Shown here: piece by piece, positions 1-64,000 of the stretch
Layout: each line of letters begins with the position of its first letter
How positions within the stretch are numbered: the first letter of the stretch is position 1
From: Candidatus Parcubacteria bacterium
GTDB lineage: Bacteria; Patescibacteriota; Saccharimonadia; UBA4664; JBIOIQ01
NCBI GenBank assembly: GCA_963718875.1
Contig: OY970378.1
Coordinates: 477,373 to 541,372 of the forward strand
Direction: 5' to 3'
Length of the DNA: 64,000 nt
Notes under the pieces: model-generated
Database searches by the model: none
What the model was told of the DNA's origin: nothing
Seen by the model: the letters and a program-made list of their open reading frames with translations, nothing else
Translations under genes and position numbers: made by a program

Positions 1-810
1 GAATTAGGGCTTACTGGGTTATCGCTTCAGCTTAATAGTATTGGTGATGAAGCCTGTCGACCTCAGTATAAAAAAATCTTGGTGAGCTATTTGGAGGCGA
101 GTAAGTCGAAATTATGCGAAGTAGATCAAGCCCGGCTAAGTAAAAATCCCTTACGCGTGCTTGATTGTAAAGAACCTGGGTGCCAAGAAATTATTGCTCA
201 AGCCCCCCAAACGCTGAATCATCTATGCAAAGATTGCCAAGACCATTTTGCCAGCGTGCTGGAGTACCTTGATGCCCAAGAAGTTAGTTATGAGCTGAAT
301 CCCACTCTGGTAAGAGGTTTGGATTATTATACTCGAACGGTTTTCGAGTTTTTTGGTATGCGCGAAGGCGCGCAAAGCAGCGTTGGAGGTGGCGGCCGGT
401 ACGATGGGCTGGTTGAGTTGTTGGGAGGTCAGTCGACTCCGGCTGTTGGGTTTGGACTTGGAATTGAGCGGATTATGTTGGAGCTCAGCGCAGAGAATAG
501 CTTGTTGCCCGCTATCAATCCCGTACAGGTTTTTGTGGCTAGTCTGGGTGAACCGGCTCGTTTGGTAGCTTTTAAATTGGTAGAATCGTTGCTTGACTCT
601 GGGGTTGGAGCGGCGGGAGCGGTAGACAAAAATGGTATTGCTTCTCAGCTGGGCCGAGCGGATCGTTGGGGAGTGCCCTATGCTGTTATTATTGGACAAA
701 AAGAGGTACAGGACCGGGCAGTTATTTTGCGAGACATGGCTTCGGGAGCTCAAGAGATAGTTTTCTTAAATAAAATTGTGGGTGAGCTACAAAAACGCTT
801 TAAAACTTAA
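1..810 (+). CDS. hisS: Histidyl-tRNA synthetase, C-terminal part (5' end lies outside window)
   Basis: Frame 1 is open from base 1; NPLRVLDCK, class-II motif 3 GGGGRYDGL, then anticodon-binding domain; stop at 808-810. Confidence 0.9.
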
Positions 811-820
811 GGGAGATGAT

Positions 821-1579
821 ATGATTTGGTTTATTTTGACCATAGTATTTCTGGTAGTGGTTTTCGGTATTCGCATCGTTCAGCAGTACGAGCGGGGGGT
901 GGTGTTTAGGTTGGGTCGTGTGCAATCTGGAGTTAAAGGGCCAGGGCTAACAGTAATTATTCCTTTGATTGATGTCATGCGTAAGGTTAGCCTGCGGATT
1001 GTAACCTTGCCTATTCAGTCCCAAAAAATTATTACCAGAGATAGCGTATCGATAGACGTGGCGGCTGTGGCATACTACCAGATTAACGATCCAACTAAGT
1101 CGATTGTAGAGATTGAAAACGTGGTATCGGCTATTTATCAGGTAGCGCAAACCACCGTTCGTAATATTGTAGGACAGTCGACGCTTGATCACGTGTTGTC
1201 CAATACGGAGGACATAAACGAATCGATTAAAAAGATTCTAGATATAACTACCGAGCGGTGGGGAGCGGTTATTAATACCGTTGAACTTAAAGACATCCAG
1301 CTGCCAGATAGCATGCAGAGAGCAATGGCCAAAGAAGCAGAGGCTGAAAGGGAGAAGCGGGCCAAAATTATTGCAGCAGATGGTGAAAAACTTAGTGCCA
1401 AGGCTTTGGGAGAAGCAGCCGATATTATCTCGGCCCATCCGGTGGCAATGCAACTAAGAAACTTACAGGTCTTAAGCGAGATTGCAGTTGAGAAGAATTC
1501 AACAATCATCTTTCCTGCCCAGCTTATGGACTCGATTAACGATGTGCGGAACTTTGTTGCTGGCGAAAAGCCTAAATAG
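821..1579 (+). CDS. SPFH/band-7 (stomatin/prohibitin-like) membrane protein
   Basis: N-terminal TM helix, SPFH-type core, Ala/Glu-rich coiled C-terminus ([17 protein letters not shown]); GGGAG RBS at 811-815 before ATG 821. Confidence 0.85.
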
Positions 1580-1790
1580 GGAACAACAGATTTTGAAAGT
1601 TTTTTCGTGAATCCCTAAACCTCCAAGCATGTAAAACCTTCTTGTCATCTTCGATCGGAAGTTTTTGCCCTGGTGGGACGCTCCGGATCGGTCGATGTTT
1701 TGCTTTGACGCTAAGGTTCATTTAGCGTCAAATGATATGATTGTTTTGCTCATGCTTGCCTAGTTTTGGGGTGGTTGATACGATTGGTGC

Positions 1791-2048
1791 ATGAGTTTTT
1801 ATGACTTTTTTGTAAACTTATATAACCAGTTTTTGGCTTTGTTCCCGGAGCCATTGCAGTGGCTTATAACCTTGATTGTGGTGATAAGCCTGGTAATTGC
1901 ATTCATTAGCCTGATTCGTTCCAACTGGCTGTTTTTAATTGTTTTGATTTTGTTGCTGCCAGTGGTCTTTCCAGTGTTGCAGCGTTTCTTTGCTGATGTT
2001 TATAACTTTTTTCTGTATTTGCTCAGTTTGCTGCATTTTACGGGCTAG
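1791..2048 (+). CDS. Small hydrophobic membrane protein, unknown function
   Basis: 85-aa ORF with two to three hydrophobic helices; no recognisable motif. Confidence 0.5.
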   Translation: MSFYDFFVNLYNQFLALFPEPLQWLITLIVVISLVIAFISLIRSNWLFLIVLILLLPVVFPVLQRFFADVYNFFLYLLSLLHFTG

Positions 2049-2087
2049 CATGATTGGCGTATCTAACGAGTCTTACTCTAGGCTATC

Positions 2088-2130
2088 TTGATAATTACGA
2101 TTGACATAATTATCAAAATGCTCTTATAAT
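2088..2130 (+). promoter_or_regulatory. Near-consensus sigma70-type promoter with overlapping inverted repeat
   Basis: TTGACA 2101-2106, 18-nt spacer, TATAAT 2125-2130; 10-bp inverted repeat TTGATAATTA (2088-2097) / TAATTATCAA (2107-2116) brackets the -35. Confidence 0.65.
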
Positions 2131-2136
2131 CAGCCT

Positions 2137-2842
2137 AACCAGGTGAGGTGATCTGGTAGTCCGCAACTCGGCGGATGATTTGACTGTGGGGGTAGCTACG
2201 TGCAGTGCAGATCCAGTAAGGCTGTGATTTTAAGGCGAGCGTCCGTCAGGATCATACGACTTAGAGAGGAGCTTGATGCTATCCGGCGTGCGATTCGGGA
2301 TGTTCACCCTGGTCTCAAGATGGAAGATCTGGAGGGAATGAGTGGCAGTGAGCTACTTGAGCTTTGCGCTCTGGGCTTGATGGGTGAGCCCAGTTCACTC
2401 CGAACGGTTTATCCGGGTTGCGACCAGGAGGACTTTTCGATCACAGCTACTCGGCTCGCATGACCGCTCGCAGGGGTGGCCTTGTGCTGGTGCGAGTTGA
2501 AGGAGCGAAGGGCATTGGTTTCACGTTCCGAACCCTTGTTCCTGGCATCTGCCCGACCGACCGCATCAAGCCGGTGAGTGCACCGAGCGGGAAGCAGAAG
2601 TGGCGGCCGTGAAAGGTCAAGTCACGCTCCAGCAGGTGCGAGATCTCAGGGAAGGGCTGGTGGCGGCACTTGAGGCTGCCTTTCCAGGTTCGATGTTCTG
2701 CCACCTTTCCCTCAAAGAGCTCGCTCTTCTGGAATACGGGGACATTGACTGGCATCAGTACGTTTCCAGTCCATAAAGCATCAACGGATGCAGTCCCGCC
2801 ACCCCTGGGCTACCAAGCTCGGGGGTGGCGGGTTTCGCTTTT
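2137..2842 (+). ncRNA. G+C-rich ~700-nt transcription unit of unknown nature (structured RNA, long HIT leader or decayed foreign gene)
   Basis: Bounded by the promoter at 2101-2130 and the terminator at 2795-2842; only short overlapping ORFs in several frames and on both strands; composition visibly richer in G+C than the flanks. Confidence 0.35.
2795..2842 (+). terminator. Intrinsic terminator
   Basis: CCCGCCACCCC (2795-2805) pairs with GGGGTGGCGGG (2822-2832), followed by TTTCGCTTTT. Confidence 0.75.
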
Positions 2843-2861
2843 AATGAGTTATTATTGGGTT

Positions 2862-3212
2862 ATGAATGATTGTTTATTTTGTTCGATTGCCAATGGCGAT
2901 GTTGAAAAGTTGGTGTGGAGTAATGATGTGGCAGCGGCTTTTAATGATATTAACCCCAAGGCACCTGTACACATCCTGGTGGTGCCCAAGCAACATATTG
3001 AAAATCTCGATGAACTAGACGATCCGGGGCTCGCCGGTAAGCTTTTGATGGCAGTAAGGGAAGTGGCCGTGCAGGCGGGGGTAAAAGGGGCGTATCGCGT
3101 GCATTTGAATAACGGAGAAGCGGCTGGACAGGTTATTCCGCATCTGCATTGGCATATATTGGCGAGAAGTTCTGTAAATGAGTTGGATAAATTACGGGAT
3201 CAAGGGTTGTAA
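2862..3212 (+). CDS. HIT-family (histidine triad) nucleotide hydrolase
   Basis: MNDCLFCSIANGD start and histidine triad HLHWHIL near the C-terminus; upstream part of ORF 2670..3212 overlaps the terminator, so ATG 2862 is preferred. Confidence 0.85.
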   Translation: MNDCLFCSIANGDVEKLVWSNDVAAAFNDINPKAPVHILVVPKQHIENLDELDDPGLAGKLLMAVREVAVQAGVKGAYRVHLNNGEAAGQVIPHLHWHILARSSVNELDKLRDQGL

Positions 3213-3232
3213 GCTCAAAACGATCGTTTTTA

Positions 3233-3261
3233 TTGACCTTATGTGGATTCTAGCTTAGTAT
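3233..3261 (+). promoter_or_regulatory. Sigma70-type promoter
   Basis: TTGACC 3233-3238, 17-nt spacer, TAGTAT 3256-3261. Confidence 0.55.
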
Positions 3262-3267
3262 ATTTCT

Positions 3268-3606
3268 TGCTTTACAACTCAACCGAACCAGGGGGTCTTC
3301 GCTGTGTCAGGCAGAATCGACCGGCCAAGAAGCGGCAAGCATGCGGCGCACGATTCTACGAGGCATTACCGCAACTGGAGAGCTCTTCCCGATCAGGGTT
3401 CGGAAGCATCGACAGCTTCTGAGCTACAGAGTGGAGGTTCTTCGTCAACACCGGCGGTCCGTATTGACCGGAGGCGGTCTCTGAGCGCACTTCTGTCACC
3501 GCAACAGCTTCGTCGGCTTTCGTCGTAACCAACAACAGCCTGGGTTCTCGAGCTTTTGCCACCTGGCCTGCACGAAGTTGTGTGGGTCAGGTGGCTGTTC
3601 TTTTTT
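3268..3606 (+). ncRNA. G+C-rich ~340-nt candidate structured RNA, unclassified
   Basis: Promoter at 3233-3261; terminator GCCACCTG (3558-3565) / CAGGTGGC (3588-3595) plus T6 at 3601-3606; local hairpins (AGAATCG..CGATTCT, GAAGC..GCTTC) and a long-range GAACCAGG/CCTGGGTTC pairing; ORFs in both strands are Arg/Ser-rich and look like junk. Confidence 0.4.
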
Positions 3607-3705
3607 AGGTTGATTGAACGCATGTTTTGTTGTAAAATGCTTTAGTCGTAAGAGCATTGTCTCTTGGAAGCCATATAATAACTAATATGGCTTTATATCA
3701 CACTT

Positions 3706-3936
3706 TTGAAGGAGGTGATTGTATTGTTGCAAGTAGTCCGCAAGGATGAAAAAGAGTCTCTAGAAAATCTAATTCGCCGCTTTAATAAAAAAGTTCAGCA
3801 ATCGGGAATTCTAGGTATAGCTCGTCGTAAAAAATATTTTGAGAAGCCTTTAAGTAAGCGTGAACAGCGCGAAATTGCCATTCGCAAATCTGCCCGTAAG
3901 GAGCTTAAAGCTAAACAATATTTGGGTGTAAAATAA
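3706..3936 (+). CDS. rpsU: 30S ribosomal protein S21
   Basis: Basic 70-76 aa protein ..ESLENLIRRFNKKVQQSGI..; GGAGG at 3711-3715 suggests the true start is TTG 3724/3727 rather than 3706. Confidence 0.85.
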   Translation: MKEVIVLLQVVRKDEKESLENLIRRFNKKVQQSGILGIARRKKYFEKPLSKREQREIAIRKSARKELKAKQYLGVK

Positions 3937-4379
3937 TGTCATTATTTTCGCAAATTGAATCCGATCTCGTAACGGCTATGAAGGAGCATAATGAAGCTCG
4001 CACGGCCGTTTTGCGCTTGCTAAAAAATGCGCTCAAGAACGAAGAAATTAAGTTGCGCCGTGAACTTACGCCCGAGGAGTCATTAAAAATACTCCAGCGC
4101 GAATCAAAGCAGCGCCGTGATTCAATTACGGCTTATGAACAAGGAGGTAGGGTGGATTTGGCTGATGAAGAAAAGGCCGAACTTGTAGTAATATCGTCGT
4201 ATTTGCCCACCCTAATGAGTGAAGAAGAATTGAATACAATTATTGCTCAAGTAGTAAACGAAACCGGTGCACAGAGCATGAATCAAATGGGTGAGGTGAT
4301 TGGTAAGGTTATGGCTATAACGGCCGGCAAAGCCGAGGGTGGAACTGTATCACGCCTGGTAAAGCAAAAACTTGGCTAG
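3936..4379 (+). CDS. yqeY: GatB/YqeY domain protein
   Basis: 147 aa, typical YqeY start (..DLVTAMKEHNEARTAVLRLLKNALKNEEI..); rpsU-yqeY adjacency as in Firmicutes. Confidence 0.8.
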   Translation: MSLFSQIESDLVTAMKEHNEARTAVLRLLKNALKNEEIKLRRELTPEESLKILQRESKQRRDSITAYEQGGRVDLADEEKAELVVISSYLPTLMSEEELNTIIAQVVNETGAQSMNQMGEVIGKVMAITAGKAEGGTVSRLVKQKLG

Positions 4380-4857
4380 TTTAGAGCTTATTGTCGTGGG
4401 CGAAATTCCTGCTGCACTTGAATTAACGCCTACCTATGTAGTTATAAAACTGCTTAATGAAATAGCAGCCGAACGGCATCTAAGCGGGGTAATTAATCTC
4501 AAGCTAGTTGACGACAAGACTATACAAGCATTAAATGATACATATAGCGGTAATGATTACGCTACTGATGTATTAACTTTTAGCTATATTGAAAGTATGG
4601 AAAGTAAAAACCAAGTGCTAAATCATGAACCAGATGAACTGGGGGATATGCTAATAAGCATCGAGACGGCTCAGCGACAGGCGGATGTGGCCGGTACAAC
4701 TTTAGCCGATGAGCTGGCTACCCTGGTTTTACATGGAGTGTTGCATATATTTGGGTATGACCATGCTGAACCTAGAGATAGAGAGGCTATGGATTTACTC
4801 CAATCAGAGTTGCTCCAGCAAGCTAACGTAACTTATAGGAATTTTAATTGGGCCTAA
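4372..4857 (+). CDS. ybeY: rRNA maturation endoribonuclease YbeY
   Basis: Metal-binding motif HGVLHIFGYDH; TTG start overlapping the upstream stop. Confidence 0.85.
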   Translation: MASLELIVVGEIPAALELTPTYVVIKLLNEIAAERHLSGVINLKLVDDKTIQALNDTYSGNDYATDVLTFSYIESMESKNQVLNHEPDELGDMLISIETAQRQADVAGTTLADELATLVLHGVLHIFGYDHAEPRDREAMDLLQSELLQQANVTYRNFNWA

Positions 4858-5234
4858 GTCGTTTAGTTAAAGGCTTTAAGTATGCTTTTATAGGCTTGGG
4901 GAATATTTTGCGCACCGAGCAGAATGCTCGGGTTCATTTGGCGATTGCCGTAATTGTGCTGGCGTTAGGTTTTGCGTTTGGAATAAGTCCGGCCGAGCTA
5001 GCAGCTATATTCTTTGCTATTATTATTGTTTTTGTAGCGGAAGTTCTTAATACGGCCATTGAAAAAACACTTGATTTAATTGAGCCTGAGCACAACGGTA
5101 AGGTGGCAATTATCAAGGACATGGCAGCTGGTGCTGTTCTTGTGGCAGCTGGTGGAGCGATTATTATTGGTGCAGTTATCTTTTGGCCATATATACTGCC
5201 ATTTACGTTTGGAGCATCATGGCTGCCCCTGTAA
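4848..5234 (+). CDS. dgkA: Diacylglycerol/undecaprenol kinase (DagK family)
   Basis: 128 aa, three TM helices, E..LNTAIE motif; conserved ybeY-dgkA order. Confidence 0.8.
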   Translation: MGLSRLVKGFKYAFIGLGNILRTEQNARVHLAIAVIVLALGFAFGISPAELAAIFFAIIIVFVAEVLNTAIEKTLDLIEPEHNGKVAIIKDMAAGAVLVAAGGAIIIGAVIFWPYILPFTFGASWLPL

Positions 5235-5758
5235 TTATTGTTTTAGGTCCTCCTGGAGCTGGCAAGGGTACGCAATGTATACTTCTGGCTGATAGACTCG
5301 GTGCTGTGCATTTATCTAGCGGCGAAATACTACGCAAAAGTAAGGATCCATTGGTGCTGGACCGCCTTGCGTCAGGCAAGTTGATGCTTGTAAACCTATT
5401 TCGCCGAGCAGTTGAAGAAGCCTTGAATCAAATCCCTGATTCACAGCCAATCATATTGGATGGAGTTGGGCGTATGAGAAGTGAGGTTAAGTGGCTGTTG
5501 CGGCAATTACAACAACGAAAGCGGTCAATTAAAGCTGTAATAAACTTAGTCGTTGGGCAGAATGAGGCTTTGAAGCGTAATGCGGTACGGGGGCGTTTAG
5601 ATGACAATGCCGAGGTCCAAGGTGAGAGATGGAGAGAATATAATCGTCATATGCTGCAAACTATGGAGGTCTATCGACAACAAGGGTTATTGAGGGATGT
5701 GGACGGCATGGGTAGTGTCGAAGAGGTGGCCGAAAGAGTTCGGAGGGAGTTGGGTTGA
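5219..5758 (+). CDS. adk: Adenylate kinase (short, divergent)
   Basis: P-loop GPPGAGKGTQ immediately after ATG 5219 (GGAG at 5211); ORF track start 5183 overlaps dgkA. Confidence 0.8.
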   Translation: MAAPVIIVLGPPGAGKGTQCILLADRLGAVHLSSGEILRKSKDPLVLDRLASGKLMLVNLFRRAVEEALNQIPDSQPIILDGVGRMRSEVKWLLRQLQQRKRSIKAVINLVVGQNEALKRNAVRGRLDDNAEVQGERWREYNRHMLQTMEVYRQQGLLRDVDGMGSVEEVAERVRRELG

Positions 5759-6519
5759 AACCTAAAACGGCACAGGAAATCGTCAATATTCGTGAGAGCG
5801 GAAGCATATTAGCAACAATATTAAAGTTCCTAAAGAGTCAGGCTGTTGTGGGTATTACAACAGGTGAGCTGGCTGATATAGCATCAAGTGAACTTGAAAA
5901 GTACGGTGCGAGTTCGCCGTTTTTGCATTATGGCGCAGGTAGAGGTATACCACCATTTCCTAGTGTTATCTGCATATCTTTGAATGATGAAGTGGTTCAT
6001 GGCATACCTGGGGAACGGGAAATAAACTCAGGCGACATTGTCAGTTTAGATTTTGGCGTCAATTACAGCGGTATGATTACCGATAGCGCGGTTAGTTTTG
6101 GCGTGGGGAAGGTTCCGGCTGATGTGAAGCGCTTGTTGAGGGCTACATCTGACTCTTTGATGGAAGGGATTATGCAGGTTCGGGCTGGTGCAAGAGTTGG
6201 AGATATTTCGGCTGCGGTGGAAACTAGATTGCGTCAGGACAAGCTGGGTGTGGTAGAAGATTTGGCTGGTCATGGTGTGGGCCATTCATTACACGAGGAG
6301 CCTTGGATCCCCAATTTTGGGAAGGCTGGTAAAGGGATGAAGCTTAAAGCTGGCATGACCATTGCCATAGAGCCAATGGCTACTTTGGGTCGAAAGGATG
6401 TTTTGTGGGGGATGGATGGATGGACCATTACTACCTTGGATGGTTCGTTGGCGGCGCATTTTGAGCATTCAATTTTAGTAACGGACGAGGGTTATGAGGT
6501 CCTAACCGAGTGGAAGTAA
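5755..6519 (+). CDS. map: Methionine aminopeptidase type I
   Basis: VVHGIPG, D..G....G...D, GHGVGHSLHEEP metal-ligand motifs. Confidence 0.9.
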   Translation: MKPKTAQEIVNIRESGSILATILKFLKSQAVVGITTGELADIASSELEKYGASSPFLHYGAGRGIPPFPSVICISLNDEVVHGIPGEREINSGDIVSLDFGVNYSGMITDSAVSFGVGKVPADVKRLLRATSDSLMEGIMQVRAGARVGDISAAVETRLRQDKLGVVEDLAGHGVGHSLHEEPWIPNFGKAGKGMKLKAGMTIAIEPMATLGRKDVLWGMDGWTITTLDGSLAAHFEHSILVTDEGYEVLTEWK

Positions 6520-6623
6520 GTCAAAAGGTTTGATTAAAAGAAGTGCTATACTAGAAAAGCTTTAAAGGCTGTGCTTTTAGGGCATAAGCGTTATGATATA
6601 ATAAACTTAAGAAAAAAATTATT

Positions 6624-7859
6624 ATGGCAGCTAAACCGCAGGAACAAACCTACATAGGCCTTGATATAGGCAGCACAAAAGTGTGTTGTATTGTTGGTTT
6701 ACACGAAGAAGGCTCACCAACGCCTAGTGTTATTGGTGTGGGTATTGCACCTACTAACGGTATGCGGCGTGGCGTGGTTGTAGATATTGAAGAAACGGTC
6801 AGCTCTATAACAGCGGCGGTTGATGAAGCCGAGCGTATTTCGGGTATTGCGATTGATCGGGCTACTATAAGTATTGATGGTGCAAATGTTACCAGTATGA
6901 ACTCCAAAGGAGTAATAGCTGTAGGGAGGGCTGATCAAGAGATTACAGTAGAGGATTTACACCGGGCCGAAGAAGCGGCTACGGCGGTGCATTTGCCTCC
7001 TAATCGAGAAATTTTACAAGTATTTCCGCGGAGTTATACCGTAGACGGCCAAGTAAACATTAAGGACCCAGTTGGTATGAATGGGGTGCGACTTGAGGTT
7101 GAAACTCATATTATTACTGGAGCTACACCGGCGATAAAAAATCTTAACAGAAGTATTTACCAAGCGGGGATAGACATTGAAGGTCAGGTGTTAGTGCCAC
7201 TCGCCGCTGCACGGGCCGTGTTATCGAAACGCCAAAAAGAGCTTGGCGTGGCTTTGGTTGACATTGGAGGCGGTACCACGGGAGTAGCGGTTTATGAAGA
7301 GGGCGACGTGCTGTACAGTAGTGTTTTGCCGGTTGGTTCGTCTCATATTACTAATGATTTGGCTATAGGGCTAAGGACAAACGTTGATATTGCGGAAAAA
7401 ATTAAGCTTCGATATGCCAAGGCTGATCATCACAAATCAGGTGGTACTGAAAAAATTAGGATCGAAGAGCTTGAAGGGGATGAAGTGTTAGTTAGTCGGA
7501 GGGAGCTTAATAAAATTGTTGGTGCCCGGCTTGACGAGATATTTCAAATGGTGAGGGCGGAATTGCGCCAGGCTTCAAAGGATGTAATGTTACCGGCCGG
7601 AATCGTGCTCACGGGTGGAGGGGCCAAGCTAGAGGGGATAGAGGAATACGCACGAGAATCGCTTAAGCTGCCTGTGATTATAGGCAAGCCTGAAGGGCTG
7701 TCTGGAATGATTGATAAGATTAGTGATCCGGCTTTTGCTGCGCCTGTAGGTTTAATGCTCGAGAATATTGGCTATACTGGGTCTACCGACCGGACTAATG
7801 CCAAACTTGGCGCAACGGTCGATAAGATTAAACAGACTTTGCGCAATCTACTGCCATAA
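6624..7859 (+). CDS. ftsA: Cell division protein FtsA
   Basis: Actin-fold phosphate motifs GLDIGSTKV and DIGGGTTG; sits immediately upstream of ftsZ. Confidence 0.9.
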   Translation: MAAKPQEQTYIGLDIGSTKVCCIVGLHEEGSPTPSVIGVGIAPTNGMRRGVVVDIEETVSSITAAVDEAERISGIAIDRATISIDGANVTSMNSKGVIAVGRADQEITVEDLHRAEEAATAVHLPPNREILQVFPRSYTVDGQVNIKDPVGMNGVRLEVETHIITGATPAIKNLNRSIYQAGIDIEGQVLVPLAAARAVLSKRQKELGVALVDIGGGTTGVAVYEEGDVLYSSVLPVGSSHITNDLAIGLRTNVDIAEKIKLRYAKADHHKSGGTEKIRIEELEGDEVLVSRRELNKIVGARLDEIFQMVRAELRQASKDVMLPAGIVLTGGGAKLEGIEEYARESLKLPVIIGKPEGLSGMIDKISDPAFAAPVGLMLENIGYTGSTDRTNAKLGATVDKIKQTLRNLLP

Positions 7860-7993
7860 TATTTTTACATCTGATAATAAAATTAGTTTCAAAAAACAAA
7901 CATTGGCTTTTTTCTTTTCCCAATGCTAAAAAACATATTTTTTGAATAAAAAATATGTTCAGAAAATTTATAAAATAAAACTGAATAAACTAT

Positions 7994-8022
7994 TTGCATT
8001 ATTGTAACGCTAGTCATATACT
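7994..8022 (+). promoter_or_regulatory. Putative ftsZ promoter
   Basis: TTGCAT 7994-7999, 17-nt spacer, TATACT 8017-8022, at the end of a very AT-rich spacer containing palindromes. Confidence 0.5.
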
Positions 8023-8099
8023 GGTGATTGTACTTTTGACGCTTGTATTAAGCGATGTCCAGTCAAACTAAGTACTTGTGGTAAGGAGCCCTCACGTTT

Positions 8100-9416
8100 A
8101 TGGCGGAAATACTTCCAGAAGTCGAGACTTTTGCTCGAATCAAGGTGATCGGTGTTGGTGGCGGTGGTGGAGCCGCTGTCGAACGAATGATAAAGAGCAA
8201 GGTACAAGGCATAGAGTTCGTGGCCGTGAATACAGACGCGCAAGCTTTGCATTATTCACACGCACAAAGAAAGCTTAATATTGGGAAGCAAACAACCCGC
8301 GGGTTGGGAGCCGGAGCAGATCCAGAAGTTGGTCGAAAAGCAGCCGAAGAGAGCGAGAATGAAATTGCCGAGCTGCTCAAAGGTGCCGATATGGTTTTTA
8401 TTACAATTGGTGCTGGCGGTGGTACCGGTACCGGGGCGGCTCCTATAATTGCAGCAACAGCTCGTGAAACTGGGGCTTTAGTTGTTGGTATAGCTACTAA
8501 GCCATTTACCTTTGAAGGTGAGCGTCGTAGGCGTATTGCAGATGCTGGTATTATTGAGCTTAAAGACAATGTTGATACGCTAATAACAATTCCTAATGAT
8601 CGATTGTTGCAGATGATTGACCGAAAAACGTCGCTTTTGGACGCATTTAGTGTGGTTGATGAAGTTTTGCAACAAGGTGTACAAGGTATATCAGATCTTA
8701 TAACCATTAATGGGTTAATAAACTTAGACTTTGCTGATGTCAAAGCTATTATGCATAATGCGGGTTCGGCATTAATGGGAATCGGCCGTGCCTCTGGAGA
8801 CAATCGAGCGATTGAGGCTGCTCGTCAAGCTATCGATTCTCCTTTACTAGAAGTATCTATTGATGGCGCCAAAGGTGTCTTACTTAATATTACGGGTGGT
8901 CGTAATATGACCATGCATGAGATTGATGAGGCAGCTAAAACAATTACTGGCGCCGTTGATCCTGATGCCAATATTATTTTTGGAGCTGTTCTTGACGAGT
9001 CGTTGGATGATGATATAAAAATTACGGTAGTGGCAACCGGTTTTGAAAATAAGCCCCGTGAAAGGCTTGATCACCATCGAGTTCCTGAGCAAGAACCCGA
9101 ACCCGAGGTCTACACGAGTCCCGTGCTGGCGGAAAACCGTAAGCCCTTTATTGACGAACGCCCCCGCTTTAGTGAGCCGGATGAGGTTGTGGACGAGCCA
9201 GTCATTAGCCCAAGAACAGTTAGCCCACTTGGTAGCATTGAACCAGAGCCCGAAAATTACGATGAGCCGGATAGCTTTTTAAATGATACTCCTCGTCGAA
9301 TGCTGGAAGGGCCTATGATTGAAAAGGCTGAAGAACCCGCTGCTACGGCTAACCGTGATATACCTAGTGATGATGATTTAGATATACCTGCCTTTATTCG
9401 CCGCAAGGTTGAGTGA
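8100..9416 (+). CDS. ftsZ: Cell division protein FtsZ
   Basis: Tubulin signature [10 protein letters not shown]; long acidic/Pro-rich linker; C-terminal peptide [12 protein letters not shown]. Confidence 0.95.
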
Positions 9417-9423
9417 TAGACGC

Positions 9424-9530
9424 TTTCTAAGTGCGCTCTACAGGATCACTCCTGCGGCTATGCACTCCGCGTACCTAGTGTACGTCTCGCTTGCGTTGCT
9501 CGTCGTTCTTTGCAGTGCATCACTTAGAAA
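9424..9530. repeat. Imperfect palindromic intergenic repeat, family copy R1
   Basis: Outer arms TTTCTAAGTG / CACTTAGAAA; core GCACTCCGCGTAC..GTACGTCTCGCTTGCGTTGCTCG resembles the copies at 10201, 51167 and 55492. Confidence 0.7.
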
Positions 9531-9582
9531 TCCTCTATGAAGATTGCTTGCTCTTTTGTTCGCCAAGGGTGTTCATCTTTTT

Positions 9583-9854
9583 CCAATGTCGTCCCGACAC
9601 CTTGCCTTGATTAAGATAGGTACCACCAAACTGTCAGTACTTTTTATTTTTAGCTCTTTAGTCCAGCCTAAGACCGTTTGAGATGATTTATGTCTTTTTT
9701 GGTGTTATCTCAAGTTTATGGCATTCAAAGTCTAAGTTCTGTAGCGAGGGTAACTTATAATCCTTTTGGCTGCCTAAGGTAGTACTTTGACTACTGACAG
9801 TTTGGTGGTGCCTAGTTAAAACACCACCAGTGGATGTGTCTGGTTGATACTTTT
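9583..9854 (+). mobile_element. MITE-like ~270-bp element, copy 1
   Basis: Terminal inverted repeats GGTACCACCAAACTGTCAGTAC (9619-9640) and CTACTGACAGTTTGGTGGTGCC (9791-9812); whole segment recurs reverse-complemented at 26812-27083 with only about ten differences in the core, by hand alignment. Confidence 0.75.
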
Positions 9855-10002
9855 ATAAATGGTATTCGTGATGAATCCCGGCGTTAATTTAAAGAGAGCT
9901 CAAGGCCATTAAAAAGCCACCGTGAGCTCTTTGAAGATCCATTTCGCTACTTAAAAGTATGGCCGTTTTTCGTTTAAGTGGACAGAACCGAAGCCTTTGT
10001 GC

Positions 10003-10031
10003 TTGACAGGCTTAATGGGTTTCGCTAATAT
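10003..10031 (+). promoter_or_regulatory. Strong sigma70-type promoter
   Basis: TTGACA 10003-10008, 17-nt spacer, TAATAT 10026-10031. Confidence 0.6.
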
Positions 10032-10038
10032 AGCATTC

Positions 10039-10140
10039 ATGAAGTCTCAAAAAATGTGTGTACAACTAACCACGACTCGCCGACAAGCTTTGGCTCTTGG
10101 CGTTTTAATTGTGGCCGCACGCAGTGAGAGGCTTTTGTAA
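10039..10140 (+). CDS. Candidate leaderless 33-codon small hydrophobic peptide (or sRNA)
   Basis: ATG lies 7 nt after the -10; translation MKSQKMCVQLTTTRRQALALGVLIVAARSERLL; unit ends at the terminator 10167-10193. Confidence 0.3.
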   Translation: MKSQKMCVQLTTTRRQALALGVLIVAARSERLL

Positions 10141-10166
10141 CTTTTCCTAAAGAGTAGAATTTTTGC

Positions 10167-10193
10167 AAGAGCCTCCAACCGGAGGCTCTTTTT
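10167..10193 (+). terminator. Intrinsic terminator
   Basis: AAGAGCCTCC-AACC-GGAGGCTCTT followed by TTT. Confidence 0.8.
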
Positions 10194-10200
10194 AGTTTTA

Positions 10201-10320
10201 CAACTTACGTACTTGGCACATTTCTGCGGCAGCACTTGTGTTTCTCGCTCAACGTACTTTCGTGTACGTCTCGTTGCGATACTCGGTGCTTTCTTGAACT
10301 GTACTCAAGTGCATAAGTTG
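10201..10320. repeat. Imperfect palindromic intergenic repeat, family copy R2
   Basis: Arms CAACTTACGTACTTGG / CTCAAGTGCATAAGTTG; 5' arm nearly identical to R5 (AACTTACGYACKTGGCACATTTC). Confidence 0.7.
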
Positions 10321-10335
10321 TAAGAATAGCGTTAT

Positions 10336-10412
10336 GGGGACTAGGTGTCTGGGCTATGACACGTCTTGCATTATCGGTGCAAGGAAGGAGGTTCAAATCC
10401 TCAAGTCTCCAC
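10336..10412 (+). tRNA. tRNA-like gene: Ala-type acceptor stem, canonical D and T loops, aberrant anticodon arm
   Basis: Acceptor GGGGACT/AGTCTCC with G3:U70 and discriminator A; D stem GTGT/ACAC with a GG-containing loop; T loop GGTTCAAATCC; anticodon arm is a 7-bp helix with loop TTATCGG (central triplet ATC) and only a 2-nt variable region; CCA not encoded. Confidence 0.5.
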
Positions 10413-10890
10413 TGCAGTACCTACCAAAACCAAAAAAGGGGAAAGTAGTGAGAAATTCTGTTCGAAGCCTCCCTGGATGGACCACCTGTTCTCTTCACTT
10501 TGGGGCGAGTTCTATCGCAGAAGCTCGGGTGAAAGCTCTAGGGTTGGTGGGCATGGCCGATGACGCCTCAGTTAAGGCGGCATTAAGGGGCTGGACCATC
10601 AGGCAGGTGATAGTTCGGGATGAGCGTTTCATCGCTTTGGTCGCAGAGCTAGAAGTTCTTGGAGTACATCTCAAAGAAAAGGGCGTTCCGCGCTCGTGGA
10701 GGGTCTCGAAAGAAGAAGCTTCAACTCTCGCTGCTCAGTAGTACAGGGAGTCGTCCATCTGATGGGAGGAAGCCCAAACAGGGTGGACAAGGGTGCTGCA
10801 AAAAGTTTTAAAGTTGGCGATCCTAACTTTGAGACTTGGCCTCCGAAAGACGTGATAACAGCGTGTCTTTTGGGGGCCTTACCCATGTTA
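10413..10890 (+). other. G+C-enriched segment of uncertain coding status, downstream of the tRNA-like gene
   Basis: ORF 10334..10741 begins inside the tRNA-like element; only its C-terminal ~60 codons (MADDASVKAALRGW..EEASTLAAQ) look protein-like. Confidence 0.25.
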
Positions 10891-10901
10891 TAATTTACGT
10901 C

Positions 10902-11162
10902 ATGATAGCCTACATTTTGTACAATAAAGATACCCCAATGGAGCGCGATGTACGGTATTTTGCCAAGCGTCTCGAATCGTTACAGGTGCAAAGCAAACTA
11001 GTTGAAGCCGATTCAGTTGAAGGAATTAGTTTTACGGAAAATTATGACTTACTTGCTCGACCGTCGCTTGTTTTAGCTACAGACAATGGCGTACTTATTG
11101 AGCGTTGGCAGGGTGAGCTACCTTTGGTGGAAAATGTAAGTTATTTGGCTCACCAATCGTGA
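10902..11162 (+). CDS. Hypothetical 86-aa protein (leaderless start)
   Basis: Extended -10 TGTTATAAT at 10886-10894, ATG 7 nt downstream; lies between ftsZ and yggT, where sepF/ylm genes sit in Firmicutes, but no SepF motif was recognised. Confidence 0.55.
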   Translation: MIAYILYNKDTPMERDVRYFAKRLESLQVQSKLVEADSVEGISFTENYDLLARPSLVLATDNGVLIERWQGELPLVENVSYLAHQS

Positions 11163-11227
11163 CGCAAAAATGCTCTTGTCGCTCAATGGGCTGTCCCGGC
11201 AAGTACTTTCAAGAAAGTTGGTCGTAG

Positions 11228-11500
11228 GTGAGCCAGTTTGTAAGCATTCTGTTAGTGTTTTTTAACTTATTTGTTATTGCCTTTAATGCTATTTTGATTA
11301 TACGGATTGTTGTAAGCTGGATTATGCCCGACATGCAGGCAAATTGGTTTGGTCGCTTATTGATTGATACAACTGAACCAATATTGGCACCGGTGAGGAA
11401 AATTTTACCGGGGGGTGGAATGATTGATTTGGCGCCGATGGTGACAATAATTGGTCTTTACGCCTTGCGAACATTGATATTTAGTTTGCTATTTCGCTAG
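11228..11500 (+). CDS. yggT: YggT/YlmG family membrane protein
   Basis: 90 aa, two TM helices, typical YggT layout; conserved position between ftsZ and ileS. Confidence 0.75.
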   Translation: MSQFVSILLVFFNLFVIAFNAILIIRIVVSWIMPDMQANWFGRLLIDTTEPILAPVRKILPGGGMIDLAPMVTIIGLYALRTLIFSLLFR

Positions 11501-11559
11501 CAATGCGTCATTATGTGGGTACAAAGTAAAAGCGTGTCGACTAAATGACAAGTGGTTAT

Positions 11560-11711
11560 CAGCCACTAGCTAGCGAGAAGAACAGCAAGCTAATTGCCTA
11601 CTAGACCTTGCCGGTGTGCCCCGTAAGAGCACAAATGAAGTGTCCATCTGGATAAGCAGGGTGGTACCTCCCGTTAGAAGTAATGGGACCCTGCAAACGG
11701 ATGGTTTTTTT
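11560..11711 (+). promoter_or_regulatory. T-box leader upstream of ileS
   Basis: T-box sequence AGGGTGGTACC at 11658-11668, then a hairpin ending in T7 (11704-11710); RBS AGGAG at 11717-11721; 5' boundary approximate. Confidence 0.7.
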
Positions 11712-11728
11712 ATTGTAGGAGATGAAGA

Positions 11729-14700
11729 ATGAAAAAAGTCGAACAAGCTAACTTTCCCGAATTTGAGCAAGAGATGCTTAAAATATGGGATAAGGAAAAG
11801 ACTTTTGAACAAAGCCTAGAGCTACGAAAAGGATCCAAGCGGTTTAGTTTTTACGATGGGCCTCCTTTTGCTAATGGCCTGCCACATTATGGACACGTTG
11901 TAGCAATCACCGAAAAGGATTCGATGACACGTTACAAAACTATGCGTGGGTATTTTGTGCCTCGCCGGAATGGTTGGGACACTCATGGGCTACCGGTAGA
12001 GTATGAAGTCGAAAAACAGTTAGGTATTTCAGGGAAAAAACAGATACAGGAAATGGGAGTAGATAAGTTTAATGAAGCCGCCAGGGCCAGTGTCTTTAAA
12101 TACAAAGAGCATTGGGAAGATTTTATGACTCGTATTGGCCGATGGGCCGATAAAAACTCGTATGCTACTTTGGACGATAGCTATATTGAAAGTGTTTGGT
12201 GGGTTTTAGGTCAGCTTCATGAAAAGGGTTTGATATATCGAGGATTCCGCTCTAACCCGTATTGCCCACGATGCGCCACTCCTCTTTCTAATTTTGAGGT
12301 GAACCAGAATTATAAGGACAATGTGTTGGACCCAAGCGTTTTTGTGAAGTTCGCTTTGGTTGAAGATCCGAACACAAGCCTGCTGGCTTGGACGACGACT
12401 CCATGGACGCTTCCGGCCAATGCGGCTTTGGCTGTTGATTCGGCGGCTGAATACGTGACGGTAGAATTGTTGGCGGATGGTGATGGTTGGGAAAAGGGGG
12501 AGAAGCTGATACTCGCGAAGAAGCGGATTGGTGAACTGGATCTGAGGAAGGCTGAGTATAAGGTAGTTAAAACACAGCAGGGCAAAGAGTTAGTCAATAA
12601 AATGTACTCTTCATTGTATGACTTGGCGATGAAAAGGCCTCCCGTTGAGTGGTCAGGTGCATCCGAAGGTCAACCTGGCCGCCCCAGAGCCAACCAAGTT
12701 TATGAGGATGACTCGGTTAGTCTTGAGGATGGGACCGGTATTTTACATATTGCTCCAAGATATGGAGAAGCCGATCTAGATTTGGGCATTAGGGAAGACT
12801 TGCCACTAATAGAAAGCGTTGATGGTAATGGACTTATGGCGGAGTCTTTTAAAGAAATTTCCGGGCTTGAAGACATTGTCGGGATGTTTTTTAAGAAGGC
12901 TGACCCGTTAATTATCGAGGATCTAGCTAAAAAAGGTCGCATCTTTGCCGCCGAATCTTTTGAGCATACTTACCCGTTTTGTTGGCGCTGCGAAACGCCG
13001 TTGATGTATTTTGCTATGCCGAGCTGGTTTGTAAAGGTAACAGAATTAAGAGACAAGCTGGTGGCTAACAACGAAAAAATCAATTGGGTGCCTAAGCATA
13101 TTAAGACTGGTCGTTTTGGTAATTGGCTGGCCGAGGCGCGCGACTGGAATTTTAGCCGCAATCGGTTTTGGGGTGCGCCTATCCCAATTTGGGTTAATGT
13201 GGACGACGAAACTGACTTGATCATAATCAAGTCAGTCCAAGAGCTGGAAGAGCTTTCTGGAGTTAAAGGAATTGATTTGCATCGTCCGAGTATAGATGTG
13301 GTTATACTCGAGCGCGACGGCAAAACATATAAACGAGTGGAAGAGGTGTTTGACTGCTGGTTTGAAAGCGGGTCAATGCCTTATGCCCAAGATCATTATC
13401 CGTTTGATGATAAAGAGAATTTTGATGATAAATTTCCGGCGGAGTTTATAGCCGAAGGCTTGGATCAGACGCGGGGCTGGTTTTACACCCTCCATGTTCT
13501 TGGCACGGCTTTGTTTGACAAGCCGGCGTTTAAGAATGTTATTGTTCACGGAATGGTTCTGGCGGCAGACGGGAAAAAGCTTAGTAAAAGATTAAGAAAT
13601 TACCCTGAACCATCAGAAATTTTTAATGGGACTGGAGCTGATAGTCTAAGGTTTTTCCTTATGAGTAGCCCAGTTGAAAATGGCGAAGATGTTCGTTTTA
13701 GCTACGATGCAGTCAATGAAGTTAAGCGCAACGTCTTTATGACGCTATGGAACGTCTTATCCTTCTTTACGACCTATGCCGAAATTGATAAATGGAAACC
13801 GAATACAAAAATTGTACAGCCTAAATCAAATAATGTCTTAGACGAATGGATGCTTGTAAGGCTAAACCAAACAACAGCCATCATGACGAAAGCGGCGGAT
13901 AGCTACCAGATTTCAAAAGCCGTAGAACCTTTAAAGGACTTGATTGACGATTTATCCAATTGGTACGTAAGACGTAGTAGGCGAAGGTTTGCCAAGAACG
14001 AAAGTAAGGCTGATAAGCTTCAAGCATTTGAAACGTTGCACTACGTATTGTTGCGAACTTCACAACTACTTGCACCTTGGTCGCCGTTTGTAAGCGATAA
14101 GGTGTGGCGAATTATTACCGAGGGAATGGATATTCCCCGCTCTGTGCATTTGAGTGACTGGCCGGAAGTTGGAGAAATTAGTAATGGAATATTACTCAAT
14201 GACATGAAAGAAATGCGTGATTTAGTTACCGAAGGTTTGGCTCAGAGGGCGGCAGCAGGAATTAAGGTGCGCCAGCCTTTAGCAGATGCACGATACGCAG
14301 GCAAAAAGCTGGATGATAGGTTAGTTGAAATTGCGGCCGAAGAGCTCAACGTCAAGCGACTTATAAATGACCCCACAGAAGAGGAAATTTCAAGTCGATT
14401 TGAAAAGATTGTTCCCGGTTCGACTGGTTTCAAACATGAGCCAGGGTTGCCGTCCAAACTGGTTTCCGTAAGTCGATTGGATAATCTTGTTGATCAAGAT
14501 TCTGGTGTCGAACAACTTGAAGAAAGTTTGAGTATAAAAAAAATAATATTGAATACTGAAATGACTCAAGAGTTAAAGCTGGAAGGCTTGGCGCGGGATC
14601 TTATACGCCAAGTGCAAGTTGCGCGCAAAGAGGCCGATCTTCAAGCCAATGACGTCATAAATCTGCTACTTGGAGTTGAAGGCGAGGCTGCAGAGGCGGC

Positions 14701-14830
14701 AAAGGCTTATGCTGAGATGATAGGCCGCGAGACTCTTGCCCAAGACTTTAAGGTCAGTAACATTGATCCGAGTGTTGTTCCGATACGGTTGGCGGGACAC
14801 GATATTACAATTGATTTAAGTAAGGCCTGA
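11729..14830 (+). CDS. ileS: Isoleucyl-tRNA synthetase
   Basis: HIGH-type motif PHYGHV, KMSKS-type KLSKRL, CP1 editing region; 1033 aa. Confidence 0.95.
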   Translation: MKKVEQANFPEFEQEMLKIWDKEKTFEQSLELRKGSKRFSFYDGPPFANGLPHYGHVVAITEKDSMTRYKTMRGYFVPRRNGWDTHGLPVEYEVEKQLGISGKKQIQEMGVDKFNEAARASVFKYKEHWEDFMTRIGRWADKNSYATLDDSYIESVWWVLGQLHEKGLIYRGFRSNPYCPRCATPLSNFEVNQNYKDNVLDPSVFVKFALVEDPNTSLLAWTTTPWTLPANAALAVDSAAEYVTVELLADGDGWEKGEKLILAKKRIGELDLRKAEYKVVKTQQGKELVNKMYSSLYDLAMKRPPVEWSGASEGQPGRPRANQVYEDDSVSLEDGTGILHIAPRYGEADLDLGIREDLPLIESVDGNGLMAESFKEISGLEDIVGMFFKKADPLIIEDLAKKGRIFAAESFEHTYPFCWRCETPLMYFAMPSWFVKVTELRDKLVANNEKINWVPKHIKTGRFGNWLAEARDWNFSRNRFWGAPIPIWVNVDDETDLIIIKSVQELEELSGVKGIDLHRPSIDVVILERDGKTYKRVEEVFDCWFESGSMPYAQDHYPFDDKENFDDKFPAEFIAEGLDQTRGWFYTLHVLGTALFDKPAFKNVIVHGMVLAADGKKLSKRLRNYPEPSEIFNGTGADSLRFFLMSSPVENGEDVRFSYDAVNEVKRNVFMTLWNVLSFFTTYAEIDKWKPNTKIVQPKSNNVLDEWMLVRLNQTTAIMTKAADSYQISKAVEPLKDLIDDLSNWYVRRSRRRFAKNESKADKLQAFETLHYVLLRTSQLLAPWSPFVSDKVWRIITEGMDIPRSVHLSDWPEVGEISNGILLNDMKEMRDLVTEGLAQRAAAGIKVRQPLADARYAGKKLDDRLVEIAAEELNVKRLINDPTEEEISSRFEKIVPGSTGFKHEPGLPSKLVSVSRLDNLVDQDSGVEQLEESLSIKKIILNTEMTQELKLEGLARDLIRQVQVARKEADLQANDVINLLLGVEGEAAEAAKAYAEMIGRETLAQDFKVSNIDPSVVPIRLAGHDITIDLSKA

Positions 14831-14873
14831 TTCGGGTCGGCTTGATGCATAAAAAGCTGTACAATATACGGTA

Positions 14874-15983
14874 ATGCTTCGTAAACGGTTTTGGAAAAAC
14901 TTTGATTTTATTTTGCTAGTAGTAGCTTTGTTGCTGGCGCTTGTAGGCATATTGGTTTTGTACTCTATTGGTTTTAAGGTAGCGAACTTGGCTTCTCCTG
15001 TGGCTGTGCGTAACCAGATAGTTTTTGCCGTGATTGGTGTTGTGGGGCTGCTTGTTTTCGCGGTGGTTGATTATAGAAGTTGGACTAAGTTCACACCGTT
15101 CCTTTACGTTGCAATGGTAGTACTCCTAGGAGTTGTACTTATAGCAGGAAAGTCTGCACTGGGAGCAACCAGGTGGATCAACTTAGGGTTTTTCCAGTTT
15201 CAGCCTTCAGAATTAGCAAAATTGGTGTTGATTGTGATATTAGCGCGCTTTTTTGCAACACACTATGATCAAATGGACAAGCCTCGCTATATTATCCAAT
15301 CGGCTATTTATATGCTTATTCCAGCAGTCCTAGTTCTTACGCAACCCGATCTTGGTACAGCCATGGTTTTGGGCGTTATTTGGCTGGTAATGATTCTAAC
15401 CACAAAAGCGCCAAAAATGTTGTTTGTGGTGTTAGGAGTTGTGGGCTCAATGTTACTACCTACTGCATATCATTTTTTAGGCGACTATCAAAAAGCCCGC
15501 ATCGCGGTGTTTCTAAATCCTTCGGTTGATCCTCAAGGGCGTGGGTTCAATGTTATCCAATCGACTATTGCAGTAGGGAGTGGGCAGCTTTTTGGCCGGG
15601 GTCTAGCTGCTGGTAGCCAGAGCCAACTCAACTTTTTGCCCAGCCAGCATACTGACTTTATATTTGCGGTCTTGACCGAGAAGATGGGGTTTATCGGTGG
15701 TTCCTTGTTGCTGTTAATGTTTGGCTTGTTACTCGCCAGAGGACTATTAATAGCTTATCGTGCCCAAGATCGTTTTGGGCTATTTCTAGCGGTTGGTATA
15801 GTAACGATGTTTGCGTTTCATGTTTTTATTAATGTAGGGATGAACATGGGGATTATGCCGGTTACAGGGATACCATTGCCGTTTGTCAGCTACGGTGGCA
15901 CCAGCTTACTGATAGGAATGATTGGAGTGGGACTATTGGAGTCTGTTAATGTTCGGCGCAAAAAACTGGAGTTTGGAAACTAA
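14874..15983 (+). CDS. SEDS-family peptidoglycan polymerase (FtsW/RodA)
   Basis: About ten TM helices, FQPSELAK and DFIFAV motifs; cannot distinguish FtsW from RodA. Confidence 0.85.
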   Translation: MLRKRFWKNFDFILLVVALLLALVGILVLYSIGFKVANLASPVAVRNQIVFAVIGVVGLLVFAVVDYRSWTKFTPFLYVAMVVLLGVVLIAGKSALGATRWINLGFFQFQPSELAKLVLIVILARFFATHYDQMDKPRYIIQSAIYMLIPAVLVLTQPDLGTAMVLGVIWLVMILTTKAPKMLFVVLGVVGSMLLPTAYHFLGDYQKARIAVFLNPSVDPQGRGFNVIQSTIAVGSGQLFGRGLAAGSQSQLNFLPSQHTDFIFAVLTEKMGFIGGSLLLLMFGLLLARGLLIAYRAQDRFGLFLAVGIVTMFAFHVFINVGMNMGIMPVTGIPLPFVSYGGTSLLIGMIGVGLLESVNVRRKKLEFGN

Positions 15984-16052
15984 AAATTTATAAAACACTG
16001 GCTTTGTTTTTTTTGATATAATCGAGGTGGCGAAGAGGAGGAAGGTGGATCT

Positions 16053-16454
16053 ATGCAGACGAATGCTGTGCGTTTACGCCAGTTACGTCCGCGCAAGAAA
16101 GACTTGAATTTCTTCACGGTTGAGGACATGCAACGATGGGCTCGGAACCGCCGCAAACCTCCTTACATACCAGTGCAAACGGCAACAGCTGCTTTTGGCC
16201 TGATTTTGCAGCAGGCTAATATACTGGAAATTGAGGTGAGGTGTGCACTAGGCAGTAACTGTAGAATCAAGGTAGGGTGGACTCTAGGCAAGAAAAGATA
16301 TTGCACGGCGGTCCACTGGGTGAATCGTCGTGATTTTGTCCGCTGTCGGTTCGAAACGTTCCGCTCAGTTAAACGAGGTGGGCCTGTACTCGCCGGAACG
16401 CTTTGCCGCTACCAGGAGTACCTGAGGCATGGAGGGGGGAGGAAGGTCGCTTAA
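16053..16454 (+). CDS. Hypothetical basic Cys-containing 133-aa protein (alternatively a structured rplU leader)
   Basis: Extended -10 TGATATAAT at 16013-16021, purine-rich SD before the ATG; stop codon sits in the loop of hairpin GGAGGAAGGT..ACCTTCCTCC; the 5' GGAGGAAGGT at 16039-16048 could pair alternatively with the same 3' arm. Confidence 0.35.
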   Translation: MQTNAVRLRQLRPRKKDLNFFTVEDMQRWARNRRKPPYIPVQTATAAFGLILQQANILEIEVRCALGSNCRIKVGWTLGKKRYCTAVHWVNRRDFVRCRFETFRSVKRGGPVLAGTLCRYQEYLRHGGGRKVA

Positions 16455-16534
16455 GGGCTACCTTCCTCCCATGGTCTTTACATACGAGGCCAAACCTGGT
16501 ATTATTCCAAGGTTATCAATTTAAGAAAAGTTAT

Positions 16535-16834
16535 ATGCAAGCAATTATCACCACTGGTGGCAAACAATACATCGTAGCCAAGGACCAAACTCTAGAGGTA
16601 GAGTTATTGGGCGAAGTCAAAAAACTTGAATTTGACGTACTTATGACTATGGATGGGGATAAATTTCAAGTTGGCGCACCTTTTGTGGCTGGTGTTAAAG
16701 TAAAGGCCGAAGTGTTAGAGGAAACAAAGGGTGAAAAAATTAAAGTTTTAAAGTTTAAGGCGAAAAAGCGCGTCAAAAAGCTTACTGGCCACCGTCAGCA
16801 CTATTCCAAGATTAAAATCGTCTCCATCGGTTAA
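16535..16834 (+). CDS. rplU: 50S ribosomal protein L21
   Basis: MQAIITTGGKQYIV.. start; ORF track start 16403 is an upstream extension. Confidence 0.9.
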   Translation: MQAIITTGGKQYIVAKDQTLEVELLGEVKKLEFDVLMTMDGDKFQVGAPFVAGVKVKAEVLEETKGEKIKVLKFKAKKRVKKLTGHRQHYSKIKIVSIG

Positions 16835-16835
16835 A

Positions 16836-16861
16836 AAGCCGCCCAACCGGGCGGTTTTTTA
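16836..16861 (+). terminator. Intrinsic terminator after rplU
   Basis: GCCGCCC-AACC-GGGCGG followed by T6. Confidence 0.85.
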
Positions 16862-16953
16862 GTTAAGGCTCAAATATTGGATTGCTACTTGAAATATTTA
16901 TAATCAACACATATAATGGTGGTACCGTCAATCAAGCCTTAGGAGGCCGACGA

Positions 16954-17499
16954 ATGCTCAAGAGACCCCTTATCACGCGTCCGATTGAGGATGTTGTCGC
17001 GGACATCCTCGATCTCGATCTCGGACCGATCAGGTTCACGCTCGTTCGTCGAGGCTGGACCGGAGGTCTGGCTGACCGCTTCATCACGGAGTACCGCCGC
17101 CTTCTTGAGCTGATGGTGCGGTTTCCAGATGATGTCATCGTCCCTTCGGAGGACGTGGATACCGTCTGGCACACCCACATCCTCGACACGGCCAGGTACC
17201 GCGATGACTGCATGCGGATCTTCGGCTTCTTCCTCGACCATTTCCCGTATTTGGGCACGCGTGGATCTGACGACGAGGATGAACTTCGTCGGCTGTACAC
17301 CCGATCGCGGGAGCTGTATGAGCAGACGTTCGGCCATCGGACGGTGTCTACGGCATCGGCCTGCTCCGCGTTCGGAGCTGGGAATGGAGATGTACCCGTT
17401 CCAGCTCTGGTTGGAGCAGCCACAGTGGCGTATTGTGGCGGGGGTGGCGGAAAGCCGTCGTCTGCTCCTAGCTACCACCAAGGTGGTAGCTGTGGCTGA
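16954..17499 (+). CDS. G+C-rich foreign-looking gene: glycine-rich-domain (GRDP/DUF1399-like) protein
   Basis: AGGAGG 7 nt before ATG 16954; DTVWHTHILDT motif and Gly-rich tail; G/C-biased third positions; strong hairpin GTTGATGGTGGCGG..CCGCCACCATCAAC downstream. Confidence 0.6.
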   Translation: MLKRPLITRPIEDVVADILDLDLGPIRFTLVRRGWTGGLADRFITEYRRLLELMVRFPDDVIVPSEDVDTVWHTHILDTARYRDDCMRIFGFFLDHFPYLGTRGSDDEDELRRLYTRSRELYEQTFGHRTVSTASACSAFGAGNGDVPVPALVGAATVAYCGGGGGKPSSAPSYHQGGSCG

Positions 17500-17628
17500 G
17501 GGTCTTGAAGTAAGGTTGATGGTGGCGGTTACGGCCGCCACCATCAACTTGATACAAATGTTTATGAAGTTAGCTCGTTCGCACCATAACCGGTAATCTG
17601 GTACAATCTACTCTAGAAACGAGGGATT

Positions 17629-18387
17629 TTGAGTAAGATAATTGCCATCACAAATCAAAAAGGTGGAGTGGGTAAGACTACTACGACTATTAATTTGGGT
17701 ACGTATTTGGCTAAGGCCAAAAAGAAGGTCTTGATTGTTGATCTAGACCCACAAGGCAATACCTCTAGTGGATTAGGAATTGATAAACAAAGCTTGAAGC
17801 AAGATTTGTACAGCGTGATGGTTGATGGCTTGGACCCAGGCAAAGTGATTATCCGTACGCCTTTTCACGGTCTTGAGGTTTTGCCATCAGCACCGGTTCT
17901 CGCGGCAGCTGAGCTAGAGCTGGTGTCGGCTCCGGCAAGGGAGTTTCGTCTGAGTAAGGCTATTCGAGAGCTTCCATACGATTACGTTTTGATTGACTGT
18001 CCTCCGTCACTAGGGCTATTAACTATAAATGGTTTGGTTGCGGCACATTCCGTGATGATACCCGTGCAAGCTGAATTTTATGCGCTAGAGGGTTTAGGGC
18101 AGCTTATTACAACAGTCCAAAGGGTTAAGAAAGCCTTAAATCCTAATTTGGACCTTTTGGGTGTGCTTGTAACCATGCATAATGGACGTACTACTTTAAG
18201 CACTCAGGTGCATGATGAGGTGAAACGGCATTTTCCCGATAAGATTTTTTCAACAGTCATTCCACGAAATGTTCGCTTGGCTGAAGCGCCTAGCTACGGC
18301 AAGCCGATTAGCCACTACGATAAATGGAGCAAGGGTGCTAAAGGGTATAAGCAGCTAGCGACAGAAGTGATTAAGCGTACGAAATGA
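17629..18387 (+). CDS. parA: Chromosome partitioning ATPase ParA/Soj
   Basis: Deviant Walker A KGGVGKTT; TTG start after GAGGGA. Confidence 0.9.
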   Translation: MSKIIAITNQKGGVGKTTTTINLGTYLAKAKKKVLIVDLDPQGNTSSGLGIDKQSLKQDLYSVMVDGLDPGKVIIRTPFHGLEVLPSAPVLAAAELELVSAPAREFRLSKAIRELPYDYVLIDCPPSLGLLTINGLVAAHSVMIPVQAEFYALEGLGQLITTVQRVKKALNPNLDLLGVLVTMHNGRTTLSTQVHDEVKRHFPDKIFSTVIPRNVRLAEAPSYGKPISHYDKWSKGAKGYKQLATEVIKRTK

Positions 18388-18543
18388 CGAGCTTGCAAGG
18401 TAAGAGCATTAAGTCTTTATGTCCGCGTTCGACCACAGGGAATTTTATTAGTCATTCTCTCTGTAACAAACAAAACTTGCATAGGCTTAATGTTTTTAAC
18501 CGCATAGGTTATACTTGAAGCATGAGCAGTACAGAGGCACGAT

Positions 18544-19446
18544 ATGGGAGGTAATAAAGGTTTAGGACGAGGGTTTGATTCACTAATACCTACGCAGTTG
18601 GTGGAGGAAGAGTTTGACCCGACTGCTAGCACGAGTAATAGCGAAGGGTCTAGACCTTCGGCCGACTCTATTTATCAAATTGATTTAAAGTTGGTGGATC
18701 CAAACCCGCACCAGCCGCGGTTAGTGTTTGATGATGCGGCACTAGACGAACTTGCTGCATCGATAAGACAACACGGCATACTACAGCCAATTATTGTTAC
18801 CGAACAAGGCGAGGGACGTTATCAGTTGATTGCGGGCGAGCGGCGTCTGCGAGCAGCGAAATTAGCGAGCCTTAAAACAATCCCTGGCATAGTGCGTAGT
18901 TTTACCGATCAACAGAAGCTTGAGCTGGCTTTGATTGAAAATCTCCAACGCCAAGATCTTAACCCTATCGAAACAGCCACAGCTTACCGTAAACTGGTTG
19001 ATCAATTTAACCTTACGCTAGACACTATTGGAAAAAAAGTTGGGAAGGATACTTCAACTATCTCAAACAGTATGAGATTGCTTAATTTGCCGCTTGAAGC
19101 CAAGAGGGCGGTGGCTAGCGGCCAGATGACTGAGGGGCATGGGCGGACGATTCTAACAGTTCTTAATCCTGAAAAGCAGCTGGTGTTATGTAGGATGATT
19201 ATTGCTAATGATTGGTCTGTGCGTCAAGCTGAGGAGTTTGCTCGCGGATTTAAAGAGCCGAGTGCAACAAAAGACACGGCTTTGAAAAGGATTGCCGAGA
19301 CCAATGAAGTTACCCAGTCTCTGAGTAACTATTTGGGCGCAAAGGTAACCTTGCGTCATACTGCAAGAGGGGGGCGTTTAACAATTGAATACTACTCTGA
19401 AGAGGAATTAGATCGCATTTACCGGGCGATTAAATCGGATAGCTAA
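18544..19446 (+). CDS. parB: Chromosome partitioning protein ParB/Spo0J
   Basis: GERRLRAA and LIENLQRQDLNP motifs, HTH region. Confidence 0.9.
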   Translation: MGGNKGLGRGFDSLIPTQLVEEEFDPTASTSNSEGSRPSADSIYQIDLKLVDPNPHQPRLVFDDAALDELAASIRQHGILQPIIVTEQGEGRYQLIAGERRLRAAKLASLKTIPGIVRSFTDQQKLELALIENLQRQDLNPIETATAYRKLVDQFNLTLDTIGKKVGKDTSTISNSMRLLNLPLEAKRAVASGQMTEGHGRTILTVLNPEKQLVLCRMIIANDWSVRQAEEFARGFKEPSATKDTALKRIAETNEVTQSLSNYLGAKVTLRHTARGGRLTIEYYSEEELDRIYRAIKSDS

Positions 19447-19452
19447 GATTTG

Positions 19453-20298
19453 CTACAGCAGGGATTGAACTAGCTTTGGTAGGTCTTGAGATACTAGAGA
19501 AAAGAGGCGGAACTTGTCGAGTGGCAGCAACCGAACAGCAGCAGTGCCAACAATTTGTTTTGAGGGTAAAAATCCCCATTCTCGAGAGTCAAAAGATCCA
19601 TTTGGACTGCGGTTATCTCCGAGGACAAAAATACTTCCTTCGGGAACGATGTCGTCAAAAGTGCCTTGAGTGGTCTCGGTTGCGCGTTGGTAAGTTGTAA
19701 GGTCCGGGTCGATACCCTGTGGGTTGAGTTTATTAAAAACTCTGACACGGCCATCTTTTATAACTACATGCTCACCCGGCAGACCAATAACTCGTTTTAC
19801 AAAAATTAGGTTAGGATCTCTAGGGTAGTGGAACACAACGACGTCATAGCGATTAGGTATATAGGCGGAGTTCTTAAATCCGCTAATAGATTTTCCAATT
19901 TTTGACACTATGAGGTAATCAGTGTCATGGAGCGTTGGGTCCATGCTTTGGCCTACAACGTGAAAGGCTTGAAAGACAAAATTGTGCAGAATAAATACTA
20001 TGATAATCGGTATAATAACCCAGTTTAAGATACCAAAGAATATTGACGATATGGCCGAGAAGGCAGTTGATCCCATGTGATTTGACTTGGCCTCGGGTTC
20101 GCTCGAAACACTTTCTGCTGCACCTACTGGGTTTGCCGGGCTGTTACTTTGTTCGTTGTCTGGTGGACTGGGCGGATTGGTTATAGGCTGAGGTGTGGAG
20201 GGTAAAGGCTCCACTTGGCTCGCGAGAGAATTGGTATTCACCGGCTGAGTTGGCGGTACTTGGTTTGGGTTCGGGTTGGTGGGAGTATCGTCATTCAT
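19453..20298 (-). CDS. lepB: Signal peptidase I with Pro-rich N-terminal extension
   Basis: GQSMDPTL (Ser box), GDNRSPNGSFDSREWG; about 75-aa Pro/Asn/Ser-rich segment before the TM helix. Confidence 0.9.
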   Translation of the reverse strand: MNDDTPTNPNPNQVPPTQPVNTNSLASQVEPLPSTPQPITNPPSPPDNEQSNSPANPVGAAESVSSEPEAKSNHMGSTAFSAISSIFFGILNWVIIPIIIVFILHNFVFQAFHVVGQSMDPTLHDTDYLIVSKIGKSISGFKNSAYIPNRYDVVVFHYPRDPNLIFVKRVIGLPGEHVVIKDGRVRVFNKLNPQGIDPDLTTYQRATETTQGTFDDIVPEGSIFVLGDNRSPNGSFDSREWGFLPSKQIVGTAAVRLLPLDKFRLFSLVSQDLPKLVQSLL

Positions 20299-20425
20299 AC
20301 TTAAACTACTATACGCGTTGCATAGATTTGCAGCAAGCTACGAGCTAAGGCTAGTTGTGCTTTTTGGTAAATTATAGCTGTTAATGGTTTACTCTTAACG
20401 GTTATGTCGTTTATACTTAAGCGTA

Positions 20426-21862
20426 ATGGATGAACTCAGCCGACAAAAAATGCGTCGCGCCAACGGCTTCGCAAGGACTACTTTTGGTGGATTTGAACAT
20501 ACTAGAGCAGCAGAAAGGATTGCGCCTGCGGTAGTAGCCTCGCCAAAGGAAGTCTTTGATTATAAAAAAACCAAAATGCCTAAAGTGCATCGATATCGTT
20601 CGACAAAAACGATTGCAGTTATGTCCGCTGCCGTACTAGGCATAACAGTGGTATTTTTTGGGGTAAAAATTGTTTTAGCGACTAATAAGGTTATAACTCG
20701 GAATAATACTGGTGGAGCGCCGGCGCTTTCTAGTGGTACCGTGGTACCAAGTAAACTAAAAGGGGAAGGTGACGGTCGGGTAAACATTTTGCTTATGGGT
20801 ATTGGTGGTGCTGGACATCCCGGAGGATTGCTTAGTGACACCATGATGGTTGTAAGTATTGACCCAAATACCAAAGACACAGCAATGTTAAGCATCCCGA
20901 GAGACTTATGGGTGCAAATTCCCGGTAAGGGAATGAGTAAAATTAATGCCGCGAACGCTTATGGAGGGCCTGAGGTGGCCAAGACGGTGGTCGCTAAAAC
21001 ACTAGATATACCAATACATTACTACGTTCAGCTTGATTTCCAGGGTTTCAAACTGGCAGTTGATCAAGTGGGGGGGATAAACGTTGTGAATGCGACGGCA
21101 TTAAATGATTCTGGGTATCCATGTGATGATGGCGGCGCCTGTCCTTATTATTTGGCCGCTGGAGAGCATTTGCTCAATGGTGCGCAAGCACTTAAGTTTG
21201 CGCGTTGTCGCGAAGGTACATGTGGTAGTAACTATGGTCGGGAAGATCGGCAGCGTCAAAGTTTGCTGGCTTTACGCCAAAAAGCTATGGCTATTTCAAC
21301 TCTCACAAATCCGGTAAAAATTGCCAGCTTAATTGACATTGTTGGCGGGCATCTAAAAACTGATTTACAAATAGCTGATATGGCTAAATTGGCAACTATT
21401 GCAAAATTAGTGGATCCGGATTCTGTTGTGATGAAGGGTCTTGATGATTATACCCTTAGTGGTATGGTGGCTGGTCAAAGTGTAGTGTTGCCAAAGACTG
21501 GAAACTTTGGCGAGATTCGTAATTTTGCTCATTCGATCTTTATCGACACTTATATAAAGCAAGAAAACGCTAGTATAGCGGTGCAAAACGGTACTTCAAG
21601 ATCAGGGTTAGCGGCTACGGTAGGGGCGTTATTAGAAGATACGTACAAATATAACGTAGTTTCAACTACGACTGCTGACAACCAAAACTACCCCACGACT
21701 ATAATTTTTGATTACAGTAATGGTAAAAAGCCCTACACGGTCAATTATTTGGCAACAAGGTTTGGTGTCAAGGTTCAGCGTGCTACGGCTCCGGCTGGAA
21801 ATGTTGCTGACATAAAAATTATTCTTGGAGCCGATTATCATCCTACCGTCATTTCTCGTTAA
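20426..21862 (+). CDS. LytR-CpsA-Psr (LCP) family cell-wall polymer transferase
   Basis: TM anchor, RVNILLMGIGG..SDTMMVVSIDP..LSIPRDL core, LytR_C-like tail. Confidence 0.85.
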   Translation: MDELSRQKMRRANGFARTTFGGFEHTRAAERIAPAVVASPKEVFDYKKTKMPKVHRYRSTKTIAVMSAAVLGITVVFFGVKIVLATNKVITRNNTGGAPALSSGTVVPSKLKGEGDGRVNILLMGIGGAGHPGGLLSDTMMVVSIDPNTKDTAMLSIPRDLWVQIPGKGMSKINAANAYGGPEVAKTVVAKTLDIPIHYYVQLDFQGFKLAVDQVGGINVVNATALNDSGYPCDDGGACPYYLAAGEHLLNGAQALKFARCREGTCGSNYGREDRQRQSLLALRQKAMAISTLTNPVKIASLIDIVGGHLKTDLQIADMAKLATIAKLVDPDSVVMKGLDDYTLSGMVAGQSVVLPKTGNFGEIRNFAHSIFIDTYIKQENASIAVQNGTSRSGLAATVGALLEDTYKYNVVSTTTADNQNYPTTIIFDYSNGKKPYTVNYLATRFGVKVQRATAPAGNVADIKIILGADYHPTVISR

Positions 21863-21909
21863 CGACTATAAAGCTACGGTAGGTAAATGTAGTATAATCG
21901 TAAAAACAG

Positions 21910-22662
21910 ATGAAATCGTGGAAGTTAAATTTCTCTTCGGCAACTATTTATAACAGCCTACTTACTTTTATAATAGTGCTACTAGCTATCGCCCATCAAC
22001 CGGCTTTAGCAGTCGGTGTGTTGCTTGCAGATGAGGCGTGGCGCTGGTGGCGACATGATGAGCGGAGCTTGGAATTTATACAAGCTGATAGCTGGTTATG
22101 GCTTAGCGGCATCGCTAGTATAATAATTATTAGCCTTAGCCCAAATTTTGCGATGCAGTTAATATTGTCTATTCTGTTTAGTACCTGGCGCTGGTGGCTC
22201 TTGGCTCGTTTTGAGGTTTCGGAAAATCCCCCTATGATCGTAGCCGCTATTACTCAATCACTAGTGTTGTGGGCGGTGTTTCTAGCTACCGCGGTTTGGC
22301 ATTGGCCAACTATTTTAGTATTAGTCATCATATGGGGGTGCAGCTGGACTATAGCTTGGCAGGTGTTTGCATCCGTAAAGGACAGGGCGGCTGGAGCCTT
22401 AGCTTTGACTTGGGCTTTGATTGTGGCAGAGAGCTCTTGGGTGTTCTCGCTTTGGCTGGTTAATTACGTGGTCTTTAATGGACTACTTATAATTCCTCAG
22501 CCGGCGCTTGTAATAAGTGCCTTGGGTTATTGCTTGGCGGGTATTTATACCTCGCATCGCCGAAGCCAGTTGACTCGCAAACGTTTAGTTGAGTATCTGA
22601 CCATCGGTTTGGTGATCTTGGTTATTGTCATAGCTGGGACTAAATGGAATGGGGTTATTTAG
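21910..22662 (+). CDS. Trp-rich polytopic membrane protein, unknown function
   Basis: 250-aa ORF with six to seven hydrophobic helices; no motif recognised. Confidence 0.55.
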   Translation: MKSWKLNFSSATIYNSLLTFIIVLLAIAHQPALAVGVLLADEAWRWWRHDERSLEFIQADSWLWLSGIASIIIISLSPNFAMQLILSILFSTWRWWLLARFEVSENPPMIVAAITQSLVLWAVFLATAVWHWPTILVLVIIWGCSWTIAWQVFASVKDRAAGALALTWALIVAESSWVFSLWLVNYVVFNGLLIIPQPALVISALGYCLAGIYTSHRRSQLTRKRLVEYLTIGLVILVIVIAGTKWNGVI

Positions 22663-22798
22663 AATTTTTAACTTAAATAGTTTTTATTTGTGAAAGCTTA
22701 AGTTCAAAAACTGGAATGTAGGTGGGTTAAAGTAAGGTCTTTCTCAGCTCATTGTTGGTATAATAAGTTTGTAATCATTTTGTAAACGAAGGACTCTC

Positions 22799-23998
22799 AT
22801 GGAAGTACATCAGGACGACGGATCCGAGCATAAATTAGATGAAAAACCAAGGTTATCTTCCAATGATAATGTTTTGCCTAGAAACGTTTCTAGCCCTGCC
22901 GGACAACTGGTCTTACTAAGCCTAATTTTTGGTCTTTTGGGTGGGCTTGGAGGAGGGTTTTTAATAGCAAAGTATGGCTCAAGCATCTCTAAGGCAGACC
23001 AAAAAAAGGTGGTCTTGCAAGATAGTTCCGCCATTATTGATGTAGTAAAATCGACTTCTCCAAGTGTCGTTAGTATAAGTTCGCAAACAACCGGGATAGG
23101 CTTATTTGGGCTGCAAACTAGTCAAACAGGGGCAGGAACGGGAATCATTGTCAGCTCGGATGGCTTAATATTAACCAACAATCATGTCGTGAGTGATCAG
23201 GGGGCTACTTTTAGTGTCTTTACGTCGAATGGCCAGGAATATAAGGATGCAACGGTTGTTGCGACTGACCCAACCAGAGATATAGCTTTCATCAGAATTA
23301 AAGCTAAAGGGCTAAAGGCTGCTACATTGGGAGACTCTAGTAATTTAGTAGTAGGGGCTAGGGTTATTGCTATTGGAAACGCCCTGGGCCAGTTTCAGAA
23401 TAGTGCTACTGAAGGGATTATTTCTGGCTTAGGCAGACCGATTGAAGCAGCGAGTGGCAGTAGTGACGGGAGCGGTGTAGAGTCTCTGGATAACCTTATC
23501 CAAACAGATGCTGCCATTAACCCTGGTAACTCTGGTGGTCCACTTGTAAATATTAGTGGGCAGGTGATTGGCATGAATACAGCCATTGCCGGACAAGCTC
23601 AAAATATCGGTTTTGCTATACCAATTAATCTTGCTAAAACGGCCCTCGAAAGTGTCAAGAGTAAAGGCAGGATCACGCGACCTTACTTAGGGGTGCGATA
23701 TCTCGATATTACACCAAGCTTTGCTGCCAGGAATAATATTAAGCAGACTGCTGGTGCTTATGTTTCAGGAGACCGAAACAACTTGGCGGTTTTGCCGGAT
23801 AGTCCTGCTGCTAAAGCTGGCCTCAGAGAAGGAGATATTATTATCAAAATCAATAAGGATACTATTGATGCCAATCACCCCTTGTCTGGCCTGGTGTCGA
23901 AATATGGTATCGGCGACAAGCTAACTATTACCTATATCAGGGACGGTAAGACTCAAACTGTCACCGCCACTCTTGCTGAAGCACCAAGTAATGGCTAA
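22799..23998 (+). CDS. HtrA/DegP-like serine protease with PDZ domain
   Basis: LTNNHV (His), GNSGGPL (Ser), C-terminal PDZ (GLREGDIIIKIN). Confidence 0.9.
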   Translation: MEVHQDDGSEHKLDEKPRLSSNDNVLPRNVSSPAGQLVLLSLIFGLLGGLGGGFLIAKYGSSISKADQKKVVLQDSSAIIDVVKSTSPSVVSISSQTTGIGLFGLQTSQTGAGTGIIVSSDGLILTNNHVVSDQGATFSVFTSNGQEYKDATVVATDPTRDIAFIRIKAKGLKAATLGDSSNLVVGARVIAIGNALGQFQNSATEGIISGLGRPIEAASGSSDGSGVESLDNLIQTDAAINPGNSGGPLVNISGQVIGMNTAIAGQAQNIGFAIPINLAKTALESVKSKGRITRPYLGVRYLDITPSFAARNNIKQTAGAYVSGDRNNLAVLPDSPAAKAGLREGDIIIKINKDTIDANHPLSGLVSKYGIGDKLTITYIRDGKTQTVTATLAEAPSNG

Positions 23999-24360
23999 AC
24001 TTGTTTAAGTTGAGCAATTTCCGCTTGAAGTTTAGTGGCTTTTTCTAAGCTAACATCGTAAATGTTCTTGCCATAGGCCTCGACAATGACATGGTCATGT
24101 CTGAGTAAGTAGTGCTCCACCTTTGAACTTACCTTGATGGTTATTTCGGCTTTCCATTCAAATCTAGGATTTGCATAAGGGGTAGTCAGGGTTAATTCAA
24201 TGGTGCCGTCAAGGTAGTCGAGCTTAGTCCCATATAAAATAAGCTTGTCATCTGGCAAGTCAATTAAGTCCCGTCCATAAACCTTGTTTGCTTTACCACT
24301 ATTGGGACTTTTTAAAATCTCAACAATATCGGCATAAATAATGTTCCAAATCTGCTCCAT
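23995..24360 (-). CDS. Hypothetical 121-aa protein
   Basis: Last gene of the minus-strand rpmE-prfA-prmC operon; no motif recognised. Confidence 0.5.
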   Translation of the reverse strand: MEQIWNIIYADIVEILKSPNSGKANKVYGRDLIDLPDDKLILYGTKLDYLDGTIELTLTTPYANPRFEWKAEITIKVSSKVEHYLLRHDHVIVEAYGKNIYDVSLEKATKLQAEIAQLKQV

Positions 24361-24364
24361 TAGG

Positions 24365-25168
24365 TTATTTTAGTTGGAATCCCAAAATAAAGTAACCTTG
24401 TTCTGTTAAGGCTAGGCCTGCCTGTGCGGCTTCGTGTATAAGTTCTGGCTGTTGCCAAGGGTCGGATTCGATAAAAACGTATCCGTTGGGGGCTAAGTGG
24501 TTGCCAAGTTGATGAAAAAAACGGCGGTATAGTTCCAAGCCATCGTTTCCGCCAAATAAAGCTACGGCAGGCTCACGCCGTACTTCTGGCATAAGTTCGG
24601 CATCGTTTTTAAGGTAGGGGAGGTTGGTTACGATGGTGGAGAACTTCCCTGAAATATCATCAAATAAGTCTGATTGAATAAACTTAGTATTCAATTTAAG
24701 CTGAGCTGCATTTTTCTTTGCAAGTGTCATTGCTGTGGGTGAAATTTCGGTGGCTGTAATACTTAGATCAGGACGGTGGTGGGCTATGCTCAAAGCTATG
24801 GCGCCTGATCCGGTTCCAATATCAATAAGATCTGAATTTTTAAATGCATATTGAATGGCCCATTCAACCATTTGTTCAGTTTCAACCCTGGGGGTTAAAA
24901 CATCGGGAGTAATCATAAACATTAAACCATAAAACTCTCGCTGATTTATAAGGTGGACGAGAGGGACGCGCTGCGCACGTTGGGCGATAAAAAAATTGAA
25001 CTCTGTTACGATCTTTTTGTCTAAATCGCTATTTGGGTTGGCTAGCAGATGCTCTCTAGACCGGTTGGAAGCATATTCTAATAATACGAGCGTATCAAGG
25101 CGGTGACTAGATATCCCGGCTTTTTCAAGAGTCTGTGATGAATTTTTTAATACATGTCCAATTGTCAT
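24365..25168 (-). CDS. prmC: Release-factor glutamine N5-methyltransferase
   Basis: SAM motif [10 protein letters not shown], catalytic NLPY (variant of NPPY); overlaps the prfA stop. Confidence 0.85.
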
Positions 25169-26223
25169 AGAGCGGCTGCGTTTAAAGCTGATTCAAGTTC
25201 GGTTTTTCGCAAAGCTTCAATCATTTCGCCAATGTTGCCATCCATATAGCCGGGTAAATTGTGTCGGCTTATACCAATGCGATGGTCCGTTACTCTATCC
25301 TGAGGAAAATTGTAAGTCCGAATTTTTTCGCTGCGATCGCCTGAGCCAATTTGGCTACGACGTGCTGAATCAGTTTCGCTACGTTCTTGTTCAAGTTTCA
25401 TTGCTAGCAGACGCGAGCGTAGTACCCCCATGGCCTTGGTCTTGTTTTTTAGTTGGCTTTTTTCGTCTTGGCAGGTAACTACTAGTCCTGTGGGAAGATG
25501 GGTTATTCGAACTGCAGAATCGGTGGTATTTACAGATTGTCCTCCGTTGCCGCCTGATCGATATACATCAATTCGCAAGTCATTAGGATTTATTTCAAGC
25601 TCAGTTTCTTCGGCTTCGGGAAGAACTGCTACTGTAACGGTAGATGTGTGTATTCGGCCTCCAGATTCTGTGACGGGTATACGCTGAACCCTATGAACTC
25701 CTGATTCAAATTTAAGCTCTCCATAGGCGTTTGAGCCGTGGATACCAAAGATTATTTCTTTAAAACCACCGACATCACTAGGGCTTTCTGAGATAAGCTC
25801 TAAGCGCCAGCCTTTGCTTTCCGAATAGTGGCTATACATGCGAAAAAGTTCTCCAGAAAATAATGATGCCTCGTCTCCACCAGCGCCTGCGCGAATTTCG
25901 ACAATGGCATTCTTGGCATCATGAGGGTCAGTCGGTACTAGAGCAAGCTTAAGCGCCTCTTGAGTTTGATTAAGCTGATGCTCAAGCTCGGGGATTTCTG
26001 CTTCGGCTAGATCGTGCAATTCTGGATCGGATAGTGCTTGCCGGTTTTCTTCTAGGTCTGAGCTTAACTTAGCCCTTCGGTCGTACAGCTCAATCGTAGA
26101 GGCTAGTTCAACCTGCCTCTTGCCGAGGTTGGCCGCTTCAGGTGTACCATAAACTGTGGGATCTTGCATCCGCTCGTTTAACTGGGTGTATTCGTCTCGT
26201 AGTTTACGTTCTGTTTCGTCCAT
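25165..26223 (-). CDS. prfA: Peptide chain release factor 1
   Basis: PVT tripeptide, GGQ ([12 protein letters not shown]); start at MDETERK.. preferred over ORF start 26241. Confidence 0.9.
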
Positions 26224-26289
26224 GGTTTTTACTCTAATCAAAATGCGCTGCTTCTATTGTAGCAGCGCATTTTGATTAATTTCTGTTAA

Positions 26290-26631
26290 TTACTTATTGT
26301 TTTCGAGCTGCTTTATATCCACAGTTTCTGTGGCCAGCTCCGCTTCTATTTTTTCAATTGAATCTTCGACTAAAGCCTCGGAATTGCCCTTTCTTGGAGC
26401 TTTTGGCTTTGACTTAGATTTTAACTTTTCAGCTTGACTGCGGCGGGCGTTAAATTTATCGACTCGGCCAGCAGTGTCGATTAGTTTTTGCTTACCGGTA
26501 TAGAAAGGATGACAATTTGAGCAAATTTCAACAGTAATTTCTGGAACCGTTGAATGGGTTTGGAATGTCGTGTTACAGCCGTTGCAATGTACCTTGGTGT
26601 CGATGTAATTTGGATGGATTCCGGTTTTCAT
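26290..26631 (-). CDS. rpmE: 50S ribosomal protein L31 with Lys-rich C-terminal extension
   Basis: MKTGIHPNY.., CxxC...CxxC zinc motif; ORF track start 26739 is a spurious extension. Confidence 0.85.
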
Positions 26632-26811
26632 GGATAGGAGTATATCAGGAAATCGCTCGGCAGGCAACATTAGTGGGTCTGGGTGCTGTCCACTTAAATG
26701 GAACGACCAAGCTTTTAAGTGGCGTAAATGGATCTTCAAAGCGCTCTCGGCGGCTTCTTCTTGGCCCTAAGCTCTCTTATAATTCCGGGAATCATCACTA
26801 ATGTCATCTCT

Positions 26812-27083
26812 AAAAGTATCAACCAGACACATCCACTGGTGGTGTTTTAACTAGGTACCACCAAACTGTCAGTAGTCAAAGTACTGCCTTAGGCAGCCAA
26901 AAGGATTATAAGTTACTCTCGCTTTAAAGCTTAGACTTTAAATGCCATAAACTTGAGATAACACCAAAAAAGACATAAATCATCTCAAGCGGTCTTAGGC
27001 TGGCCTAAAGAGCTAAAAATAAAAAGTACTGACAGTTTGGTGGTACCTGCCTTAATCAAGGTAAGATGGCAGGGCGACATAGG
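26812..27083 (-). mobile_element. MITE-like ~270-bp element, copy 2 (inverted relative to copy 1)
   Basis: TIRs GGTACCACCAAACTGTCAGTAG (26854-26875) and GTACTGACAGTTTGGTGGTACC (27026-27047); reverse complement aligns with 9583-9854. Confidence 0.75.
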
Positions 27084-27246
27084 AACTTAAAAGGATGCCG
27101 CCAACCAACTGTTGGTATTGTTTGAGTAGTAAAAACCTGGTATAGTGGTTTGACATTACAAACTAACCATCAACTTTGGGTTATTAATTCCTCCGCGGCC
27201 TTAAACGAAAGGTGCGGCTGCCTGAAGTGAAGATAAGGAAAAAATT

Positions 27247-28062
27247 ATGACAGAAGTAAGCCTTAAAGAGCTACTCGAGGCTGGTGCGCACTTTGGCCAT
27301 CAGACAAGGCGTTGGAACCCCAAGATGAAACAATATATTTATGGGGAGCGTGGTGGGGTTCATATCATTGATTTAACTCAAACGGCAACCGGTTTAACTG
27401 AGGCTGCTAAATTTGCCCAAGATGTAACTGCTAGTGGGGGTTTAATTCTATTTGTTGGTACTAAGCAACAAGTTCGAACGATTGTTAGGCAAGCAGCAGT
27501 GGATGCTAATATGCCGTTTGTGACGGAGCGTTGGTTGGGTGGAATGTTAACCAATTACCGCACTATCAAAGCACGTATTAATCGTTTAGTTAAACTTGGA
27601 GCTCAGGCTGATTCGGGTGAGTTAGCGGCAAATTATAATAAAAAAGAACAAAGTGTATTAAACGAAGAAATGAGTAAGCTAGAAAATATTTTTGGTGGTA
27701 TCAAGGCTATGGAAGGCTTACCCAAGGCATTATATGTGATTGATGCGCCGCGAGAGCACATTGCCATAGCTGAGGCAAAAAAATTGGGGATAAAAGTTAT
27801 TGCAATTGCCGATTCGAATGCCAACCCTGACCTAATTGACTATTTAATACCTGCAAATGATGACGCGCTTCGTTCCGTAGCCGTTATAACAGGGGTTATT
27901 TCGGAAGCCGCAAAGTCGGGGCGGTCTAGCTATAAGGCCAAGTCGGCTGAGCCAGATCAAGAAAAACCTGATAAATTAATTGCGGCTAATTCGACCGCAA
28001 AAGCGACGGAGCCAAAAAAAGTTAGCGAGAAAGAATCAGTCGCATCTGGGGAAAAAAAATAG
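27247..28062 (+). CDS. rpsB: 30S ribosomal protein S2
   Basis: HFGHQTRRWNPKM; Lys/Glu-rich tail. Confidence 0.95.
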   Translation: MTEVSLKELLEAGAHFGHQTRRWNPKMKQYIYGERGGVHIIDLTQTATGLTEAAKFAQDVTASGGLILFVGTKQQVRTIVRQAAVDANMPFVTERWLGGMLTNYRTIKARINRLVKLGAQADSGELAANYNKKEQSVLNEEMSKLENIFGGIKAMEGLPKALYVIDAPREHIAIAEAKKLGIKVIAIADSNANPDLIDYLIPANDDALRSVAVITGVISEAAKSGRSSYKAKSAEPDQEKPDKLIAANSTAKATEPKKVSEKESVASGEKK

Positions 28063-28064
28063 CT

Positions 28065-28649
28065 ATGGTAGACATTCAAGATATAAAAAAATTACGTGAC
28101 CAAACCGGAGCTGGCATGATGAGCGCAAAAAAGGCTTTGGAAGAAGCGGGTGGAGATTTTGAGCAAGCTGTAACGCTATTGCGAAAAGCTGGAGAGGCTA
28201 GTGCTGCCAAAAAAGCTGACCGCGAGGCTAGCCAAGGGGCTATTGAAGCTTACGTGCACTCCAGTCGTATTGGCGTGTTAGTCGAAATTAACTGTGAAAC
28301 GGATTTTGTTGCTCGAACAGAAGATTTTAAGCAGTTTGTTCATGACATTGCTATGCATATAGCTGCAGCTGATCCTAAATACGTTTTACCATCGGAGGTG
28401 CCGGAGCCGGTGATTGAAAAAGAAAAAGAGATTTACTTATCAGAAGTGGCAGACAAGCCTGCCGAAGTCGTAGAAAAAATCGTAATGGGTAAACTGGATA
28501 AATTTTATTCAAGTATTTGTTTGGTGCGCCAACCGTTTGTAAAAGATCCAGAGAAGACTATTGAAGCCCTCACTACCGAACTAATTGCAAAATTGGGTGA
28601 AAATATTGTTATTCGTCGGTTCGAACGTCTTGAACTAGGGGTCTTGTAA
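28065..28649 (+). CDS. tsf: Elongation factor Ts (short form)
   Basis: IKKLRDQTGAGMMSAKKALEEAGGD UBA-like N-terminus. Confidence 0.9.
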   Translation: MVDIQDIKKLRDQTGAGMMSAKKALEEAGGDFEQAVTLLRKAGEASAAKKADREASQGAIEAYVHSSRIGVLVEINCETDFVARTEDFKQFVHDIAMHIAAADPKYVLPSEVPEPVIEKEKEIYLSEVADKPAEVVEKIVMGKLDKFYSSICLVRQPFVKDPEKTIEALTTELIAKLGENIVIRRFERLELGVL

Positions 28650-28693
28650 TAGTAAGTTTGGTTTTTTGAGCTTCCCGGGCTAGAATTAATATT

Positions 28694-29257
28694 ATGGACG
28701 TAAGAACGCTTATAAATTCTGCTGATGCTAAAATGTTAAAAGCCATTGGTCACTTGCGTGAGGAGCTGAATGGTTTAAGGACTGGAAGAGCGAGTGTTGT
28801 AATGGTTGATGGAGTAATCGTGGACTATTATGGGCAGTCGATGCAACTCAAAACCCTAGCTACTATCGGAACGCCAGATGCAAAAACGATTTCGATTACC
28901 CCATGGGATAGGAATGCACTGGAGCCGATCGAAAAAGCTATTCGGGAAACGCAGTCCCTTGGTCTTGTACCAAACAGCGATGGACACACTATTAGGCTTA
29001 ATATACCGCCTATGACAGAGGAAAGGCGACGTGATGTTGTAAAACAATTGGGTGAAAAGGTAGAGGCTTGTCACATTAGTTTACGAAATGTGCGCCATGA
29101 AATCCTTAATGACGTCAAAAAAATGGAGAAGAATAAGCAGGCTACGCAAGATGATGTAAAATTCGCGGAAGGTGAGCTAAATAAAAAAATTGACGGTCAT
29201 AGGTTGGTTATCAATGAAATTGAAGCTATAAAAACTACTGAAATAATGCAGGTATAG
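28694..29257 (+). CDS. frr: Ribosome recycling factor
   Basis: 187 aa, ..LRTGRASVVMVDGV.., PPMTEERRRD. Confidence 0.9.
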   Translation: MDVRTLINSADAKMLKAIGHLREELNGLRTGRASVVMVDGVIVDYYGQSMQLKTLATIGTPDAKTISITPWDRNALEPIEKAIRETQSLGLVPNSDGHTIRLNIPPMTEERRRDVVKQLGEKVEACHISLRNVRHEILNDVKKMEKNKQATQDDVKFAEGELNKKIDGHRLVINEIEAIKTTEIMQV

Positions 29258-29262
29258 CAAGC

Positions 29263-30366
29263 ATGATAATTACTACTCTCTTGGTAGTTGCGATTTTTTC
29301 GCTGTTGGTCTTTGTACACGAGTTGGGGCATTTTTTGGTTGCTAGACGCAATGGCGTTGAAGTTGACGAATTTGGTTTTGGGTTTCCACCCCGTGTAGTG
29401 GGGAAAAAGGTAGGAAAGACCCTTTATAGCATTAACGCTATACCACTGGGTGGGTTTGTACGCTTAAGAGGCGAAGATATGCGTGATACTTCGCCCGGTA
29501 GTTTTGGAAGTGCGAGTATGTGGGTAAAAACCAAAATAATGTTGGCTGGGGTAGTTATGAATACCCTCCTTGCTTATTTATTATTGCTCGTGCTGTGCCT
29601 AACGGGGTTGCCGTCGGCTTTTACAGCTGGTTTTAAGTTACCTGCTCCGATAACTTCGACAGCTAAGCAGGTTATGGTTTTAAATGTTAGCGAGGACACA
29701 CCGGCAGGGAAGGCAGGACTATCGAAGGGGGATATAATTGTGGCGGTTAATGGTAAGAGCTTAAGTAGTGAGTCGGATTTAACCAGTTTCACGAAAGCTC
29801 ATGCCGGCGAAACGGTTAAGTTTAGTCTTGAACAAGACGGAAAGAGTCGAGTAATTGACATTAAGCTAAATGATAAGGAAGTGGGTAAAAAAGCCGGCTA
29901 TTTAGGAGTGCTGCCACTTCAAGTACACAACCAGCGTTATGGACTCAACTCTATTTGGGTAGCAGCATCATTGACTGTTCAAATGTTGGGGTTGACAGCT
30001 TTAGGAGTATTACAAATGTTTGCCAATTTGCCAGGGCTCATGGCTGGGGTTTTTCAAGCTGGGGTGCCGCAAGCAGCAGAGACAGTTGCTGGTCCGATTG
30101 GTATTTTTACGGCTCTGCAAAATATCAAGCTTTTAGGCTTCAATTATTTAGTGTTCTTTATAACCACTATATCTATAGCCTTGGCCGTTTTTAATGTTTT
30201 ACCAATTCCTGTTTTAGACGGGGGAAAACTGGCTTTGATTTGGTTACAGCGCTTGTTAAAGCGGACATTTTCGCCAGAAACGGAAGGAAAAATTTATGCT
30301 ATTAGCTTTGCTTTGTTGGGTGTATTGGTCCTGGTTGTCAGCGTTTTTGACATTCGGAGATTGTAA
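29263..30366 (+). CDS. rseP: Site-2 protease RseP/RasP (M50) with PDZ
   Basis: HELGHF zinc motif in TM1, PDZ (GLSKGDIIVAVNG), NVLPIPVLDGG. Confidence 0.9.
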   Translation: MIITTLLVVAIFSLLVFVHELGHFLVARRNGVEVDEFGFGFPPRVVGKKVGKTLYSINAIPLGGFVRLRGEDMRDTSPGSFGSASMWVKTKIMLAGVVMNTLLAYLLLLVLCLTGLPSAFTAGFKLPAPITSTAKQVMVLNVSEDTPAGKAGLSKGDIIVAVNGKSLSSESDLTSFTKAHAGETVKFSLEQDGKSRVIDIKLNDKEVGKKAGYLGVLPLQVHNQRYGLNSIWVAASLTVQMLGLTALGVLQMFANLPGLMAGVFQAGVPQAAETVAGPIGIFTALQNIKLLGFNYLVFFITTISIALAVFNVLPIPVLDGGKLALIWLQRLLKRTFSPETEGKIYAISFALLGVLVLVVSVFDIRRL

Positions 30367-30371
30367 AACCG

Positions 30372-31097
30372 ATGAAAAAACTGGCTGCGCTTGAAGTTCC
30401 TTGGCGCCCAATCGACGCCATCGTGGCGTTTTTACTTGCTTGGATAGGCGCTCCTATTGCTATTGTGTATGGGTTAAAGCTAACCTCACCCTATGTTCCA
30501 GTTTTCAATGCTTTTTTGGTGGGTTTGCGCGGTGGGGGCATTGAGGTAAGCTTTATTTTTGCTGTCATTAACGGCCTAGTAACCTTATCTATATTGGCAC
30601 TATATTTGAGGAAATATACTGCTCGGTGGCGGGATTTGGGCTGGAAAAAATTTAACGTTTTTAAAGCGGCACTATATATTGTTCTGGCGTTTGTATTGTT
30701 TATAGCATCAGTTGAAGCTGCATTTTGGCTTGTAACGTACGTTTTTCCCCAGTTCAACGCCAACCAGGCCCAGACCAATGAGTTTACCAGCCCTACTTCG
30801 TCCACCGCTCGTACGCTAAGCTTGATTGCCTTGGTGGCATTGCCACCGGTTATCGAAGAAACTTTGTTTAGAGGTTTTATTTTTCCGGCTCTTTCCAAAT
30901 GGGGGGGTGTAGTGGTTGGGGCGGTACTTACTAGCTTAATGTTTGGTTTTGCGCATCTTCAGTACAACGTGGGGCTTTATACCATAATTTTGAGTTTAAT
31001 TTTGTGTGCCATGTACTATCGTTTACGCAGTATATGGCCGGGTGTATTACTACATATGATAAACAACTACATTGCTTTCATGGCTAACATCAAGTAA
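30372..31097 (+). CDS. CPBP (CAAX) family intramembrane protease
   Basis: EETLFRG, FGFAH and HMINN motifs in TM helices. Confidence 0.8.
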   Translation: MKKLAALEVPWRPIDAIVAFLLAWIGAPIAIVYGLKLTSPYVPVFNAFLVGLRGGGIEVSFIFAVINGLVTLSILALYLRKYTARWRDLGWKKFNVFKAALYIVLAFVLFIASVEAAFWLVTYVFPQFNANQAQTNEFTSPTSSTARTLSLIALVALPPVIEETLFRGFIFPALSKWGGVVVGAVLTSLMFGFAHLQYNVGLYTIILSLILCAMYYRLRSIWPGVLLHMINNYIAFMANIK

Positions 31098-31374
31098 GAG
31101 CGAGCTTGATATTTAGAGTCTAACTCGCTTACTGTAAGAGGGCGAGCTATTTCACTTGAAGGTACTTAGCTTTCTATAGGTCTAAAGCACACACGTTTAA
31201 AGTGCTTAAAAACCAGTCTACATTAGACTTATAGTTTAAATGATAACAACCACACTTCCTTGAATTTAGAGCCTAGCCTGTCAGTTGGCGGTTTAGGACG
31301 GCAGCGGCGGAGGGGTTTTGAGTTTAGGGATTATGATAAATATATTTAGATGTCCTTAATTAACCTCATCGTTT

Positions 31375-31646
31375 AGATCGATGTAGCTTAGATTTGACGG
31401 GGTGACGGGGGTTTGATAGGCTAGAGTCAAAGCTGTGAAGGGGTATCCCGCCCTGGAGCCGTCGCCGATGGCGAGGCGAGCTGCCGGTGATGAGCCGAGC
31501 CGGACCCCAACCGTTATAGTGGGGCTGAAAGTATGTTTCAGCATTAAGGCTGTATTAGTAATAATGCAGTGAAGGCAAGATGGTACCGCGACTCTTTAAT
31601 CGCTCTTGCTAAACACTTTTTGTGTTTAGAGAAGAGTGGTTTTTTA
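31375..31646 (+). promoter_or_regulatory. T-box leader upstream of the tRNA-binding protein and proS
   Basis: T-box sequence GATGGTACCGCG at 31579-31590; terminator CTAAACAC-TTTTT-GTGTTTAG extended by AGAAGAGTGG and T6 (31640-31645); G+C-rich stem region upstream; 5' boundary approximate. Confidence 0.7.
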
Positions 31647-31661
31647 ATTGGGAGAGGTTTT

Positions 31662-31997
31662 ATGACTATAAGTTACGCAGACTTTGAAAAGGTGGATATC
31701 AGGAGTGGAAAAATTATTGGAGTTGAGGACTTTCCGGAAGCCCGCAAGCCTGCCTTCAAATTAACGATTGATTTTGGCCCTGAGATTGGAGTAAAACGAT
31801 CATCGGCGCAGATAACCGAGTACTATAGTAAAGCTGATCTTGAAGGAAAAATGGTTTTGGGCGTGGTTAATTTTGCTCCAAAACAAATAGGGCCATTTAT
31901 TTCTGAGTGTTTAACTTTAGGACTACCTGATGATAATAATAATGTAATTTTGGTTACTCCTGAGAGGGATGTAGCCGTAGGAAGGAAACTGTTTTAA
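31662..31997 (+). CDS. CsaA/Trbp111-like tRNA-binding domain protein
   Basis: 111 aa, ..FEKVDIRSGKII..AEDFPEARKPAFKLTIDFG.. OB-fold tRNA-binding signature; GGAGAGG RBS; ORF track start 31569 overlaps the T-box. Confidence 0.8.
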   Translation: MTISYADFEKVDIRSGKIIGVEDFPEARKPAFKLTIDFGPEIGVKRSSAQITEYYSKADLEGKMVLGVVNFAPKQIGPFISECLTLGLPDDNNNVILVTPERDVAVGRKLF

Positions 31998-33244
31998 TGA
32001 GATTATCGCAAACGTTTGGTTCGACAATCAAAAATGTATCTAAAGAAGGTGGAGATAGCTTAAATTACCAGTTTTTGACTCGAGGTGGCTTTGTAAATCA
32101 GCTAATGGCTGGGGTTTACTCATATCTACCTTTAGGGTTAATGGTTCTAAGAAACATTGAGCAGGTCGTGCGCGAAGAGATGGATGCTTTGGGCTCCAGC
32201 GAGATTCTCATGCCAACGCTTCATCCAAAAGTTAACTGGGCCACTACTGGTGGCTGGGACAATATCGATGTCTTATTTAAAATTAAAAGTCGCACTGGCC
32301 ATGAATACGCATTAGGGCAAAGCGAAGAAGAAGTTGTGACGCCTCTCGTAATGAGCAGAGCTGTTTCTTATAAGGATTTTCCAATAAGTGTTTATCAAAT
32401 TCATTGGAAATACCGCGACGAGTTGAGGGCGAAATCTGGCATCATGCGAGGTCGTGAATTCTTGATGAAGGATATGTATAGTTTTCATGCAACTCAAGAG
32501 GATTTTTTAGCATACTATGAGCGAGCAAAAAAGGCTTATTTACGTATTTACGATCGTTTGGGGTTGGTGGCGAAAGTAACAGAGGCTTCGGGGGGCAATT
32601 TTTCGGAAAAAATTTCCTATGAGTTCGAGGTTCTTACTGAGGCCGGGGAAGATGTTATCTACTATTGCGATGAGTGTGATTTTTGCGTGGAAGATGAGAT
32701 TGCCAAGGTAAAGCCGGGTGATAAATGCCCATCGTGTGGCAAAAGTGAGCTTAAGGAGGCTAAAGCTAGTGAAGTAGGCAACGTTTTTGATCTCGGACAA
32801 AAATATGGTAAAGACTTTGATTTAGGGTTTGTTGACGAGCATGACCAAAAACAATATCCAGTCATGGGCTGCTACGGTATTGGCGTTTCGCGAATTATGG
32901 GGGTAATTGTTGAAAAATACAATGATGAACGCGGAATTATATGGCCAGAAAGCGTGGCCCCAGCGAAGGTACACCTCGTATCTCTGGGAGAAGATAAGAC
33001 AATCAACGATGAGGCGGAAAGGTTGTACGAAAAATTAATAGCTTCCGGAGTAGCGGTAGTCTACGATGATCGCTCTGGCGTTGGAGCAGGAACTAAATTT
33101 GCAGACGCTGATCTGATTGGCTGCCCAATTCGTGTTGCAGTGAGCGCAAAAACTTTGAATCAAAATTCGGTTGAGCTCAAAAAGCGCAATAGCGTTGATA
33201 GTGAGCTAATAAAGATTTCTGACGCTGTAAAGTTTTTGTCATAG
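31997..33244 (+). CDS. proS: Prolyl-tRNA synthetase lacking the INS editing domain, with a zinc-ribbon insert
   Basis: Bacterial ProRS N-terminus (MRLSQTF..), class II motifs, CDECDFC...CPSCG insert, C-terminal anticodon-binding domain; only 415 aa. Confidence 0.85.
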   Translation: MRLSQTFGSTIKNVSKEGGDSLNYQFLTRGGFVNQLMAGVYSYLPLGLMVLRNIEQVVREEMDALGSSEILMPTLHPKVNWATTGGWDNIDVLFKIKSRTGHEYALGQSEEEVVTPLVMSRAVSYKDFPISVYQIHWKYRDELRAKSGIMRGREFLMKDMYSFHATQEDFLAYYERAKKAYLRIYDRLGLVAKVTEASGGNFSEKISYEFEVLTEAGEDVIYYCDECDFCVEDEIAKVKPGDKCPSCGKSELKEAKASEVGNVFDLGQKYGKDFDLGFVDEHDQKQYPVMGCYGIGVSRIMGVIVEKYNDERGIIWPESVAPAKVHLVSLGEDKTINDEAERLYEKLIASGVAVVYDDRSGVGAGTKFADADLIGCPIRVAVSAKTLNQNSVELKKRNSVDSELIKISDAVKFLS

Positions 33245-33394
33245 TGCTCATGCAACCATGATCTGGCAAGCAGCATGGATTTTTGAATAAAATAGTTGTG
33301 CTTATTTAGGTCAAAACAAAGCATAATCATATTGAACACTTTATTTAACCTTGTTATGCTCTAAGCCCCACGGTAAACTACAGATATGCTCTGG

Positions 33395-33426
33395 CAAGAT
33401 ACAAGATACAAGATACAAGATACAAA
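33395..33426 (+). repeat. Tandem heptad array (CAAGATA)x4 abutting the mreB start codon
   Basis: CAAGATACAAGATACAAGATACAAGATACAAAG ends 3 nt before ATG 33430; no SD present. Confidence 0.9.
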
Positions 33427-33429
33427 GTC

Positions 33430-34482
33430 ATGATTAATCGTTTTCTAGGACTGTTTTCGCACGACATTGGTATTGACTTAGGTACAGCTAATACGCTGGT
33501 CTATGTCCGTGGTAAAGGCATAGTCATCAACGAGCCGAGCGTGGTGGCGATCAATTCCAAAACTAACCAAGTTTTGGCTATTGGTGACGAAGCAAAGAAA
33601 ATGGTGGGACGCACACCGGCTAATATTGTAGCGACCCGACCGCTGGTAGATGGAGTTGTGAGCGATTTTGAAGTGACCGAACAAATGTTGAAATACTTCA
33701 TTGATAAGGTACATAAAGAGACGTTTAGCATTTTGCCTCGTCCCAGAGTGGTAATTGGTATACCTAGCGGTGTTACTGAGGTAGAAAAACGGGCCGTGGA
33801 AGACGCTGCTACTAATGCTGGTGCGCGTCAAACTTTTTTAATTGAGGAACCAATGGCAGCAGCGATTGGCAGTCGGTTGCCAATTCAAGATGCCGCCGGG
33901 AGTTTGATTGTTGATATTGGAGGAGGCACCACTGAAGTAGCAGTAATATCATTGGGTGGCATTGTGTCGTCGCGCAGCTTGAGAATTGCTGGAGACGAGC
34001 TGTCTGAGGATATAATCCAATATGCTCGTGATGAGTTTAGCCTGCAGATAGGCGAGAGAACGGCTGAAAATATTAAGATTGCCATAGGGTCGGCTTATCC
34101 ACTCCAAACAACGATGGAGGCTCCTATGCGGGGACGGGATCTAGTAACTGGTTTGCCAAAGGAAATTATCGTTAATTCGGATCAAATTCGGTCAGCCTTA
34201 GCTAAGAGCGTGCGGACAATTGTAGAAGCGATTAAAATTACGGTTGAAGAAACACCGCCAGAGCTAGTGGCCGACATTATGGATCGGGGGATTATTTTGG
34301 CTGGTGGAGGTGCGTTATTGAAAGGTCTAGACCTTTTGATTCATCGCGAGACTAAAATGCCAGTATACATAACTGACGATCCGTTGACGGCGGTGGCGCG
34401 CGGGACGGGGTTGGTTTTAGAGGACATTGATAGCTTGAAAGATGTGCTGGTATCAACGCAATTTGGAAAAGTTCCGCGATGA
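33430..34482 (+). CDS. mreB: Rod-shape protein MreB
   Basis: Actin-fold motifs DLGTANT and DIGGGTTEVA. Confidence 0.95.
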   Translation: MINRFLGLFSHDIGIDLGTANTLVYVRGKGIVINEPSVVAINSKTNQVLAIGDEAKKMVGRTPANIVATRPLVDGVVSDFEVTEQMLKYFIDKVHKETFSILPRPRVVIGIPSGVTEVEKRAVEDAATNAGARQTFLIEEPMAAAIGSRLPIQDAAGSLIVDIGGGTTEVAVISLGGIVSSRSLRIAGDELSEDIIQYARDEFSLQIGERTAENIKIAIGSAYPLQTTMEAPMRGRDLVTGLPKEIIVNSDQIRSALAKSVRTIVEAIKITVEETPPELVADIMDRGIILAGGGALLKGLDLLIHRETKMPVYITDDPLTAVARGTGLVLEDIDSLKDVLVSTQFGKVPR

Positions 34483-34524
34483 AATTGCTTGGGCTAGCGA
34501 GATTGGTCGGGTTTCGGAGGGTAG

Positions 34525-35319
34525 ATGAAAAAACGTCCGGCTAATCGCATAATCATTATTGTAGCTATTGGAGTTGCCTTGGTTGGGCTAGGCAGATTGG
34601 GCGCATTACGGCCAATAACACAGACGTTGGGAGTCGTTACATCTCCGGTGATGAAGCTCATGGCTGGTAGTGGGAGTAGTGTAAGTAATTTTTTTGATTT
34701 TATGGGGAAAATAAAAGATCTAAACCGACGCAATATTGAGCTTACAAGTGAAGTGCGGGATTTAAAACAACAGCTGGCGGCTGATGTTGAAATGAGGGTT
34801 CAAAATACTGCCTTAAGAAAGCAGCTTGGGTTCTCAAATCCAAGTAATCAAGCCGTTGTGCCGGCTGAAATCGTGGCCTATCAGCCTGATAACTTTCGGG
34901 CATTTGTTACCATCAACCGTGGTAGGCGTGACGGTTTGCGCAATGGTATGGCTGTAACAAGCCAAGGATCGTTGTTGGGTAAACTTGTAAATACCCAAGA
35001 AAACACTTCCCAAGTTTTTTTACTTAATGATCCGGATTTTAAAGTAGCTGCTATTGACCAGAATACGCGCACTACAGGTATTGTACACGGACAGATAGGT
35101 AAAGGATTGGTCTTAACAAATGTGCCTCAAGATCAAATAGTTAAGACTGGTGACATGCTGGTCACAAGCGGATTGGGTGGGGACTTTCCTAAGGGACTTA
35201 TTATTGGGAAAATCGAGACAATTAGCCGTCAAGACAACGCCATCTTTCAGAGTGCCGCGGTAGTACCAAGCGTTAAGATAAACCAGCTTGAGTTAGTGTT
35301 TATTATGATTTCGCCATGA
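34525..35319 (+). CDS. mreC: Rod-shape protein MreC
   Basis: N-terminal TM, coiled coil, beta-barrel domains; position after mreB. Confidence 0.85.
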   Translation: MKKRPANRIIIIVAIGVALVGLGRLGALRPITQTLGVVTSPVMKLMAGSGSSVSNFFDFMGKIKDLNRRNIELTSEVRDLKQQLAADVEMRVQNTALRKQLGFSNPSNQAVVPAEIVAYQPDNFRAFVTINRGRRDGLRNGMAVTSQGSLLGKLVNTQENTSQVFLLNDPDFKVAAIDQNTRTTGIVHGQIGKGLVLTNVPQDQIVKTGDMLVTSGLGGDFPKGLIIGKIETISRQDNAIFQSAAVVPSVKINQLELVFIMISP

Positions 35320-35834
35320 GGTATTTAAGGCTACTAGGCTTAACTGTTTTAACGGTATGGTTGGGTGTAAGTTTTTTGGGAGCCTGGCGTCCATTAGGGG
35401 TTGTTCCGGACTTATTTTTAGTGGTTTTAGTAGTAGCAGCAAGCTCAAAGATTCATGCGAGTGAGCTTATGTCCATGGCAATAGGCGGCGGGTTTTTGCT
35501 CGATTATGTGAGCGGGATAGATTTTGGTTTAAGAATAGCTTTTTTTTGCTTCATTGCGCTTCTAATGGTAATTATAAGGCGTACGGGTGCCGATTTTGAA
35601 CGGTTGAGCACGAAGCTTGTGGCTGTGTTGGGGTTTACCGTGCTTTATGACGCAGTTATTTTGGTGCCTTTGCTTTGGCTAAAAAATTCAATTAGTTTGA
35701 GCACTGTTTTAAATAGAGTCGGTATGCAGCTTGTCCTTAATGCAGTGCTGTTAGGTTTGCTTTATTGGCCGTTACGCCGACTATTTGACATTGGAGCCGG
35801 GACTGCGCCGGTTATTAATCAAAGACATCCATAA
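35316..35834 (+). CDS. mreD: Rod-shape protein MreD
   Basis: Polytopic 172-aa protein between mreC and PBP2. Confidence 0.7.
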   Translation: MRYLRLLGLTVLTVWLGVSFLGAWRPLGVVPDLFLVVLVVAASSKIHASELMSMAIGGGFLLDYVSGIDFGLRIAFFCFIALLMVIIRRTGADFERLSTKLVAVLGFTVLYDAVILVPLLWLKNSISLSTVLNRVGMQLVLNAVLLGLLYWPLRRLFDIGAGTAPVINQRHP

Positions 35835-37906
35835 TGGCAAAACAGCGCTTCAGTTATGGCAACGAAAGCCTCTCCCATAAGCGGTGGCGGATAAAACATA
35901 AGTTGGCTGGGACGGAACAGTGGGCAGATGCTATTATGCCGTCAGAGAGAGGGGTTGGATCGGTAGAAGAGGAGACCAATCGTCGGCCATTACTCATGAT
36001 TGGGGTTGTGTCCGTGTTGGCTTTTTCCATTTTGGCCGCAAGGCTAGCCATGTTGCAGCTGCTAGACGGAGGTCGCAACCTTAGCTTGGCTGACTCGCAG
36101 CGAATCCGCCAAAAAGTCATCAGGGCTCCTCGCGGGGTGGTGTATGATCGCAACCGATCTATTTTGATCCAAAATGAGTCCAACTATGATATTACGGTAG
36201 TCCCTCAAGTGCTTCCAAAGTCTGAATCAAGCCGTCTGAATTTGTATCAGAAAGTCAGCGCTGCGGCTGGTGTGTCGGTAACAGATATAGCCAATGCTGC
36301 AGAAATTACTTGTATTGAAACTAGTAAAAAAAACGGCATAAAGCCCGATGAGGCCAAGCTGGATTGCCTTAGCCGTACTCAGCCTCAGTTAGTGGCGAGT
36401 AATATTAAACGAGATCAGGCGTTATTATTTGACCAAAGGTCCTTGGATTTTCCGGCTTTTGCACTTGACGTTAACCCGATTAGGCGCTATCTCGATAATG
36501 GAGCGCTTGCTCAGACATTGGGCTATGCTGGGCGTATTTCGCCGGACGAATTAAAACATAATCTGACCTATTTACCAACCGACTATATTGGCAAGCTTGG
36601 CATTGAAAAACAGTATGAATCGATATTACGAGGCCTTGATGGAAGCCAGCAAACTGAAGTTGACGTGACGGGGAGGCCGGTTAAGGTGCTGGCAAATCGA
36701 CCGGCTGTGGCAGGAAAAAACTTAGTCCTATCAATTGATATGGGGTTAGAGCAGCATATGACCGAAGCCATAAACCAGCAGCTGGCTGCTGCCCAGGCAA
36801 AGGGCGTGGCCGCCAAACAAGCATCAGGTGTGGCTTTGGATCCTACAACTGGAGAAATATTGGCTTTGGTTAGTTTACCGACTTACGACAATAATTTATT
36901 TGCTCGGGGCATCTCCCAAACCGACTTTTCTAAACTTGTTGAAGATTCGGCGCAACCTTTGTTTAATAAGCCAGTAGATGGAGCTTATCCGACGGGATCA
37001 ATCATTAAGCCCTTAATTGCTTCTGCTGCACTCCAAGAACGCGTTATTTCGACGTCGACTACCGTTAATGATACGGGGTCGTTACAATTGCCCAACCCGT
37101 ATGATCCGGCCAATCCTTATATATTTCGAAGCTATGAACAGGGTGGTTTTGGGGCCATAAATATTACAAATGCGATTCGTCTCAGCTCTAATGTGTTTTT
37201 TTTCACCATGGGCGGTGGGTTTGGTAATTTGGCTGGACTGGGTGTGGATAGGCTGACAAAGTATTATCGCAGCTATGGGCTGGGGAGTAGGCCCGGAATT
37301 GATTTACCGAGCAAAACGTCCGGACTTGTGCCAACTCCTGACTGGAAGAAAAAGAGCCTGGATCAAGATTGGTATGTCGGTGACACTTACAATATTTCGG
37401 TTGGGCAGGGCGATCTCAAGGCCTCGCCATTGCAAATGGCTAATGCAATTGCGGCCGTAGCTAATGGCGGGTTGGTTTATAAACCGCATCTTGTAACCCA
37501 AGTTTTAGACGACCAAAACCGCGTAATAAAGACTATTAAGCCCGAAATAGAACATAAGGTTCCGGTTTCAAATGATGTTTATAAGGTTATTCAAAACGCA
37601 ATGCGATTAGTTATATCTAGCCCTGATGGCACAGGGTGTTGTTTAATGGAAAAAACTTTACCAGGTCTCGTGGCTGGCAAGACCGGAACGGCGGAAACTG
37701 GTGGTTACACTGGTACGGCCTTGCCGCATTCCTGGTTTGAGGCGTATGCGCCGTATAGTAACCCCCGTATTGTGGTGGTTGTCTTGATTCAGAATGCCGG
37801 AGAGGGAGCTCAGTTTGCACTTCCGGCAGTACGTCAAACCTTACAGTATTATTTTACCCGAGGAGCGGGCAAGCAGTATCTGACGGAACCCTTGCCAGCA
37901 TCCTAA
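35834..37906 (+). CDS. mrdA: Penicillin-binding protein 2 (class B transpeptidase)
   Basis: SIIKP (SxxK) and KTGTA motifs, N-terminal dimerisation domain. Confidence 0.9.
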   Translation: MAKQRFSYGNESLSHKRWRIKHKLAGTEQWADAIMPSERGVGSVEEETNRRPLLMIGVVSVLAFSILAARLAMLQLLDGGRNLSLADSQRIRQKVIRAPRGVVYDRNRSILIQNESNYDITVVPQVLPKSESSRLNLYQKVSAAAGVSVTDIANAAEITCIETSKKNGIKPDEAKLDCLSRTQPQLVASNIKRDQALLFDQRSLDFPAFALDVNPIRRYLDNGALAQTLGYAGRISPDELKHNLTYLPTDYIGKLGIEKQYESILRGLDGSQQTEVDVTGRPVKVLANRPAVAGKNLVLSIDMGLEQHMTEAINQQLAAAQAKGVAAKQASGVALDPTTGEILALVSLPTYDNNLFARGISQTDFSKLVEDSAQPLFNKPVDGAYPTGSIIKPLIASAALQERVISTSTTVNDTGSLQLPNPYDPANPYIFRSYEQGGFGAINITNAIRLSSNVFFFTMGGGFGNLAGLGVDRLTKYYRSYGLGSRPGIDLPSKTSGLVPTPDWKKKSLDQDWYVGDTYNISVGQGDLKASPLQMANAIAAVANGGLVYKPHLVTQVLDDQNRVIKTIKPEIEHKVPVSNDVYKVIQNAMRLVISSPDGTGCCLMEKTLPGLVAGKTGTAETGGYTGTALPHSWFEAYAPYSNPRIVVVVLIQNAGEGAQFALPAVRQTLQYYFTRGAGKQYLTEPLPAS

Positions 37907-38046
37907 TTACACATTTTATTTCGAAGCATAGAAATTAAAAATATAACCTAATAATGAGACTAGAAAGCCACTTAAACATAAGTTAATTTATTTTGACAAT
38001 AGTAACTATTGACACCTTTTTAAGACAGAGTGAAAATGGATGAGCG

Positions 38047-38074
38047 CTGGGAGATTATCCCAGGTATTTTTTTT
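38047..38074 (+). terminator. Intrinsic terminator inside the greA 5' leader
   Basis: CTGGGA-GATTA-TCCCAG then GTA plus T8; lies about 110 nt upstream of greA and downstream of TTGACA boxes at 37993 and 38009. Confidence 0.7.
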
Positions 38075-38182
38075 CAATCCGCTCATTACCAGCACCGTCA
38101 CGAGGGCATATTGCCGGGAGGGTGAAGCGCTTTGTCGTGGTTTTAAGGGTTGAGATAGTAAGTCTTAAACATTTCAGGAAGG

Positions 38183-38665
38183 ATGGTAATAGCCATGCAA
38201 GCCATGAAAAAAGAATTTTATTTAACCGACGAAGGAGTTGTAAGACTCCGAGAAGAGTTGGCTGATTTAGTGCATAACAAGCGGGTAGAAATTGCAGCCC
38301 GTCTCAAAGAAGCAAAAGAATATGGGGATTTGAGTGAAAACATCCAGTGGGACGACGCCAAAGATCAACAGGCTTTTATAGAGGGTCGTATTGCTGAAAT
38401 TGAAAATATTCTTAAGCACTCTAGTAGAATTGAACATCCCAAAGGTTCTAGTGTGGTGGCTCTAGGGTCAACAGTGCACCTTGAGCTAGAAGATGGTGTT
38501 CAACGTTACGTTATTGTAGGCTCGACTGAAGCCAATCCGGAACAGGGAAGAATTTCAAATGAGTCTCCTATAGGCCAAGCGCTATTGGGTAAGAAACCTG
38601 GTGAAGAAGTTGAAGTCGAAGTGCCTTCTGGAACTCTTAAATACAAAATCACCAAAATCGAATAA
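38183..38665 (+). CDS. greA: Transcription elongation factor GreA
   Basis: Coiled-coil N-domain (..EYGDLSEN..) and C-terminal FKBP-like domain; three in-frame ATGs, so the start is uncertain. Confidence 0.9.
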   Translation: MVIAMQAMKKEFYLTDEGVVRLREELADLVHNKRVEIAARLKEAKEYGDLSENIQWDDAKDQQAFIEGRIAEIENILKHSSRIEHPKGSSVVALGSTVHLELEDGVQRYVIVGSTEANPEQGRISNESPIGQALLGKKPGEEVEVEVPSGTLKYKITKIE

Positions 38666-38795
38666 AACTTAATCTTTTGCGCACTTCGGCGTCGTAGCCT
38701 CTAGTTCGCATTCGGCGTATGTCTAATACGCCTCTTTCGTCAGCTGACGGATACGATCTTCGGTTCCTCCTTGAATTGCATCAAAACCTTAAGTT
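38666..38795. repeat. Imperfect palindromic intergenic repeat, divergent family copy R3
   Basis: Outer arms AACTTAA / TTAAGTT, apical hairpin GGCGTATGTCTAATACGCC, ..CACTTCGGCG.. resembles R2/R5. Confidence 0.5.
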
Positions 38796-38891
38796 TCAAT
38801 AACAATGAATAAATAAAGTATTCAAGCATAAGCGTAATGAAAGGACCCCTACGAGGGTCCTTTCTCGTTATAGGGAGAATGGTTTGCTACA

Positions 38892-41237
38892 ATGGCTAGT
38901 ATGAATTTAGAAAGTAATTATTGGCTCAATTTGGCAGTTCGCCAAATTGTACAAAAATACCCGGAAGGTGATTTGGTAGTTTCAAGTGGGATTTCCCCTT
39001 CGGCGTCCTATCATATAGGCCATTTCCGCGAAACACTAACTGCTGATGCTTTAGCTTGGGGTTTGAGGCAGGCTGGGCGCAAAGTTATCCATAAGCACGT
39101 GGTAGATAATTTTGATCCATTGCGTCGCCGCTATGACTTCCTGCCGGAAGAGTATGAGCAGTATGTGGGTTGGCCAATCTGTCTATTGCCCGACCCGTTC
39201 GAGAAATGTATTGATGAGCACAAAACCTACGCCGAGCATTTTTACCGCGAATTTGAGAAGTATGCAGTCGCTATGGGAGTTGGTGGGGAGAAAGAGGAAA
39301 AAGCCGGAAATTTTGTAGCCATCCGCAGTTATGAGCAACTTTACGCCAGTGGCAAGATGGCTCCTCAGATAGAAAAGGTTGTAGATAAAAGTGATCTTAT
39401 TCGTCAAATTTTCAAAGAAGTCTCGAATCGCGATTTGCGTGAGGGGTGGTTGCCGTTACAGCTACTGGGACCAAATAAAAGCTTTAATGAGCTCAAGTTT
39501 AAATCTATCGATGTAGCTGCAAAGATAATAGTTGGAGTTGACGAAAGTGAACACGAGCATAGCCTAGATTACACACGAGGCGAAGTTAAGTTAAACTGGC
39601 GACTAGATTGGCCTGCTCGGTGGCAGATACTTGGTGTCCAAGTGGAGCCATTTGGGGTTCAGGAGCATGGTGCTGCCGGAAGCTCGTATGATACGGGAGT
39701 GGCTTTTAGCGAAAAAGTTTTTGGCTATCCTGCTCCAATGCCAGCCGCGCCTTACGGCAATATTCACCTGCTGGGTGATAATACTAAGATGAGCTCGTCT
39801 AAAGGTAATTTAATCACTCCAGAGCAGGCACTTCAAATAATGCCGGCCGAAATACTCCGATATTTCATTGTCCGAAGCAAGCCTGAGCGGACACTCTATT
39901 TTGATTCCGGGGTTGGACTATTCAACTTAATCGATGAGTTTTCGCAGATTCAAGAGGCCTTATCGAAAGACTTGACACATGAATTTGCTGATGCTTATTA
40001 CTTTGCTACCGCCAATACTACAGCAGAAAAGGTGATCTCAAGTGTGCCGTTTAACCACTTGGTAACGGCATATCAGACCGCTAGAGGTGATTTGAGTCAG
40101 GTCGTGGATATCCTGGCTAGAACAGGCTGGAAGCCGGCTGATAAGGCCGAGGAAGAGGTCTTGGGACGAGAAATCGTCTTTGTCAGTTCCTGGCTGGAGC
40201 GATATGCTCCGGACAGTATAAAGTTTCAAATCCAGCCAAGTTTGCCCAAGGTGCAGTTATCTGATACTCAGAGAGCTTTTTTAGGCCTGTTAGCGGCAGC
40301 GCTAGATAAAGAGGTAATAGCGGATGGTCAAAAAATGCACAATGAAATTTATACGGCTTCTGAAGGGGCTAAAATCAAACCGGCAGAGGCTTTTGAGGCA
40401 CTATATTTGGTGATTCTGAATAAAAAAGCCGGCCCTAAAGCGGGGTGGTTTTTAGCAAGTCTTGAGCACGAGTGGCTGGTGAAGCGATTACGGGAGGCTA
40501 CAGAACAGACTTCGGTGCAATCCGAGGCGGAACCGGTGCAAGATTTGGTGGCTCAGCTTGATCAAGGTAGGCAATTTAAGGTTGAGAGTGATTTGTTGAA
40601 GGCTTTTCCAAATACAGCCATTGGTTATTGCGTGGCGGATATTGAGGTAGAGGGTCGCTCTGATTATGATTTCGAAGGATTAAAATTGGCGCTGGAAATG
40701 GCGGGAGTGACGCTGGATAATATAGCTAATCAACCAGAAATAAAAGCTTGGCGTGAGGCTTACAAGATTTTTGGCGTAAAACCAAGTGATTATCGCAGCT
40801 CGGTCGAGGCATTAGTGAGGCGGGTGTTGGCTGATAAACCTTGGCATGTAAACAGTATTGTAGATACGTATAACGCTGTCTCGGTTAAGTATGTGGTGGC
40901 TATGGGTGCTATGGATTTGGATGAGGCTCATGGGGATATTAATCTTAGATTTGGCAAAGATGGTGAACTGGCTAATTTGATGGGGGTGGAGGAGCCTGTT
41001 GTTGTGAGCTCAAGACAGCCGGTCTATGCTGATGATGAGCAGATTATTACATGGTTGTGGAATTACCGTGACGCGGCAGCTACAGCTGTTACAGCTAAGA
41101 CTAAAAAGGCGGTTTTCTTTATCGATTCGGTGCGAGGGCGAGAGGCTGTTGAGACGGCTTTGAAAGAGCTAGTCAGAGAGCTGGAGCAGAAGCATAGAGC
41201 AAATGTGTTGACTCAAGGGATTCTATCGGCTAGTTAA
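38892..41237 (+). CDS. lysK: Class-I lysyl-tRNA synthetase fused to a C-terminal B3/4 (COG3382-like) domain
   Basis: HIGH (SYHIGH), KMSKS variant KMSSSKG; C-terminal ~220 aa with AWREAYKIFGVKPSDYRSSVEALVRRVL..VNSIVDTYNAVS typical of stand-alone B3/4 proteins; start may be the leaderless ATG 38901. Confidence 0.8.
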   Translation: MASMNLESNYWLNLAVRQIVQKYPEGDLVVSSGISPSASYHIGHFRETLTADALAWGLRQAGRKVIHKHVVDNFDPLRRRYDFLPEEYEQYVGWPICLLPDPFEKCIDEHKTYAEHFYREFEKYAVAMGVGGEKEEKAGNFVAIRSYEQLYASGKMAPQIEKVVDKSDLIRQIFKEVSNRDLREGWLPLQLLGPNKSFNELKFKSIDVAAKIIVGVDESEHEHSLDYTRGEVKLNWRLDWPARWQILGVQVEPFGVQEHGAAGSSYDTGVAFSEKVFGYPAPMPAAPYGNIHLLGDNTKMSSSKGNLITPEQALQIMPAEILRYFIVRSKPERTLYFDSGVGLFNLIDEFSQIQEALSKDLTHEFADAYYFATANTTAEKVISSVPFNHLVTAYQTARGDLSQVVDILARTGWKPADKAEEEVLGREIVFVSSWLERYAPDSIKFQIQPSLPKVQLSDTQRAFLGLLAAALDKEVIADGQKMHNEIYTASEGAKIKPAEAFEALYLVILNKKAGPKAGWFLASLEHEWLVKRLREATEQTSVQSEAEPVQDLVAQLDQGRQFKVESDLLKAFPNTAIGYCVADIEVEGRSDYDFEGLKLALEMAGVTLDNIANQPEIKAWREAYKIFGVKPSDYRSSVEALVRRVLADKPWHVNSIVDTYNAVSVKYVVAMGAMDLDEAHGDINLRFGKDGELANLMGVEEPVVVSSRQPVYADDEQIITWLWNYRDAAATAVTAKTKKAVFFIDSVRGREAVETALKELVRELEQKHRANVLTQGILSAS

Positions 41238-41315
41238 ACTTGTGAAGACACTTTTTTTGCGCTAAATTAAAGCCAGCGCCGGACCAGCCGTCGCCTGTTT
41301 CGTGGAGGATGAATC

Positions 41316-41723
41316 TTGAGCCCACTTGAGGTTGCCGCTCTGAAGAGCCTGAATAAGGCTCGCAGAGCATGGGGATTGCCTTCGTGGCCGGCGCTGGTTC
41401 CGGCTACACCGTCCGACCCCTGTGGATGCGAGTTCTGGAAGGGGCTGGTCGACGGAGACCCATTGGTCTCGGTCGGAGCAGATCACATCATTGCTGGCCG
41501 AGATGCTGCTCGAGTCATCTATGCCGCCTTTGGCAGACTTGATGACGAGGGGAGAAGATGGGAGGTTCTGAGGGGAGATCTGGTCAAGATCAGGATGAGA
41601 GATACTCTCGCGAGCTTCGTGGAGGCCTTCGACGAGCGCCGTTTTCCTCATCTCATCGACGACGAGGCGGACGAGGCGTACCGGGTTAAGAGGGCGGCCG
41701 AGCAGACATTGGTTTCTGCCTAA
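41316..41723 (+). CDS. G+C-rich foreign-looking hypothetical 135-aa protein
   Basis: GGAGG 7 nt upstream of TTG 41316; acidic C-terminus; composition differs from flanking lysK/serS; the overlapping minus-strand ORF is judged an artefact. Confidence 0.5.
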   Translation: MSPLEVAALKSLNKARRAWGLPSWPALVPATPSDPCGCEFWKGLVDGDPLVSVGADHIIAGRDAARVIYAAFGRLDDEGRRWEVLRGDLVKIRMRDTLASFVEAFDERRFPHLIDDEADEAYRVKRAAEQTLVSA

Positions 41724-41738
41724 TTGCTGCGCAACATG

Positions 41739-41780
41739 ATCCACCGTCGGTGGGGGGTTATCCCTCCACCGACGGTGGAT
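41739..41780. terminator. Strong G+C-rich palindrome / terminator
   Basis: ATCCACCGTCGGTGG..CCACCGACGGTGGAT, 15-bp perfect arms. Confidence 0.7.
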
Positions 41781-41830
41781 TTAAGGTCACGGATTTATTA
41801 TTTAGCTACAAAGACGTATAATAGTAGTCA

Positions 41831-43141
41831 ATGATTGACATTAAACATCTACGAGATCAGCCGAAACTTTATAAAGACTCCGCGCACAGTCGCGGAGTAG
41901 TTGTTGATATCGATAAACTGCTTGAGCTCGATAAGCGACGAACTGAGCTTATTGGCCAGATTGAGGCTTTGCGGGCTAAGCTGAACGTCAAAGGTAAGCC
42001 GAGCGAGGAAGAGCTCAAAGAGCTGCAAGAATTCAAAGCTGAGCTAGGCTCACTCGATAAAGAGTTCAGTAAAATTGACTCTCAGTTCCAGAAGTTGCTT
42101 TATTCAGTGCCAAACCTCCATTCGTCCGATACTCCGATAGGGAAAGATGAGTCAGAAAATGTCGTAGTAAGGCAAGTGGGAGAAATTCCTGTTTTTGATT
42201 TTAGCCCAAAAGAGCATTGGGAGCTTGGTGCTGATTTGGACGTTATAGATAACGAACGTGCTGCCGAAGTTGCAGGCGGCCGGTTTACCTACCTTAAAGG
42301 TGGGTTGGTTAAACTACAGTTTGCACTAATCAGCTTTATTACTCAAAATCTGACCGATCAGGCTACCATTGCGGAGATTATTTCGGATGCGGGTATACCA
42401 GTTGATCCAACGCCCTTTGTGCCGGTCGTACCACCTGTAATGATCCGCAGAAGTATACTGGAGCGTATGGCACGGCTTGACCCCATTGAGGATCGGTATA
42501 GGGTAATTCCTGGAGATGCCAAAACTTTGCCAGATGAATTCGACAACGACCTTTTTTTGGTTGGAAGTGCCGAACATACGTTAGGGCCACTTCATATGGA
42601 TGAAGCCATCTCAGAGTCAAGGCTGCCGCTTCGATATTTAGGCTACTCAACGGCTTTTAGGGGTGAGGCTGGAAGCTATGGAAAAGATGTAAGAGGGATC
42701 TTGCGCGTCCATCAGTTTGATAAACTGGAGATGGAATCGTTTAGCACTCCTGATACATCAATTGCTGAGCAAGACTTTTTTGTAGCCGTCCAAGAGTTTA
42801 TTCTTCAGTCTTTAGAGTTACCTTATCAGGTTGTGGCCATTTCTACTGGCGACATGGGTGATCCCGATTATCGCCAAGTCGATATCGAGACCTGGATGCC
42901 TGGTCAAAATAAGTATCGCGAAACGCATACGGCCGATTTAATGACGGATTATCAATCGAGACGATTGAGAATAAAACTTAAGCGAGAAGATGGTCAAACT
43001 GAATTTGTCCACATGAATGACGCTACAGCATGTGCTGTTGGGCGTCTACTCATAGCTATAATGGAAAACTATCAAACAGCTGAGGGGAAAATTAAGGTCC
43101 CCAAAGTTTTGCAACCATACTATGGAGGTGAGTTTTTATAA
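41831..43141 (+). CDS. serS: Seryl-tRNA synthetase
   Basis: N-terminal coiled-coil arm, class II motifs (..FRGEAGSYGKDVRGILRVHQF..); TATAAT 8 nt before the ATG. Confidence 0.9.
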   Translation: MIDIKHLRDQPKLYKDSAHSRGVVVDIDKLLELDKRRTELIGQIEALRAKLNVKGKPSEEELKELQEFKAELGSLDKEFSKIDSQFQKLLYSVPNLHSSDTPIGKDESENVVVRQVGEIPVFDFSPKEHWELGADLDVIDNERAAEVAGGRFTYLKGGLVKLQFALISFITQNLTDQATIAEIISDAGIPVDPTPFVPVVPPVMIRRSILERMARLDPIEDRYRVIPGDAKTLPDEFDNDLFLVGSAEHTLGPLHMDEAISESRLPLRYLGYSTAFRGEAGSYGKDVRGILRVHQFDKLEMESFSTPDTSIAEQDFFVAVQEFILQSLELPYQVVAISTGDMGDPDYRQVDIETWMPGQNKYRETHTADLMTDYQSRRLRIKLKREDGQTEFVHMNDATACAVGRLLIAIMENYQTAEGKIKVPKVLQPYYGGEFL

Positions 43142-43185
43142 TAAACCAGCACGTAGCTAATAGTAATTAAATCAGGAGGTATGCA

Positions 43186-43557
43186 ATGATTGAGGTACAG
43201 GTTAGTGGTAATAATTACGAGTTGAACGATAAAATTACCGATTACGTGCAGGAAAAAATTGGCAACCTAGAAAAATACTTACCTAAACAAGTTCGAAATG
43301 GCATTAAAGGTAGTGTAACCTTAACCACTGACGTTTCAGGAAAAGAAGGTAATCAATGCGTTTGTGAAGCTATTATTCCGGTAAAAGGAGCGGTGATTGA
43401 GGCTAAGGAAGCCACAATGAATATGTTTGCGGCCGTTGATATTTGCGCTGCTAAGTTAAAAGCTCAAATGGTTAAGTACAAAGACAAAAACAGTCCGCGT
43501 CAAAACCGAGCTAAGGTTTTTGTGGCTAAATTGACCAGGCGTTATGTCGAGGAATAA
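43186..43557 (+). CDS. hpf: Ribosome hibernation factor (HPF/RaiA, short form)
   Basis: 123 aa, sigma-54-modulation-protein-like fold pattern; AGGAGG RBS. Confidence 0.75.
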   Translation: MIEVQVSGNNYELNDKITDYVQEKIGNLEKYLPKQVRNGIKGSVTLTTDVSGKEGNQCVCEAIIPVKGAVIEAKEATMNMFAAVDICAAKLKAQMVKYKDKNSPRQNRAKVFVAKLTRRYVEE

Positions 43558-43679
43558 CGTGATCTTGAAGTAGAAGTCAGACTTCTAATCTAGAGGTCAT
43601 CTAACTGGATTTATAAGTCTGACTTTCGAAGGATCGCCTGCGTGACCTTGCTTGCCAAAAGCTGTATAATTACTTGAAC

Positions 43680-46319
43680 ATGAGTATTTTTACTAAAATA
43701 TTAGGTGATCCCAACGCGCGGGAAGTTAAAAAGGCCCAGCCCCTGGTAACCAAGACTAATGAGCTGGAAGACCAGATAAAAAAGCTATCCGATGCAAAAC
43801 TACGTGATCAAACTAGTTCTTTGCGAGATAGGGTCAAAAAAGGCGAATCGCTTGATAAACTTCTGCCGGAGGCGTTTGCTACTGTACGTGAAGCAGCGCG
43901 AAGGGCTATTGGCCAGCGCCACTTTGATGTGCAGCTGATTGGTGGAATTGTGCTTCATGAAGGTAAAATAGCTGAGATGCGGACTGGTGAAGGTAAGACC
44001 TTGGTTGCAACAGGGCCGGTATATCTTAACGCCTTGGAGGAAAAGGGCGTACATGTTGTAACCGTCAACGATTACCTAGCGAGTTTGCATGGGGCCTGGA
44101 TGGGTCAGGTCTATCATGCTTTAGGGCTAACTACCGGGGTAATTATCCACGACCAAGCTTTTTTGTATGATCCCGAATTTAGCAATGACGACCATTCAGA
44201 TGAGCGCATGAAGCCCTTGCGTCCGGTAAGTCGCCAGGAAGCGTATAAGGCAGATATTACTTATGGTACCAATAATGAGTTTGGGTTTGATTATTTGCGC
44301 GACAACATGGTAGATGACGTCAGCCGGATGGTGCAACGTGACTTACATTACGCCATTGTTGATGAGGTGGACTCAATCTTGATTGATGAGGCGCGTACTC
44401 CTTTGATAATTTCGGCTCCAGCCGAGGAAAGTACCGATAAGTATTTGCGTTTTGCTCAGATTGCTCGACGCTTAATTCCAGACAAGCATTATAGCGTCGA
44501 CGAGAAGCTCAAAGCTGTTAGCCTGACAGATGAAGGTATCATGGAGATCGAGAAAATACTGGGAGTAGAAAACATCTATGAAGCTGGTCGAATAGATGAT
44601 GTCCACCACATAGAGCAGTCACTGAAGGCGGAGGCATTATTTAAAATTGATCGAGATTACGTTGCTCGTGAAGGTGAAATTATTATTGTGGATGAGTTTA
44701 CGGGTAGGTTGATGCCTGGTAGACGGTACAGCGAGGGGCTACATCAGGCAATTGAAGCCAAGGAGAACGTCCAGATTCGTAATGAATCCTTGACGCTAGC
44801 GACAATTACATTTCAAAATTATTTTCGACTGTATAGCAAGCTAGCCGGTATGACAGGTACGGCGGCTACGGAAGCAGAAGAATTTGGAAAAATATACGAA
44901 CTGGACGTAACCAATATTCCCACTCATCGACCAATGGTGCGTCAAGATCTGCCGGATCGAATTTACAAGTCTGAGCTGGGCAAGTTTAAGGCTGTGGCTA
45001 AAGAAGTCGCCGAGCGTCATACTAAGGGACAGCCGGTACTTCTAGGTACGGTCTCGATTGAAAAAAACGAGCTTTTGTCGGAAGTTTTGAGCCAGCTCAA
45101 AGTGCCACATCAGGTATTGAACGCCAAGAATAATGAGGCCGAAGCAGGTATTATTGCCTCGGCTGGGCAAAAAGGTCAAGTAACTCTTGCGACCAACATT
45201 GCCGGGCGAGGTACCGATATTATGCTGGGGGAGGGCGTGTCAGAGCTAGGGGGATTGCATGTCATAGGGACTGAGCGGCACGAATCGCGCCGGATTGACA
45301 ATCAACTTCGAGGAAGAAGTGGCCGGCAAGGGGATCCAGGTTCCAGCCAATTCTATGTATCCCTAGAAGACGATCTGATGCGTATATTTGGTGGCGAGCG
45401 TATAGGTAGCCTTATGAACACTCTGGGCCTTGACGAAGAGACGCCAATCGAGAATGGCATAATCACACGCTCGATCGAAAGTGCCCAAAAGAAGGTGGAA
45501 GGGCATAATTTTGATATTCGTAAGTCCCTAGTGGAATATGATGACGTTATGAATAAGCACCGGACGGCGATATATGTGCGTCGCCGCAAAGCTTTGGAAA
45601 ATGCTGATCTGAGGCCCGAGATTCAGGGGTTTGTGGAGCACGAAGTCGAATTAGCCGTAAATGCACATACCGATAGCCGTACAAGAGTTACTGATATTGC
45701 GGCTGTAGTGGAGGCAGTAGCTGGGATTATGCCTTTGGATCATGATTTGATCAAAAAACTTGAAGCGGCTCATCCCAACGAAGTTATCGATATATTAAAG
45801 AAAACTACTCATGATCTGTATCAGCAACGGATTGTCCAGTTTGGCGAAGAGCACATGCATATACTGGAGAAACTGATCTACCTGCGTATTCTTGATAACC
45901 TTTGGATAGAGCACTTGGAGGCTATGGATAGCCTGCGTAGCGGCATTGGCCTGAGGGCAATTGGGCAGCGGGATCCGTTGGTGGAGTATAAAAGTGAGGG
46001 ATACAAGATGTATCGCAATTTAATTGCCATTATGGAGGCTGAAGTAGCTTCTTCAATCTTTAAAGCTTCAATTGGACCGGCAGAAGGGGCGGAGGTTCCC
46101 TTCGACTCCGCTCAGGGTTTGCAGCCTGTAGAAACGGCTTTAACTAAAGCAGCTCAGGCAGCTGCTACTAACGCTCCTGACGAGCAGGTTAAAAAACCTC
46201 AAAGGTCAAAAGTCAAAAGCGAAGGCAAAAAAGTGGGTAGAAACGATATGTGTCCTTGCGGATCCGGCCTTAAGTACAAGAAATGCGGCATGATAAACTC
46301 GCCGTCGCATAAGGGTTAA
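43680..46319 (+). CDS. secA: Preprotein translocase ATPase SecA
   Basis: MRTGEGKTL Walker A, DEVDSILIDEARTPLIIS, C-terminal zinc finger CPCGSGLKYKKCG. Confidence 0.95.
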   Translation: MSIFTKILGDPNAREVKKAQPLVTKTNELEDQIKKLSDAKLRDQTSSLRDRVKKGESLDKLLPEAFATVREAARRAIGQRHFDVQLIGGIVLHEGKIAEMRTGEGKTLVATGPVYLNALEEKGVHVVTVNDYLASLHGAWMGQVYHALGLTTGVIIHDQAFLYDPEFSNDDHSDERMKPLRPVSRQEAYKADITYGTNNEFGFDYLRDNMVDDVSRMVQRDLHYAIVDEVDSILIDEARTPLIISAPAEESTDKYLRFAQIARRLIPDKHYSVDEKLKAVSLTDEGIMEIEKILGVENIYEAGRIDDVHHIEQSLKAEALFKIDRDYVAREGEIIIVDEFTGRLMPGRRYSEGLHQAIEAKENVQIRNESLTLATITFQNYFRLYSKLAGMTGTAATEAEEFGKIYELDVTNIPTHRPMVRQDLPDRIYKSELGKFKAVAKEVAERHTKGQPVLLGTVSIEKNELLSEVLSQLKVPHQVLNAKNNEAEAGIIASAGQKGQVTLATNIAGRGTDIMLGEGVSELGGLHVIGTERHESRRIDNQLRGRSGRQGDPGSSQFYVSLEDDLMRIFGGERIGSLMNTLGLDEETPIENGIITRSIESAQKKVEGHNFDIRKSLVEYDDVMNKHRTAIYVRRRKALENADLRPEIQGFVEHEVELAVNAHTDSRTRVTDIAAVVEAVAGIMPLDHDLIKKLEAAHPNEVIDILKKTTHDLYQQRIVQFGEEHMHILEKLIYLRILDNLWIEHLEAMDSLRSGIGLRAIGQRDPLVEYKSEGYKMYRNLIAIMEAEVASSIFKASIGPAEGAEVPFDSAQGLQPVETALTKAAQAAATNAPDEQVKKPQRSKVKSEGKKVGRNDMCPCGSGLKYKKCGMINSPSHKG

Positions 46320-46423
46320 AAACAATTTAGCTTTCTTAATCTAGCCGCTGTCAAAAGTCAGTGGGTACATGTCAATTGTTACTTGAGTGCTATAATTAAA
46401 GCATAACTAGGATTTTTACAGAT

Positions 46424-46690
46424 ATGCGTCAGATTGACGCCAAAACTCAAACTACAGGAGAGTTGCAAAAGATTGACGGGACCCCAATCCCGGAAGATGA
46501 GCCGTTAATATTGTTTAGGGGTAAGGACAAGCTATTACCTGATATGTTGCGTAGCTATAATGAGCTCTGTCGAGCTGCTGGGGCTGATGAGGCTCAGCTA
46601 TCGGTGGTCGAGGCTAAGATTAAGTCGATTGAGGCGTGGCAAAGGGCTAACCAAGATAAGGTTAAGGTTCCAGATTATGTCGCGAAGTGA
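46424..46690 (+). CDS. Hypothetical 88-aa protein
   Basis: ORF translationally coupled to the next gene (ATG 46677 overlaps); no motif recognised. Confidence 0.5.
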   Translation: MRQIDAKTQTTGELQKIDGTPIPEDEPLILFRGKDKLLPDMLRSYNELCRAAGADEAQLSVVEAKIKSIEAWQRANQDKVKVPDYVAK

Positions 46691-47069
46691 TTCTAGCTCT
46701 ACGCTCGGATATCAGATTAGGCACTTTTTTATTTACTTTGCCATTATGGTGAGCGTGATAGTGCTTTTTAAACCTGGTGGCGACGGACCGCTTCCGTTCC
46801 CTCAGGCCGATAAGGTAATTCACGCTTTGACGTTTGCTTTGCTGGCGCTGGGGATGAGGTGGCGAATTCTAAGCTGGAAAGTAATCTTTGTGAGCCTAGC
46901 ATCATATGCCGCATTAAGTGAACTTATTCAGCGTTACTTTGTTCCAGGAAGAGAGTTTGATTTGGTAGATATTACAGCTGATTTGTCGGGCGTGATTTTT
47001 ATCCTGATTTGGGTGATGCTGTCTAAATTGTCATCCCGAGCCGTCGGTCGAAGGACGAGGGAACTATGA
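46677..47069 (+). CDS. VanZ-like membrane protein
   Basis: DKVIHALTF and E..Q......R.FD..D...D motifs in four TM helices. Confidence 0.7.
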   Translation: MSRSDSSSTLGYQIRHFFIYFAIMVSVIVLFKPGGDGPLPFPQADKVIHALTFALLALGMRWRILSWKVIFVSLASYAALSELIQRYFVPGREFDLVDITADLSGVIFILIWVMLSKLSSRAVGRRTREL

Positions 47070-47362
47070 AGGAATATAGCGTCTATATCACAACTAATAA
47101 CACAGGCACACTTTATGTGGGTATGACTGGTGACCTGCCACATCGCATGGACCAACATAAGGCGAAAACATTTCCGGGGTTTACCAACAAGTACTGGGTG
47201 GATAAATTGGTATACTTCGAGATGACTTCTGATCCGATCGCTGCAATCTCACGAGAGAAACAACTCAAAGGCTGGCGACGATCGAAAAAGATTAGCTTAA
47301 TAGAATCGATGAATCCTGGCTGGCTAGATCTGTCCATAGATACTTCGGCAGGCTCAGCATGA
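47066..47362 (+). CDS. GIY-YIG nuclease-superfamily protein (UPF0213-like)
   Basis: YSVYITTN..GTLYVGMT..R...H motif. Confidence 0.8.
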   Translation: MKEYSVYITTNNTGTLYVGMTGDLPHRMDQHKAKTFPGFTNKYWVDKLVYFEMTSDPIAAISREKQLKGWRRSKKISLIESMNPGWLDLSIDTSAGSA

Positions 47363-47418
47363 CAGGTAAAAAATCTGATATCAAAGAAGGCGTCGTTGGA
47401 GTAAGGGCCGGAGGTATC

Positions 47419-49995
47419 ATGACAGGTCAAAAAGTGGCTATTTTGGGTTTTGGCGTTGAAGGAAAGGCGGCGTATGAATATTGGAATGGCCAAGGGGCTG
47501 AAATTACAATTTGTGATGCCAAAACCGATTTGAAGCTTCCTGGTGGTGTCAAAAGCAATCTTGGGCCAGATTATCTACAAGACCTTGGTTCGTATGACCT
47601 AGTGGTACGCTCCCCAGGAGTGCCATTTTACCAGGTAAAAACGAGTGTGCCTATTACCAGTGTTACCAGGGAGTTCATGGCCAAATGCCCGGCACAGATT
47701 ATCGGGGTTACAGGAACTAAGGGAAAGGGCACAACCGCTACGCTGATTGCAAAGATATTGGAAGCTGATGGGCATAAAGTGTGGTTGGGGGGTAATATTG
47801 GTACGCCAGCTCTTGATTTCCTGGCTTCCGTACAGCCAACAGATTACGTGGTACTAGAGTTATCAAGCTTCCAGCTCGAAGATGTTACACAAAGCCCTCG
47901 GGTAGGAGTTTGCCTGATGATTGCTCCAGATCATCTGGACCACCATCGCCATATGGAGGAGTATATTCAGGCCAAGGGCAACATTTTTCGCTATCAAACC
48001 AAACAAGATGTGGCGGTCTATCATGGTGGCCAGCCTGAAACCGTCAGGTTGGGGCAGCTTTCTGTGGGGAATCACATTCCATACTGTACCCCCGGAGGGG
48101 CTTATATCCGGGACGAGCAGGTGTGGTTTCGCGACCAATCAATTTGCCCTGTGGCGTCGGTTGGATTGTTGGGGAGGCATAATCTGGAAAATGTCTGTGC
48201 GGCGGTGTCGGTTACTTATGGCCTTGTGCGCTCAAAAGAGAGCGTTGCTAGGATGGTCGCTGAGTTCAAAGGCCTGCCGCACCGGCTAGAGGAAGTCGGT
48301 GAGATAAATGGGGTGCGGTTTATCAACGACTCGTTTGCTGCCAATCCGGTTTCGGCAGTGGCGGCATTAAAGGCCTTGTCTGGGCCAAAGGTGGTGATAT
48401 TAGGTGGGTTTGACCGCCATATAGATCAATCTGAGCTTATCCAAACGGTTAAGCATGAGAACGTTCGTCAGGTGGTTTTGGTGGGGCAAACTGCTAAGAA
48501 CCTAGCGGCTTTACTTAAAAGCGAAAACTTTAGCAATTATGAGATGGGCGGGAAAACCATGGCCGAGATTGTTGAGGCTGCCAGTAACCAGGCTAAGCCC
48601 GGTGATACGGTGCTACTTTCTCCCGGAAGCCCAAGTTTTGATATGTTTCAAAATTTTAGTGATAGGGGGAACAAATTTCGGGACGCGGTTAAGCTCCTTG
48701 AGCGACAGCCTGGGGAGTACAATACGTTTATTTTTGAAGGTTACGGCTTTGACCCTGACATAAAGCAACTTGAGCTCAAGTACAGTTTTGATGGTTTGGT
48801 GCAATTTGTCGAGACTTTTAGCTTTGATTTTGAGTTTGCGCCAGACTATGACCAAGCTGCTTTAGAGCGAGCTTGTTTTGGCTTATTTATGATGGCGGGA
48901 GTGTCTTACTATAAGGCGGGTTTACCATCTGAAATTAAGATTCGTCAAGGCAGGCTGTCTCAATCTCAAGCTGATTTTTTTCAAAAGACCTACAGGTTGG
49001 GTTTAGGTGAGTTTTGTTATCGTAACAACTTACCCCTGGTAAAGCTCATGCTCCCAGTTAGCTTAGAAGTGGAGGAAGTAAGTGATATTAATGGTCTTTA
49101 TGGCAGTTTGGTGCCGGTTGGTGGCGGTAAGGACTCGCTAGTAACGATTGAGCTGCTCAGGGAAGCGGGTGAGGATATGGTTACCTGGATGGTCAATCAT
49201 AACGACCAGGTCGAGCCCCTAATAGCTAAAACCGCCCTGCCTCATATGTCGGTAACTAGACAGGTTGCCCCTGAACTGATTAGGCTGAATCAACAAGGGG
49301 CTTTAAACGGTCATGTGCCAATTTCGGCCATTCTTAACTTTGCGGGGGTAATTTCGGCCATCTTATCGGGTAGAGCAAGCCTGGTGTTGTCCAATGAGTG
49401 GTCGGCCGGAGAAGGTAATACCGAATACGAGGGAGTAATGGTCAATCATCAGTATTCAAAAAGCTTTGAGTTTGAGCAGGATTTTCAAGAATATGTAAAA
49501 TCATCGATTTCACCTTCAATTGACGTGTTTTCACTGCTGCGACCGTTGAGTGAGCTCAAAATTGCTGAAACGTTTTGTACTAAACACTTTGATAAATACG
49601 CGGAGGTGTTTTCCTCGTGTAATCGAAATTTTCACCTGGAGGATCATGCTGCTCTGTATTGGTGTGGAGAGTGTCCAAAATGCGCCTTTGTTTTTTTAAT
49701 ATTTTCGCCGTTTTTATCAAAACAAGCCTTAGTCGGCTTGTTTGAGGGTAAAAACTTGTTTGCTTCTGAAGAGCTTGAGCCTACATTTGACGAACTGCTG
49801 GGGCTCTCAGGCCACAAACCCTTTGAGTGTGTAGGTGAAATAAAGGAATGCCGGCAGGCGTTATTAATGGCTAAGGCCAAGGGAGAATACCCTGAACTTG
49901 CTCGCTACAGCTTTCCCGACCCTGAATTTGATTATAAAGAGAAACACTCAAACAATATTCCAGATCAGTTTAAGTCCTTGATTGATAAATTATGA
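47419..49995 (+). CDS. murD: MurD (UDP-MurNAc-L-Ala:Glu ligase) fused to a ~420-aa PP-loop-like domain
   Basis: N-terminal Mur ligase (GVTGTKGKGTT); from about 48715 a second domain with VPVGGGKDSLV (PP-loop-like) and CGECPKC; ORF opens at 47359. Confidence 0.8.
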   Translation: MTGQKVAILGFGVEGKAAYEYWNGQGAEITICDAKTDLKLPGGVKSNLGPDYLQDLGSYDLVVRSPGVPFYQVKTSVPITSVTREFMAKCPAQIIGVTGTKGKGTTATLIAKILEADGHKVWLGGNIGTPALDFLASVQPTDYVVLELSSFQLEDVTQSPRVGVCLMIAPDHLDHHRHMEEYIQAKGNIFRYQTKQDVAVYHGGQPETVRLGQLSVGNHIPYCTPGGAYIRDEQVWFRDQSICPVASVGLLGRHNLENVCAAVSVTYGLVRSKESVARMVAEFKGLPHRLEEVGEINGVRFINDSFAANPVSAVAALKALSGPKVVILGGFDRHIDQSELIQTVKHENVRQVVLVGQTAKNLAALLKSENFSNYEMGGKTMAEIVEAASNQAKPGDTVLLSPGSPSFDMFQNFSDRGNKFRDAVKLLERQPGEYNTFIFEGYGFDPDIKQLELKYSFDGLVQFVETFSFDFEFAPDYDQAALERACFGLFMMAGVSYYKAGLPSEIKIRQGRLSQSQADFFQKTYRLGLGEFCYRNNLPLVKLMLPVSLEVEEVSDINGLYGSLVPVGGGKDSLVTIELLREAGEDMVTWMVNHNDQVEPLIAKTALPHMSVTRQVAPELIRLNQQGALNGHVPISAILNFAGVISAILSGRASLVLSNEWSAGEGNTEYEGVMVNHQYSKSFEFEQDFQEYVKSSISPSIDVFSLLRPLSELKIAETFCTKHFDKYAEVFSSCNRNFHLEDHAALYWCGECPKCAFVFLIFSPFLSKQALVGLFEGKNLFASEELEPTFDELLGLSGHKPFECVGEIKECRQALLMAKAKGEYPELARYSFPDPEFDYKEKHSNNIPDQFKSLIDKL

Positions 49996-50813
49996 CTTCG
50001 AAACGAGTTGTTATTATAACAGGTGTGTCCCGGGGGATAGGCTTGGCTACGGCTAGGTTGTTTAGCGAGCAGGGCTGGGTAGTGGTGGGAACAGTGCGTA
50101 GCCATCCGTCCAAAGGTGATAATAAAGGCAAAAAATATCCACCTGAGCTGGCGGCTACGGCCATTGATGTGCAGATAGCGGAAATGACTAGTTTGACAGA
50201 TATAGAACGGGTGACAAAAAAAACCTTTACGACCTATGGTCGTATTGACGCTGTAGTGGCAAATGCTGGCTACGGTTTACTGGGGGCCTTGGATACCCTG
50301 GATCATGATCAGATTGTTGATCAAATTGCGGTTAATACTGTGGCTGTAGCTGATCTCGCTCGTGTCGTTTTACCAATTATGCGCAAACAAAAAAATGGTG
50401 TGGTTGTGGCCGTATCGAGCGTGGCGGGTCGTATAGGGTTCCCCGGATATAGCATATACAATGCCAGTAAATTTGCGATTGAGGGCATGTTTGAGGCGCT
50501 CAGCTACGAGGTGGAGGGCAGCGGTATTAGGGTCAAGTTGATAGAGCCGAGTACGGTTAAAACTGATTTTTGGGGTCCGAGCGCTCATTTTAGTAAAATT
50601 GTTAAAAATTACTGGACGCAGCGGACCATGAGACACGCACAGGGAGTTACCCGGGGGCTTTCGAGTGATGGGGTCGCTAAGGTGGTGTATAAAGCCGCAA
50701 CGGATAAAAAAGCTAAATTACACTACCCAGTTGGCTTGACCCGGTGGGGAGTACTGGTAAAGCGTTTTTTACCCGACCGTTGGTTTAGAGGCATTGTTAA
50801 GCGCTTTTTATAA
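49992..50813 (+). CDS. Short-chain dehydrogenase/reductase
   Basis: TGVSRGIG cofactor motif, catalytic YNASK. Confidence 0.85.
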   Translation: MTSKRVVIITGVSRGIGLATARLFSEQGWVVVGTVRSHPSKGDNKGKKYPPELAATAIDVQIAEMTSLTDIERVTKKTFTTYGRIDAVVANAGYGLLGALDTLDHDQIVDQIAVNTVAVADLARVVLPIMRKQKNGVVVAVSSVAGRIGFPGYSIYNASKFAIEGMFEALSYEVEGSGIRVKLIEPSTVKTDFWGPSAHFSKIVKNYWTQRTMRHAQGVTRGLSSDGVAKVVYKAATDKKAKLHYPVGLTRWGVLVKRFLPDRWFRGIVKRFL

Positions 50814-50963
50814 AGTTTAAATCTGTTGGCACATCCTCCTAAATTAGTTGGCATAGTGCTAGTAAAATTCGCTATAAAAGGTATAAAGTTTGTAATTGTA
50901 ACCAATTATACTTACCGTGTCATTGAATTTTAAAGCTTATGTTTAGCACAAGTACTAAAAGTA

Positions 50964-50992
50964 TTGACTTTAATTACTCAATGTGGTATATT
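50964..50992 (+). promoter_or_regulatory. Sigma70-type promoter with extended -10
   Basis: TTGACT 50964-50969, 17-nt spacer ending in TGG, TATATT 50987-50992. Confidence 0.55.
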
Positions 50993-51010
50993 GAATTATC
51001 TTCGTTTTTT

Positions 51011-51113
51011 GCGGGGATTTGTGAGAGTGGCCAATGCCATATGGCCTTGATGCGAGAGTATCAAATAACTATTTTTCCGAACCGCTAAGATCGTTCGGCT
51101 CACAAACCCCCGC
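51011..51113 (+). ncRNA. ~100-nt multi-helix structured RNA candidate (riboswitch-like or sRNA)
   Basis: Closing helix GCGGGGATTTGTGAG (51011-51025) / CTCACAAACCCCCGC (51099-51113) enclosing hairpins GGCCA..TGGCC, TTGAT..ATCAA and CCGAAC..GTTCGG. Confidence 0.4.
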
Positions 51114-51166
51114 ATTAAAGACGGCGACCTTTGACAGTCGAATAATCTAAGATCATTAGAGAAACG

Positions 51167-51282
51167 GCTTGCAACTTTGGCTTATTTCGTCGTTGCAGCT
51201 TGCGCTCCGCACTCACCGTACCATTAAGTACGGTTCGCTTGCGGTGCTCGCTGCGCCTAGAACTAAGTCCAGATTTGCAAGC
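51167..51282. repeat. Imperfect palindromic intergenic repeat, family copy R4
   Basis: Arms GCTTGCAA / TTGCAAGC; core TGCGCTCCGCACTC..CGCTTGCGGTGCTCG shared with R5. Confidence 0.7.
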
Positions 51283-51336
51283 CTTGCAAGAAGTACAAAT
51301 ACAAATCTAATACAAAATACTTGCTTCGCATTAACC

Positions 51337-51403
51337 TGCAAGCAGTTATTGTTTCGTTAACTAGGGGAGACCTATGATGTTAGCGAAACGTTATCTGCTT
51401 GCA
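51337..51403 (+). promoter_or_regulatory. 25-nt inverted repeat upstream of the G+C-rich island
   Basis: TGCAAGCAGTTATTGTTTCGTTAAC (51337-51361) vs reverse complement of GTTAGCGAAACGTTATCTGCTTGCA (51379-51403); four mismatches. Confidence 0.5.
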
Positions 51404-51512
51404 TGAAACTGTGCAAGCGAGGATTCGACACTTAGTCGAATTCAGTTGCTCTACCGAACATACAGAAACCACAGACCAGGGTGAGAACTCTGGCAGAGCA
51501 AAGGAAAAGACC

Positions 51513-52448
51513 ATGTCCGACCAGACCGGAGGACCCGGTACCACCGCCCCACCCCGCCGACCCACGCTCCAGGAGCTCGCCGACCAGGCGAGAGCCACGA
51601 TCGAGGAGCAGGCTCGACAGGCGAATGACCTCCAGGGTCAGCGCTCCGCCATCAACGCGATCAGCGGTCGAGTGGCGCAGCACGACGACGCCATCGCTGA
51701 CCTCCGGGACGCTTCGGCCCAGCAGGCCGACGCCGTGGACCGCCTCGGCCAGCGCACGCTGGTGGTCGAGGGACGCACGGACTCGTTGGAGGACTTGGCT
51801 CGCGCCAACGCCGCCGGCGTGGCCGGGCTGACCGCCAACATGGCTGACCTGACCACCAACGTCAACACGCTGGCCACCACGGTGGGCCAGCACGACACCC
51901 GTCTCGACGCCGTCGAGGACGCCGTGACGCCGGCCGCTATGCGGACGGTCGTCACCGAGGTGGTCGAGGAGCGCATGCGCGCTGTTCGGTTCAACTGGGT
52001 GGCCTTCGCCGTGGTGGCGATCGTGGGCTTCATCATCGACCTGTTGGTGTTCTCCGAGATGGGGAGCTTCAACAGCGCCGAGGCGCCGAAGCTCTCCAAG
52101 CACCTCACGGACGTCATGCACACGCAGAACTTCCTGGCCGTCATGCTCGTTGTCCTGGCCCTCGCCATACTCATCGCCCTCATCGTTCCGGTGGTCGGGC
52201 AGGACGAGCGTCCCAGGCAGGACCGCCAGCCCAGGCCGCCTCGGCAGCCCGGATCCGGCGGTGGTTTCATGGCCGGTCTTCGCAACGTTTGGAGGAGGGG
52301 TCGCGGTACGCCCGCTGCCACTGCGCCCATCCCGGCCAACTCCACGCCGGTGGCGACGACGAACCCGTCGGCCTCGTCCAACGCGCCCACTCAGGTGCTG
52401 CCGGCGGTGCCGACGTCCGGTCCGACGCCCTCATCGGGCAACCCGTAG
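51513..52448 (+). CDS. High-G+C island gene A: coiled-coil protein with two TM helices and a Pro-rich tail
   Basis: AAGGAAAAG before ATG 51513; third codon positions almost all G/C; Ala/Asp/Leu periodic N-terminal ~160 aa, TM helices FNWVAFAVVAIVGFIIDLLVF and FLAVMLVVLALAILIALIVPVV, then RPRQDRQPRPPRQPGSGGG.. Confidence 0.7.
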   Translation: MSDQTGGPGTTAPPRRPTLQELADQARATIEEQARQANDLQGQRSAINAISGRVAQHDDAIADLRDASAQQADAVDRLGQRTLVVEGRTDSLEDLARANAAGVAGLTANMADLTTNVNTLATTVGQHDTRLDAVEDAVTPAAMRTVVTEVVEERMRAVRFNWVAFAVVAIVGFIIDLLVFSEMGSFNSAEAPKLSKHLTDVMHTQNFLAVMLVVLALAILIALIVPVVGQDERPRQDRQPRPPRQPGSGGGFMAGLRNVWRRGRGTPAATAPIPANSTPVATTNPSASSNAPTQVLPAVPTSGPTPSSGNP

Positions 52449-52517
52449 TCCACGCGGTTCTTCAAGTGGATTGTCCCAATTCAAATACCTCCTAGCGTCA
52501 AGCAAAGAGGGAACAAC

Positions 52518-52547
52518 CCTCTGTCCGCCCTTCGGGGCGGACAGAGG
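52518..52547 (+). terminator. Hairpin terminator after island gene A
   Basis: CCTCTGTCCGCCC-TTCG-GGGCGGACAGAGG. Confidence 0.7.
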
Positions 52548-52647
52548 AGCAACTTTTACTTCCATGGATAGTAGTCCGCGTGAGAAGCAATTCTTACTCG
52601 GTTTCTGTTCATGGTGCAATCGGCACCCAAACGATAAGGAGGGTGCC

Positions 52648-53826
52648 ATGAGCACCAGAAGAGGTCCTGTTCTGATCATCGTGTGTCTGCTGATGGCAGC
52701 GGGGGCTTTGCTGTTCAAGTACGGCAACGGCCCAACGCCGGCAGTGGCACAGACGCCGCCCACGGTGCCCGTTTCGGACGTCTGCAAGGACGTCCCGGGC
52801 AACGTGCCGAGGTGGTTTGCCAAGGAGACCGACGGCAACAAGTTCGGTCCGGCGGCTCCGTTTGACCTTGGTCCCGCCAGGAAGGCTCAGCACGAGGTCC
52901 TGTGCCTCGACCCGGCCAACCTGGTGATCACCCAGGAGACCATCGACGGGAAGTTCAGCAGTCCGGCAAACCGGGCTGCCCGGACTCGCGTTCTCGTTGC
53001 CAACCCCACTGCGCGGTTGGCAGCGGTGGCCTATGTGCAGGCAGAGTTGGCCAAGGCCAAGGAGGTTCGGCTGGAGGTCCACACGGGACCCTACCAGACC
53101 TTCTACATGACCACCGACGGCGACGTGCCGGAGGTGTTCCAGTCTGCAGGGAGCTTCACCGAGGCACGGCACGTTCTCGTGTACGACTTCGGTAACGGTC
53201 GCACGGTCAACTTCGTACTGGAGTGCAACTTCCAGGGGGAGTTCCCCGGGCCGGTCAAGAACGTGCCGGTGGCAACGCCGGGCACTGTGCCGGCGCTGGT
53301 TCAGCCGGGGCCCACCAGCCCGCCGCCGACGACGTGCCAGTCGACCAACACCTGTTCGACCGTGACCAGCCCACCGCCCGTGTGCTGCGGACCGCCCCCG
53401 ACGACGTGTCAGGTCAACTGCGGTCCGCCCCCGACGACGTGTCAGGTCAACTGCGGTCCGCCGCCGACGACGTGTCAGGTCAACTGCGGTCCGCCGCCGA
53501 CGACGTGTCAGGTCAACTGCGGTCCGCCGCCGACCGTTTGCACACACAAGTGCGCGGGAGAGGACGTTGCGGTCAGTCCGAGTCTGGATCCTGTCGTTTC
53601 GGGACTGGCTGCGGGCAATGCCGCACCCACTGCGGTGGCAACACCGGTCGTGACGGCGCCTCCGGCGCCGCCTCCGCCCGTGACCACAGCCACGCCACCC
53701 GTGACGGCTCTGCCGTCCTCCGATGGCGTGGCAGCTCCACCGCCTGTAGTGGCTCCACCGTACGTGGCGCCCGATGCGGGCACTCCGTCCAACCCGACGA
53801 CGGGAACCATTCCGCCGCCGCCGTAG
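52648..53826 (+). CDS. High-G+C island gene B: secreted or anchored protein with CGPPPTTCQVN tandem repeats and a Pro/Ala/Val-rich tail
   Basis: AAGGAGGG RBS 5 nt before ATG 52648; N-terminal signal/anchor MSTRRGPVLIIVCLLMAAGALLF; ~220-aa globular region; 11-aa Cys/Pro repeats; ORF track start 52150 overlaps gene A and the terminator. Confidence 0.7.
   Translation: MSTRRGPVLIIVCLLMAAGALLFKYGNGPTPAVAQTPPTVPVSDVCKDVPGNVPRWFAKETDGNKFGPAAPFDLGPARKAQHEVLCLDPANLVITQETIDGKFSSPANRAARTRVLVANPTARLAAVAYVQAELAKAKEVRLEVHTGPYQTFYMTTDGDVPEVFQSAGSFTEARHVLVYDFGNGRTVNFVLECNFQGEFPGPVKNVPVATPGTVPALVQPGPTSPPPTTCQSTNTCSTVTSPPPVCCGPPPTTCQVNCGPPPTTCQVNCGPPPTTCQVNCGPPPTTCQVNCGPPPTVCTHKCAGEDVAVSPSLDPVVSGLAAGNAAPTAVATPVVTAPPAPPPPVTTATPPVTALPSSDGVAAPPPVVAPPYVAPDAGTPSNPTTGTIPPPP
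53386..53535 (+). repeat. 33-bp tandem repeat, about 4.5 copies, in frame within gene B
   Basis: TGCGGTCCGCC(C/G)CCGACGACGTGTCAGGTCAAC repeated head to tail with one or two substitutions. Confidence 0.95.
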
Positions 53827-54037
53827 GACACCACTTCTGCCCATTCGGGCAGGGGTCTACCCCAGGGTCTGGGGTGGTGCGCAAGCGCCACCCCGCCCTG
53901 TGGGTATACATATTCTTAATGATTTTGGATTATTCGATTGCTCCAAGGGTTAGTGCCCTTTAACATTTAGCGTCCAACTTAACTTGTAGATCATATTAAA
54001 TTCATTTTAACGTTCATTATTTAAAAGGAGAGCACAT

Positions 54038-55318
54038 ATGAAAGCTCAAATTCTCAAGCGAATTGCTGCTAGTGTTGCAGTGCTCGCTATCGGCCTGGTT
54101 CCTTTTGTTGCTGGCGCTGCTAGCAACTGGGGTCCTGCCCGTCCTGCTCTAACCTACAATGGCAACAACACTCCAGGTGCTGACCATGTAGTGTTTAACT
54201 CATTTACCAATAACCCTAACTATGGTGATGAGCGTGCGTTTTTTGATGGTAAGTCTGCCACTAACACCACAACTGGTGGTTACCAAGACACCATTAACGT
54301 AGATACTAATGGCGAATATCTGTTACGCATTTACGTTCACAACAATGCCGATCCTACGCTTAACGCTGGTGGTACCGGTATTGCTCGTAACACTAAAGTT
54401 CGGGTAGCTTTGCCGACCAATACAGATCGTAGCCTACGGGCCAACGCCTTTATTTCGGCTGACAATGCTAATCCAGGTACGGTGTTTGACTCAGTCGATT
54501 TCCAGACTACTGGAGCTTCAAACTTTGGTTTAAGCTATGTGCCTGGCTCGGCTAAAATCTACACTAATGTTACCCCCGCTGGCCGGGCTGTTAACGATAG
54601 TATCGTTGGCGCCGGTGCCCCTATTGGTTACGAAACCAACGATGGCAATATGCCTGGATGTTTCCAGTTTACTGCCTTCGTGACCTTGAAAGTTAGGGTT
54701 AACGCCCCTTTGTTAACGCTCAAAAAACAAGTTAAGTTAAACGACAGTGACGCTTGGACCTCAAGCGTTAACGCTAAACCCGGTGATTCAGTTTCATGGT
54801 TGATAACATTTAACAACACTGGAACTGCTCAAGTTGACAACATGATTGTCCGTGACCAATTACCTCCTCATGTAACGGTGGTCCCTGGATCAGTTATGTG
54901 GTTCGACACCCGCCGCCCTAATGGTCAACAGATGCCAGATGGTGCGCTGTTTACCACGGGAGGTATAAATGTCGGTAGCTACGCTGCTGGTGGTGGCGGT
55001 TACATCCGTTTCCGTACCACGTTGAACAATGACTTTACTGCTTGCAGTACAACCATTAACAACAACAGCTTTGTAAAAGCTACTAACATGCCTGAGATTT
55101 CAGCTTCAGCTGGAGTGGTAGTAACAAAGGTTTGTACAACTACAACTACTGTTACTCCTCCTCCTGTAGTGACCCCTCCTCCGGTAACCCCTCCCGCTCT
55201 TCCTGCTACTGGTGCCGAAGGTGCCTTAGCTGGAATATTCGGTACAGCCGGTATCGGTTACAGTCTGCGCTCATACTTGCGCAGCAAACGTGGCCTTATC
55301 GATTCTTTGAAACGATAA
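54038..55318 (+). CDS. LPXTG-anchored surface protein with a DUF11-like repeat domain
   Basis: Signal peptide, beta-rich domains, Thr/Pro linker, sorting signal LPATG plus hydrophobic stretch plus RSKRG tail. Confidence 0.85.
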   Translation: MKAQILKRIAASVAVLAIGLVPFVAGAASNWGPARPALTYNGNNTPGADHVVFNSFTNNPNYGDERAFFDGKSATNTTTGGYQDTINVDTNGEYLLRIYVHNNADPTLNAGGTGIARNTKVRVALPTNTDRSLRANAFISADNANPGTVFDSVDFQTTGASNFGLSYVPGSAKIYTNVTPAGRAVNDSIVGAGAPIGYETNDGNMPGCFQFTAFVTLKVRVNAPLLTLKKQVKLNDSDAWTSSVNAKPGDSVSWLITFNNTGTAQVDNMIVRDQLPPHVTVVPGSVMWFDTRRPNGQQMPDGALFTTGGINVGSYAAGGGGYIRFRTTLNNDFTACSTTINNNSFVKATNMPEISASAGVVVTKVCTTTTTVTPPPVVTPPPVTPPALPATGAEGALAGIFGTAGIGYSLRSYLRSKRGLIDSLKR

Positions 55319-55447
55319 GCATCAAAGTCGAGAGTCGAAAGTTGTGAGCTGGGGTTTGTCCCTCACTCATGACTCAACACTCAAAACTCATGACGTTTAG
55401 GATCGGGGCTTGCCCCGTAACAGGCGCTTGCCGCAAAGCAAGTAATC

Positions 55448-55479
55448 AAAAAGACTCCCCATTGAACGGGAGTCTTTTT
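55448..55479 (+). terminator. Intrinsic terminator
   Basis: AAAAAGACTCCC-CATTGAAC-GGGAGTCTTTTT. Confidence 0.8.
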
Positions 55480-55491
55480 GTGTCTGAGGCA

Positions 55492-55623
55492 GAACTTACG
55501 CACGTGGCACATTTCGGCGCAAAGACTGCGCTCCGCACTCGTCCCCGGATCAAGTCCGGGGCAGGCTAGCGCTTGTTGCGGTGCTCGTCTTTGCATCCGA
55601 ACTGCACTCACGTGCGTAAGTTC
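55492..55623. repeat. Imperfect palindromic intergenic repeat, family copy R5
   Basis: Perfect 15-bp outer arms GAACTTACGCACGTG / CACGTGCGTAAGTTC; core TGCGCTCCGCACTC..GCGGTGCTCG; apical hairpin CCCCGGAT-CAA-GTCCGGGG. Confidence 0.8.
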
Positions 55624-55773
55624 TGGGGCAGGATCTGGACGCTCATCCGGCTAAGAGTTACTGAAACGGAGCATCCTCACCAGGGCGGGGACTTCCTGTT
55701 TAGCATGACAATTGGAGGTTAGATGCTCTTAAAACGAAGGTGATTTAGTCGTTGCTAGGGTATAATTAGGCTT

Positions 55774-56895
55774 ATGGCAGATTTAACCGAAATTAGTTCT
55801 CAGCTCAAAAGCTTACTCGCTCGCGTGCAGCAGGCTATTTTGCAACTCGATGTTACAAGCGACGAAGTTAAAATTGCGGAGCTGACAAAGATTACACTCG
55901 AACCCACATTTTGGAACGACCAAGCTAAAGCTACCGAAATTTCTCAGGAACTAGCCCAGCTTACAAAACATGTAGGCGGTTGGCGAGATTTGGAAAAGAC
56001 GGTGGCTGAAGCGCTAGAACTAGTGACTTTAAGCCGAGAAGAAGAGAATCTGGACGAGTCTCTGGTGGCCGAAATAGCCTCGCAGCTTGAATGGGCGGAG
56101 GGCGAATTTCGTGAACGGGAATTTGAATTAAAACTATCGGGACCGTACGACAAAAACTCAAGTATCGTATCTATTTATGCAGGTACTGGCGGTACTGATG
56201 CTCAAGATTGGGCTGAGATGCTGTTGCGTATGTATTTGCGCTATGGCGAAAAAGCTGGTTTCAAAACTGCCATATTGGATCAATCGCCGGGCGAAGAAGC
56301 CGGCATAAAGAGCGTTACTTTTGAGGTAAATGGCTCCTTTGCTTACGGAAAACTCAAAAGCGAGAAGGGTGTACATAGGCTGGTACGATTAAGTCCTTAT
56401 AATGCCGATAATTTACGTCAGACGTCATTTGCGCTAGTGGATGTTTTGCCGCAGCTAGACGCACAGCATGAATTTGAAATTGACCCCAAAGAGTTAAGGA
56501 TAGATGTCTATCGTTCTGGAGGACATGGCGGACAGTCAGTTAATACCACCGATTCAGCTGTGCGAATTACTCATATTCCTACAGGAGTGGTGGTGGCAAT
56601 TCAAAACGAACGCTCCCAGCTGCAAAATAAAGAAAAAGCCATGGCGATTCTGAAAGCTCGTTTGACCGTTTTGATGATAGAGCAGCAAAAGGCGGCCGTG
56701 TCGGAGATTCGCGGCGAAACGCAATCGGCGGCTTGGGGCAATCAAATCCGTTCTTATGTTTTGCATCCGTATACCAAGGTGAAGGATCACCGGACTGGGG
56801 CGGAGACGTCCCAAGCACACGAAGTGCTAGAAGGCGATATAGATATGTTTATAGAGGCTTATTTGCAGAGTCAAATTGGGCAAAGAGACATTTAA
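55774..56895 (+). CDS. prfB: Peptide chain release factor 2, encoded in a single frame
   Basis: GGQ ([12 protein letters not shown]), SPY in place of SPF; continuous 373-aa ORF from the N-terminus; TATAAT 7 nt before the ATG. Confidence 0.9.
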   Translation: MADLTEISSQLKSLLARVQQAILQLDVTSDEVKIAELTKITLEPTFWNDQAKATEISQELAQLTKHVGGWRDLEKTVAEALELVTLSREEENLDESLVAEIASQLEWAEGEFREREFELKLSGPYDKNSSIVSIYAGTGGTDAQDWAEMLLRMYLRYGEKAGFKTAILDQSPGEEAGIKSVTFEVNGSFAYGKLKSEKGVHRLVRLSPYNADNLRQTSFALVDVLPQLDAQHEFEIDPKELRIDVYRSGGHGGQSVNTTDSAVRITHIPTGVVVAIQNERSQLQNKEKAMAILKARLTVLMIEQQKAAVSEIRGETQSAAWGNQIRSYVLHPYTKVKDHRTGAETSQAHEVLEGDIDMFIEAYLQSQIGQRDI

Positions 56896-57018
56896 CTTTT
56901 AACATCTGGCCCTTCGACTTCGCTCAGGGCAGGTATTTGACACTTCAGTTCCTAAAAAATCAAAAGGTCAAATATAACTGTTACGCTTCATATCTTAAAT
57001 TTGTGGTAGAATAGCAGC

Positions 57019-57699
57019 GTGATTTTGTTTGATCGTGTGACAAAAATGTATGCCAATAAAAGTGTTGCCTTAAGTGGTGTGAATTTGCACATTCAGCCCA
57101 AGGAGTTTGTAACCATTGTGGGATCAAGTGGGGCGGGTAAATCCACGCTTATAAAGCTGTTGACGAGGGAAGAAACCCAGACTTCTGGAAAAATAATTGT
57201 TGGGGGGATTGATTACGACACTATTGATAAAGCTCATGTGCCGCAGCTAAGACGCAAAATCGGGGTAGTGTTTCAAGATTTTAAATTACTACCTAATCGC
57301 AGTGTATTTGAGAACGTTTCATTTGCATTGGAGGTCTCTGGAACGCGCAGTCGTGAAATTAAGCGGAGTGTGCCAAAAGTGCTCCAGCTGGTGGGCTTGC
57401 GCGGTAAGGATAAAAATTTCCCCGAAGAACTTTCAGGGGGGGAGCGACAAAGGGTAGCAATCGCCAGAGCGTTGATTCGCCAGCCCAAGATCTTGATCGC
57501 TGACGAGCCAACCGGGAACTTGGATCCTAAAAATGCTTGGGAAATTATCGAGTTATTGCTTAAAATTAATCGTTTTGGAACAACGGTATTGCTGACAACT
57601 CATAATAAAGAGATAGTTAATGCCTTGAAAAGGCGCGTCATAACGATTAATCGAGGTAGGATTGTGAAGGACGAAGAACAGGGTCGCTATGCTATTTAG
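57019..57699 (+). CDS. ftsE: Cell-division ABC ATPase FtsE
   Basis: Walker A GSSGAGKST, signature LSGGERQR, Walker B ILIADEP; GTG start 6 nt after TAGAAT. Confidence 0.9.
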   Translation: MILFDRVTKMYANKSVALSGVNLHIQPKEFVTIVGSSGAGKSTLIKLLTREETQTSGKIIVGGIDYDTIDKAHVPQLRRKIGVVFQDFKLLPNRSVFENVSFALEVSGTRSREIKRSVPKVLQLVGLRGKDKNFPEELSGGERQRVAIARALIRQPKILIADEPTGNLDPKNAWEIIELLLKINRFGTTVLLTTHNKEIVNALKRRVITINRGRIVKDEEQGRYAI

Positions 57700-57708
57700 G
57701 ATTGTGAA

Positions 57709-57842
57709 TCAAGATACAAGATACAAGATGCAAGATGCAAGCAAACCACAAGTAGCAAGTCTCAAACTGCAATTGTTTGGATCTTGGGGATTTGAAGCCA
57801 GGGCGTTGTTTGTGTCTTGTGTTTTGTTTCTTGTTTCTTGCA
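57709..57842 (+). repeat. CAAG-periodic heptad arrays in inverted orientation (ftsE-ftsX spacer)
   Basis: CAAGATACAAGATACAAGATGCAAGATGCAAG (57709-57740) and CTTGTGTTTTGTTTCTTGTTTCTTG (about 57808-57840); the arms form an imperfect long hairpin. Confidence 0.8.
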
Positions 57843-57852
57843 GGAGGGCTGC

Positions 57853-58755
57853 ATGATTACTTTTTGGCGGATTTTGCAAGCGGGTGGACATAATTTCTTG
57901 CGTAATGCTTGGTTGTCAACCGCAGCTACAGCGGTAATGACCATTACGCTGATTTTGATGACGTTTTCTTTTATTTCTAGTTCAACATTAACGGCGACTA
58001 TTAAAAACGAGACCGATAAGATAGATATATCGGTGTATTTAAAAGATGATGTAACGTCGGAACAAGTTAAGGCGTTACAGGCAAAGCTGCGCGCAAATGC
58101 CAATGTCGGAAGAGTTCAATATTTAACTAAGGCTGAAGTTAATGCAAATTTTAAGGCTACGGCCGACAAAGGTACTCAACAAGCCATAACAGTTACCGGT
58201 AACCCGCTTCCTGCCACTATGAAGATTAAAGTTAAGGATCCAAATAATTTAAATGCCGTAGCAGCAGTTATTAATGAACCAAGTATTAAAGAGATCCAAA
58301 GCGACGCCCCCAGCTATAGTGGCACGCAAAAAACGACGGTTGATCGAATAGTGCATGTCAGTAATTTCTTTAAGAGCACCAGCTTAATTGCCAGTATTAT
58401 TTTTGTGGTAGTGTCGGTTTTGATAATTTTTAACACTATTCGGATGGCAATCTTTACTAGACGAAGCGAGATTGAAATTATGCAGTTGGTGGGTGCGACA
58501 AACTGGTTTATTCGCGGACCTTTTATTATCGAGGCGGCCTTATACGGGATTATAGCCGCCATATTGGCGTTGTTCTTTTGTTATAGCTTGCTTTTAGTTG
58601 GCGCTTCAAAATTGAGTAGCTTTATTGATATTCAGTCTACTGTGTCTTTATTTCAAACCCACTCCTTGTTAGTAATACTAGCGGAGGTTGGGGCGGGAGT
58701 TTTGATTGGAATTGGCGCTAGCTTATTCGCAATGAGTCGGCATTTGAAGCTGTAG
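57853..58755 (+). CDS. ftsX: Cell-division permease-like protein FtsX
   Basis: TM1, large extracytoplasmic loop, three C-terminal TM helices; AGGAGGG RBS before ATG 57853. Confidence 0.9.
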   Translation: MITFWRILQAGGHNFLRNAWLSTAATAVMTITLILMTFSFISSSTLTATIKNETDKIDISVYLKDDVTSEQVKALQAKLRANANVGRVQYLTKAEVNANFKATADKGTQQAITVTGNPLPATMKIKVKDPNNLNAVAAVINEPSIKEIQSDAPSYSGTQKTTVDRIVHVSNFFKSTSLIASIIFVVVSVLIIFNTIRMAIFTRRSEIEIMQLVGATNWFIRGPFIIEAALYGIIAAILALFFCYSLLLVGASKLSSFIDIQSTVSLFQTHSLLVILAEVGAGVLIGIGASLFAMSRHLKL

Positions 58756-58904
58756 GAGTTAGGGACTAGTAGATCGTAGAGTAGATAGGTAAATTTCTCA
58801 ACACTAGCTACACAATCTCTGGATCAAATAAAGCAATAGCGGTTTGACAGCGTAACTGTTATGGATATAATGTAAAGCGTGTGATGAACCTGGGGGAGGA
58901 ATAG

Positions 58905-60017
58905 TTGAACGCAATGTCGAAGAATATTAGATTAAAAAAATTATTTACAACACTGATGGCAGCATCGGTGTTATTGTCTTTGGGTTTCCCGGTACACGCC
59001 GATGATTTTGATACCCAAATTAATAATTTACAGGCTAAAATTAGTGAGCAAAAGGCTGCTTTGGGTGCGTTGCAAACCCAAGCTGATACACTGGAAAACA
59101 AGTTAGCTGGAATAAATGCCCAGGTAACAGCTATTACTAACCAACTGGAACTAACATCGGCTCAGCTACGGCAAGTCAATATTCGCATAGAACAGCTGAA
59201 TCAACAGATGGCCAAACAAAAAGCTTTCTTAGCCAATAATATTAAAACTATGTATTTGCAAAGTTCAACTTCGCCACTAGAGGTTTTGCTATCCAGTGAG
59301 AGCCTGAGTGACTATTATAATAAGCAAGAATATCTAGAAAAGATCAAGGAAAAGATTCAGGAGACTTTAGAAAGTTTACTGGCTACCAAGAAAGACCTGG
59401 ACGGGCAGCAGAAACAGCTGGCTGATTTAACTGATCAACAAAAAACCCAGCAACAAGCGTTAGTAGCCCAACAGCAAGAGGCTAGCAATCTCCTAGCCCA
59501 GACGCAAGGGCAAGAAGCGGCTTATCAATCGATGGTGGTGGAAACCAATAAACAGCTGCAAGGAATTGTGGCTGCTCGTGCCGAAGCTATCCGTAGGGCT
59601 GGTATTAAGTTTTCATCGTCGGGCTGTGGAGGGTACCCGGCCGTTTGGTGTAATGCCGTTCAAGATTCAATGGTAGACGACTGGGCTTTTTATAATCGAG
59701 AGTGCGTTAGTTATGTAGCCTGGAAGCGTTGGGCGTTAGGTATGAAGCCTCAGCCAAACTACTGGGGTAATGCGGCTGACTGGTATCGATATGTAAACTC
59801 CAGCACACCTCACAGCGGCGATATAATTGTTTGGCGGGCCTATGCCAACCCATACGTAGGGTGGGCTGGTCACGTAGCGTTTGTAGAATCGGTAAATGGG
59901 TCAACTGTCACAATGAGCCAATTCAATTTTGATGTCGGGACTGGCCCAGGTAGGTTCAGTATTCTAACATTGAATATTGGCGATCCAATCCTTCAGGGCG
60001 CTGGATACATCCGTTAA
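58905..60017 (+). CDS. PcsB-like secreted coiled-coil plus CHAP-domain peptidoglycan hydrolase
   Basis: Signal peptide, ~200-aa Gln/Leu-rich coiled coil, C-terminal CHAP (..RECVSYVAWK.. Cys, ..GHVAFVESV.. His). Confidence 0.8.
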   Translation: MNAMSKNIRLKKLFTTLMAASVLLSLGFPVHADDFDTQINNLQAKISEQKAALGALQTQADTLENKLAGINAQVTAITNQLELTSAQLRQVNIRIEQLNQQMAKQKAFLANNIKTMYLQSSTSPLEVLLSSESLSDYYNKQEYLEKIKEKIQETLESLLATKKDLDGQQKQLADLTDQQKTQQQALVAQQQEASNLLAQTQGQEAAYQSMVVETNKQLQGIVAARAEAIRRAGIKFSSSGCGGYPAVWCNAVQDSMVDDWAFYNRECVSYVAWKRWALGMKPQPNYWGNAADWYRYVNSSTPHSGDIIVWRAYANPYVGWAGHVAFVESVNGSTVTMSQFNFDVGTGPGRFSILTLNIGDPILQGAGYIR

Positions 60018-60039
60018 GAAAGAAGGAAACCCAAAAGAA

Positions 60040-61197
60040 ATGCCCAAAACGATTCAGATAAAAGCTGAAACGCTGGTAATTATTGTCCTGGCAGGCTTAG
60101 CCCTCTTTACTGGTGGGTACTATACTAGGGGCTATTTGGCTACATATGGCGCCAAGGCCAATCTAACCGGTTTACAAGAGCTCGAGTCAGTTTTACGGAG
60201 CAAGTTTGATGGAAATATTGACACCAATAAATTAGTTGATGGCGCTAAAAGTGGATTAGTTGGAGCCGCCGGGGATCCTTACACGGCTTATTTGAATGCC
60301 AAAGCCGCTAAAACACTTAAAGATGACCTGGAGGGTACGTTGTCAGGCATAGGTGCTGAGGTGGGAATCCGAAAAAACCAGTTGACGGTGATTTCACCAG
60401 TACCTGGTGCTCCGGCTGCTAAAGCCGGTTTACGCAGCGGTGACGTGATATTAAAAATTAATGGGACGGATCCGTCGAACTTAAGTTTAGATGAGGCAGT
60501 TTCCAAGATTCGTGGTCCGCAAGGCTCCAAAGTAACTTTAAATATAAGTCGCGGCAAAGGTGCTCCTTACGATCTTGTTATAACCCGTGAAAACATTAAT
60601 GTACCAAGCGTAAATTACAGTCTCAAAAATGATTCGGTTGGTTATATCCAGTTAGTGCGGTTTGGGCCTGACACTGGCACTAAAGTTGAACAGGCGGCGG
60701 TTGACTTGTTGGCTCAAGGAGCGAAAAAAATTATTTTGGATGTACGTGACAATCCGGGTGGATATTTAGACGAAGCCACTAAGGTAGCTAGTCAATTCAT
60801 GGCCAGCGATAAAATGGTAGTAGAGGTGCGTCGTGGGGGTAAAACAACCGAACGTGAATACTCAACTGGTGGAGGTAAGCTTGTAGGTGTTACTACCGTG
60901 GTTTTAATAAATGGCGGAAGTGCCTCTGCCAGCGAAATATTAGCCGGGGCCTTGCATGATAACGTAGGGGCAAAACTGGTGGGGGTAAAAAGTTTTGGTA
61001 AAGGGAGTGTGCAGGAAATCGTTAATTTGGCCGGCGGCGCAGAACTAAAGGTTACAATAGCTCATTGGTATACGCCAAACGGCATAAACATAAACAAAGA
61101 AGGTATTAAGCCTAACATCTCGGTAGAGCTAACCGAGGATGATTTCAGCGCCGGGCGAGATCCGCAGCTCGACAAGGCCTTGGAGCTGCTTAAGTAA
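60040..61197 (+). CDS. ctp: Carboxy-terminal processing protease (S41) with PDZ
   Basis: TM anchor, PDZ (GLRSGDVILKING), GGSASASEI serine motif. Confidence 0.9.
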   Translation: MPKTIQIKAETLVIIVLAGLALFTGGYYTRGYLATYGAKANLTGLQELESVLRSKFDGNIDTNKLVDGAKSGLVGAAGDPYTAYLNAKAAKTLKDDLEGTLSGIGAEVGIRKNQLTVISPVPGAPAAKAGLRSGDVILKINGTDPSNLSLDEAVSKIRGPQGSKVTLNISRGKGAPYDLVITRENINVPSVNYSLKNDSVGYIQLVRFGPDTGTKVEQAAVDLLAQGAKKIILDVRDNPGGYLDEATKVASQFMASDKMVVEVRRGGKTTEREYSTGGGKLVGVTTVVLINGGSASASEILAGALHDNVGAKLVGVKSFGKGSVQEIVNLAGGAELKVTIAHWYTPNGININKEGIKPNISVELTEDDFSAGRDPQLDKALELLK

Positions 61198-61288
61198 GGC
61201 GTTGTGCTAAAAAAGAAAAGGTGGTTGGTCTCTGCTTGCGCCTGGGTTAGCGACTGGGGTATAGTGTATACAATTGTTTTAAACGGTA

Positions 61289-62962
61289 ATGTTTGGAGGA
61301 GGGCTATTGGCCAGTCGTAAGCAAACAAAATACGTGTTTGTTACAGGGGGTGTTATATCGGGCTTGGGCAAAGGGATTACAGCGGCTTCAATTGGCAACC
61401 TCTTAAAATCACGCGGTTTGTCCGTAAACATTCAAAAATGCGACCCTTATTTAAATGTTGATGCTGGGACATTAAATCCTAGAGAACATGGTGAGTGTTT
61501 TGTGACTAAGGACGGAGCTGAAACAGACCTGGACCTTGGTCATTATGAGCGTTTTTTGGATGTTGAGTTAAGCAACACTAGCTCACTTATGGCAGGGAGG
61601 GTGCTTCAGAAAGTTATTCAAGACGAGCGAGCAGGCAAGTATGAGGGCGAAGATGTGCAAATCATCCCTCATCTGACAGCGGCAATCCAAGATTATTTTT
61701 TGGCTGCTGGCAGTGGTTTCGATATTCATATCGTGGAGATTGGCGGTACAGTGGGTGATTATGAGTCGTTGAGCTTTTTGGAAGCAATTAGAGAATTTGG
61801 GCTCAAGGTGGGGCAAAAGAATTGTTTGTATGTACATCTTGTATATTTGCCGTTTTTGGGTGCCAGTCAAGAAATTAAAACTAAACCAGCTCAAAACTCG
61901 GTGCGAGATTTACGGGGCTTGGGTATTACCCCTGATATTCTGGTGGCCCGAAGCGAGCAGGCGGCCAATCCAAGCGTAAAGCGAAAGCTTAGTCAGTTTT
62001 GTGGGGTTGATGAAGCGGCCATTGCGTTATTGCCGAATGCACAAAGTATTTATCAGGTGCCACTAACTTTGGAAGATACCGAGATTGCGGATGTGATGTG
62101 TCGTAAGTTGGGTATAAAAGTTTTACGTCCAAATCACCGGGTGTGGCGAGAAATGGTTACCAGATCAATGCAGCCGTACGAACACAGAGTAAAAATTGGG
62201 GTTGTAGCTAAGTACATGGATAACCAAGACACCTATTTGTGTGTGTTTGAGGCTTTAAAAGCCGCTGGGTGGTGGAACGAGGTTATTGTTGACATTGAGT
62301 GGATTGATTCCGAAGTATTGGAACGCAAAGGCAATTTTAAGGAACTTGTCGGGTCAATGGATGGGATTGTGGTGCCTGGAGGGTTTGGAGTGAGAGGGCT
62401 TGAAGGAAAGATTCAAGCGGCTGGTTATGCATTAGAACATAAGATCCCGTATTTAGGGCTGTGCCTTGGGCTGCAAATGGCGGTAATTGCAGCAGCTCGT
62501 CGGGCTGGTTTTAAAAGTGCAACCACGTTTGAGCTTGATCGTAATAGCACCGATCAAGTTATTACTACTATGTCGGATCAATTAGGCAAAGAAAATACCG
62601 GTGGTACTATGAGACTTGGTGATTATCCTTGCGTCATTGCAAAAGGCAGCGTAGCGGCCAAAGCATACGGAAAAATGGACGCAGTTGAGCGTCATCGCCA
62701 TCGAGGTGAGTGTAATAATGATTATCGGTCACTATATGAACAATGGGGGATAAGAGTCGTTGGCACTAGTCCTGATGGAAATTTGGTTGAAATAATTGAA
62801 GGTATCAACCATCCGTTTTTCTTAGCAAGCCAGTTTCACCCTGAATTTAAATCGCGTCCAAATCGTCCACACCCTATGTTTGACGGTTTTATAAAAGCCT
62901 CTGCAGCCGGTAACGGCAACAAAAAACCTAAGAAAGTTCCCTCTGTAGCAAAAATCGCCTAA
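61289..62962 (+). CDS. pyrG: CTP synthase
   Basis: KYVFVTGGVISGLGKG, glutamine amidotransferase GLCLGLQ, HRHRGE. Confidence 0.95.
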   Translation: MFGGGLLASRKQTKYVFVTGGVISGLGKGITAASIGNLLKSRGLSVNIQKCDPYLNVDAGTLNPREHGECFVTKDGAETDLDLGHYERFLDVELSNTSSLMAGRVLQKVIQDERAGKYEGEDVQIIPHLTAAIQDYFLAAGSGFDIHIVEIGGTVGDYESLSFLEAIREFGLKVGQKNCLYVHLVYLPFLGASQEIKTKPAQNSVRDLRGLGITPDILVARSEQAANPSVKRKLSQFCGVDEAAIALLPNAQSIYQVPLTLEDTEIADVMCRKLGIKVLRPNHRVWREMVTRSMQPYEHRVKIGVVAKYMDNQDTYLCVFEALKAAGWWNEVIVDIEWIDSEVLERKGNFKELVGSMDGIVVPGGFGVRGLEGKIQAAGYALEHKIPYLGLCLGLQMAVIAAARRAGFKSATTFELDRNSTDQVITTMSDQLGKENTGGTMRLGDYPCVIAKGSVAAKAYGKMDAVERHRHRGECNNDYRSLYEQWGIRVVGTSPDGNLVEIIEGINHPFFLASQFHPEFKSRPNRPHPMFDGFIKASAAGNGNKKPKKVPSVAKIA

Positions 62963-63006
62963 GCCAAATAGGGATGTGTAATTTTAATAATTTTACAGTA
63001 GTGTTA

Positions 63007-63291
63007 TTAGGTGCTGATAGGTTTAATTGTGACGATGGTGTGTCGGACTGGCTTGCCAGTAAAATTTTTGATTTTGGATGTTTTGAAATCGACTGTACCT
63101 GCATTTTGGGCGTAGATAGTATGATCTTTCCCTATACCGGTGCCGTTGCCGGCAATCATACGGGTGCCGCGCTGGCGGACAATTATATTTCCACTTTTAA
63201 CTACCTGACCACCAAAAAGCTTAACCCCTAAACGTTGGGATTGGCTATCTCGGCCAAGTTTTGTTGATCCGCCGGCTTTTGTATGGGCCAT
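63007..63291 (-). CDS. rpmA: 50S ribosomal protein L27
   Basis: [24 protein letters not shown].. Confidence 0.95.
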
Positions 63292-63295
63292 GGCT

Positions 63296-64000
63296 CTATG
63301 CGCTCCTTAATGCAATTAACTCTCGGCCAACTAGTTGATCTTCTCTCGAGTAGAGAAGATCGGTTTGTTTGACCGGTAAAAACTGTTTTAAAGTATAACC
63401 TAAAGCCTCAATCCGGTCAATGATATTAAGTCGCTCAAAGCTTTTTCCGCTACGCCAAGCAGGCAAGGATAAGCAGACTGGAGTATTTATATCAATTTGC
63501 TTGCGTAAGTTACTTAAAAAATTTAGCGTGAGGCTCTTGGCTTCGTTTGAGAGGTTGGTTAGCTCAGAGGCAGAGGGCTGAGAGGAAAGGGCTGGCCCTA
63601 AATAACCCTCGGTTACGACTGCCTGAAAGGGCTGGCGCCAAGACATTGAGGTAGCGTCACCGGTATCAAGTTGATAGGTGTCAGTAAAGTTAAAGTTTGT
63701 AGCTAGCCATTCTAGATTACGTTTAGTCATATCCATGAGATCGCTACTTATATCACTACCTAGTACCGGATGACCAATCAAAAGCGCCTCTTGGAGTATG
63801 ACACCAGTACCGCAAAAAGGGTCTAAGATAGTGCTCCCAGCATCAGGGTTGGCTAAGTTTATCATTATCTGAGCTAATTTGGGTGGTAACATGCCAACTT
63901 TGGAGCTTCTAGCGGGGCGGCCGTAGTCGCGTAGACCGTAGTTGGCAATGTCTTGGACGGCAATGGTTTGGCCGATATAAATATCAGAGCTAGAAGCTAC
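63296..64000 (-). CDS. Class-I SAM-dependent (THUMP/UPF0020-type) nucleic-acid methyltransferase, N-terminus outside window
   Basis: [18 protein letters not shown] motif; frame stays open upstream of M at 63892 (..[21 protein letters not shown]..) to the window edge. Confidence 0.75.

Follow-up and report, generated by a model that had tools for sequence, protein, structure and literature searches.

The closest described systems include small repeats that lie between genes. Correia elements (CREE/NEMIS) of Neisseria are small, non-coding and intergenic, with inverted repeats of ~22-26 bp around roughly 100-150 nt; they are often located near promoters and form a long duplex when transcribed. 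The repeat analyzed here is likewise small, non-coding and intergenic, carries inverted repeats and lies near promoters. However, Correia elements are bounded by their repeats, come with a flanking TA duplication and number in the hundreds, whereas in our case the inverted repeats are internal, no duplication is evident and two copies are seen. With ERIC (IRU) elements of enterobacteria it shares the non-coding and hairpin-forming character, the intergenic or intercistronic location, and presence or absence at the same site between related genomes, but ERIC is ~127 bp long, palindromic throughout and multi-copy, whereas here a central region of 195 nt is closed by a stem and the 3′ 177 nt lie outside the palindrome. 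MITEs of the IS630/Tc1-mariner or IS5 type (RUP, bcr1, Nezha) resemble it in size class, AT-richness, inverted repeats and lack of a transposase, but not in the position of the inverted repeats, which are not terminal here, nor in a target-site duplication, which is absent. The LDR and QUAD/SIB loci of E. coli (type I toxin-antitoxin) are also few-copy intergenic sequences of a few hundred bp with a strong predicted fold and a short ORF encoding a hydrophobic stretch; unlike them, the 31-codon ORF of our repeat lacks a Shine-Dalgarno sequence and a promoter, and 8 of the 9 differences between its copies change the amino acid. Finally, invertons (fimS and the Bacteroides promoter switches) have ~20-bp inverted repeats around a ~150-bp segment upstream of genes, i.e., a size and repeat length like those found here, but in our repeat no convincing promoter lies in the segment and no recombinase gene was found among the ORFs scanned.

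The window, i.e., the whole 64-kb stretch of DNA analyzed, contains two inverted, intergenic copies of the repeat 17 kb apart (Table 1). The original prediction, that inverted copies of ~270 bp flank a 17-kb segment, was borne out as to their arrangement by a repeat search (arms 9581-9886 / 26780-27085, 306 nt, 92%, with a further 59-nt arm adjoining) and by blastn, which gave one ~410-bp alignment of 9581-9989 (+) with 27085-26682 (-) (88.3% identity, E 8e-149). Homology is indeed present over the proposed ~270 bp, but the unit is actually ~410 bp with 88% identity overall: at only ~77% identity, homology runs on 3′ for ~135 bp more and 5′ for 35 bp (perhaps ~50), so that the suspicion that the duplicated unit is larger than its repeat-bounded part proved right, with homology on both sides of the arms. 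Identity along the unit is a mosaic. The 238-bp centre is 95.8% identical (10 differences in 238 columns, as against about ten core substitutions predicted), whereas identity is 77.1% in the 5′ edge (35 bp) and 76.6% in the 3′ edge (141 bp) (Fisher p 4e-8 for centre versus edges). This centre consists of a 195-nt hairpin with a 22-bp stem, followed by 42 invariant nt, and on the left the tract of high identity begins at precisely the outermost base of the left arm.

The inverted repeats of 21-22 bp proposed for each copy were recovered as 22-nt arms, (A)GGTACCACCAAACTGTCAGTA, with four occurrences; the 18-mer ACCACCAAACTGTCAGTA had 4 matches in the window, where shuffled sequence would be expected to give 0.06. 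All stem positions pair perfectly in copy B (22/22), while copy A has one G.T and 152 nt between its arms. The arms are internal to the unit: 35-50 bp separate them from one of its ends and ~177 bp from the opposite one. The 42 identical bp noticed past one arm were confirmed (42/42), and a nhmmer search of the window and the related loci matched this block at these two places only. By its sequence, the stretch CACCACCA within the block could compete with the long stem by pairing with the right arm.

Table 1. Coordinates of the two repeat copies, their parts and the adjacent promoters in the window.
Feature	Position	Strand	Remarks
Copy A, ~410-bp repeat unit (family 1)	9581..9989	+	blastn and copy-to-copy alignments; between the ftsZ stop (9416) and the small-ORF promoter
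Copy A, high-identity centre	9618..9855	+	alignment columns 36-273; stem-closed hairpin domain plus 42-nt invariant block
Copy A, left arm, AGGTACCACCAAACTGTCAGTA	9618..9639	+	
Copy A, right arm, TACTGACAGTTTGGTGGTGCCT	9792..9813	+	one G.T opposite the left arm
Invariant 42-nt block	9814..9855 (copy B 26811-26852)	+	0/42 differences
Copy A, diverged 3′ tail	9856..9989	+	76.6% identical to copy B 26682-26810, three indels
Ancestral promoter TTGACA-17-TAATAT	10003..10041	+	ATG 7 nt further; leaderless small ORF 10039-10140
rpmE promoter TTGCCT-17-TATACT	26629..26667	-	ATG (26631) 7 nt further; leaderless
Copy B, ~410-bp repeat unit	26682..27085	-	repeat search and blastn; divergent rpmE(-)/rpsB(+) spacer, oriented like rpmE
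Copy B, high-identity centre	26811..27048	-	copy-to-copy alignment
Copy B, arm (right in element orientation)	26853..26874	.	22/22 complementary to 27027-27048
Copy B, arm (left in element orientation)	27027..27048	.	

In related Saccharimonadia the genes keep their order and orientation, but the element is missing from both sites. At site A in relatives (L014, L015/L016 and L018), 13-55 nt separate the ftsZ stop from a TTGACA promoter, after which come an ORF starting MKSQ and a terminator, this promoter and small ORF coming directly after the ftsZ stop in L014, L015 and L018; in the window, that gap is 586 nt. At site B, the rpmE-rpsB spacer is 615 bp in the window versus 172-239 bp in L002, L013, L008 and L006, and once the unit is subtracted the remaining 211 bp can be aligned with the spacers of the relatives. 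Because the relatives keep the genes and their orientation with short, element-free spacers, this comparison shows both copies to be lineage-specific insertions and the inserted unit to be the whole ~410 bp. Both copies have the same orientation and stop 7-8 nt upstream of a -35 hexamer: copy A 7 nt before that of the small-ORF promoter, and copy B 8 nt before that of rpmE, whose promoter relatives also retain in their element-free spacers. This shared placement could reflect either a function or a target preference. A rpmE pseudogene 3′ of copy A was considered and discarded, since tblastn gave no match and the copy-to-copy homology ends at 9989. As a separate observation, ftsZ is followed by a 1.1-kb gap in the relative that ranks second in FtsZ identity (87%).

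The unit has little to offer as a gene. A 31-codon ORF starts and stops at matching positions in the two copies, but its copies differ by 8 non-synonymous changes and 1 synonymous change, its hydrophobic run is only ~11 residues long, and the translation signals are missing, so a small toxin ORF was rejected; the other reading frames are truncated in one copy. At 410 bp (below ~600 bp) and without coding capacity, the unit has the size and coding character of a MITE. Pfam confirmed the gene content predicted between the copies (ileS, SEDS, rplU, parAB, lepB, prfA and rpmE) by matches to IleS, FtsW/SEDS, L21, ParA/ParB, signal peptidase, PrmC, RF-1 and L31. The scan covered window ORFs of at least 100 aa, apart from ~15, mostly at 28-38 kb, which were identified by synteny with annotated relatives. 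In the ORFs scanned across the 64 kb there was no transposase or recombinase domain, in agreement with the claim that no transposase lies nearby, and no Phage_integrase or Resolvase domain. The genes beside the copies are ftsZ, the small ORF, rpmE and rpsB, with no reverse transcriptase, IS110 recombinase or TnpB/IscB among them.

Neither the window nor 18 related loci contained a third copy of the unit or of any part of it, and both nhmmer and a covariance model (R1) found the element absent from the orthologous spacers and all 18 loci. The exact 20-mer of the arm had 0 matches in 596 Gb of species-representative genomes, a set that apparently excludes this genome, and the 18-mer had 0 matches in viral contigs. 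A degenerate 22-mer gave one match in JGI metagenomes: a single arm without partner on a 1.5-kb, ORF-poor, eukaryote-like contig (L005) that shares 26 nt with copy B, which is probably a chance match. The unit matched nothing among plasmids and phages (blastn), and the concatenated six-frame open stretches of copy A, used as a probe for other copies miscalled as ORFs, had no match in 5.8 billion protein clusters. In Rfam, the whole window had no relevant match at the gathering score, both copies at E <= 10 had scattered chance-level matches only, and no curated model was matched among families that include 6S, ribosomal-protein L31 leaders, raiA, ROOL, GOLLD and HEARO.

The reading that we tentatively favor is that of a lineage-specific, non-coding, dispersed repeat of ~410 bp, which would represent a new small palindromic intergenic family in the broad MITE/ERIC/Correia sense, with its centre homogenized by gene conversion. 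An old duplication would have generated the copy pair, which would explain why the edges are 23% diverged, and gene conversion between the copies would most likely be what keeps the centre near-identical (4% diverged); breakage at the long hairpin, or repair there, may promote such conversion. An RNA fold under selection is a less likely cause of this identity, given that the predicted loops, too, hardly vary. Copy A lies 3′ of ftsZ on the same strand, and if both were co-transcribed the RNA would form a 22-bp duplex, which could be a target of an RNase III-type enzyme, as in Correia and ERIC elements. The genome has a second, unrelated family of hairpin repeats in its intergenic spacers, two members of which flank copy A, so hairpin-type repeats appear to be a habit of this genome; that second family is nearer to the ERIC type than the ~410-bp repeat. 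Several points weigh against a dispersed, gene-converted repeat: two copies only are visible in the 64 kb, so that "dispersed" or "mobile" is not demonstrated; no mechanism of movement was identified, the unit having no recognizable ends, target-site duplication or nearby enzyme gene; and a random conversion tract would start exactly at the outer end of the left arm only by luck, whereas for a mobile or functional unit starting at that arm the coincidence would be a necessity. The better folding of the sense strand and the like-oriented placement of both copies, 7-8 nt before a -35 hexamer, also speak against it. On balance, the repeat is real and resembles a small dispersed repeat of the ordinary kind, neither a proven mobile element nor a proven switch, and it is probably without dedicated function.

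A rival reading is a pair of paralogous structured RNA genes, whose ~240-nt centre (a stem-closed, multi-branched domain with a 42-nt tail) would be functional and kept in two copies, e.g., as a sRNA precursor freed by RNase III cutting of the 22-bp stem, with both sequence and fold mattering. Predicted folds of the sense strand are more stable than those of shuffled sequences and of the antisense strand: for copy A the folding energy is -122 / -125 kcal/mol versus -104 kcal/mol for the antisense strand, and the interior fold has z -1.8 / -3.1 versus -0.4 / -1.8, which hints at a constraint at the RNA level. Among the 44 positions of the stem there is a single change; on the sense strand it yields U.G, whereas the antisense strand would have an A.C mismatch. 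In addition, the high-identity tract begins exactly at the stem, both copies are oriented alike relative to the downstream promoter, and the genome maintains another hairpin family with clear covariation. Nevertheless, two copies give no covariation support for an RNA. The RNAalifold consensus contained 1 double change among 108 pairs, and its table of all-compatible changes was discarded as support since it is circular; both strands yielded compatible folds, which makes the result uninformative. A test in which one copy supplied the predicted structure and the other copy's substitutions were scored against position shuffles showed no excess of pair-preserving substitutions on either strand, although two copies with 10 differences in the centre give it no power. 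The predicted loops are about as invariant as the stems, which structure-only selection does not explain, and the two small hairpins predicted in the 3′ tail do not form a significant fold (sense z -1.2 / -0.8). There is also no conserved promoter upstream, no intrinsic terminator at the end, no Rfam match, and no homologue at either site in relatives or in the collections searched, unlike the cross-genus second family. We regard a pair of structured RNA genes as unlikely. A variant in which the 238-nt centre is a lineage-specific RNA, kept identical in two copies for base-pairing with targets and acting through its transcription or structure on the leaderless promoters of rpmE and of the conserved ftsZ-linked small ORF immediately downstream, could likewise involve a precursor cut at the perfect 22-bp stem, with release of a ~150-nt RNA; we consider it rather unlikely. 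The members of the second hairpin family, for their part, are multi-copy, covariation-supported and conserved across genera.

The sharp 77 / 96 / 77% mosaic and the left boundary at the outer end of the arm could also be accounted for by nested elements, in which a young mobile hairpin of 238 bp (9618-9855) inserted site-specifically, twice, into two copies of an old ~176-bp repeat composed of the 35-bp 5′ edge and the 141-bp 3′ tail. The reverse complement of the right end, AAGTATCAACCAGAC, is weakly like the left end, AGGTACCACCAAAC (11/15 by eye). Two independent insertions at exactly one position would be needed, neither an empty 176-bp unit nor another 238-bp unit is present in the window or the loci, and the scanned ORFs contain no transposase; we consider nested insertion improbable.

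The original prediction read the copies as MITE-like elements with terminal inverted repeats. In such a canonical MITE, ~195 bp bounded by the 22-bp inverted repeats would be flanked by a TA duplication and moved in trans by an IS located elsewhere; the perfect or near-perfect arms, the TA on both sides of the copy A arms, and the small, AT-rich, non-coding nature of the element fit this. However, the alignment and the empty sites of the relatives place the arms inside the ~410-bp unit. The copies also share homology on either side of the part enclosed by the arms, with 42/42 identity on one side, so this part did not insert independently; copy B is flanked by CA/TA rather than TA/TA, and no direct repeat was found at the ends of the 410-bp unit when a target-site duplication was sought. 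The suggested cognate IS did not emerge either: neither a third copy nor an IS ending in these repeats appeared in the collections searched, where the arm had no exact match in genomes or viral contigs and the partner-less metagenome match was a solitary one, although exact searches of this kind would miss diverged IS ends. These two copies already contradict a canonical MITE, and we take it to be very unlikely.

Least probable, and to our mind barely tenable, is an inverton, in which the 22-bp repeats would be recombinase sites around a 152-bp promoter segment, giving two switches served by one invertase encoded elsewhere. A perfect TATAAT in the core, conserved in both copies, does point at the downstream gene just beyond the element, but it has no -35 and was not called by the promoter scan, both downstream genes retain their own ancestral promoters, the scanned ORFs of the 64 kb include no recombinase, and the internal orientation is the same in both copies in the assembly. 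6S RNA, a retron, an inverton, a parS site or DnaA box and a L31 leader were each set aside for want of a defining partner or position.

Recombination between the copies would, as had been proposed, flip the segment between them (9990-26681) in principle. The copies share identical runs of 44, 48, 30, 29 and 45 bp, and by their length a RecA-dependent inversion is possible in principle; it would leave each gene its own promoter. Gene order and orientation over the 17 kb match those of related genomes, and GC skew is positive throughout, which shows that the orientation in the assembly is the ancestral one; nothing in these data indicates flipping.

The genomes of CPR bacteria, Saccharimonadia included, are small, and by the usual description they contain few repeats and little mobile DNA, so that a two-copy hairpin repeat of 410 bp is a mild curiosity, and so is a multi-copy hairpin family. 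As the evidence stands, current understanding is unchanged. Hairpin repeats mark spacers where these genomes tolerate insertion, and such repeats could confuse the assembly of related MAGs. Through the pair described here, a 17-kb stretch with ileS, ftsW, parAB and prfA could undergo a promoter-neutral inversion. To our knowledge, almost no regulatory RNAs are known in this lineage; if the centre were a functional RNA it would represent a new RNA class, and if it were a target-pairing RNA it would, together with the covariation-supported second family, suggest that CPR bacteria have a still unexplored layer of hairpin RNAs.

Protein searches with RpsB and FtsZ placed the window within the Saccharimonadia (Saccharibacteria/TM7, CPR), although the amino-acid identity to the nearest relatives is only 78% (RpsB) and 88% (FtsZ). 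Copy A of the repeat lies downstream of ftsZ in a gene-poor stretch, followed by a small conserved gene, yggT and ileS, and copy B, which has the orientation of rpmE, occupies the spacer between the divergent rpmE and rpsB genes (see the table). A repeat search recovered the pair as arms of 306 nt (92% identity) with a further, adjoining 59-nt arm, and blastn gave a single 410-bp alignment (88.3% identity, E 8e-149), which confirmed that the inverted pair noticed from the sequence is real. The ~270 bp assigned to it are indeed homologous, but homology runs on at both sides of the high-identity centre, for 35 bp (perhaps ~50) 5′ and ~135 bp 3′ with much lower identity, so that the unit is ~410 bp long. 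By alignment column, identity was 77.1% (1-35), 95.8% (36-273) and 76.6% (274-414), and the contrast between centre and edges was significant (Fisher p 4e-8). The counts of the original prediction were reproduced: the 238-bp centre differs at 10 positions, and beyond the right arm 42 positions out of 42 are identical. Within each copy the 22-nt arm (AGGTACCACCAAACTGTCAGTA) recurs inverted after 152 nt, and the stem that it forms is perfect in copy B and carries one G.T in copy A. An 18-mer common to the arms occurs four times in the window, against 0.06 expected from shuffles. No third match to the unit was found in the 64 kb with nhmmer or with a covariance model built from both copies.

Coordinates of the repeat copies, neighbouring genes and other features, in the window unless a comparison locus (L number) is named
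Feature	Locus	Coordinates	Strand	Remark
ftsZ	window	8100-9416	+	upstream of copy A
Hairpin, 123 nt	window	9416-9538
Copy A (blastn)	window	9581-9989	+	aligned with 27085-26682
Copy B (blastn)	window	26682-27085	-	between rpmE and rpsB
Repeat-search arms	window	9581-9886 / 26780-27085
High-identity centre	window	9618-9855 / 26811-27048		238 bp
Post-ftsZ module	window	10003-10190		promoter, leaderless ORF, GAGGCTTT box, terminator
Post-ftsZ module	L014	~3993-4190		same parts
Post-ftsZ module	L015	11390-11565		same parts
Post-ftsZ module	L018	~1700-1860		same parts
rpmE	window	26290-26631	-	divergent from rpsB
rpsB	window	starts 27247	+	other side of copy B spacer
Inserted rpmE-rpsB spacer	L001	9121-10000		range of the four, 570-1060 bp
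Inserted rpmE-rpsB spacer	L007	9023-10085
Inserted rpmE-rpsB spacer	L009	10444-11017
Inserted rpmE-rpsB spacer	L012	748-1512
Family 2, strong	window	10186-10335	+
Family 2, strong	window	51150-51299	+
Family 2, strong	window	55477-55638	+
Family 2, weaker	window	9404-9550	+
Family 2, weaker	window	38657-38811	+
Family 2	L003	7233-7378	+	between mreB and mreC
tRNA-like gene	window	10336-10412	+
GC-rich island	window	51399-53826
33-bp tandem repeat	window	53352-53549		five to six copies

The region downstream of ftsZ was compared with that of three related lineages (L014, L015/L016 and L018), in which a TTGACA-17-TAnnnT promoter lies 13-55 nt past the ftsZ stop. In the relatives and in the window, the start codon of a small ORF is found 7 nt downstream of the -10, so that its transcript would be leaderless. 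This ORF has 22-33 codons, begins with MKSQ (VKSQ in L015, with a GTG start) and is hydrophobic in its C-terminal half (window version, MKSQKMCVQLTTTRRQALALGVLIVAARSERLL); a conserved GAGGCTTT box and then a strong terminator form the 3′ part of the module. This module may specify a small membrane protein associated with cell division or, alternatively, an sRNA. In the window, 586 nt separate the ftsZ stop from the module, and the extra DNA consists of a 123-nt hairpin and the 410-bp unit. At the other site, the rpmE-rpsB spacer measures 172-239 bp in L002, L013, L008 and L006, and 615 bp in the window; without copy B, the 211 bp that remain align with the relatives' spacers, both promoters included. 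These comparisons show that both copies are insertions, and that what was inserted is the whole ~410 bp, with the 22-bp arms internal to it. Several genes, among them rpmE and the small ORF, seem to lack a leader, the ATG following the -10 by 7 nt. Between the end of the unit and the -35 hexamer of the ancestral promoter downstream of it there are 7-8 nt in either copy, a placement that is only weakly informative, because there is little room between the ftsZ stop and its promoter, or between two divergent promoters. Four other relatives (L001, L007, L009 and L012) hold unrelated insertions in the rpmE-rpsB spacer, which is hence a tolerated spot and an insertion hot spot across Saccharimonadia. 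The enlarged spacers carry unrelated small ORFs, for example two of 127 and 140 aa on the rpmE strand and GC-rich ones in L001.

The ~410-bp pair most likely represents a new family among the small, palindromic dispersed repeats, with a centre homogenised by gene conversion. The duplication would be old, the edges having since drifted to 77%, and conversion would have homogenised the centre afterwards, with the long hairpin as a plausible initiator of the breaks driving it. The main fact ill at ease with this reading is that the high-identity tract has its left boundary precisely at the outer end of the left arm. This coincidence keeps two rivals alive: the tract could be a functional RNA or DNA unit that starts at that point, or a young element of 238 bp that inserted site-specifically into an older repeat of 176 bp. 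Folding of the rpmE-sense strand gave -122/-125 kcal/mol (z -4.0/-4.4), and the opposite strand of copy A gave -104 kcal/mol (z -2.7). For the 150-nt interior minus the closing stem, z was -1.8/-3.1 in the sense and -0.4/-1.8 in the antisense direction, and the 3′ tail had no significant structure. The computed energies thus hint at a sense-strand RNA. With RNAalifold all substitutions in predicted pairs were compatible on either strand, an outcome that is circular since the opposite strand gives the same. When the fold was instead taken from one copy, and the substitutions of the other were scored against shuffled same-base positions, no excess of pair-preserving change was observed on either strand, in a test that has no real power with two copies. 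At the edge divergence of 23%, ~14 changes would be expected at the ~60 unpaired positions of the core, and the whole 152-nt core has 9, of which 6 cluster within 24 nt. Stems and loops are near-uniformly identical, which disfavours selection on structure only; gene conversion that homogenised the centre, or its recent common origin, fits this identity better than an RNA-fold constraint.

Both copies contradict a canonical MITE bounded by the arms. The MITE reading is supported in part only, and what stands of it is a non-coding inverted pair with 22-bp arms; these are internal to the inserted unit, and the target-site duplication looked for was found around neither copy. Copy A has the dinucleotides TA/TA next to the arms, copy B has CA/TA, and the arm flanks are homologous between the copies, so that the arm-bounded part did not insert independently. 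The absence of a nearby transposase was borne out, since the Pfam scan of window ORFs of at least 100 aa outside 28-38 kb gave housekeeping genes only and no transposase or recombinase domain; for the ORFs at 28-38 kb, identification relied on synteny with annotated relatives.

It had also been proposed that recombination between the copies could flip the 17-kb segment. The identical runs that they share (44, 48, 30, 29 and 45 bp) are enough for RecA-dependent exchange, and all genes would keep their own promoters after an exchange within the unit, each unit being located upstream of the promoter next to it. From ftsZ through rpsB, L001, L002/L015, L006 and one JGI contig share the gene order and orientation of the window, and GC skew is positive throughout, so that the assembly has the ancestral state, and no sign of inversion was found. 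No evidence for a function of the element was found either. Against an inverton stands the lack of a recombinase among the ORFs scanned, of a convincing promoter and of any orientation evidence.

A protein-coding unit was rejected: only one ORF, of 31 codons, stays open in both copies; it lacks a ribosome-binding site and a promoter, and of its 9 nucleotide differences 8 are non-synonymous. The remaining frames are interrupted in one copy. An rpmE pseudogene beside copy A was ruled out, as none is present. No homologue of the unit was found in the 18 related loci, no similar sequence in viral contigs, plasmids or phages, no match of the six-frame pseudo-protein among 5.8 billion predicted proteins, and no exact 20-mer of the arm in 596 Gb of species-representative genomes. 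The sole metagenome match (L005, 279-304) covers one arm, on a 1.5-kb, ORF-poor, eukaryote-like contig without a second arm or further similarity to the unit. The run in common with the left arm of copy B is 26 nt (GGCAGGTACCACCAAACTGTCAGTAC), longer than the 22-mer searched; the match is probably due to chance, though 26 nt is somewhat above chance expectation. At Rfam gathering score no family was detected in the whole 64-kb window, be it in the unit, as a T-box or other leader before the five aminoacyl-tRNA synthetase genes (e.g., 11501-11728, upstream of ileS), or as a ribosomal-protein leader.

In addition, ARAGORN called a tRNA-Asp with the unusual anticodon ATC past the post-ftsZ module (Rfam tRNA score 22.9, below the cut-off of 29). 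Its acceptor stem is GGGGACU/AGUCUCC, with a G3.U70 pair, discriminator A and no encoded CCA; a G3.U70 pair is the alanine identity mark. The 5′ end of this gene is kept in L014, and L015 has at the same place a tRNA-like sequence, interrupted by a hairpin of ~45 nt, that ARAGORN did not call. In a GC-rich island (64%, background ~45%) the GC skew changes sign. The island contains long, overlapping ORFs that gave no Pfam hit, as well as a 33-bp tandem unit (CTGCGGTCCGCCCCCGACGACGTGTCAGGTCAA), and either a repetitive surface protein or foreign DNA may account for it.

A second, unrelated family consists of rod-like hairpins of ~135-150 nt (family 2), all on the gene strand and immediately downstream of genes. 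Its conservation extends across genera, and no Rfam family matches it. The family shows strong covariation: among four members, 22 of 42 pairs were changed on both sides and still paired; paired cells amounted to 89.8%, versus 72.5% in shuffles (0/500 reached the observed value), and a slid-partner control gave 27-41%. Family 2 could represent either a new structured RNA or an element of the ERIC/REP type. Copy A has a member on either side, of which the one at 10193-10328 itself represents an insertion when compared with L014, L015 and L018. Hairpin repeats thus characterise the spacers of this lineage in general, which supports reading the ~410-bp element as one more of them.

Follow-up and report, generated by a model that had tools for sequence, protein, structure and literature searches.

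tRNA-shaped cis-elements that punctuate transcripts are known from organelles and eukaryotic nuclei and, to our knowledge, have rarely been described as conserved in free-living or epibiotic bacteria. The eukaryotic, nuclear tRNA-like small RNAs of the mascRNA/MALAT1 type (Rfam RF01684) are cut from a longer transcript by tRNA-processing enzymes. Other tRNAs have left the codon-anticodon path: non-proteinogenic tRNAs feed cell-wall or lipid aminoacylation. The t-elements of plant mitochondria, which carry a GGTTCRANYCC motif, direct cleavage by RNase P and RNase Z and so make mRNA ends (PMC1920247). tmRNA is alanylated without an anticodon, and its 5′ end is made by RNase P (PMC3985003). Here we describe a reduced-genome lineage that keeps a tRNA-like element between a leader-peptide attenuator upstream and a fast-evolving orphan gene downstream. 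A full-text literature search that combined "tRNA-like" with "Saccharibacteria" returned no paper.

Across the 64-kb stretch of DNA analysed here (the window, 64,000 nucleotides, numbered from its first letter), ARAGORN called a single gene, a tRNA-Asp with anticodon atc at 10336-10412 on the forward strand, the same coordinates at which the sequence-only reading had placed a tRNA-like gene. Positions 10336-10411 aligned end to end with the Rfam tRNA model RF00005 at 22.9 bits (E = 0.13, 2.8 kb against 4227 families); the gathering score is 29, and at that threshold RF00005 gives no match for the element. By minimum free energy the element folds into a cloverleaf (−30.4 kcal/mol, z = −4.4); none of 200 shuffled sequences folded equally well. 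ARAGORN and Rfam covariance scoring, set beforehand as a possible refutation of the sequence-only reading, assigned no normal isotype.

Read from the sequence, the acceptor stem of the element has 7 bp, among them G1-C72, G2-C71, G3.U70 and G4-C69, and is followed by discriminator A73. The D arm consists of a 5 bp stem with GG in an 8 nt loop. The T stem has four standard pairs and a G.A pair, closed by the loop UUCAAAU, and the T-loop motif GGTTCAAATCC occurs once in the window as compared to 0.2 expected occurrences. The full alanine acceptor set (G3:U70, A73), the D-loop GG and the canonical T-loop, all claimed from the letters alone, are present. Departures from a standard tRNA include an A rather than a U at position 8 and a variable region of 2-3 nt, and CCA is not encoded. 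The anticodon arm had been called non-canonical, and this holds: the anticodon position is occupied by an over-long 7-bp helix, UCUUGCA/UGCAAGG, with the loop UUAUCGG, which in its 7-nt form shows U33 and a purine at 37. Two extra U.G pairs are predicted within this loop (probabilities 0.97 and 0.52), so that it probably collapses to 3-5 nt on a helix of 7-9 bp. An alanine anticodon hidden in the 5′ strand of the helix (CUUGCAU) was considered and dropped, as, on our reading of the sequence, no alternative 5-bp stem closes it as a loop. Compared with 25 Patescibacteria tRNAs, the element resembles Ala in its acceptor stem and Asp in its D arm, at G26 and where the anticodon stem begins, all identities being ∼0.7. 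On the explanation favoured below the element derives from some tRNA gene, for which this comparison singles out no one ancestral isotype.

Close relatives, recovered through FtsZ homologues, extended the sample to five genomes of a single Saccharimonadia clade: that of the window and four others, referred to as L188, L190, L191 and L196, whose FtsZ proteins are 80-88% identical to that of the window. In all five, a module lies between ftsZ and yggT-ileS; its full order is promoter, leader ORF, antiterminator strand, terminator, tRNA-like element, Shine-Dalgarno sequence and an ORF of ∼100 aa. The leader and attenuator are common to the five genomes, and the tRNA-like element is found in four (window, L190, L188 and, in part, L191). 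The locus is not absent from relatives, and the original observation survives that comparison. At 74-76% FtsZ identity the module is not present. Among the loci listed for GTDB species representatives, a set that does not include the close relatives, we found no tRNA after ftsZ (ARAGORN on 60 of 80 loci, minihelix scan on 80 of 80).

The orthologous elements share a shape and differ in their anticodon arms. The L190 copy (9409-9477, 69 nt) has G3:U70 and A73 and carries a 5-bp stem with a UUCG loop as its anticodon arm; it falls below the RF00005 gathering threshold (29 bits). The L188 copy (8584-8695) scores 43.1 bits with the Rfam tRNA model, above the gathering score, and has a 50-nt insertion that expands its anticodon arm to ∼55 nt; its G3-C70, C4-G69, A1-U72 and G73 leave it without alanine identity. 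The copy of L191, which belongs to assembly GCA_025491075.1, is represented by its first 18 nt, up to the contig end, of which the first 11 equal those of the window and include the 5′ GGGG. With the three complete copies aligned by structure, both sides have changed in 10 of the 17 acceptor, D and T pairs, and 3 of 51 cells are non-standard; this pair table is a hand parse checked against the sequences, MAFFT having given no structural alignment. The elbow (D-loop GG, T-loop UUCRAAU) is kept and all three T-loops are canonical. The anticodon arm is a 7-9-bp helix in the window, a UUCG hairpin in L190 and a 50-nt expansion in L188, which argues that AUC is not an anticodon under selection. The window and L190 have the four alanine-determinant pairs and A73 in common, and pairs 5 and 7, two of the three lower acceptor pairs, have changed between them. 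The paired changes, the few non-standard cells and the canonical T-loops indicate that the acceptor/D/T shape is under selection, provided that the compensatory changes go back to one ancestral element and not to independent captures. Three complete orthologues and one fragment are the whole comparative basis. In L196 (FtsZ 85%), the same leader and attenuator are followed by a 125-nt multi-hairpin that has no T-loop, and no tRNA-like element occupies the slot; the tRNA shape therefore appears not to be indispensable to the module.

Upstream of the element we identified a sigma-70-like promoter (10003-10031, forward strand; TTGACA, 17 nt, TAATAT), the only promoter-like site in 9300-11300. A scan for TTGAC[AT] found TTGACA at the same place in L188, L191 and L196; the L190 segment examined began inside the motif. 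The start codon of a small leader ORF lies 7 nt past the −10 box, and the mRNA is therefore probably leaderless. This ORF (10039-10140, forward strand; 33 aa, MKSQKMCVQLTTTRRQALALGVLIVAARSERLL) has homologues of 21-33 aa at the same place in L191, L196, L188 and L190, which share a conserved MKSQ N-terminus and a hydrophobic GL(F/L)(I/V)V stretch and lack any run of regulatory codons. A strand that overlaps the end of this ORF, GAGGCTTTTG (10128-10137, forward strand), is able to base-pair with the 5′ arm of the intrinsic terminator downstream (10167-10198, forward strand; 10-bp G+C-rich stem, 4-nt loop and T-run). The terminator is conserved in L188, L190, L191 and L196, the sequence GAGGCTTT of the strand is invariant in 5/5 genomes, and the leader stop codon is always at or beside it. 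With the 3′ arm of the terminator removed, the strand pairs with the 5′ arm at −18.9 kcal/mol in the window, −14.9 in L188 and −18.0 in L191. All five genomes have, at the sequence level, a short ORF, an intrinsic terminator and, over the end of the ORF, a strand whose pairing would exclude the terminator; a role of this strand as antiterminator is plausible. Weak Rfam matches to 'Phe_leader' mirror the same leader-plus-terminator layout.

The terminator of the attenuator is the only one on the forward strand in 9300-11300. Since the sole promoter-like site is that of the leader and the sole forward-strand terminator that of the attenuator, co-transcription of the leader, the tRNA-like element and the ORF is likely. 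From the T-run to the tRNA-like element there are 16-26 nt in L188 and L191, which leaves no room there for a promoter. In the window a ∼130-nt hairpin repeat, H2 (inverted repeat I2, 10193-10328), is inserted in this interval; it is separate from the tRNA-like element that follows it. L190 has a copy in the corresponding position; L188 and L191 have none there. Where the repeat is present, in the window and L190, it could hold a promoter missed by the scan. Four homologous copies of the repeat occur in the window, and their outer stems show compensatory changes. That H2 and the tRNA-like element form one repeated unit was rejected: the four copies have no common sequence downstream.

The ftsZ-yggT spacer contains the small ORF with its attenuator, two hairpin-repeat copies, a MITE-like repeat, the tRNA-like element and the ∼97-aa ORF. 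The sequence-only reading had described it as a 1.5-kb non-coding insertion. Its size was right; the description as a non-coding insertion was not, since it contains the ORFs and attenuator just named and relatives have comparable spacers of 0.9-1.7 kb. In a further relative, on the JGI contig that carries P0004 (sample 3300071358, FtsZ 87%), 1.1 kb separate ftsZ from a 73-aa gene. A long hairpin at 10838-10878 (forward strand), read from the sequence, may close the transcription unit. Behind it, TATAAT (10889-10894) forms the −10 box of the operon that comes next, with a 74-aa gene, yggT and ileS; ileS itself is 1.3 kb off, behind two other genes and its own promoter. An analogous hairpin with CCCATG(C/T)TATAAT is found in L188, and L190 has a hairpin as well.

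The downstream ORF (10448-10741, forward strand; ∼97 aa, GC 0.54) has a GTG start codon 5 nt behind the Shine-Dalgarno sequence AAGGGGA (10436-10442, forward strand). The distance from the 3′ end of the tRNA-like element to the start codon is 35 nt in the window and in L190, where the Shine-Dalgarno sequence AAAGGGGAGGAAG lies at the same distance from the element; that of L188 is GGAGGT. The positional counterparts P0123 (L188, 99 aa) and P0122 (L190, 112 aa) are homologous to each other (BLASTP E = 1e-6), and neither shows significant similarity to the ORF of the window. Beyond the three positional counterparts, no relatives were found in a word-indexed search of 5.8 billion proteins, by single sequence and by profile, or with HMMER in 1.84 billion representatives; neither Pfam nor PHROG gave a match, and the profile found no relatives in viral contigs. 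The AlphaFold model is poor (pLDDT 54.7). The ORF is G+C-richer than the neighbouring genes in all three genomes, and the order of terminator, element, Shine-Dalgarno sequence and ORF is kept in several species.

The explanation that we favour, at a probability of roughly 0.45, is that the element is a lineage-specific, t-element-like tRNA mimic, reached by read-through of the attenuator and cut by tRNA-processing enzymes so as to define the downstream mRNA. A mimic or processing signal was one of three options raised from the sequence alone and is the best supported of them, with acceptor, D and T arms kept by compensatory change and a variable anticodon arm. What the genomes show directly is the anatomy of the unit and its conservation, together with compensatory changes and alternative pairings. 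A ribosome that finishes the leader ORF would cover the antiterminator strand, so that the terminator forms and the unit stays off. When the leader is not translated, or the ribosome stalls early in it, GAGGCUUU would pair with the 5′ arm of the terminator and allow read-through. In the read-through RNA the cloverleaf would be cut by RNase P at its 5′ end and by a tRNA 3′-processing nuclease at its 3′ end, as in plant-mitochondrial t-elements and mascRNA, parting the leader from the ORF mRNA, which would keep a 35-nt 5′ UTR with the Shine-Dalgarno sequence. Such a mimic would retain the acceptor stem, T arm and D/T elbow that the processing enzymes see, and its anticodon arm could evolve freely. 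The cuts would also free a tRNA-like RNA of ∼76 nt. In the window and L190, where the complete AlaRS identity set is present, this RNA could gain CCA and alanine. We infer the transcription of the unit, its cleavage, its regulation and the charging of its product from the arrangement of these parts.

A pure processing role leaves the identical alanine-determinant pairs and A73 of the window and L190 unexplained, and because the full AlaRS set is kept there, alanylation is possible in these two lineages. One alternative is a stand-alone alanine acceptor, excised, CCA-added and charged by AlaRS independently of an anticodon, which would work off the codon-anticodon path and might act with the co-encoded small protein. 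AlaRS needs the acceptor stem and not the anticodon (PMC3985003), and the set G1-C72, G2-C71, G3.U70, G4-C69 and A73 persists in the window and L190 despite the changes in 2/3 of the lower acceptor pairs, as do the GGGG at the 5′ end in L191 and the D-loop GG and T-loop UUCRAAU of the elbow. An attenuator should open on stalled leader translation, which would fit a function in translation stress. We nevertheless regard this alternative as unlikely: the L188 copy is without alanine identity (G3-C70, C4-G69, A1-U72, G73), L196 has no tRNA-like element at all, and the window element has only four standard T-stem pairs, which bears on its fit to EF-Tu or another partner. Furthermore, no partner enzyme was found in the locus, and the ORF could be placed in no family. 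A more specific form, in which the attenuator induces an anticodon-less alanine acceptor as a free-standing counterpart of the tmRNA domain, switched on when ribosomes stall on the leader and acting with the orphan protein in a response to translation stress (for instance ribosome rescue or alanine tailing), or as an alanine donor outside translation, seems distinctly improbable. Decoding by the element is more improbable again. A functional tRNA that carries Ala (or Asp) and reads GAU through an AUC anticodon would agree with the ARAGORN call and with U33 and purine 37 in the 7-nt version of the loop, and viral and metagenome contigs do contain canonical tRNAs that combine G3:U70 and A73 with the anticodon AUC. 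Those tRNAs score 51-68 bits in Rfam as compared to 22.9 bits for the window element, whose helix has 7-9 bp instead of 5 and whose loop should close according to the predicted fold; a loop of this kind is missing from the orthologues. GAU is also the main Asp codon (94/139 Asp codons in four housekeeping genes), so that misreading would be proteome-wide, and the element has A73 where tRNA-Asp identity rules call for discriminator G73. The suggestion that the element is alanylated and decodes something else is not supported, given the orthologues, the predicted closing of the loop and the use of GAU.

That the element might instead be a functionless relic, a duplicated or captured tRNA gene in decay and perhaps an old integration scar with the adjoining G+C-richer DNA, is a doubtful explanation in our estimate. 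Several features of the locus point in this direction, namely an Rfam score below threshold with oddities in the core (A8, T-stem G.A), a region that behaves as a fast-evolving repeat trap, a slot filled otherwise in L196, the absence of the module at 74-76% FtsZ identity, and an adjacent orphan ORF that is G+C-richer than its neighbours in three genomes. Neutral decay, however, should break stems, and with 10 of 17 pairs changed on both sides almost none is broken and the T-loops are intact; the kept order of terminator, element, Shine-Dalgarno sequence and ORF in several species also speaks against it. No att-like duplicate of the 3′ end of the element was found within 64 kb, and 9990-10900 showed no phage similarity. 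Of the degenerate tRNA-Ala at an integration site that had been proposed, the G+C-richer DNA downstream has been borne out, in three genomes, and the degeneration and integration have not, given the maintained shape and the missing repeat and phage match. A last alternative is that the cloverleaf arises by chance in the 5′ end of a real 135-aa coding gene (10334-10741). Gene callers do predict this protein in public data, by extending the ORF to an ATG at 10334 and so swallowing the tRNA-like element; the call occurs only in this genome, of which run ERR12037361 has also yielded an assembly. Its first 38 codons have no counterpart in L188 and L190, where the ORF starts past the tRNA-like element behind its own Shine-Dalgarno sequence. 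Considering in addition the fold (z = −4.4), the T-loop motif that is unique in the window and the tRNA-like elements in the same slot in relatives, we hold a chance cloverleaf to be extremely improbable.

Compared with the described systems, the locus comes closest to the t-elements: it has a non-canonical cloverleaf with a well-kept T arm (GGTTCRANYCC), adjoins an mRNA, with Shine-Dalgarno sequence and ORF beginning within 35 nt downstream, does not decode, and would, in the proposed mechanism, be a substrate of RNase P and RNase Z, whose cuts would make mRNA ends. It differs in that t-elements are organellar, whereas the element of the window is found in a bacterium of the Saccharimonadia, behind a leader-peptide attenuator and with predicted cleavage; moreover, t-elements have no known need for an AlaRS set, which is kept in full in two lineages here. 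With mascRNA the element shares a tRNA-like fold with a reduced anticodon arm and the proposed excision from a longer transcript. There is no sequence relationship (the L190 copy matches RF01684 weakly at 20.1 bits, far under the gathering score of 42.5), and mascRNA lies at the 3′ end of an lncRNA, the window element upstream of an ORF. The tRNA-like domain of tmRNA likewise has G3:U70, A73 and the T-arm motif GGUUCAAAUCC, but it is assembled from the two ends of a ∼350-nt RNA with a tag ORF and pseudoknots, whereas the cloverleaf described here is contiguous and has a D stem and an anticodon-like helix. ARAGORN found no tmRNA in the window and Rfam gave no tmRNA match even at E ≤ 10; T-box riboswitches, which precede aaRS genes and combine a stem I specifier loop with the T-box antiterminator motif, were likewise without a match at E ≤ 10 in 8800-11600, and the aaRS gene ileS is set apart as described above.

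Canonical tRNA-Ala shares with the window element the acceptor identity set, discriminator, D-loop GG, T-loop and length of 76 nt. The 7-bp acceptor, the GGTTCRANTCC T arm (here with four standard pairs and a G.A in its stem) and the D-loop GG of canonical tRNAs are all present, whereas the combination of a 5-bp stem, a 7-nt loop and a conserved anticodon is found neither in the window element nor in L190 or L188. The window element further departs from tRNA-Ala in having no Ala anticodon, a 7-9-bp helix, a variable region of 2-3 nt, A8 and the T-stem G.A, in scoring below the Rfam threshold and in an anticodon arm that is not conserved among orthologues. The AlaRS set (G3:U70, A73, G2-C71, G4-C69) is a sequence feature of the window and L190 and not of L188, and would make charging possible. 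The attenuator resembles those of the trp/pheA type in its short ORF, its intrinsic terminator and a conserved upstream strand, over the leader stop codon, that can base-pair with the terminator's 5′ arm. It differs from them in a leader without a regulatory codon run and in a cargo that consists of a tRNA-like RNA and an orphan ORF, not a biosynthetic operon; its regulation is predicted. The locus is a concrete case for asking whether bacteria shape mRNAs with tRNA mimics and whether an anticodon-free alanine acceptor exists other than tmRNA. If true, the alanine-acceptor explanation would mean a role in translation stress or a dedicated alanine donor in an ultra-small Saccharibacteria genome.

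A group of 8/4-type tRNA-like sequences from metagenomes ('family X') combines acceptor and T stems of 8 and 4 bp with a D stem of 5 bp, whose loop has 4-5 nt, and a loop CUUAUCA(A/U) of 8 nt. Its model R1 scores the window element at 29.8 bits, but the search pattern that yielded the family had been taken from that element, which makes the result circular. We do not take this score as evidence of membership. The acceptor here has 7 bp and the D loop 8 nt, and the orthologues do not have the loop motif. Among 103 metagenome loci retrieved by the motif pattern, no homologue of the window element was found. The ARAGORN label "tRNA-Asp(AUC)" should not count as a decoder. For annotation, the locus shows a tRNA-like element that gene callers hide in a 135-aa hypothetical protein and that ARAGORN miscalls as a decoding tRNA.

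ARAGORN labelled exactly 10336-10412 of the forward strand (GGGGACUAGGUGUCUGGGCUAUGACACGUCUUGCAUUAUCGGUGCAAGGAAGGAGGUUCAAAUCCUCAAGUCUCCAC) as tRNA-Asp(atc), the sole tRNA or tmRNA gene of the 64-kb window. Across the window, no Rfam family attained its gathering score; at relaxed thresholds the general tRNA model matched 10336-10411 over its full length with 22.9 bits (cut-off 29; E = 0.13 in a search of 2.8 kb with 4227 families). The element strand folds into a cloverleaf (-30.4 kcal/mol, z = -4.4 relative to dinucleotide shuffles), and the T-arm motif GGTTCRANTCC occurs only once in the window. The sequence-only reading had described an acceptor stem of G1-C72, G2-C71, G3.U70 and G4-C69 with A73, canonical D-loop GG and T-loop, and a 7-bp helix with the loop UUAUCGG. 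Each of these features was correct, and the ARAGORN coordinates, Rfam alignment and fold confirm the observation as a whole. Two extra U.G pairs are predicted in the UUAUCGG loop (probabilities 0.97 and 0.52), so that 3-5 bases of the anticodon-arm loop would stay unpaired. The D stem has five pairs, position 8 is an A, the T stem has four standard pairs and a G.A, and CCA is not encoded.

The source of the window belongs to Saccharimonadia (Saccharibacteria/TM7, Patescibacteria); where relatives among the FtsZ matches are named, they are Candidatus Saccharimonadales or Saccharimonadia, and public data place the window proteins on a 1.19-Mb contig. The gene order is ftsA (6624-7859), ftsZ (8100-9416), a 1.5-kb spacer, a 74-aa gene (10938-11162), yggT (11228-11500), ileS (11729-14830) and an ftsW-like gene (14874-15983). 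The spacer is occupied by the hairpin repeat H1 (9416-9538), a ~260-bp MITE-like repeat (about 9600-9860), the module that holds the tRNA-like element, and, within it, the hairpin repeat H2 (10193-10328). The MITE-like repeat has ~30-bp terminal inverted repeats (GGTACCACCAAACTGTCAGTA) and a second, inverted window copy at 26810-27060. H1 and H2 belong to a ~125-135-nt family found also at about 51165-51285 and about 55490-55625, and at 8328-8415 in the relative L190; its core (..TGCGCTCCGCACTC-hairpin-CTCGCTTGCGGTGCTCG..) is conserved, its outer stem shows compensatory changes, and it usually lies directly 3' of a gene end or terminator. Comparison of the copies ruled out that the tRNA-like element is part of this repeat. 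The contigs of two close relatives end just past ftsZ, consistent with a repeat at that point.

The GTDB FtsZ matches listed were all from distant Patescibacteria, and in none of the 60 of these loci scanned did ARAGORN call a tRNA after ftsZ. Closer relatives (88-73% FtsZ identity) were recovered through FtsZ homologues in a large protein collection, and their contigs were examined. One module lies directly 3' of ftsZ in five genomes: the window, L191 (88% FtsZ identity to the window), L196 (85%), L188/L189 (81%) and L190 (80%). It is absent from L193 (76%) and L194 (74%), where other genes follow ftsZ. The module comprises a TTGACA/-10 promoter, a small leader ORF starting a few bases past the -10 box, an invariant GAGGCTTT(C/T)G with a strong intrinsic terminator behind it, a structured RNA, and a Shine-Dalgarno sequence with an ORF of about 100 aa; the last two parts are variable or incomplete in L191 and L196.

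The conserved leader ORF (10039-10140 in the window, at the equivalent position in L191, L196, L188 and L190) is probably leaderless. Its peptides (MKSQKMCVQLTTTRRQALALGVLIVAARSERLL in the window, MKSQTCAQFNFKTLTMGLLVIVAH in L191, MKSQSTYMINWMVIGLLFVEQE in L196, VKSQYTYNMKYDRCPGMALGLFIVIARF in L188 and ...MKNVRPAHLGLFIVPRSRLSY in L190) read MKSQ... and then a hydrophobic GL(F/L)(I/V)V; a regulatory codon run is not obvious. The leader stop codon overlaps or adjoins GAGGCTTT, which can pair with the terminator downstream. When the 3' arm of the terminator was omitted from the computation, GAGGCUUU paired with the 5' arm at -18.9 kcal/mol in the window, -14.9 in L188 and -18.0 in L191. This layout is that of a candidate leader-peptide attenuator, in which a ribosome at the leader stop codon would mask the antiterminator strand and leave the terminator free to form.

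The structured RNA, which in the window is the tRNA-like element, is a 69-nt cloverleaf in L190 (9409-9477), whose acceptor GGGGCCG/CGGCUCC gives it G3.U70 and A73. It has a 4-5-bp D stem, a D-loop with GG and a UGGG-UUCGAAU-CCCA T arm, and in place of an anticodon arm only GCCCGC-UUCG-GCGGG, and hence no anticodon. The L188 element (8584-8695) scores 43.1 bits with the Rfam tRNA model, carries a 50-nt insertion within the anticodon arm, and has the acceptor AGGCUUG/CAGGCCU (G3-C70, U5.G68) with discriminator G73. The L191 contig ends 18 nt inside its element (...ATGGGGACTAGGTAACTA), which begins 26 nt past the terminator and shares its first 11 nt with the window. The same slot in L196 (1852-1985) holds a different, very stable 125-nt multi-branched or multi-hairpin RNA (MFE -53.7 kcal/mol, z = -5.8) with neither a T-loop motif nor an Rfam match. 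We aligned the three complete elements (window, L190, L188) by hand on their structures and checked the alignment against the sequences. Ten of the 17 acceptor, D and T pairs are altered on both sides with pairing retained, 3/51 cells are non-standard, and all three T-loops are canonical; the anticodon arm has neither a common length nor a common loop. Common descent rather than independent capture is an assumption for these three sequences, supported by shared flanks (in all, a terminator precedes the element; in the window and L190, the same H repeat separates terminator and element, and CCAC and AAGGGGA lie downstream) and by UGCAU(U/A)AUC, which the window and L188 share within the arm.

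Public gene calls give a 135-aa hypothetical protein at 10334-10741 that starts at ATG 10334 and runs through the tRNA-like element, which makes up its first 26 codons. This start is probably over-extended. A role of the element as a protein start was rejected, as the L188 and L190 ORFs begin past the tRNA-like sequence behind their own Shine-Dalgarno sequence; the window has the same one (AAGGGGA, 10436-10442, with GTG at 10448). The L188 and L190 products (P0123 and P0122) are homologous (E = 1e-6), and a relationship of the 97-aa window product to them was not demonstrable. The ORF had no further relatives among 1.84 billion representatives and no Pfam or PHROG match, and the AlphaFold model of its product is unreliable. 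It is G+C-richer than its neighbours in 3/3 genomes.

We consider the element, with a probability of roughly 0.8, to be a tRNA mimic that is conserved and does not decode; a mimic was one of the possibilities raised by the sequence-only reading: its acceptor, D and T pairs are kept through compensatory changes while the anticodon arm is unshared. Between 9300 and 11300 there is one promoter-like site and one plus-strand terminator, both belonging to the leader, and L188 and L191 have insufficient space for a second promoter ahead of the element; we therefore propose that transcription reading through the attenuator expresses both element and ORF. RNase P would recognise the 5' end of the cloverleaf and the tRNA 3'-end machinery its 3' end, and cleavage would split leader and ORF mRNA and free a tRNA-like RNA. 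The same processing logic is documented for mascRNA. It is also documented for plant-mitochondrial t-elements, which likewise retain GGTTCRANYCC (PMC1920247). We give this specific processing mechanism slightly less than even odds. On this reading the element is a t-element-like tRNA mimic of bacteria, restricted to one lineage and placed behind an attenuator.

The released RNA may instead be alanylated and have a function of its own, since a processing role leaves the identical AlaRS set of the window and L190 unexplained; L188, without the Ala set, and L196, without a tRNA shape, argue against an essential function of this kind. The element may also be a neutral relic, against which the compensatory pattern speaks, in a small sample. 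The suggestion that it marks an integration site found no support as a fresh scar, there being no duplicate of its 3' end in the 64-kb window and no phage similarity. No tmRNA was found in the window by ARAGORN, and a relaxed Rfam search around the element returned neither a tmRNA nor a T-box. The mis-decoding tRNA of the sequence-only reading, taken here as a decoder of GAU, was rejected: the AUC loop is unconserved and the over-long helix is predicted to close on itself. GAU is moreover the main Asp codon (94 vs 45 GAC in ftsA, ftsZ, ileS and ftsW), so that an Ala-inserting AUC tRNA would harm the entire proteome.

Canonical-looking tRNA genes with the AlaRS set (G3:U70, A73) and anticodon AUC occur in viral and metagenome contigs (L082/L084/L098/L187, from IMG/VR and metagenomes; L101/L141, L172, L182, L089, L122/L136 and L165). 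They have a normal 5-bp/7-nt anticodon arm, and some are on viral contigs; the set was selected by construction and recurs in several samples. Their products are predicted to accept Ala and to read GAU, an Asp codon. The window element is unrelated to them, and they score far higher with Rfam (51-68 bits where tested vs 22.9).

A separate family of 71-74-nt tRNA-like RNAs was found on metagenome contigs, several from groundwater (L094, L111, L115, L121, L123, L140, L158, L161, L183, L184, L087 and L118), with a pattern fixing GGGG, YTATCR, the T-loop and CTCCA. Its form is GGGGCGAG...CUUAUCA(A/U)...GGGGUUCAAYUCCCCCUCGCUCCA. The acceptor stem is 8 bp long, with G3:U70 and A73 invariant; the D stem has 5 bp and a loop of 4-5 nt, the anticodon-like stem 5-7 bp and a loop of 8 nt, and the T stem 4 bp. 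Compensatory changes affect 14/23 pairs, and the family is called neither by ARAGORN nor at the Rfam gathering threshold. Its members may be tRNAs whose anticodon loop is enlarged, or they may form a new class of tRNA-like RNA. Elsewhere in the window, a G+C-rich 33-nt tandem repeat (53385-53534; 4.5 copies, 98% identity) falls within long overlapping ORFs on both strands and probably encodes a protein repeat of 11 aa.

Follow-up and report, generated by a model that had tools for sequence, protein, structure and literature searches.

The plant GRDP proteins AtGRDP1 and AtGRDP2, which belong to the DUF1399 family, are about 787 aa long and comprise an N-terminal DUF1399 domain, an RNP-1 motif (KGSCFLPM) and a long glycine-rich domain; GRDP2 combines DUF1399 with a Gly/Cys-rich region of the consensus [CG]GGGCGG[GC] (PMC4299439). 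The phenotypes concern stress tolerance, auxin, and ovule and seed development, and are not informative about biochemistry. Only plant GRDP papers were found for the family in the searched literature, where the domain-repeat-CHASE architecture of the bacterial proteins considered below was not found described. Peptide precursors with fused or long leaders are a second group of systems to be considered, and include the plant BURP-domain cyclases, with repeated core peptides, and precursors with NHLP/Nif11-type leaders. In addition, single-gene islets brought in by horizontal transfer occur in CPR bacteria and Saccharibacteria.

The present analysis deals with a bacterial gene for a GRDP-like protein, located in a 64-kb stretch of DNA which is referred to as a whole as the window. 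The explanation that accounts best for the data is that the gene was acquired by this lineage and that the conserved domain of its product would act on the protein's own tail. A probability of roughly 0.6 is given to this explanation as a whole.

A lineage-specific gene in the rplU-parA spacer

The gene lies on the forward strand at 16954..17499 (546 bp, 181 aa), from an ATG at 16954 to a TGA ending at 17499, as defined by the ORF listing and Pfam. It is flanked on the left by rplU (Pfam Ribosomal_L21p, E 9e-29) and on the right by parA (Pfam AAA_31, E 7e-62). The original prediction described a G+C-rich single-gene insertion between these two genes, and comparison with relatives bears this out, with small corrections of coordinates. 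The order ileS-rodA-(small ORF)-rplU-parA-parB-lepB-lytR is common to the window and three relatives, whose ParA proteins are 90, 84 and 83% identical to that of the window. The gap from rplU to parA measures 118, 149 and 98 bp in the syntenic relatives vs 794 bp in the window, and the two genes are directly adjacent, with no gene between them, in L173, L174, L175 and the P0075 contig. Since rplU is directly followed by parA in the three relatives, the additional DNA of about 711 bp represents a lineage-specific single-gene insertion, and the insertion itself is taken as a fact of the window. The host is a Saccharimonadia (TM7/Patescibacteria) bacterium, as reflected in its MreB, which falls into one cluster (90% identity or more) with proteins from Candidatus Saccharimonadia/Saccharimonadales; homologues of the window ParA bear the same names.

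By alignment with L173, L174 and L175, the segment missing from them extends over 16862..17572 (forward strand), with boundaries accurate to a few bases, and it is also missing from the gene list of the P0075 contig. Its left boundary is the native rplU terminator at 16838..16860 (forward strand), a hairpin, GCCGCCCAACCGGGCGG, followed by the T-run TTTTTT, which aligns with the terminator found after rplU in L173, L174 and L175; the G+C stem at the same position was called on the reverse strand by the terminator scan. The right boundary is the native parA promoter block at 17573..17628 (forward strand), where TTCGCACCATAACCGGTAATCTGGTACAATC aligns upstream of parA in L173-L175 and a consensus scan marks a promoter-like site at 17578-17607. 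Between the two, the GC is 0.33 in an AT-rich leader and 0.596 in the G+C-rich core, and a further 20 bases are AT-rich. The gain took place in the rplU-parA spacer after the split from relatives whose ParA is 83-90% identical, and the insert is a self-contained one-gene unit comprising an AT-rich leader with a promoter-like site, an AGGAGG, a 181-aa ORF and a strong hairpin.

The signals of this unit could be located individually on the forward strand. A promoter-like site, TTGAAA-17-TATAAT, at 16889..16917 agrees with the consensus at 11 of 12 positions and is, as a consensus match, the top-scoring promoter candidate within 16400-17900. The perfect ribosome-binding site that had been predicted, AGGAGG, is present at 16941..16946, 7 nt upstream of the ATG. 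The strong G+C hairpin, also predicted, begins 16 nt past the stop codon (17515..17548) and consists of a perfect 14-bp stem with a 6-nt loop, the arms GTTGATGGTGGCGG and CCGCCACCATCAAC at 17515-17528 and 17535-17548 being 100% complementary. Its RNA fold reaches -36.3 kcal/mol (z -5.9), and none of 200 shuffled sequences folds as well. As only 'TT' comes after the stem, it was not among the canonical intrinsic terminators of the scan, and judged from its sequence it is probably a terminator or an mRNA-stabilising stem. Two antisense ORFs lie opposite the gene (16939-17547, 202 aa, and 16932-17423, 163 aa). They were rejected as real genes: homology is on the forward strand and the antisense frame contains 2-7 stops in less G+C-rich homologues, so the full-length antisense ORFs are an artefact of composition, as the original prediction had proposed.

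No mobility gene, tRNA or att-like site marks the insertion among the window ORFs, in Rfam or in the repeat search. Rfam families, those of tRNAs included, gave nothing at the gathering score anywhere in the 64-kb window, and the repeat search found no significant direct repeat flanking the insertion. A target-site duplication was considered, and near both junctions only the five bases AGTTA are in common, which is regarded as chance. An integron cassette or REP-like element was likewise dismissed, as the polarity of the hairpin arms is wrong for attC and no second copy of the arm exists within the window.

The insert is foreign in composition and the genome, a single 1.19-Mb contig, is evidently derived from a metagenome or enrichment, so that a fragment of a G+C-rich organism might have been joined in chimerically during assembly. 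The extra DNA is, however, confined exactly to the intergenic spacer, leaves the native terminator on its left and the native parA promoter on its right untouched, and includes promoter-bearing, host-like AT-rich DNA. Both junctions are clean, a 711-bp chimera of this kind would be very unlikely, and an assembly artefact is considered extremely improbable. Acquisition of the unit, taken together with the family assignment given below, is very probable. The window offers a clean and datable case of a reduced-genome episymbiont taking up one foreign gene with its expression signals, in a core housekeeping region that leads from a ribosomal protein gene to the partition operon.

Composition and possible sources of the gene

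The composition and codon use of the gene are foreign to its surroundings. Its GC is 0.599 vs 0.457 in the remainder of the window, a value reached by only 3.5% of 546-bp windows, and those with a GC of at least 0.58 fall within this gene, near 2.3 kb or within the island at 51.3-53.9 kb. The G/C bias at third positions, noticed in the original prediction, proved to be a clear outlier, with a GC3 of 0.654 vs a median of 0.423 for 60 window ORFs (robust sd 0.041, z = 5.6). Among the codons, TTC makes up 89% for Phe (host 16%), ATC 88% for Ile (17%), CTC 41% for Leu (7%) and ACG 62% for Thr (21%). Within the gene, the GC3 is 0.72 in the part encoding the domain and 0.49 in that encoding the tail.

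The top matches of the protein span many lineages, mostly G+C-rich ones such as Burkholderiales and Streptomyces, and are not limited to one low-G+C lineage. The protein is a singleton whose top non-self match is 40-53% identical, and no relative closer than about 53% was found in GTDB, JGI metagenomes, IMG/VR, plasmids, phages or 1.84 billion protein representatives. In the neighbour-joining tree its branch is long, its identity to each of the clades is about 50%, and no clade is picked out as donor. Since none of the relatives exceeds about 53% identity, a donor cannot be put forward.

The high G+C could also be mainly a characteristic that this gene family shows in low-G+C genomes and not the fingerprint of a G+C-rich donor. 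The donor could then have been another organism of low or intermediate G+C whose own copy was G+C-rich, owing to a gene-specific force, for example biased repair or selection acting on the mRNA or the codons; we know of no mechanism for a force of this kind. In three low-G+C contigs (L001, L087 and L090), the family gene has a GC of 0.58-0.63 and a domain GC3 of 0.68-0.86 within flanks of GC 0.47-0.50, and the gene of an S9 hydrolase located 59-114 bp downstream has a GC3 of 0.40-0.45, which suggests that the high G+C may in part belong to the gene itself and not only mark its donor. The two genes have been paired for a long time, as the S9 proteins are only 34-46% and the UCP032817-like proteins 51-56% identical, and neighbours of equal age would be expected to drift alike toward the composition of the host. 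Against this, the gene is host-like in composition in L085 and L091 and matches its flanks in G+C-rich genomes. A family trait as the main cause is possible, though not favoured, and transfer into the window happened either way, because the insertion is a fact.

The original prediction had combined the gene with islands at 41.3 and 51.4 kb into a picture of repeated import of high-G+C genes. The argument for repeated import is one of composition, and the islands could not be linked to the source of the gene. No Pfam or PHROG family matches the ORFs of the two islands above threshold, and sub-threshold matches were obtained only for the ORF at 51399-52448. One ORF of these islands is nearly an orphan.

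Family membership, domain and tail

The proposed relationship to GRDP/DUF1399 proteins was supported by Pfam, in which the product passes the gathering cut-off of PF07173 (25.4 bits, cut-off 22.7, E 2.6e-5) with an alignment that covers only aa 47-85, corresponding to the C-terminal third of the profile with the WH-x-H motif (positions 101-143 of 143). By its sequence, the product is more precisely a member of PF27765 (UCP032817-like). A precomputed match to PF27765.1 is listed for P0001, which is identical to the window protein, and for each of the 50 homologues, and the motifs of the family are all kept, namely LDLxPI (aa 21-26), WHxHILDT (aa 71-79) and H[HD]FPY[LF]GxRG (aa 95-104). Related cluster representatives number 6,534 at E <= 1e-3, and roughly 1,700 at E <= 1e-10, among the 1.84 billion protein representatives. 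With VWHTHILDT as search pattern, about 600 family loci were recovered from each of two collections (at least 595 among GTDB species genomes and at least 593 in JGI metagenomes), and members were also met with on plasmids (38 records), in phages (2 records) and in IMG/VR (11 contigs). The window protein matches no NCBIfam family at E <= 1 and nothing in PHROGs. It is a divergent new member of a large and widely scattered family, which is known but uncharacterised.

The protein comprises a conserved six-helix domain (aa 11-126; 16984..17331, forward strand), delimited by the AlphaFold2 model and the invariant alignment columns, and a tail. In blocks of ten residues, the model has an average pLDDT of 94-98 at aa 11-90 and 111-130, and of 80-84 at aa 91-110, the loop that carries H96. 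Helices are modelled at aa 11-19, 24-32, 37-56, 66-77, 79-89 and 105-126, and no transmembrane segment was detected, the model having no hydrophobic helices beyond the soluble bundle. The residues D69, H73, H75, T79, Y82, H96, P98 and G101 are invariant in the homologue alignment. H73, H75 and T79 are part of the predicted WHTHIL-type motif, which is present as VWHTHILDT (aa 71-79; 17164..17190, forward strand), and H96, P98 and G101 belong to DHFPYLGTRG (aa 95-104; 17236..17265, forward strand). The window protein keeps all the invariant and nearly all the near-invariant residues; since every family-invariant residue is kept, it looks functional. Foldseek against the PDB retrieved no structural relative (top E only 3.6), and a profile search of PDB sequences returned nothing.

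The tail (aa 127-181; 17332..17496, forward strand) is Cys/Gly-rich, ends with GGSCG and, judging from pLDDT and composition, is disordered, with modelled values below 50 at aa 141-166 and 177-181. Its 55 residues include 13 Gly, 9 Ala, 7 Ser and 3 Cys, and the 'Gly-rich tail' of the original prediction is better termed the Cys/aromatic-rich variable region of the family. A motif search identified a single AYCG unit (aa 159-162; 17428-17439, forward strand). Tandem arrays of A-[YFWHML]-[CS]-G type were found in 153 of 158 homologues, in which a 4-mer occurs at least three times (median 7, maximum 21), and 130 of the 158 terminate in RP-x-L, which the window tail does not have. Other frames of the window gene do not contain an RP-x-L either, and a frameshifted ancestral tail was thus discarded. 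Among the 153 homologues with repeats, the top repeated 4-mer is AYSG in 35, AFSG in 6 and AHSG in 3, together 44; an Actinobacteria/CPR-type subgroup has Cys-dense tails such as CDGGSCDSGSCS and CGGSLCENPACSGNSC. Homologues without tail exist on Pseudomonas plasmids, a hint that the domain may have a function that does not depend on the tail.

The three His and several Asp residues that are invariant in the domain, the Cys-dense tails of the Actinobacteria/CPR-type subgroup and the three Cys of the window tail would all suit a metal- or redox-handling protein, in which metal ions would be bound or buffered, or oxidants would react, at the domain's His cluster and at the Cys of an unprocessed tail. 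This interpretation is somewhat unlikely: many homologue tails are free of Cys, and one Cys per 7-10 residues between conserved aromatic and Gly flanks is an atypical pattern for chelation. Moreover, it leaves unexplained the RP-x-L end and the neighbouring genes of the homologues.

Conserved neighbours are of just two kinds, a CHASE-domain sensor or a small S9 hydrolase. The CHASE-domain sensor adjoins the family gene in 74 of 80 genome loci (Burkholderiales) and is present in 39 of the 45 metagenome loci whose upstream sequence extends to 1.5 kb or more; in others it is located downstream. The output domains and orientations of these sensors vary. Because the Burkholderiales loci cluster phylogenetically, the CHASE adjacency could in part reflect synteny by inheritance. 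In four unrelated contigs, an S9 hydrolase is found 59-114 bp downstream of the family gene, and a radical-SAM/SPASM gene stands beside one relative. HMMs built from the CHASE and S9 neighbours revealed neither partner among the ORFs of the 64-kb window. As the window copy has no tandem units, no RP-x-L and no CHASE or S9 partner, what is inferred from the relatives may not transfer to it.

It could be asked whether the window gene is a decaying hitchhiker, i.e., an orphan copy with a degenerate tail that is useless to its host. The missing partner, the single AYCG unit without an RP-x-L end, the fall in GC3 from the domain to the tail and the singleton status of the protein would agree with this. 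On the other side stand the intact ORF, the conservation of the invariant residues and nearly all near-invariant ones, the near-consensus promoter-like site, the perfect ribosome-binding site and the strong hairpin. Furthermore, reduced genomes of about 1.2 Mb tend to shed useless DNA fast, and decay is considered quite unlikely.

Proposed function and comparison with known systems

The preferred explanation, an acquired gene whose product acts on itself, may be formulated as follows. D69, H73, H75, D78 and H96 of a cytoplasmic six-helix domain would probably form a predicted metal site, and the disordered Cys/Gly-rich tail would be the variable 'payload' of the family. Read most economically, the domain would target in cis the X-Cys/Ser-Gly unit or units of its own tail, following a fused enzyme-substrate or long-leader logic like that of peptide natural-product precursors, and a modified peptide or some small product would result. 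On this view, the window copy would represent a minimal orphan version with a single unit (AYCG), working without CHASE and S9 partners. As a mechanism, a domain that is possibly metal-dependent and acts on its own tail is put forward tentatively, on the basis of sequence features.

A wider and rather unlikely extension is that the UCP032817/GRDP-like family constitutes an unrecognised class of self-contained systems for peptide-derived products. The His-rich helical metallo-domain would modify the X-Cys/Ser-Gly units of its own tail, of which there can be as many as about 20 in tandem; once released, the products might signal to the adjacent CHASE-domain sensors in Burkholderiales, and in other lineages the adjacent S9 hydrolase might trim them. 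The episymbiotic Saccharimonadia bacterium would have captured a one-unit version, possibly from a G+C-rich host. If true, this would provide a candidate source of ligands for bacterial CHASE domains and, by extension, for plant DUF1399 proteins. The features of the family that stand out are the helical domain with invariant His and Asp and no solved structural relative, its fusion to tandem arrays of tiny Cys/Ser-containing units, its close association with the genes of CHASE-domain sensors, seen in hundreds of Burkholderiales from soil, and its homology to plant GRDP/DUF1399 proteins. Should the domain act on the tail, the function of DUF1399 and the ligands of bacterial CHASE sensors would become directly testable, and a possible new route to peptide-derived small molecules would be indicated.

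As regards its acquisition, the insert resembles the single-gene islets of CPR bacteria and Saccharibacteria in its foreign composition, in its lack from syntenic relatives and in belonging to a patchy family that includes plasmids and phages. It differs from them in having no integrase, tRNA, att site or flanking repeat, and is set apart by bringing its own promoter-like leader. With other PF27765 members the window protein shares a layout in which a variable tail comes after a domain of about 125 aa. Most of the members examined have 3-21 tandem units, whereas the window tail has a single AYCG and no RP-x-L end, and no conserved partner genes like those of relatives are found near the window copy.

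Compared with the plant proteins, the YCGGGGG of the window tail is like the [CG]GGGCGG[GC] consensus of GRDP2. However, the window protein has only 181 aa and no RNP-1-like motif, its short Cys/Gly tail is merely reminiscent of the plant domain, and sequence inspection did not find the plant-type GRDP architecture in it. A similar layout is met with in TIGR04222-type membrane proteins. A Gloeothece plasmid gene with TIGR04222 annotation matches the window domain (aa 12-127, 31.7% identity, E 4e-7), and P0050 shows a related arrangement of domain, transmembrane segments and a GGSGCGGGGCS tail; the window protein differs from these in having no NCBIfam match at E <= 1 and no transmembrane segment.

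The comparison with BURP, NHLP and Nif11 precursors is one of analogy, as there is no relationship in sequence or fold and the window copy has one unit. Pfam gave no BURP, NHLP or Nif11 match for the window protein, and the neighbours of its gene are rplU and parA, with no RiPP-type tailoring enzyme, protease or exporter next to it. In the way they may work, the homologues are nevertheless like such precursors. A conserved domain is fused to hypervariable, repeated short units with a fixed core of 3-4 residues and variable spacers, followed by a conserved terminal motif, and separate tailoring genes are few or none.

A single-gene insertion between rplU and parA

The GRDP-like gene (16954-17499, + strand) appears in the ORF listing with 181 aa and lies between rplU (16535-16834; Pfam Ribosomal_L21p, E 9e-29) and parA (17629-18387; AAA_31, E 7e-62), which is followed by parB. 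The rplU gene carries its own terminator at the 3' end (16838-16860). The expression-signal-like sequences of the GRDP-like gene are established. An AT-rich stretch holds a near-consensus promoter-like site, TTGAAA-17-TATAAT (16889-16917), with 11 of 12 consensus positions, and an AGGAGG ribosome-binding site (RBS; 16941-16946) is located upstream of the ORF. Sixteen bases past the stop codon, an inverted repeat forms a perfect 14-bp hairpin (17515-17548), to which RNA folding assigned -36.3 kcal/mol and a z of -5.9. Its sequence is unique within the window. An attC site was considered for this hairpin and ruled out, as the polarity is not that of attC. The RBS, ORF, hairpin and rplU/parA flanks named in the original prediction were all located in the sequence. 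Antisense ORFs span the full length of the gene in the ORF listing; they had been regarded as a high-G+C artefact, and rightly so, since less G+C-rich homologues do not keep the antisense frame open; these ORFs are a by-product of avoiding A-ending codons.

The host lineage is established: MreB from the window shares a cluster (>=90% identity) with Candidatus Saccharimonadia/Saccharimonadales proteins, and the homologues of its ParA bear the same names. Synteny was compared with the three closest examinable ParA relatives (90, 84, and 83% identical), which have in common the gene order ileS-rodA-(small ORF)-rplU-parA-parB-lepB-lytR-htrA. Their gaps between rplU and parA measure 118, 149, and 98 bp, in contrast to 794 bp in the window, and the predicted insertion of a single gene is borne out by this difference. 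In the spacer alignment, all sequences have the rplU terminator and, ahead of parA, a conserved block, TTCGCACCATAA..TACAATC; the extra DNA of the window amounts to about 711 bp (16862-17572). It comprises an AT-rich leader of 79 bp (GC 0.33), a G+C-rich part of 612 bp with the RBS, ORF, and hairpin (GC 0.596), and 20 AT-rich bases. The GRDP-like unit was gained recently by its host. An identical product is recorded from one contig of 1,189,924 bp. Neither an integrase nor a convincing flanking repeat was found at the junctions, and an Rfam search of the whole 64-kb window returned no family at or above the gathering score, tRNA and rRNA families included.

The spacer between rodA and rplU contains a 133-aa ORF (16053-16454) with raised G+C (0.52, GC3 z 2.9) that matched nothing in Pfam, NCBIfam, or PHROG. 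The same position holds an ORF of 110-124 aa in the syntenic relatives L174, L175, and the P0075 contig and just 62 bp in another, L173, so this spacer is likewise variable. Across the syntenic 11-kb block (window 11700-22700), G+C is 0.445 in the window, 0.476 in L173, and 0.547 in L174. The proteins of the block are 65-88% identical. Genomic G+C is evidently on the move in this group.

Foreign composition and family membership

The GRDP-like gene is foreign to the window in composition. Its GC is 0.599 versus 0.457 elsewhere in the window, and its GC3 is 0.654 versus a median of 0.423 for 60 window ORFs (robust z 5.6), an outlier in the compositional test proposed with the original prediction. 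In a scan of the 64-kb window, only 3.5% of 546-bp windows had equal or higher G+C, and values of at least 0.58 were confined to this gene, a site at about 2.3 kb, and an island at 51.3-53.9 kb. Synonymous codon preference is opposite to that of the host (Phe TTC 89% versus 16%, Ile ATC 88% versus 17%). Within the gene, GC3 reaches 0.72 in the domain and just 0.49 in the tail, a contrast that is unexplained.

The composition of two other outlier regions is consistent with a possible repeated import of high-G+C genes. One, the segment 41262-41744 (GC 0.58, GC3 z 4.9), is flanked by serS and a class-I lysyl-tRNA-synthetase-like gene and has frames open on both strands. Its ORFs have no Pfam or PHROG match, and that of 135 aa on the + strand is recorded as a singleton protein. 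The other, the island at 51300-53900, shows 100-bp GC values of 0.62-0.76, sharp AT-rich edges (0.26-0.37), and z of 6-7. It encodes a 349-aa protein (51399-52448) with coiled-coil-like, hydrophobic, and Pro-rich segments and a 392-aa protein (52648-53826) with GGAGG upstream, five copies of the repeat CGPPPTTCQVN, and an end rich in Pro. No above-threshold Pfam or PHROG family was obtained for either, the former giving sub-threshold matches only; the latter has a single relative, 41% identical. Apart from these regions, a short G+C peak at 2276-2800, with 546-bp windows reaching 0.58, includes a 102-aa ORF (2447-2755, - strand; GC 0.60) without a Pfam match.

The family assignment is established as well. 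The predicted GRDP/DUF1399 relationship was recovered with the Pfam GRDP-like model (PF07173, formerly DUF1399), whose gathering score is 22.7; the protein scores 25.4 bits, and the match is confined to the last third of the model. PF27765 ('UCP032817-like') is listed in the protein database for the identical protein and all 50 homologues. Some cyanobacterial relatives are annotated as TIGR04222 membrane proteins, whereas the window protein has no NCBIfam match. The family comprises 6,534 cluster representatives at E <= 1e-3 (1,689 at <= 1e-10); at least 595 loci come from GTDB species genomes and 593 from JGI metagenomes. Within its own cluster the window protein stands alone, at most 40-53% identical to any other protein. 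A neighbour-joining tree places it on a long branch, about equally far from sequences of Burkholderiales, Actinobacteria, and candidate phyla, and neither the identity search (<=53%) nor this tree names a donor. Further members were recovered from plasmids (38 records), phages (2 records), and IMG/VR (11 contigs). An actinobacterial homologue (L004, 8001-10417), with flanks of GC 0.70, is surrounded by DUF2637, DUF397, and HTH_31 genes typical of actinomycete mobile elements; the next gene is HTH_58, and a radical-SAM/SPASM gene is found 1 kb downstream. These records and this context make the family part of a mobile gene pool.

The finding is real: a lineage-specific, compositionally foreign single-gene insertion encoding a divergent UCP032817/GRDP-like member. 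We put the joint probability of acquisition and family assignment at about 0.9, and the original prediction was essentially right. The gene is a new divergent member of an already-known yet functionally uncharacterised family.

Tails, partner genes, and G+C excess in relatives

The conserved residues of the domain are established from an alignment of 27 members: D69, H73, H75, L77, T79, Y82, H96, P98, and G101 are invariant, and W72, D78, D85, C86, F97, Y99, R103, and G104 are among the near-invariant positions. The window tail (aa 127-181) contains 13 Gly, 9 Ala, 7 Ser, and 3 Cys, with one AYCG and a GGSCG C-terminus, without RP-x-L. Of the 158 homologues recovered with DNA, 153 have a tandem-array tail and 130 end in RP-x-L. 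The four-residue unit (AYSG, AYCG, AFCG, AWCG, AHSG, AMCG, etc.) occurs in 3 to 21 copies (median 7) with variable spacers. It follows a fixed pattern of small residue, aromatic/hydrophobic residue, Cys or Ser, and small residue, and is mostly all-Cys or all-Ser inside any one protein. In plant GRDP2, DUF1399 is joined to a [CG]GGGCGG[GC] region (PMC4299439), so the pairing of the domain with a Cys/Gly-rich segment seems ancient.

The Burkholderiales loci (L005-L084, L093-L172) carry family genes with 3-21 tandem A-[YFWHML]-[CS]-G-type units, and the only gene conserved beside them encodes a sensor whose CHASE domain is periplasmic (e.g., L028 3818-7143, L029 2494-6726, L009 3448-6636). Of 80 genome loci, 74 have this sensor, separated from the family gene by a median of about 300 bp; among metagenome loci whose upstream sequence is long enough, 39 of 45 have it, and in others it is directly downstream. 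The sensor is either a HisKA_3 kinase, as in some genomes, or a PAS-GGDEF-EAL protein, with GGDEF-EAL as the output in Variovorax. Output domain and orientation vary, which favours a functional link over frozen synteny, although the loci sampled are phylogenetically clustered. A second subgroup, with one member annotated Candidatus Saccharibacteria, has Cys-dense tails without obvious repeats. Four contigs from this subgroup, unrelated in other respects, have an S9 hydrolase (Peptidase_S9/BD-FAE, 276-293 aa) 59-114 bp downstream, which makes a conserved two-gene module (L001 8001-9500, L087 7001-8508, L090 7257-8738, L091 6001-7538). The window copy has neither a CHASE nor an S9 partner within 64 kb. 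Tail-less homologues are carried by plasmids of Pseudomonas savastanoi, namely pPsv48C and the large 1448A plasmid (L176 5860-7754, L177 4935-6670). The gene immediately behind them encodes about 440 aa, is annotated hypothetical, and has no Pfam match.

In three of the four S9 contigs (L001, L087, L090), flanks have GC 0.47-0.50, and the family gene exceeds them (GC 0.58-0.63; GC3 0.65-0.82, or 0.68-0.86 in the domain), in contrast to a GC3 of 0.40-0.45 in the adjoining S9 gene. The gene pair is old, with identities of 34-46% between the S9 proteins and 51-56% between the UCP proteins. Simple recent import is an inadequate explanation for one of two adjacent old genes staying G+C-rich. The family gene lacks this excess in L085, another homologue locus, and L091. 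High G+C may thus be partly its own property in low-G+C genomes, which weakens the inference of a G+C-rich donor for the window and leaves that of acquisition unaffected.

Possible function and comparison with known systems

The His/Asp constellation of the domain is probably a metal site, and the tail would probably be its own substrate or payload. This role is suggested by its constant fusion to the domain, variation by unit duplication around a fixed core of 3-4 residues, the conserved motif at its end, and the lack of a separate tailoring enzyme conserved nearby. As an overall mechanism, a metal-site domain acting on its own tail is the likeliest reading, though with fairly low confidence. 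In Burkholderiales, the CHASE neighbour points to a role in signalling, and in other lineages the S9 neighbour suggests proteolytic trimming, conceivably, as a speculation, at the RP-x-L end. The window copy, with one unit and without the RP-x-L end or a partner, may have a reduced or different function. The more interesting lead is the family-wide architecture, a His-rich domain with tandem Cys/Ser units and a CHASE or S9 link, of which a literature search found no description. Fused or long-leader peptide natural-product precursors are known from plant BURP-domain cyclases and NHLP/Nif11 leaders. The domain-tail system has no homology to these, and resembles such precursors in logic only.
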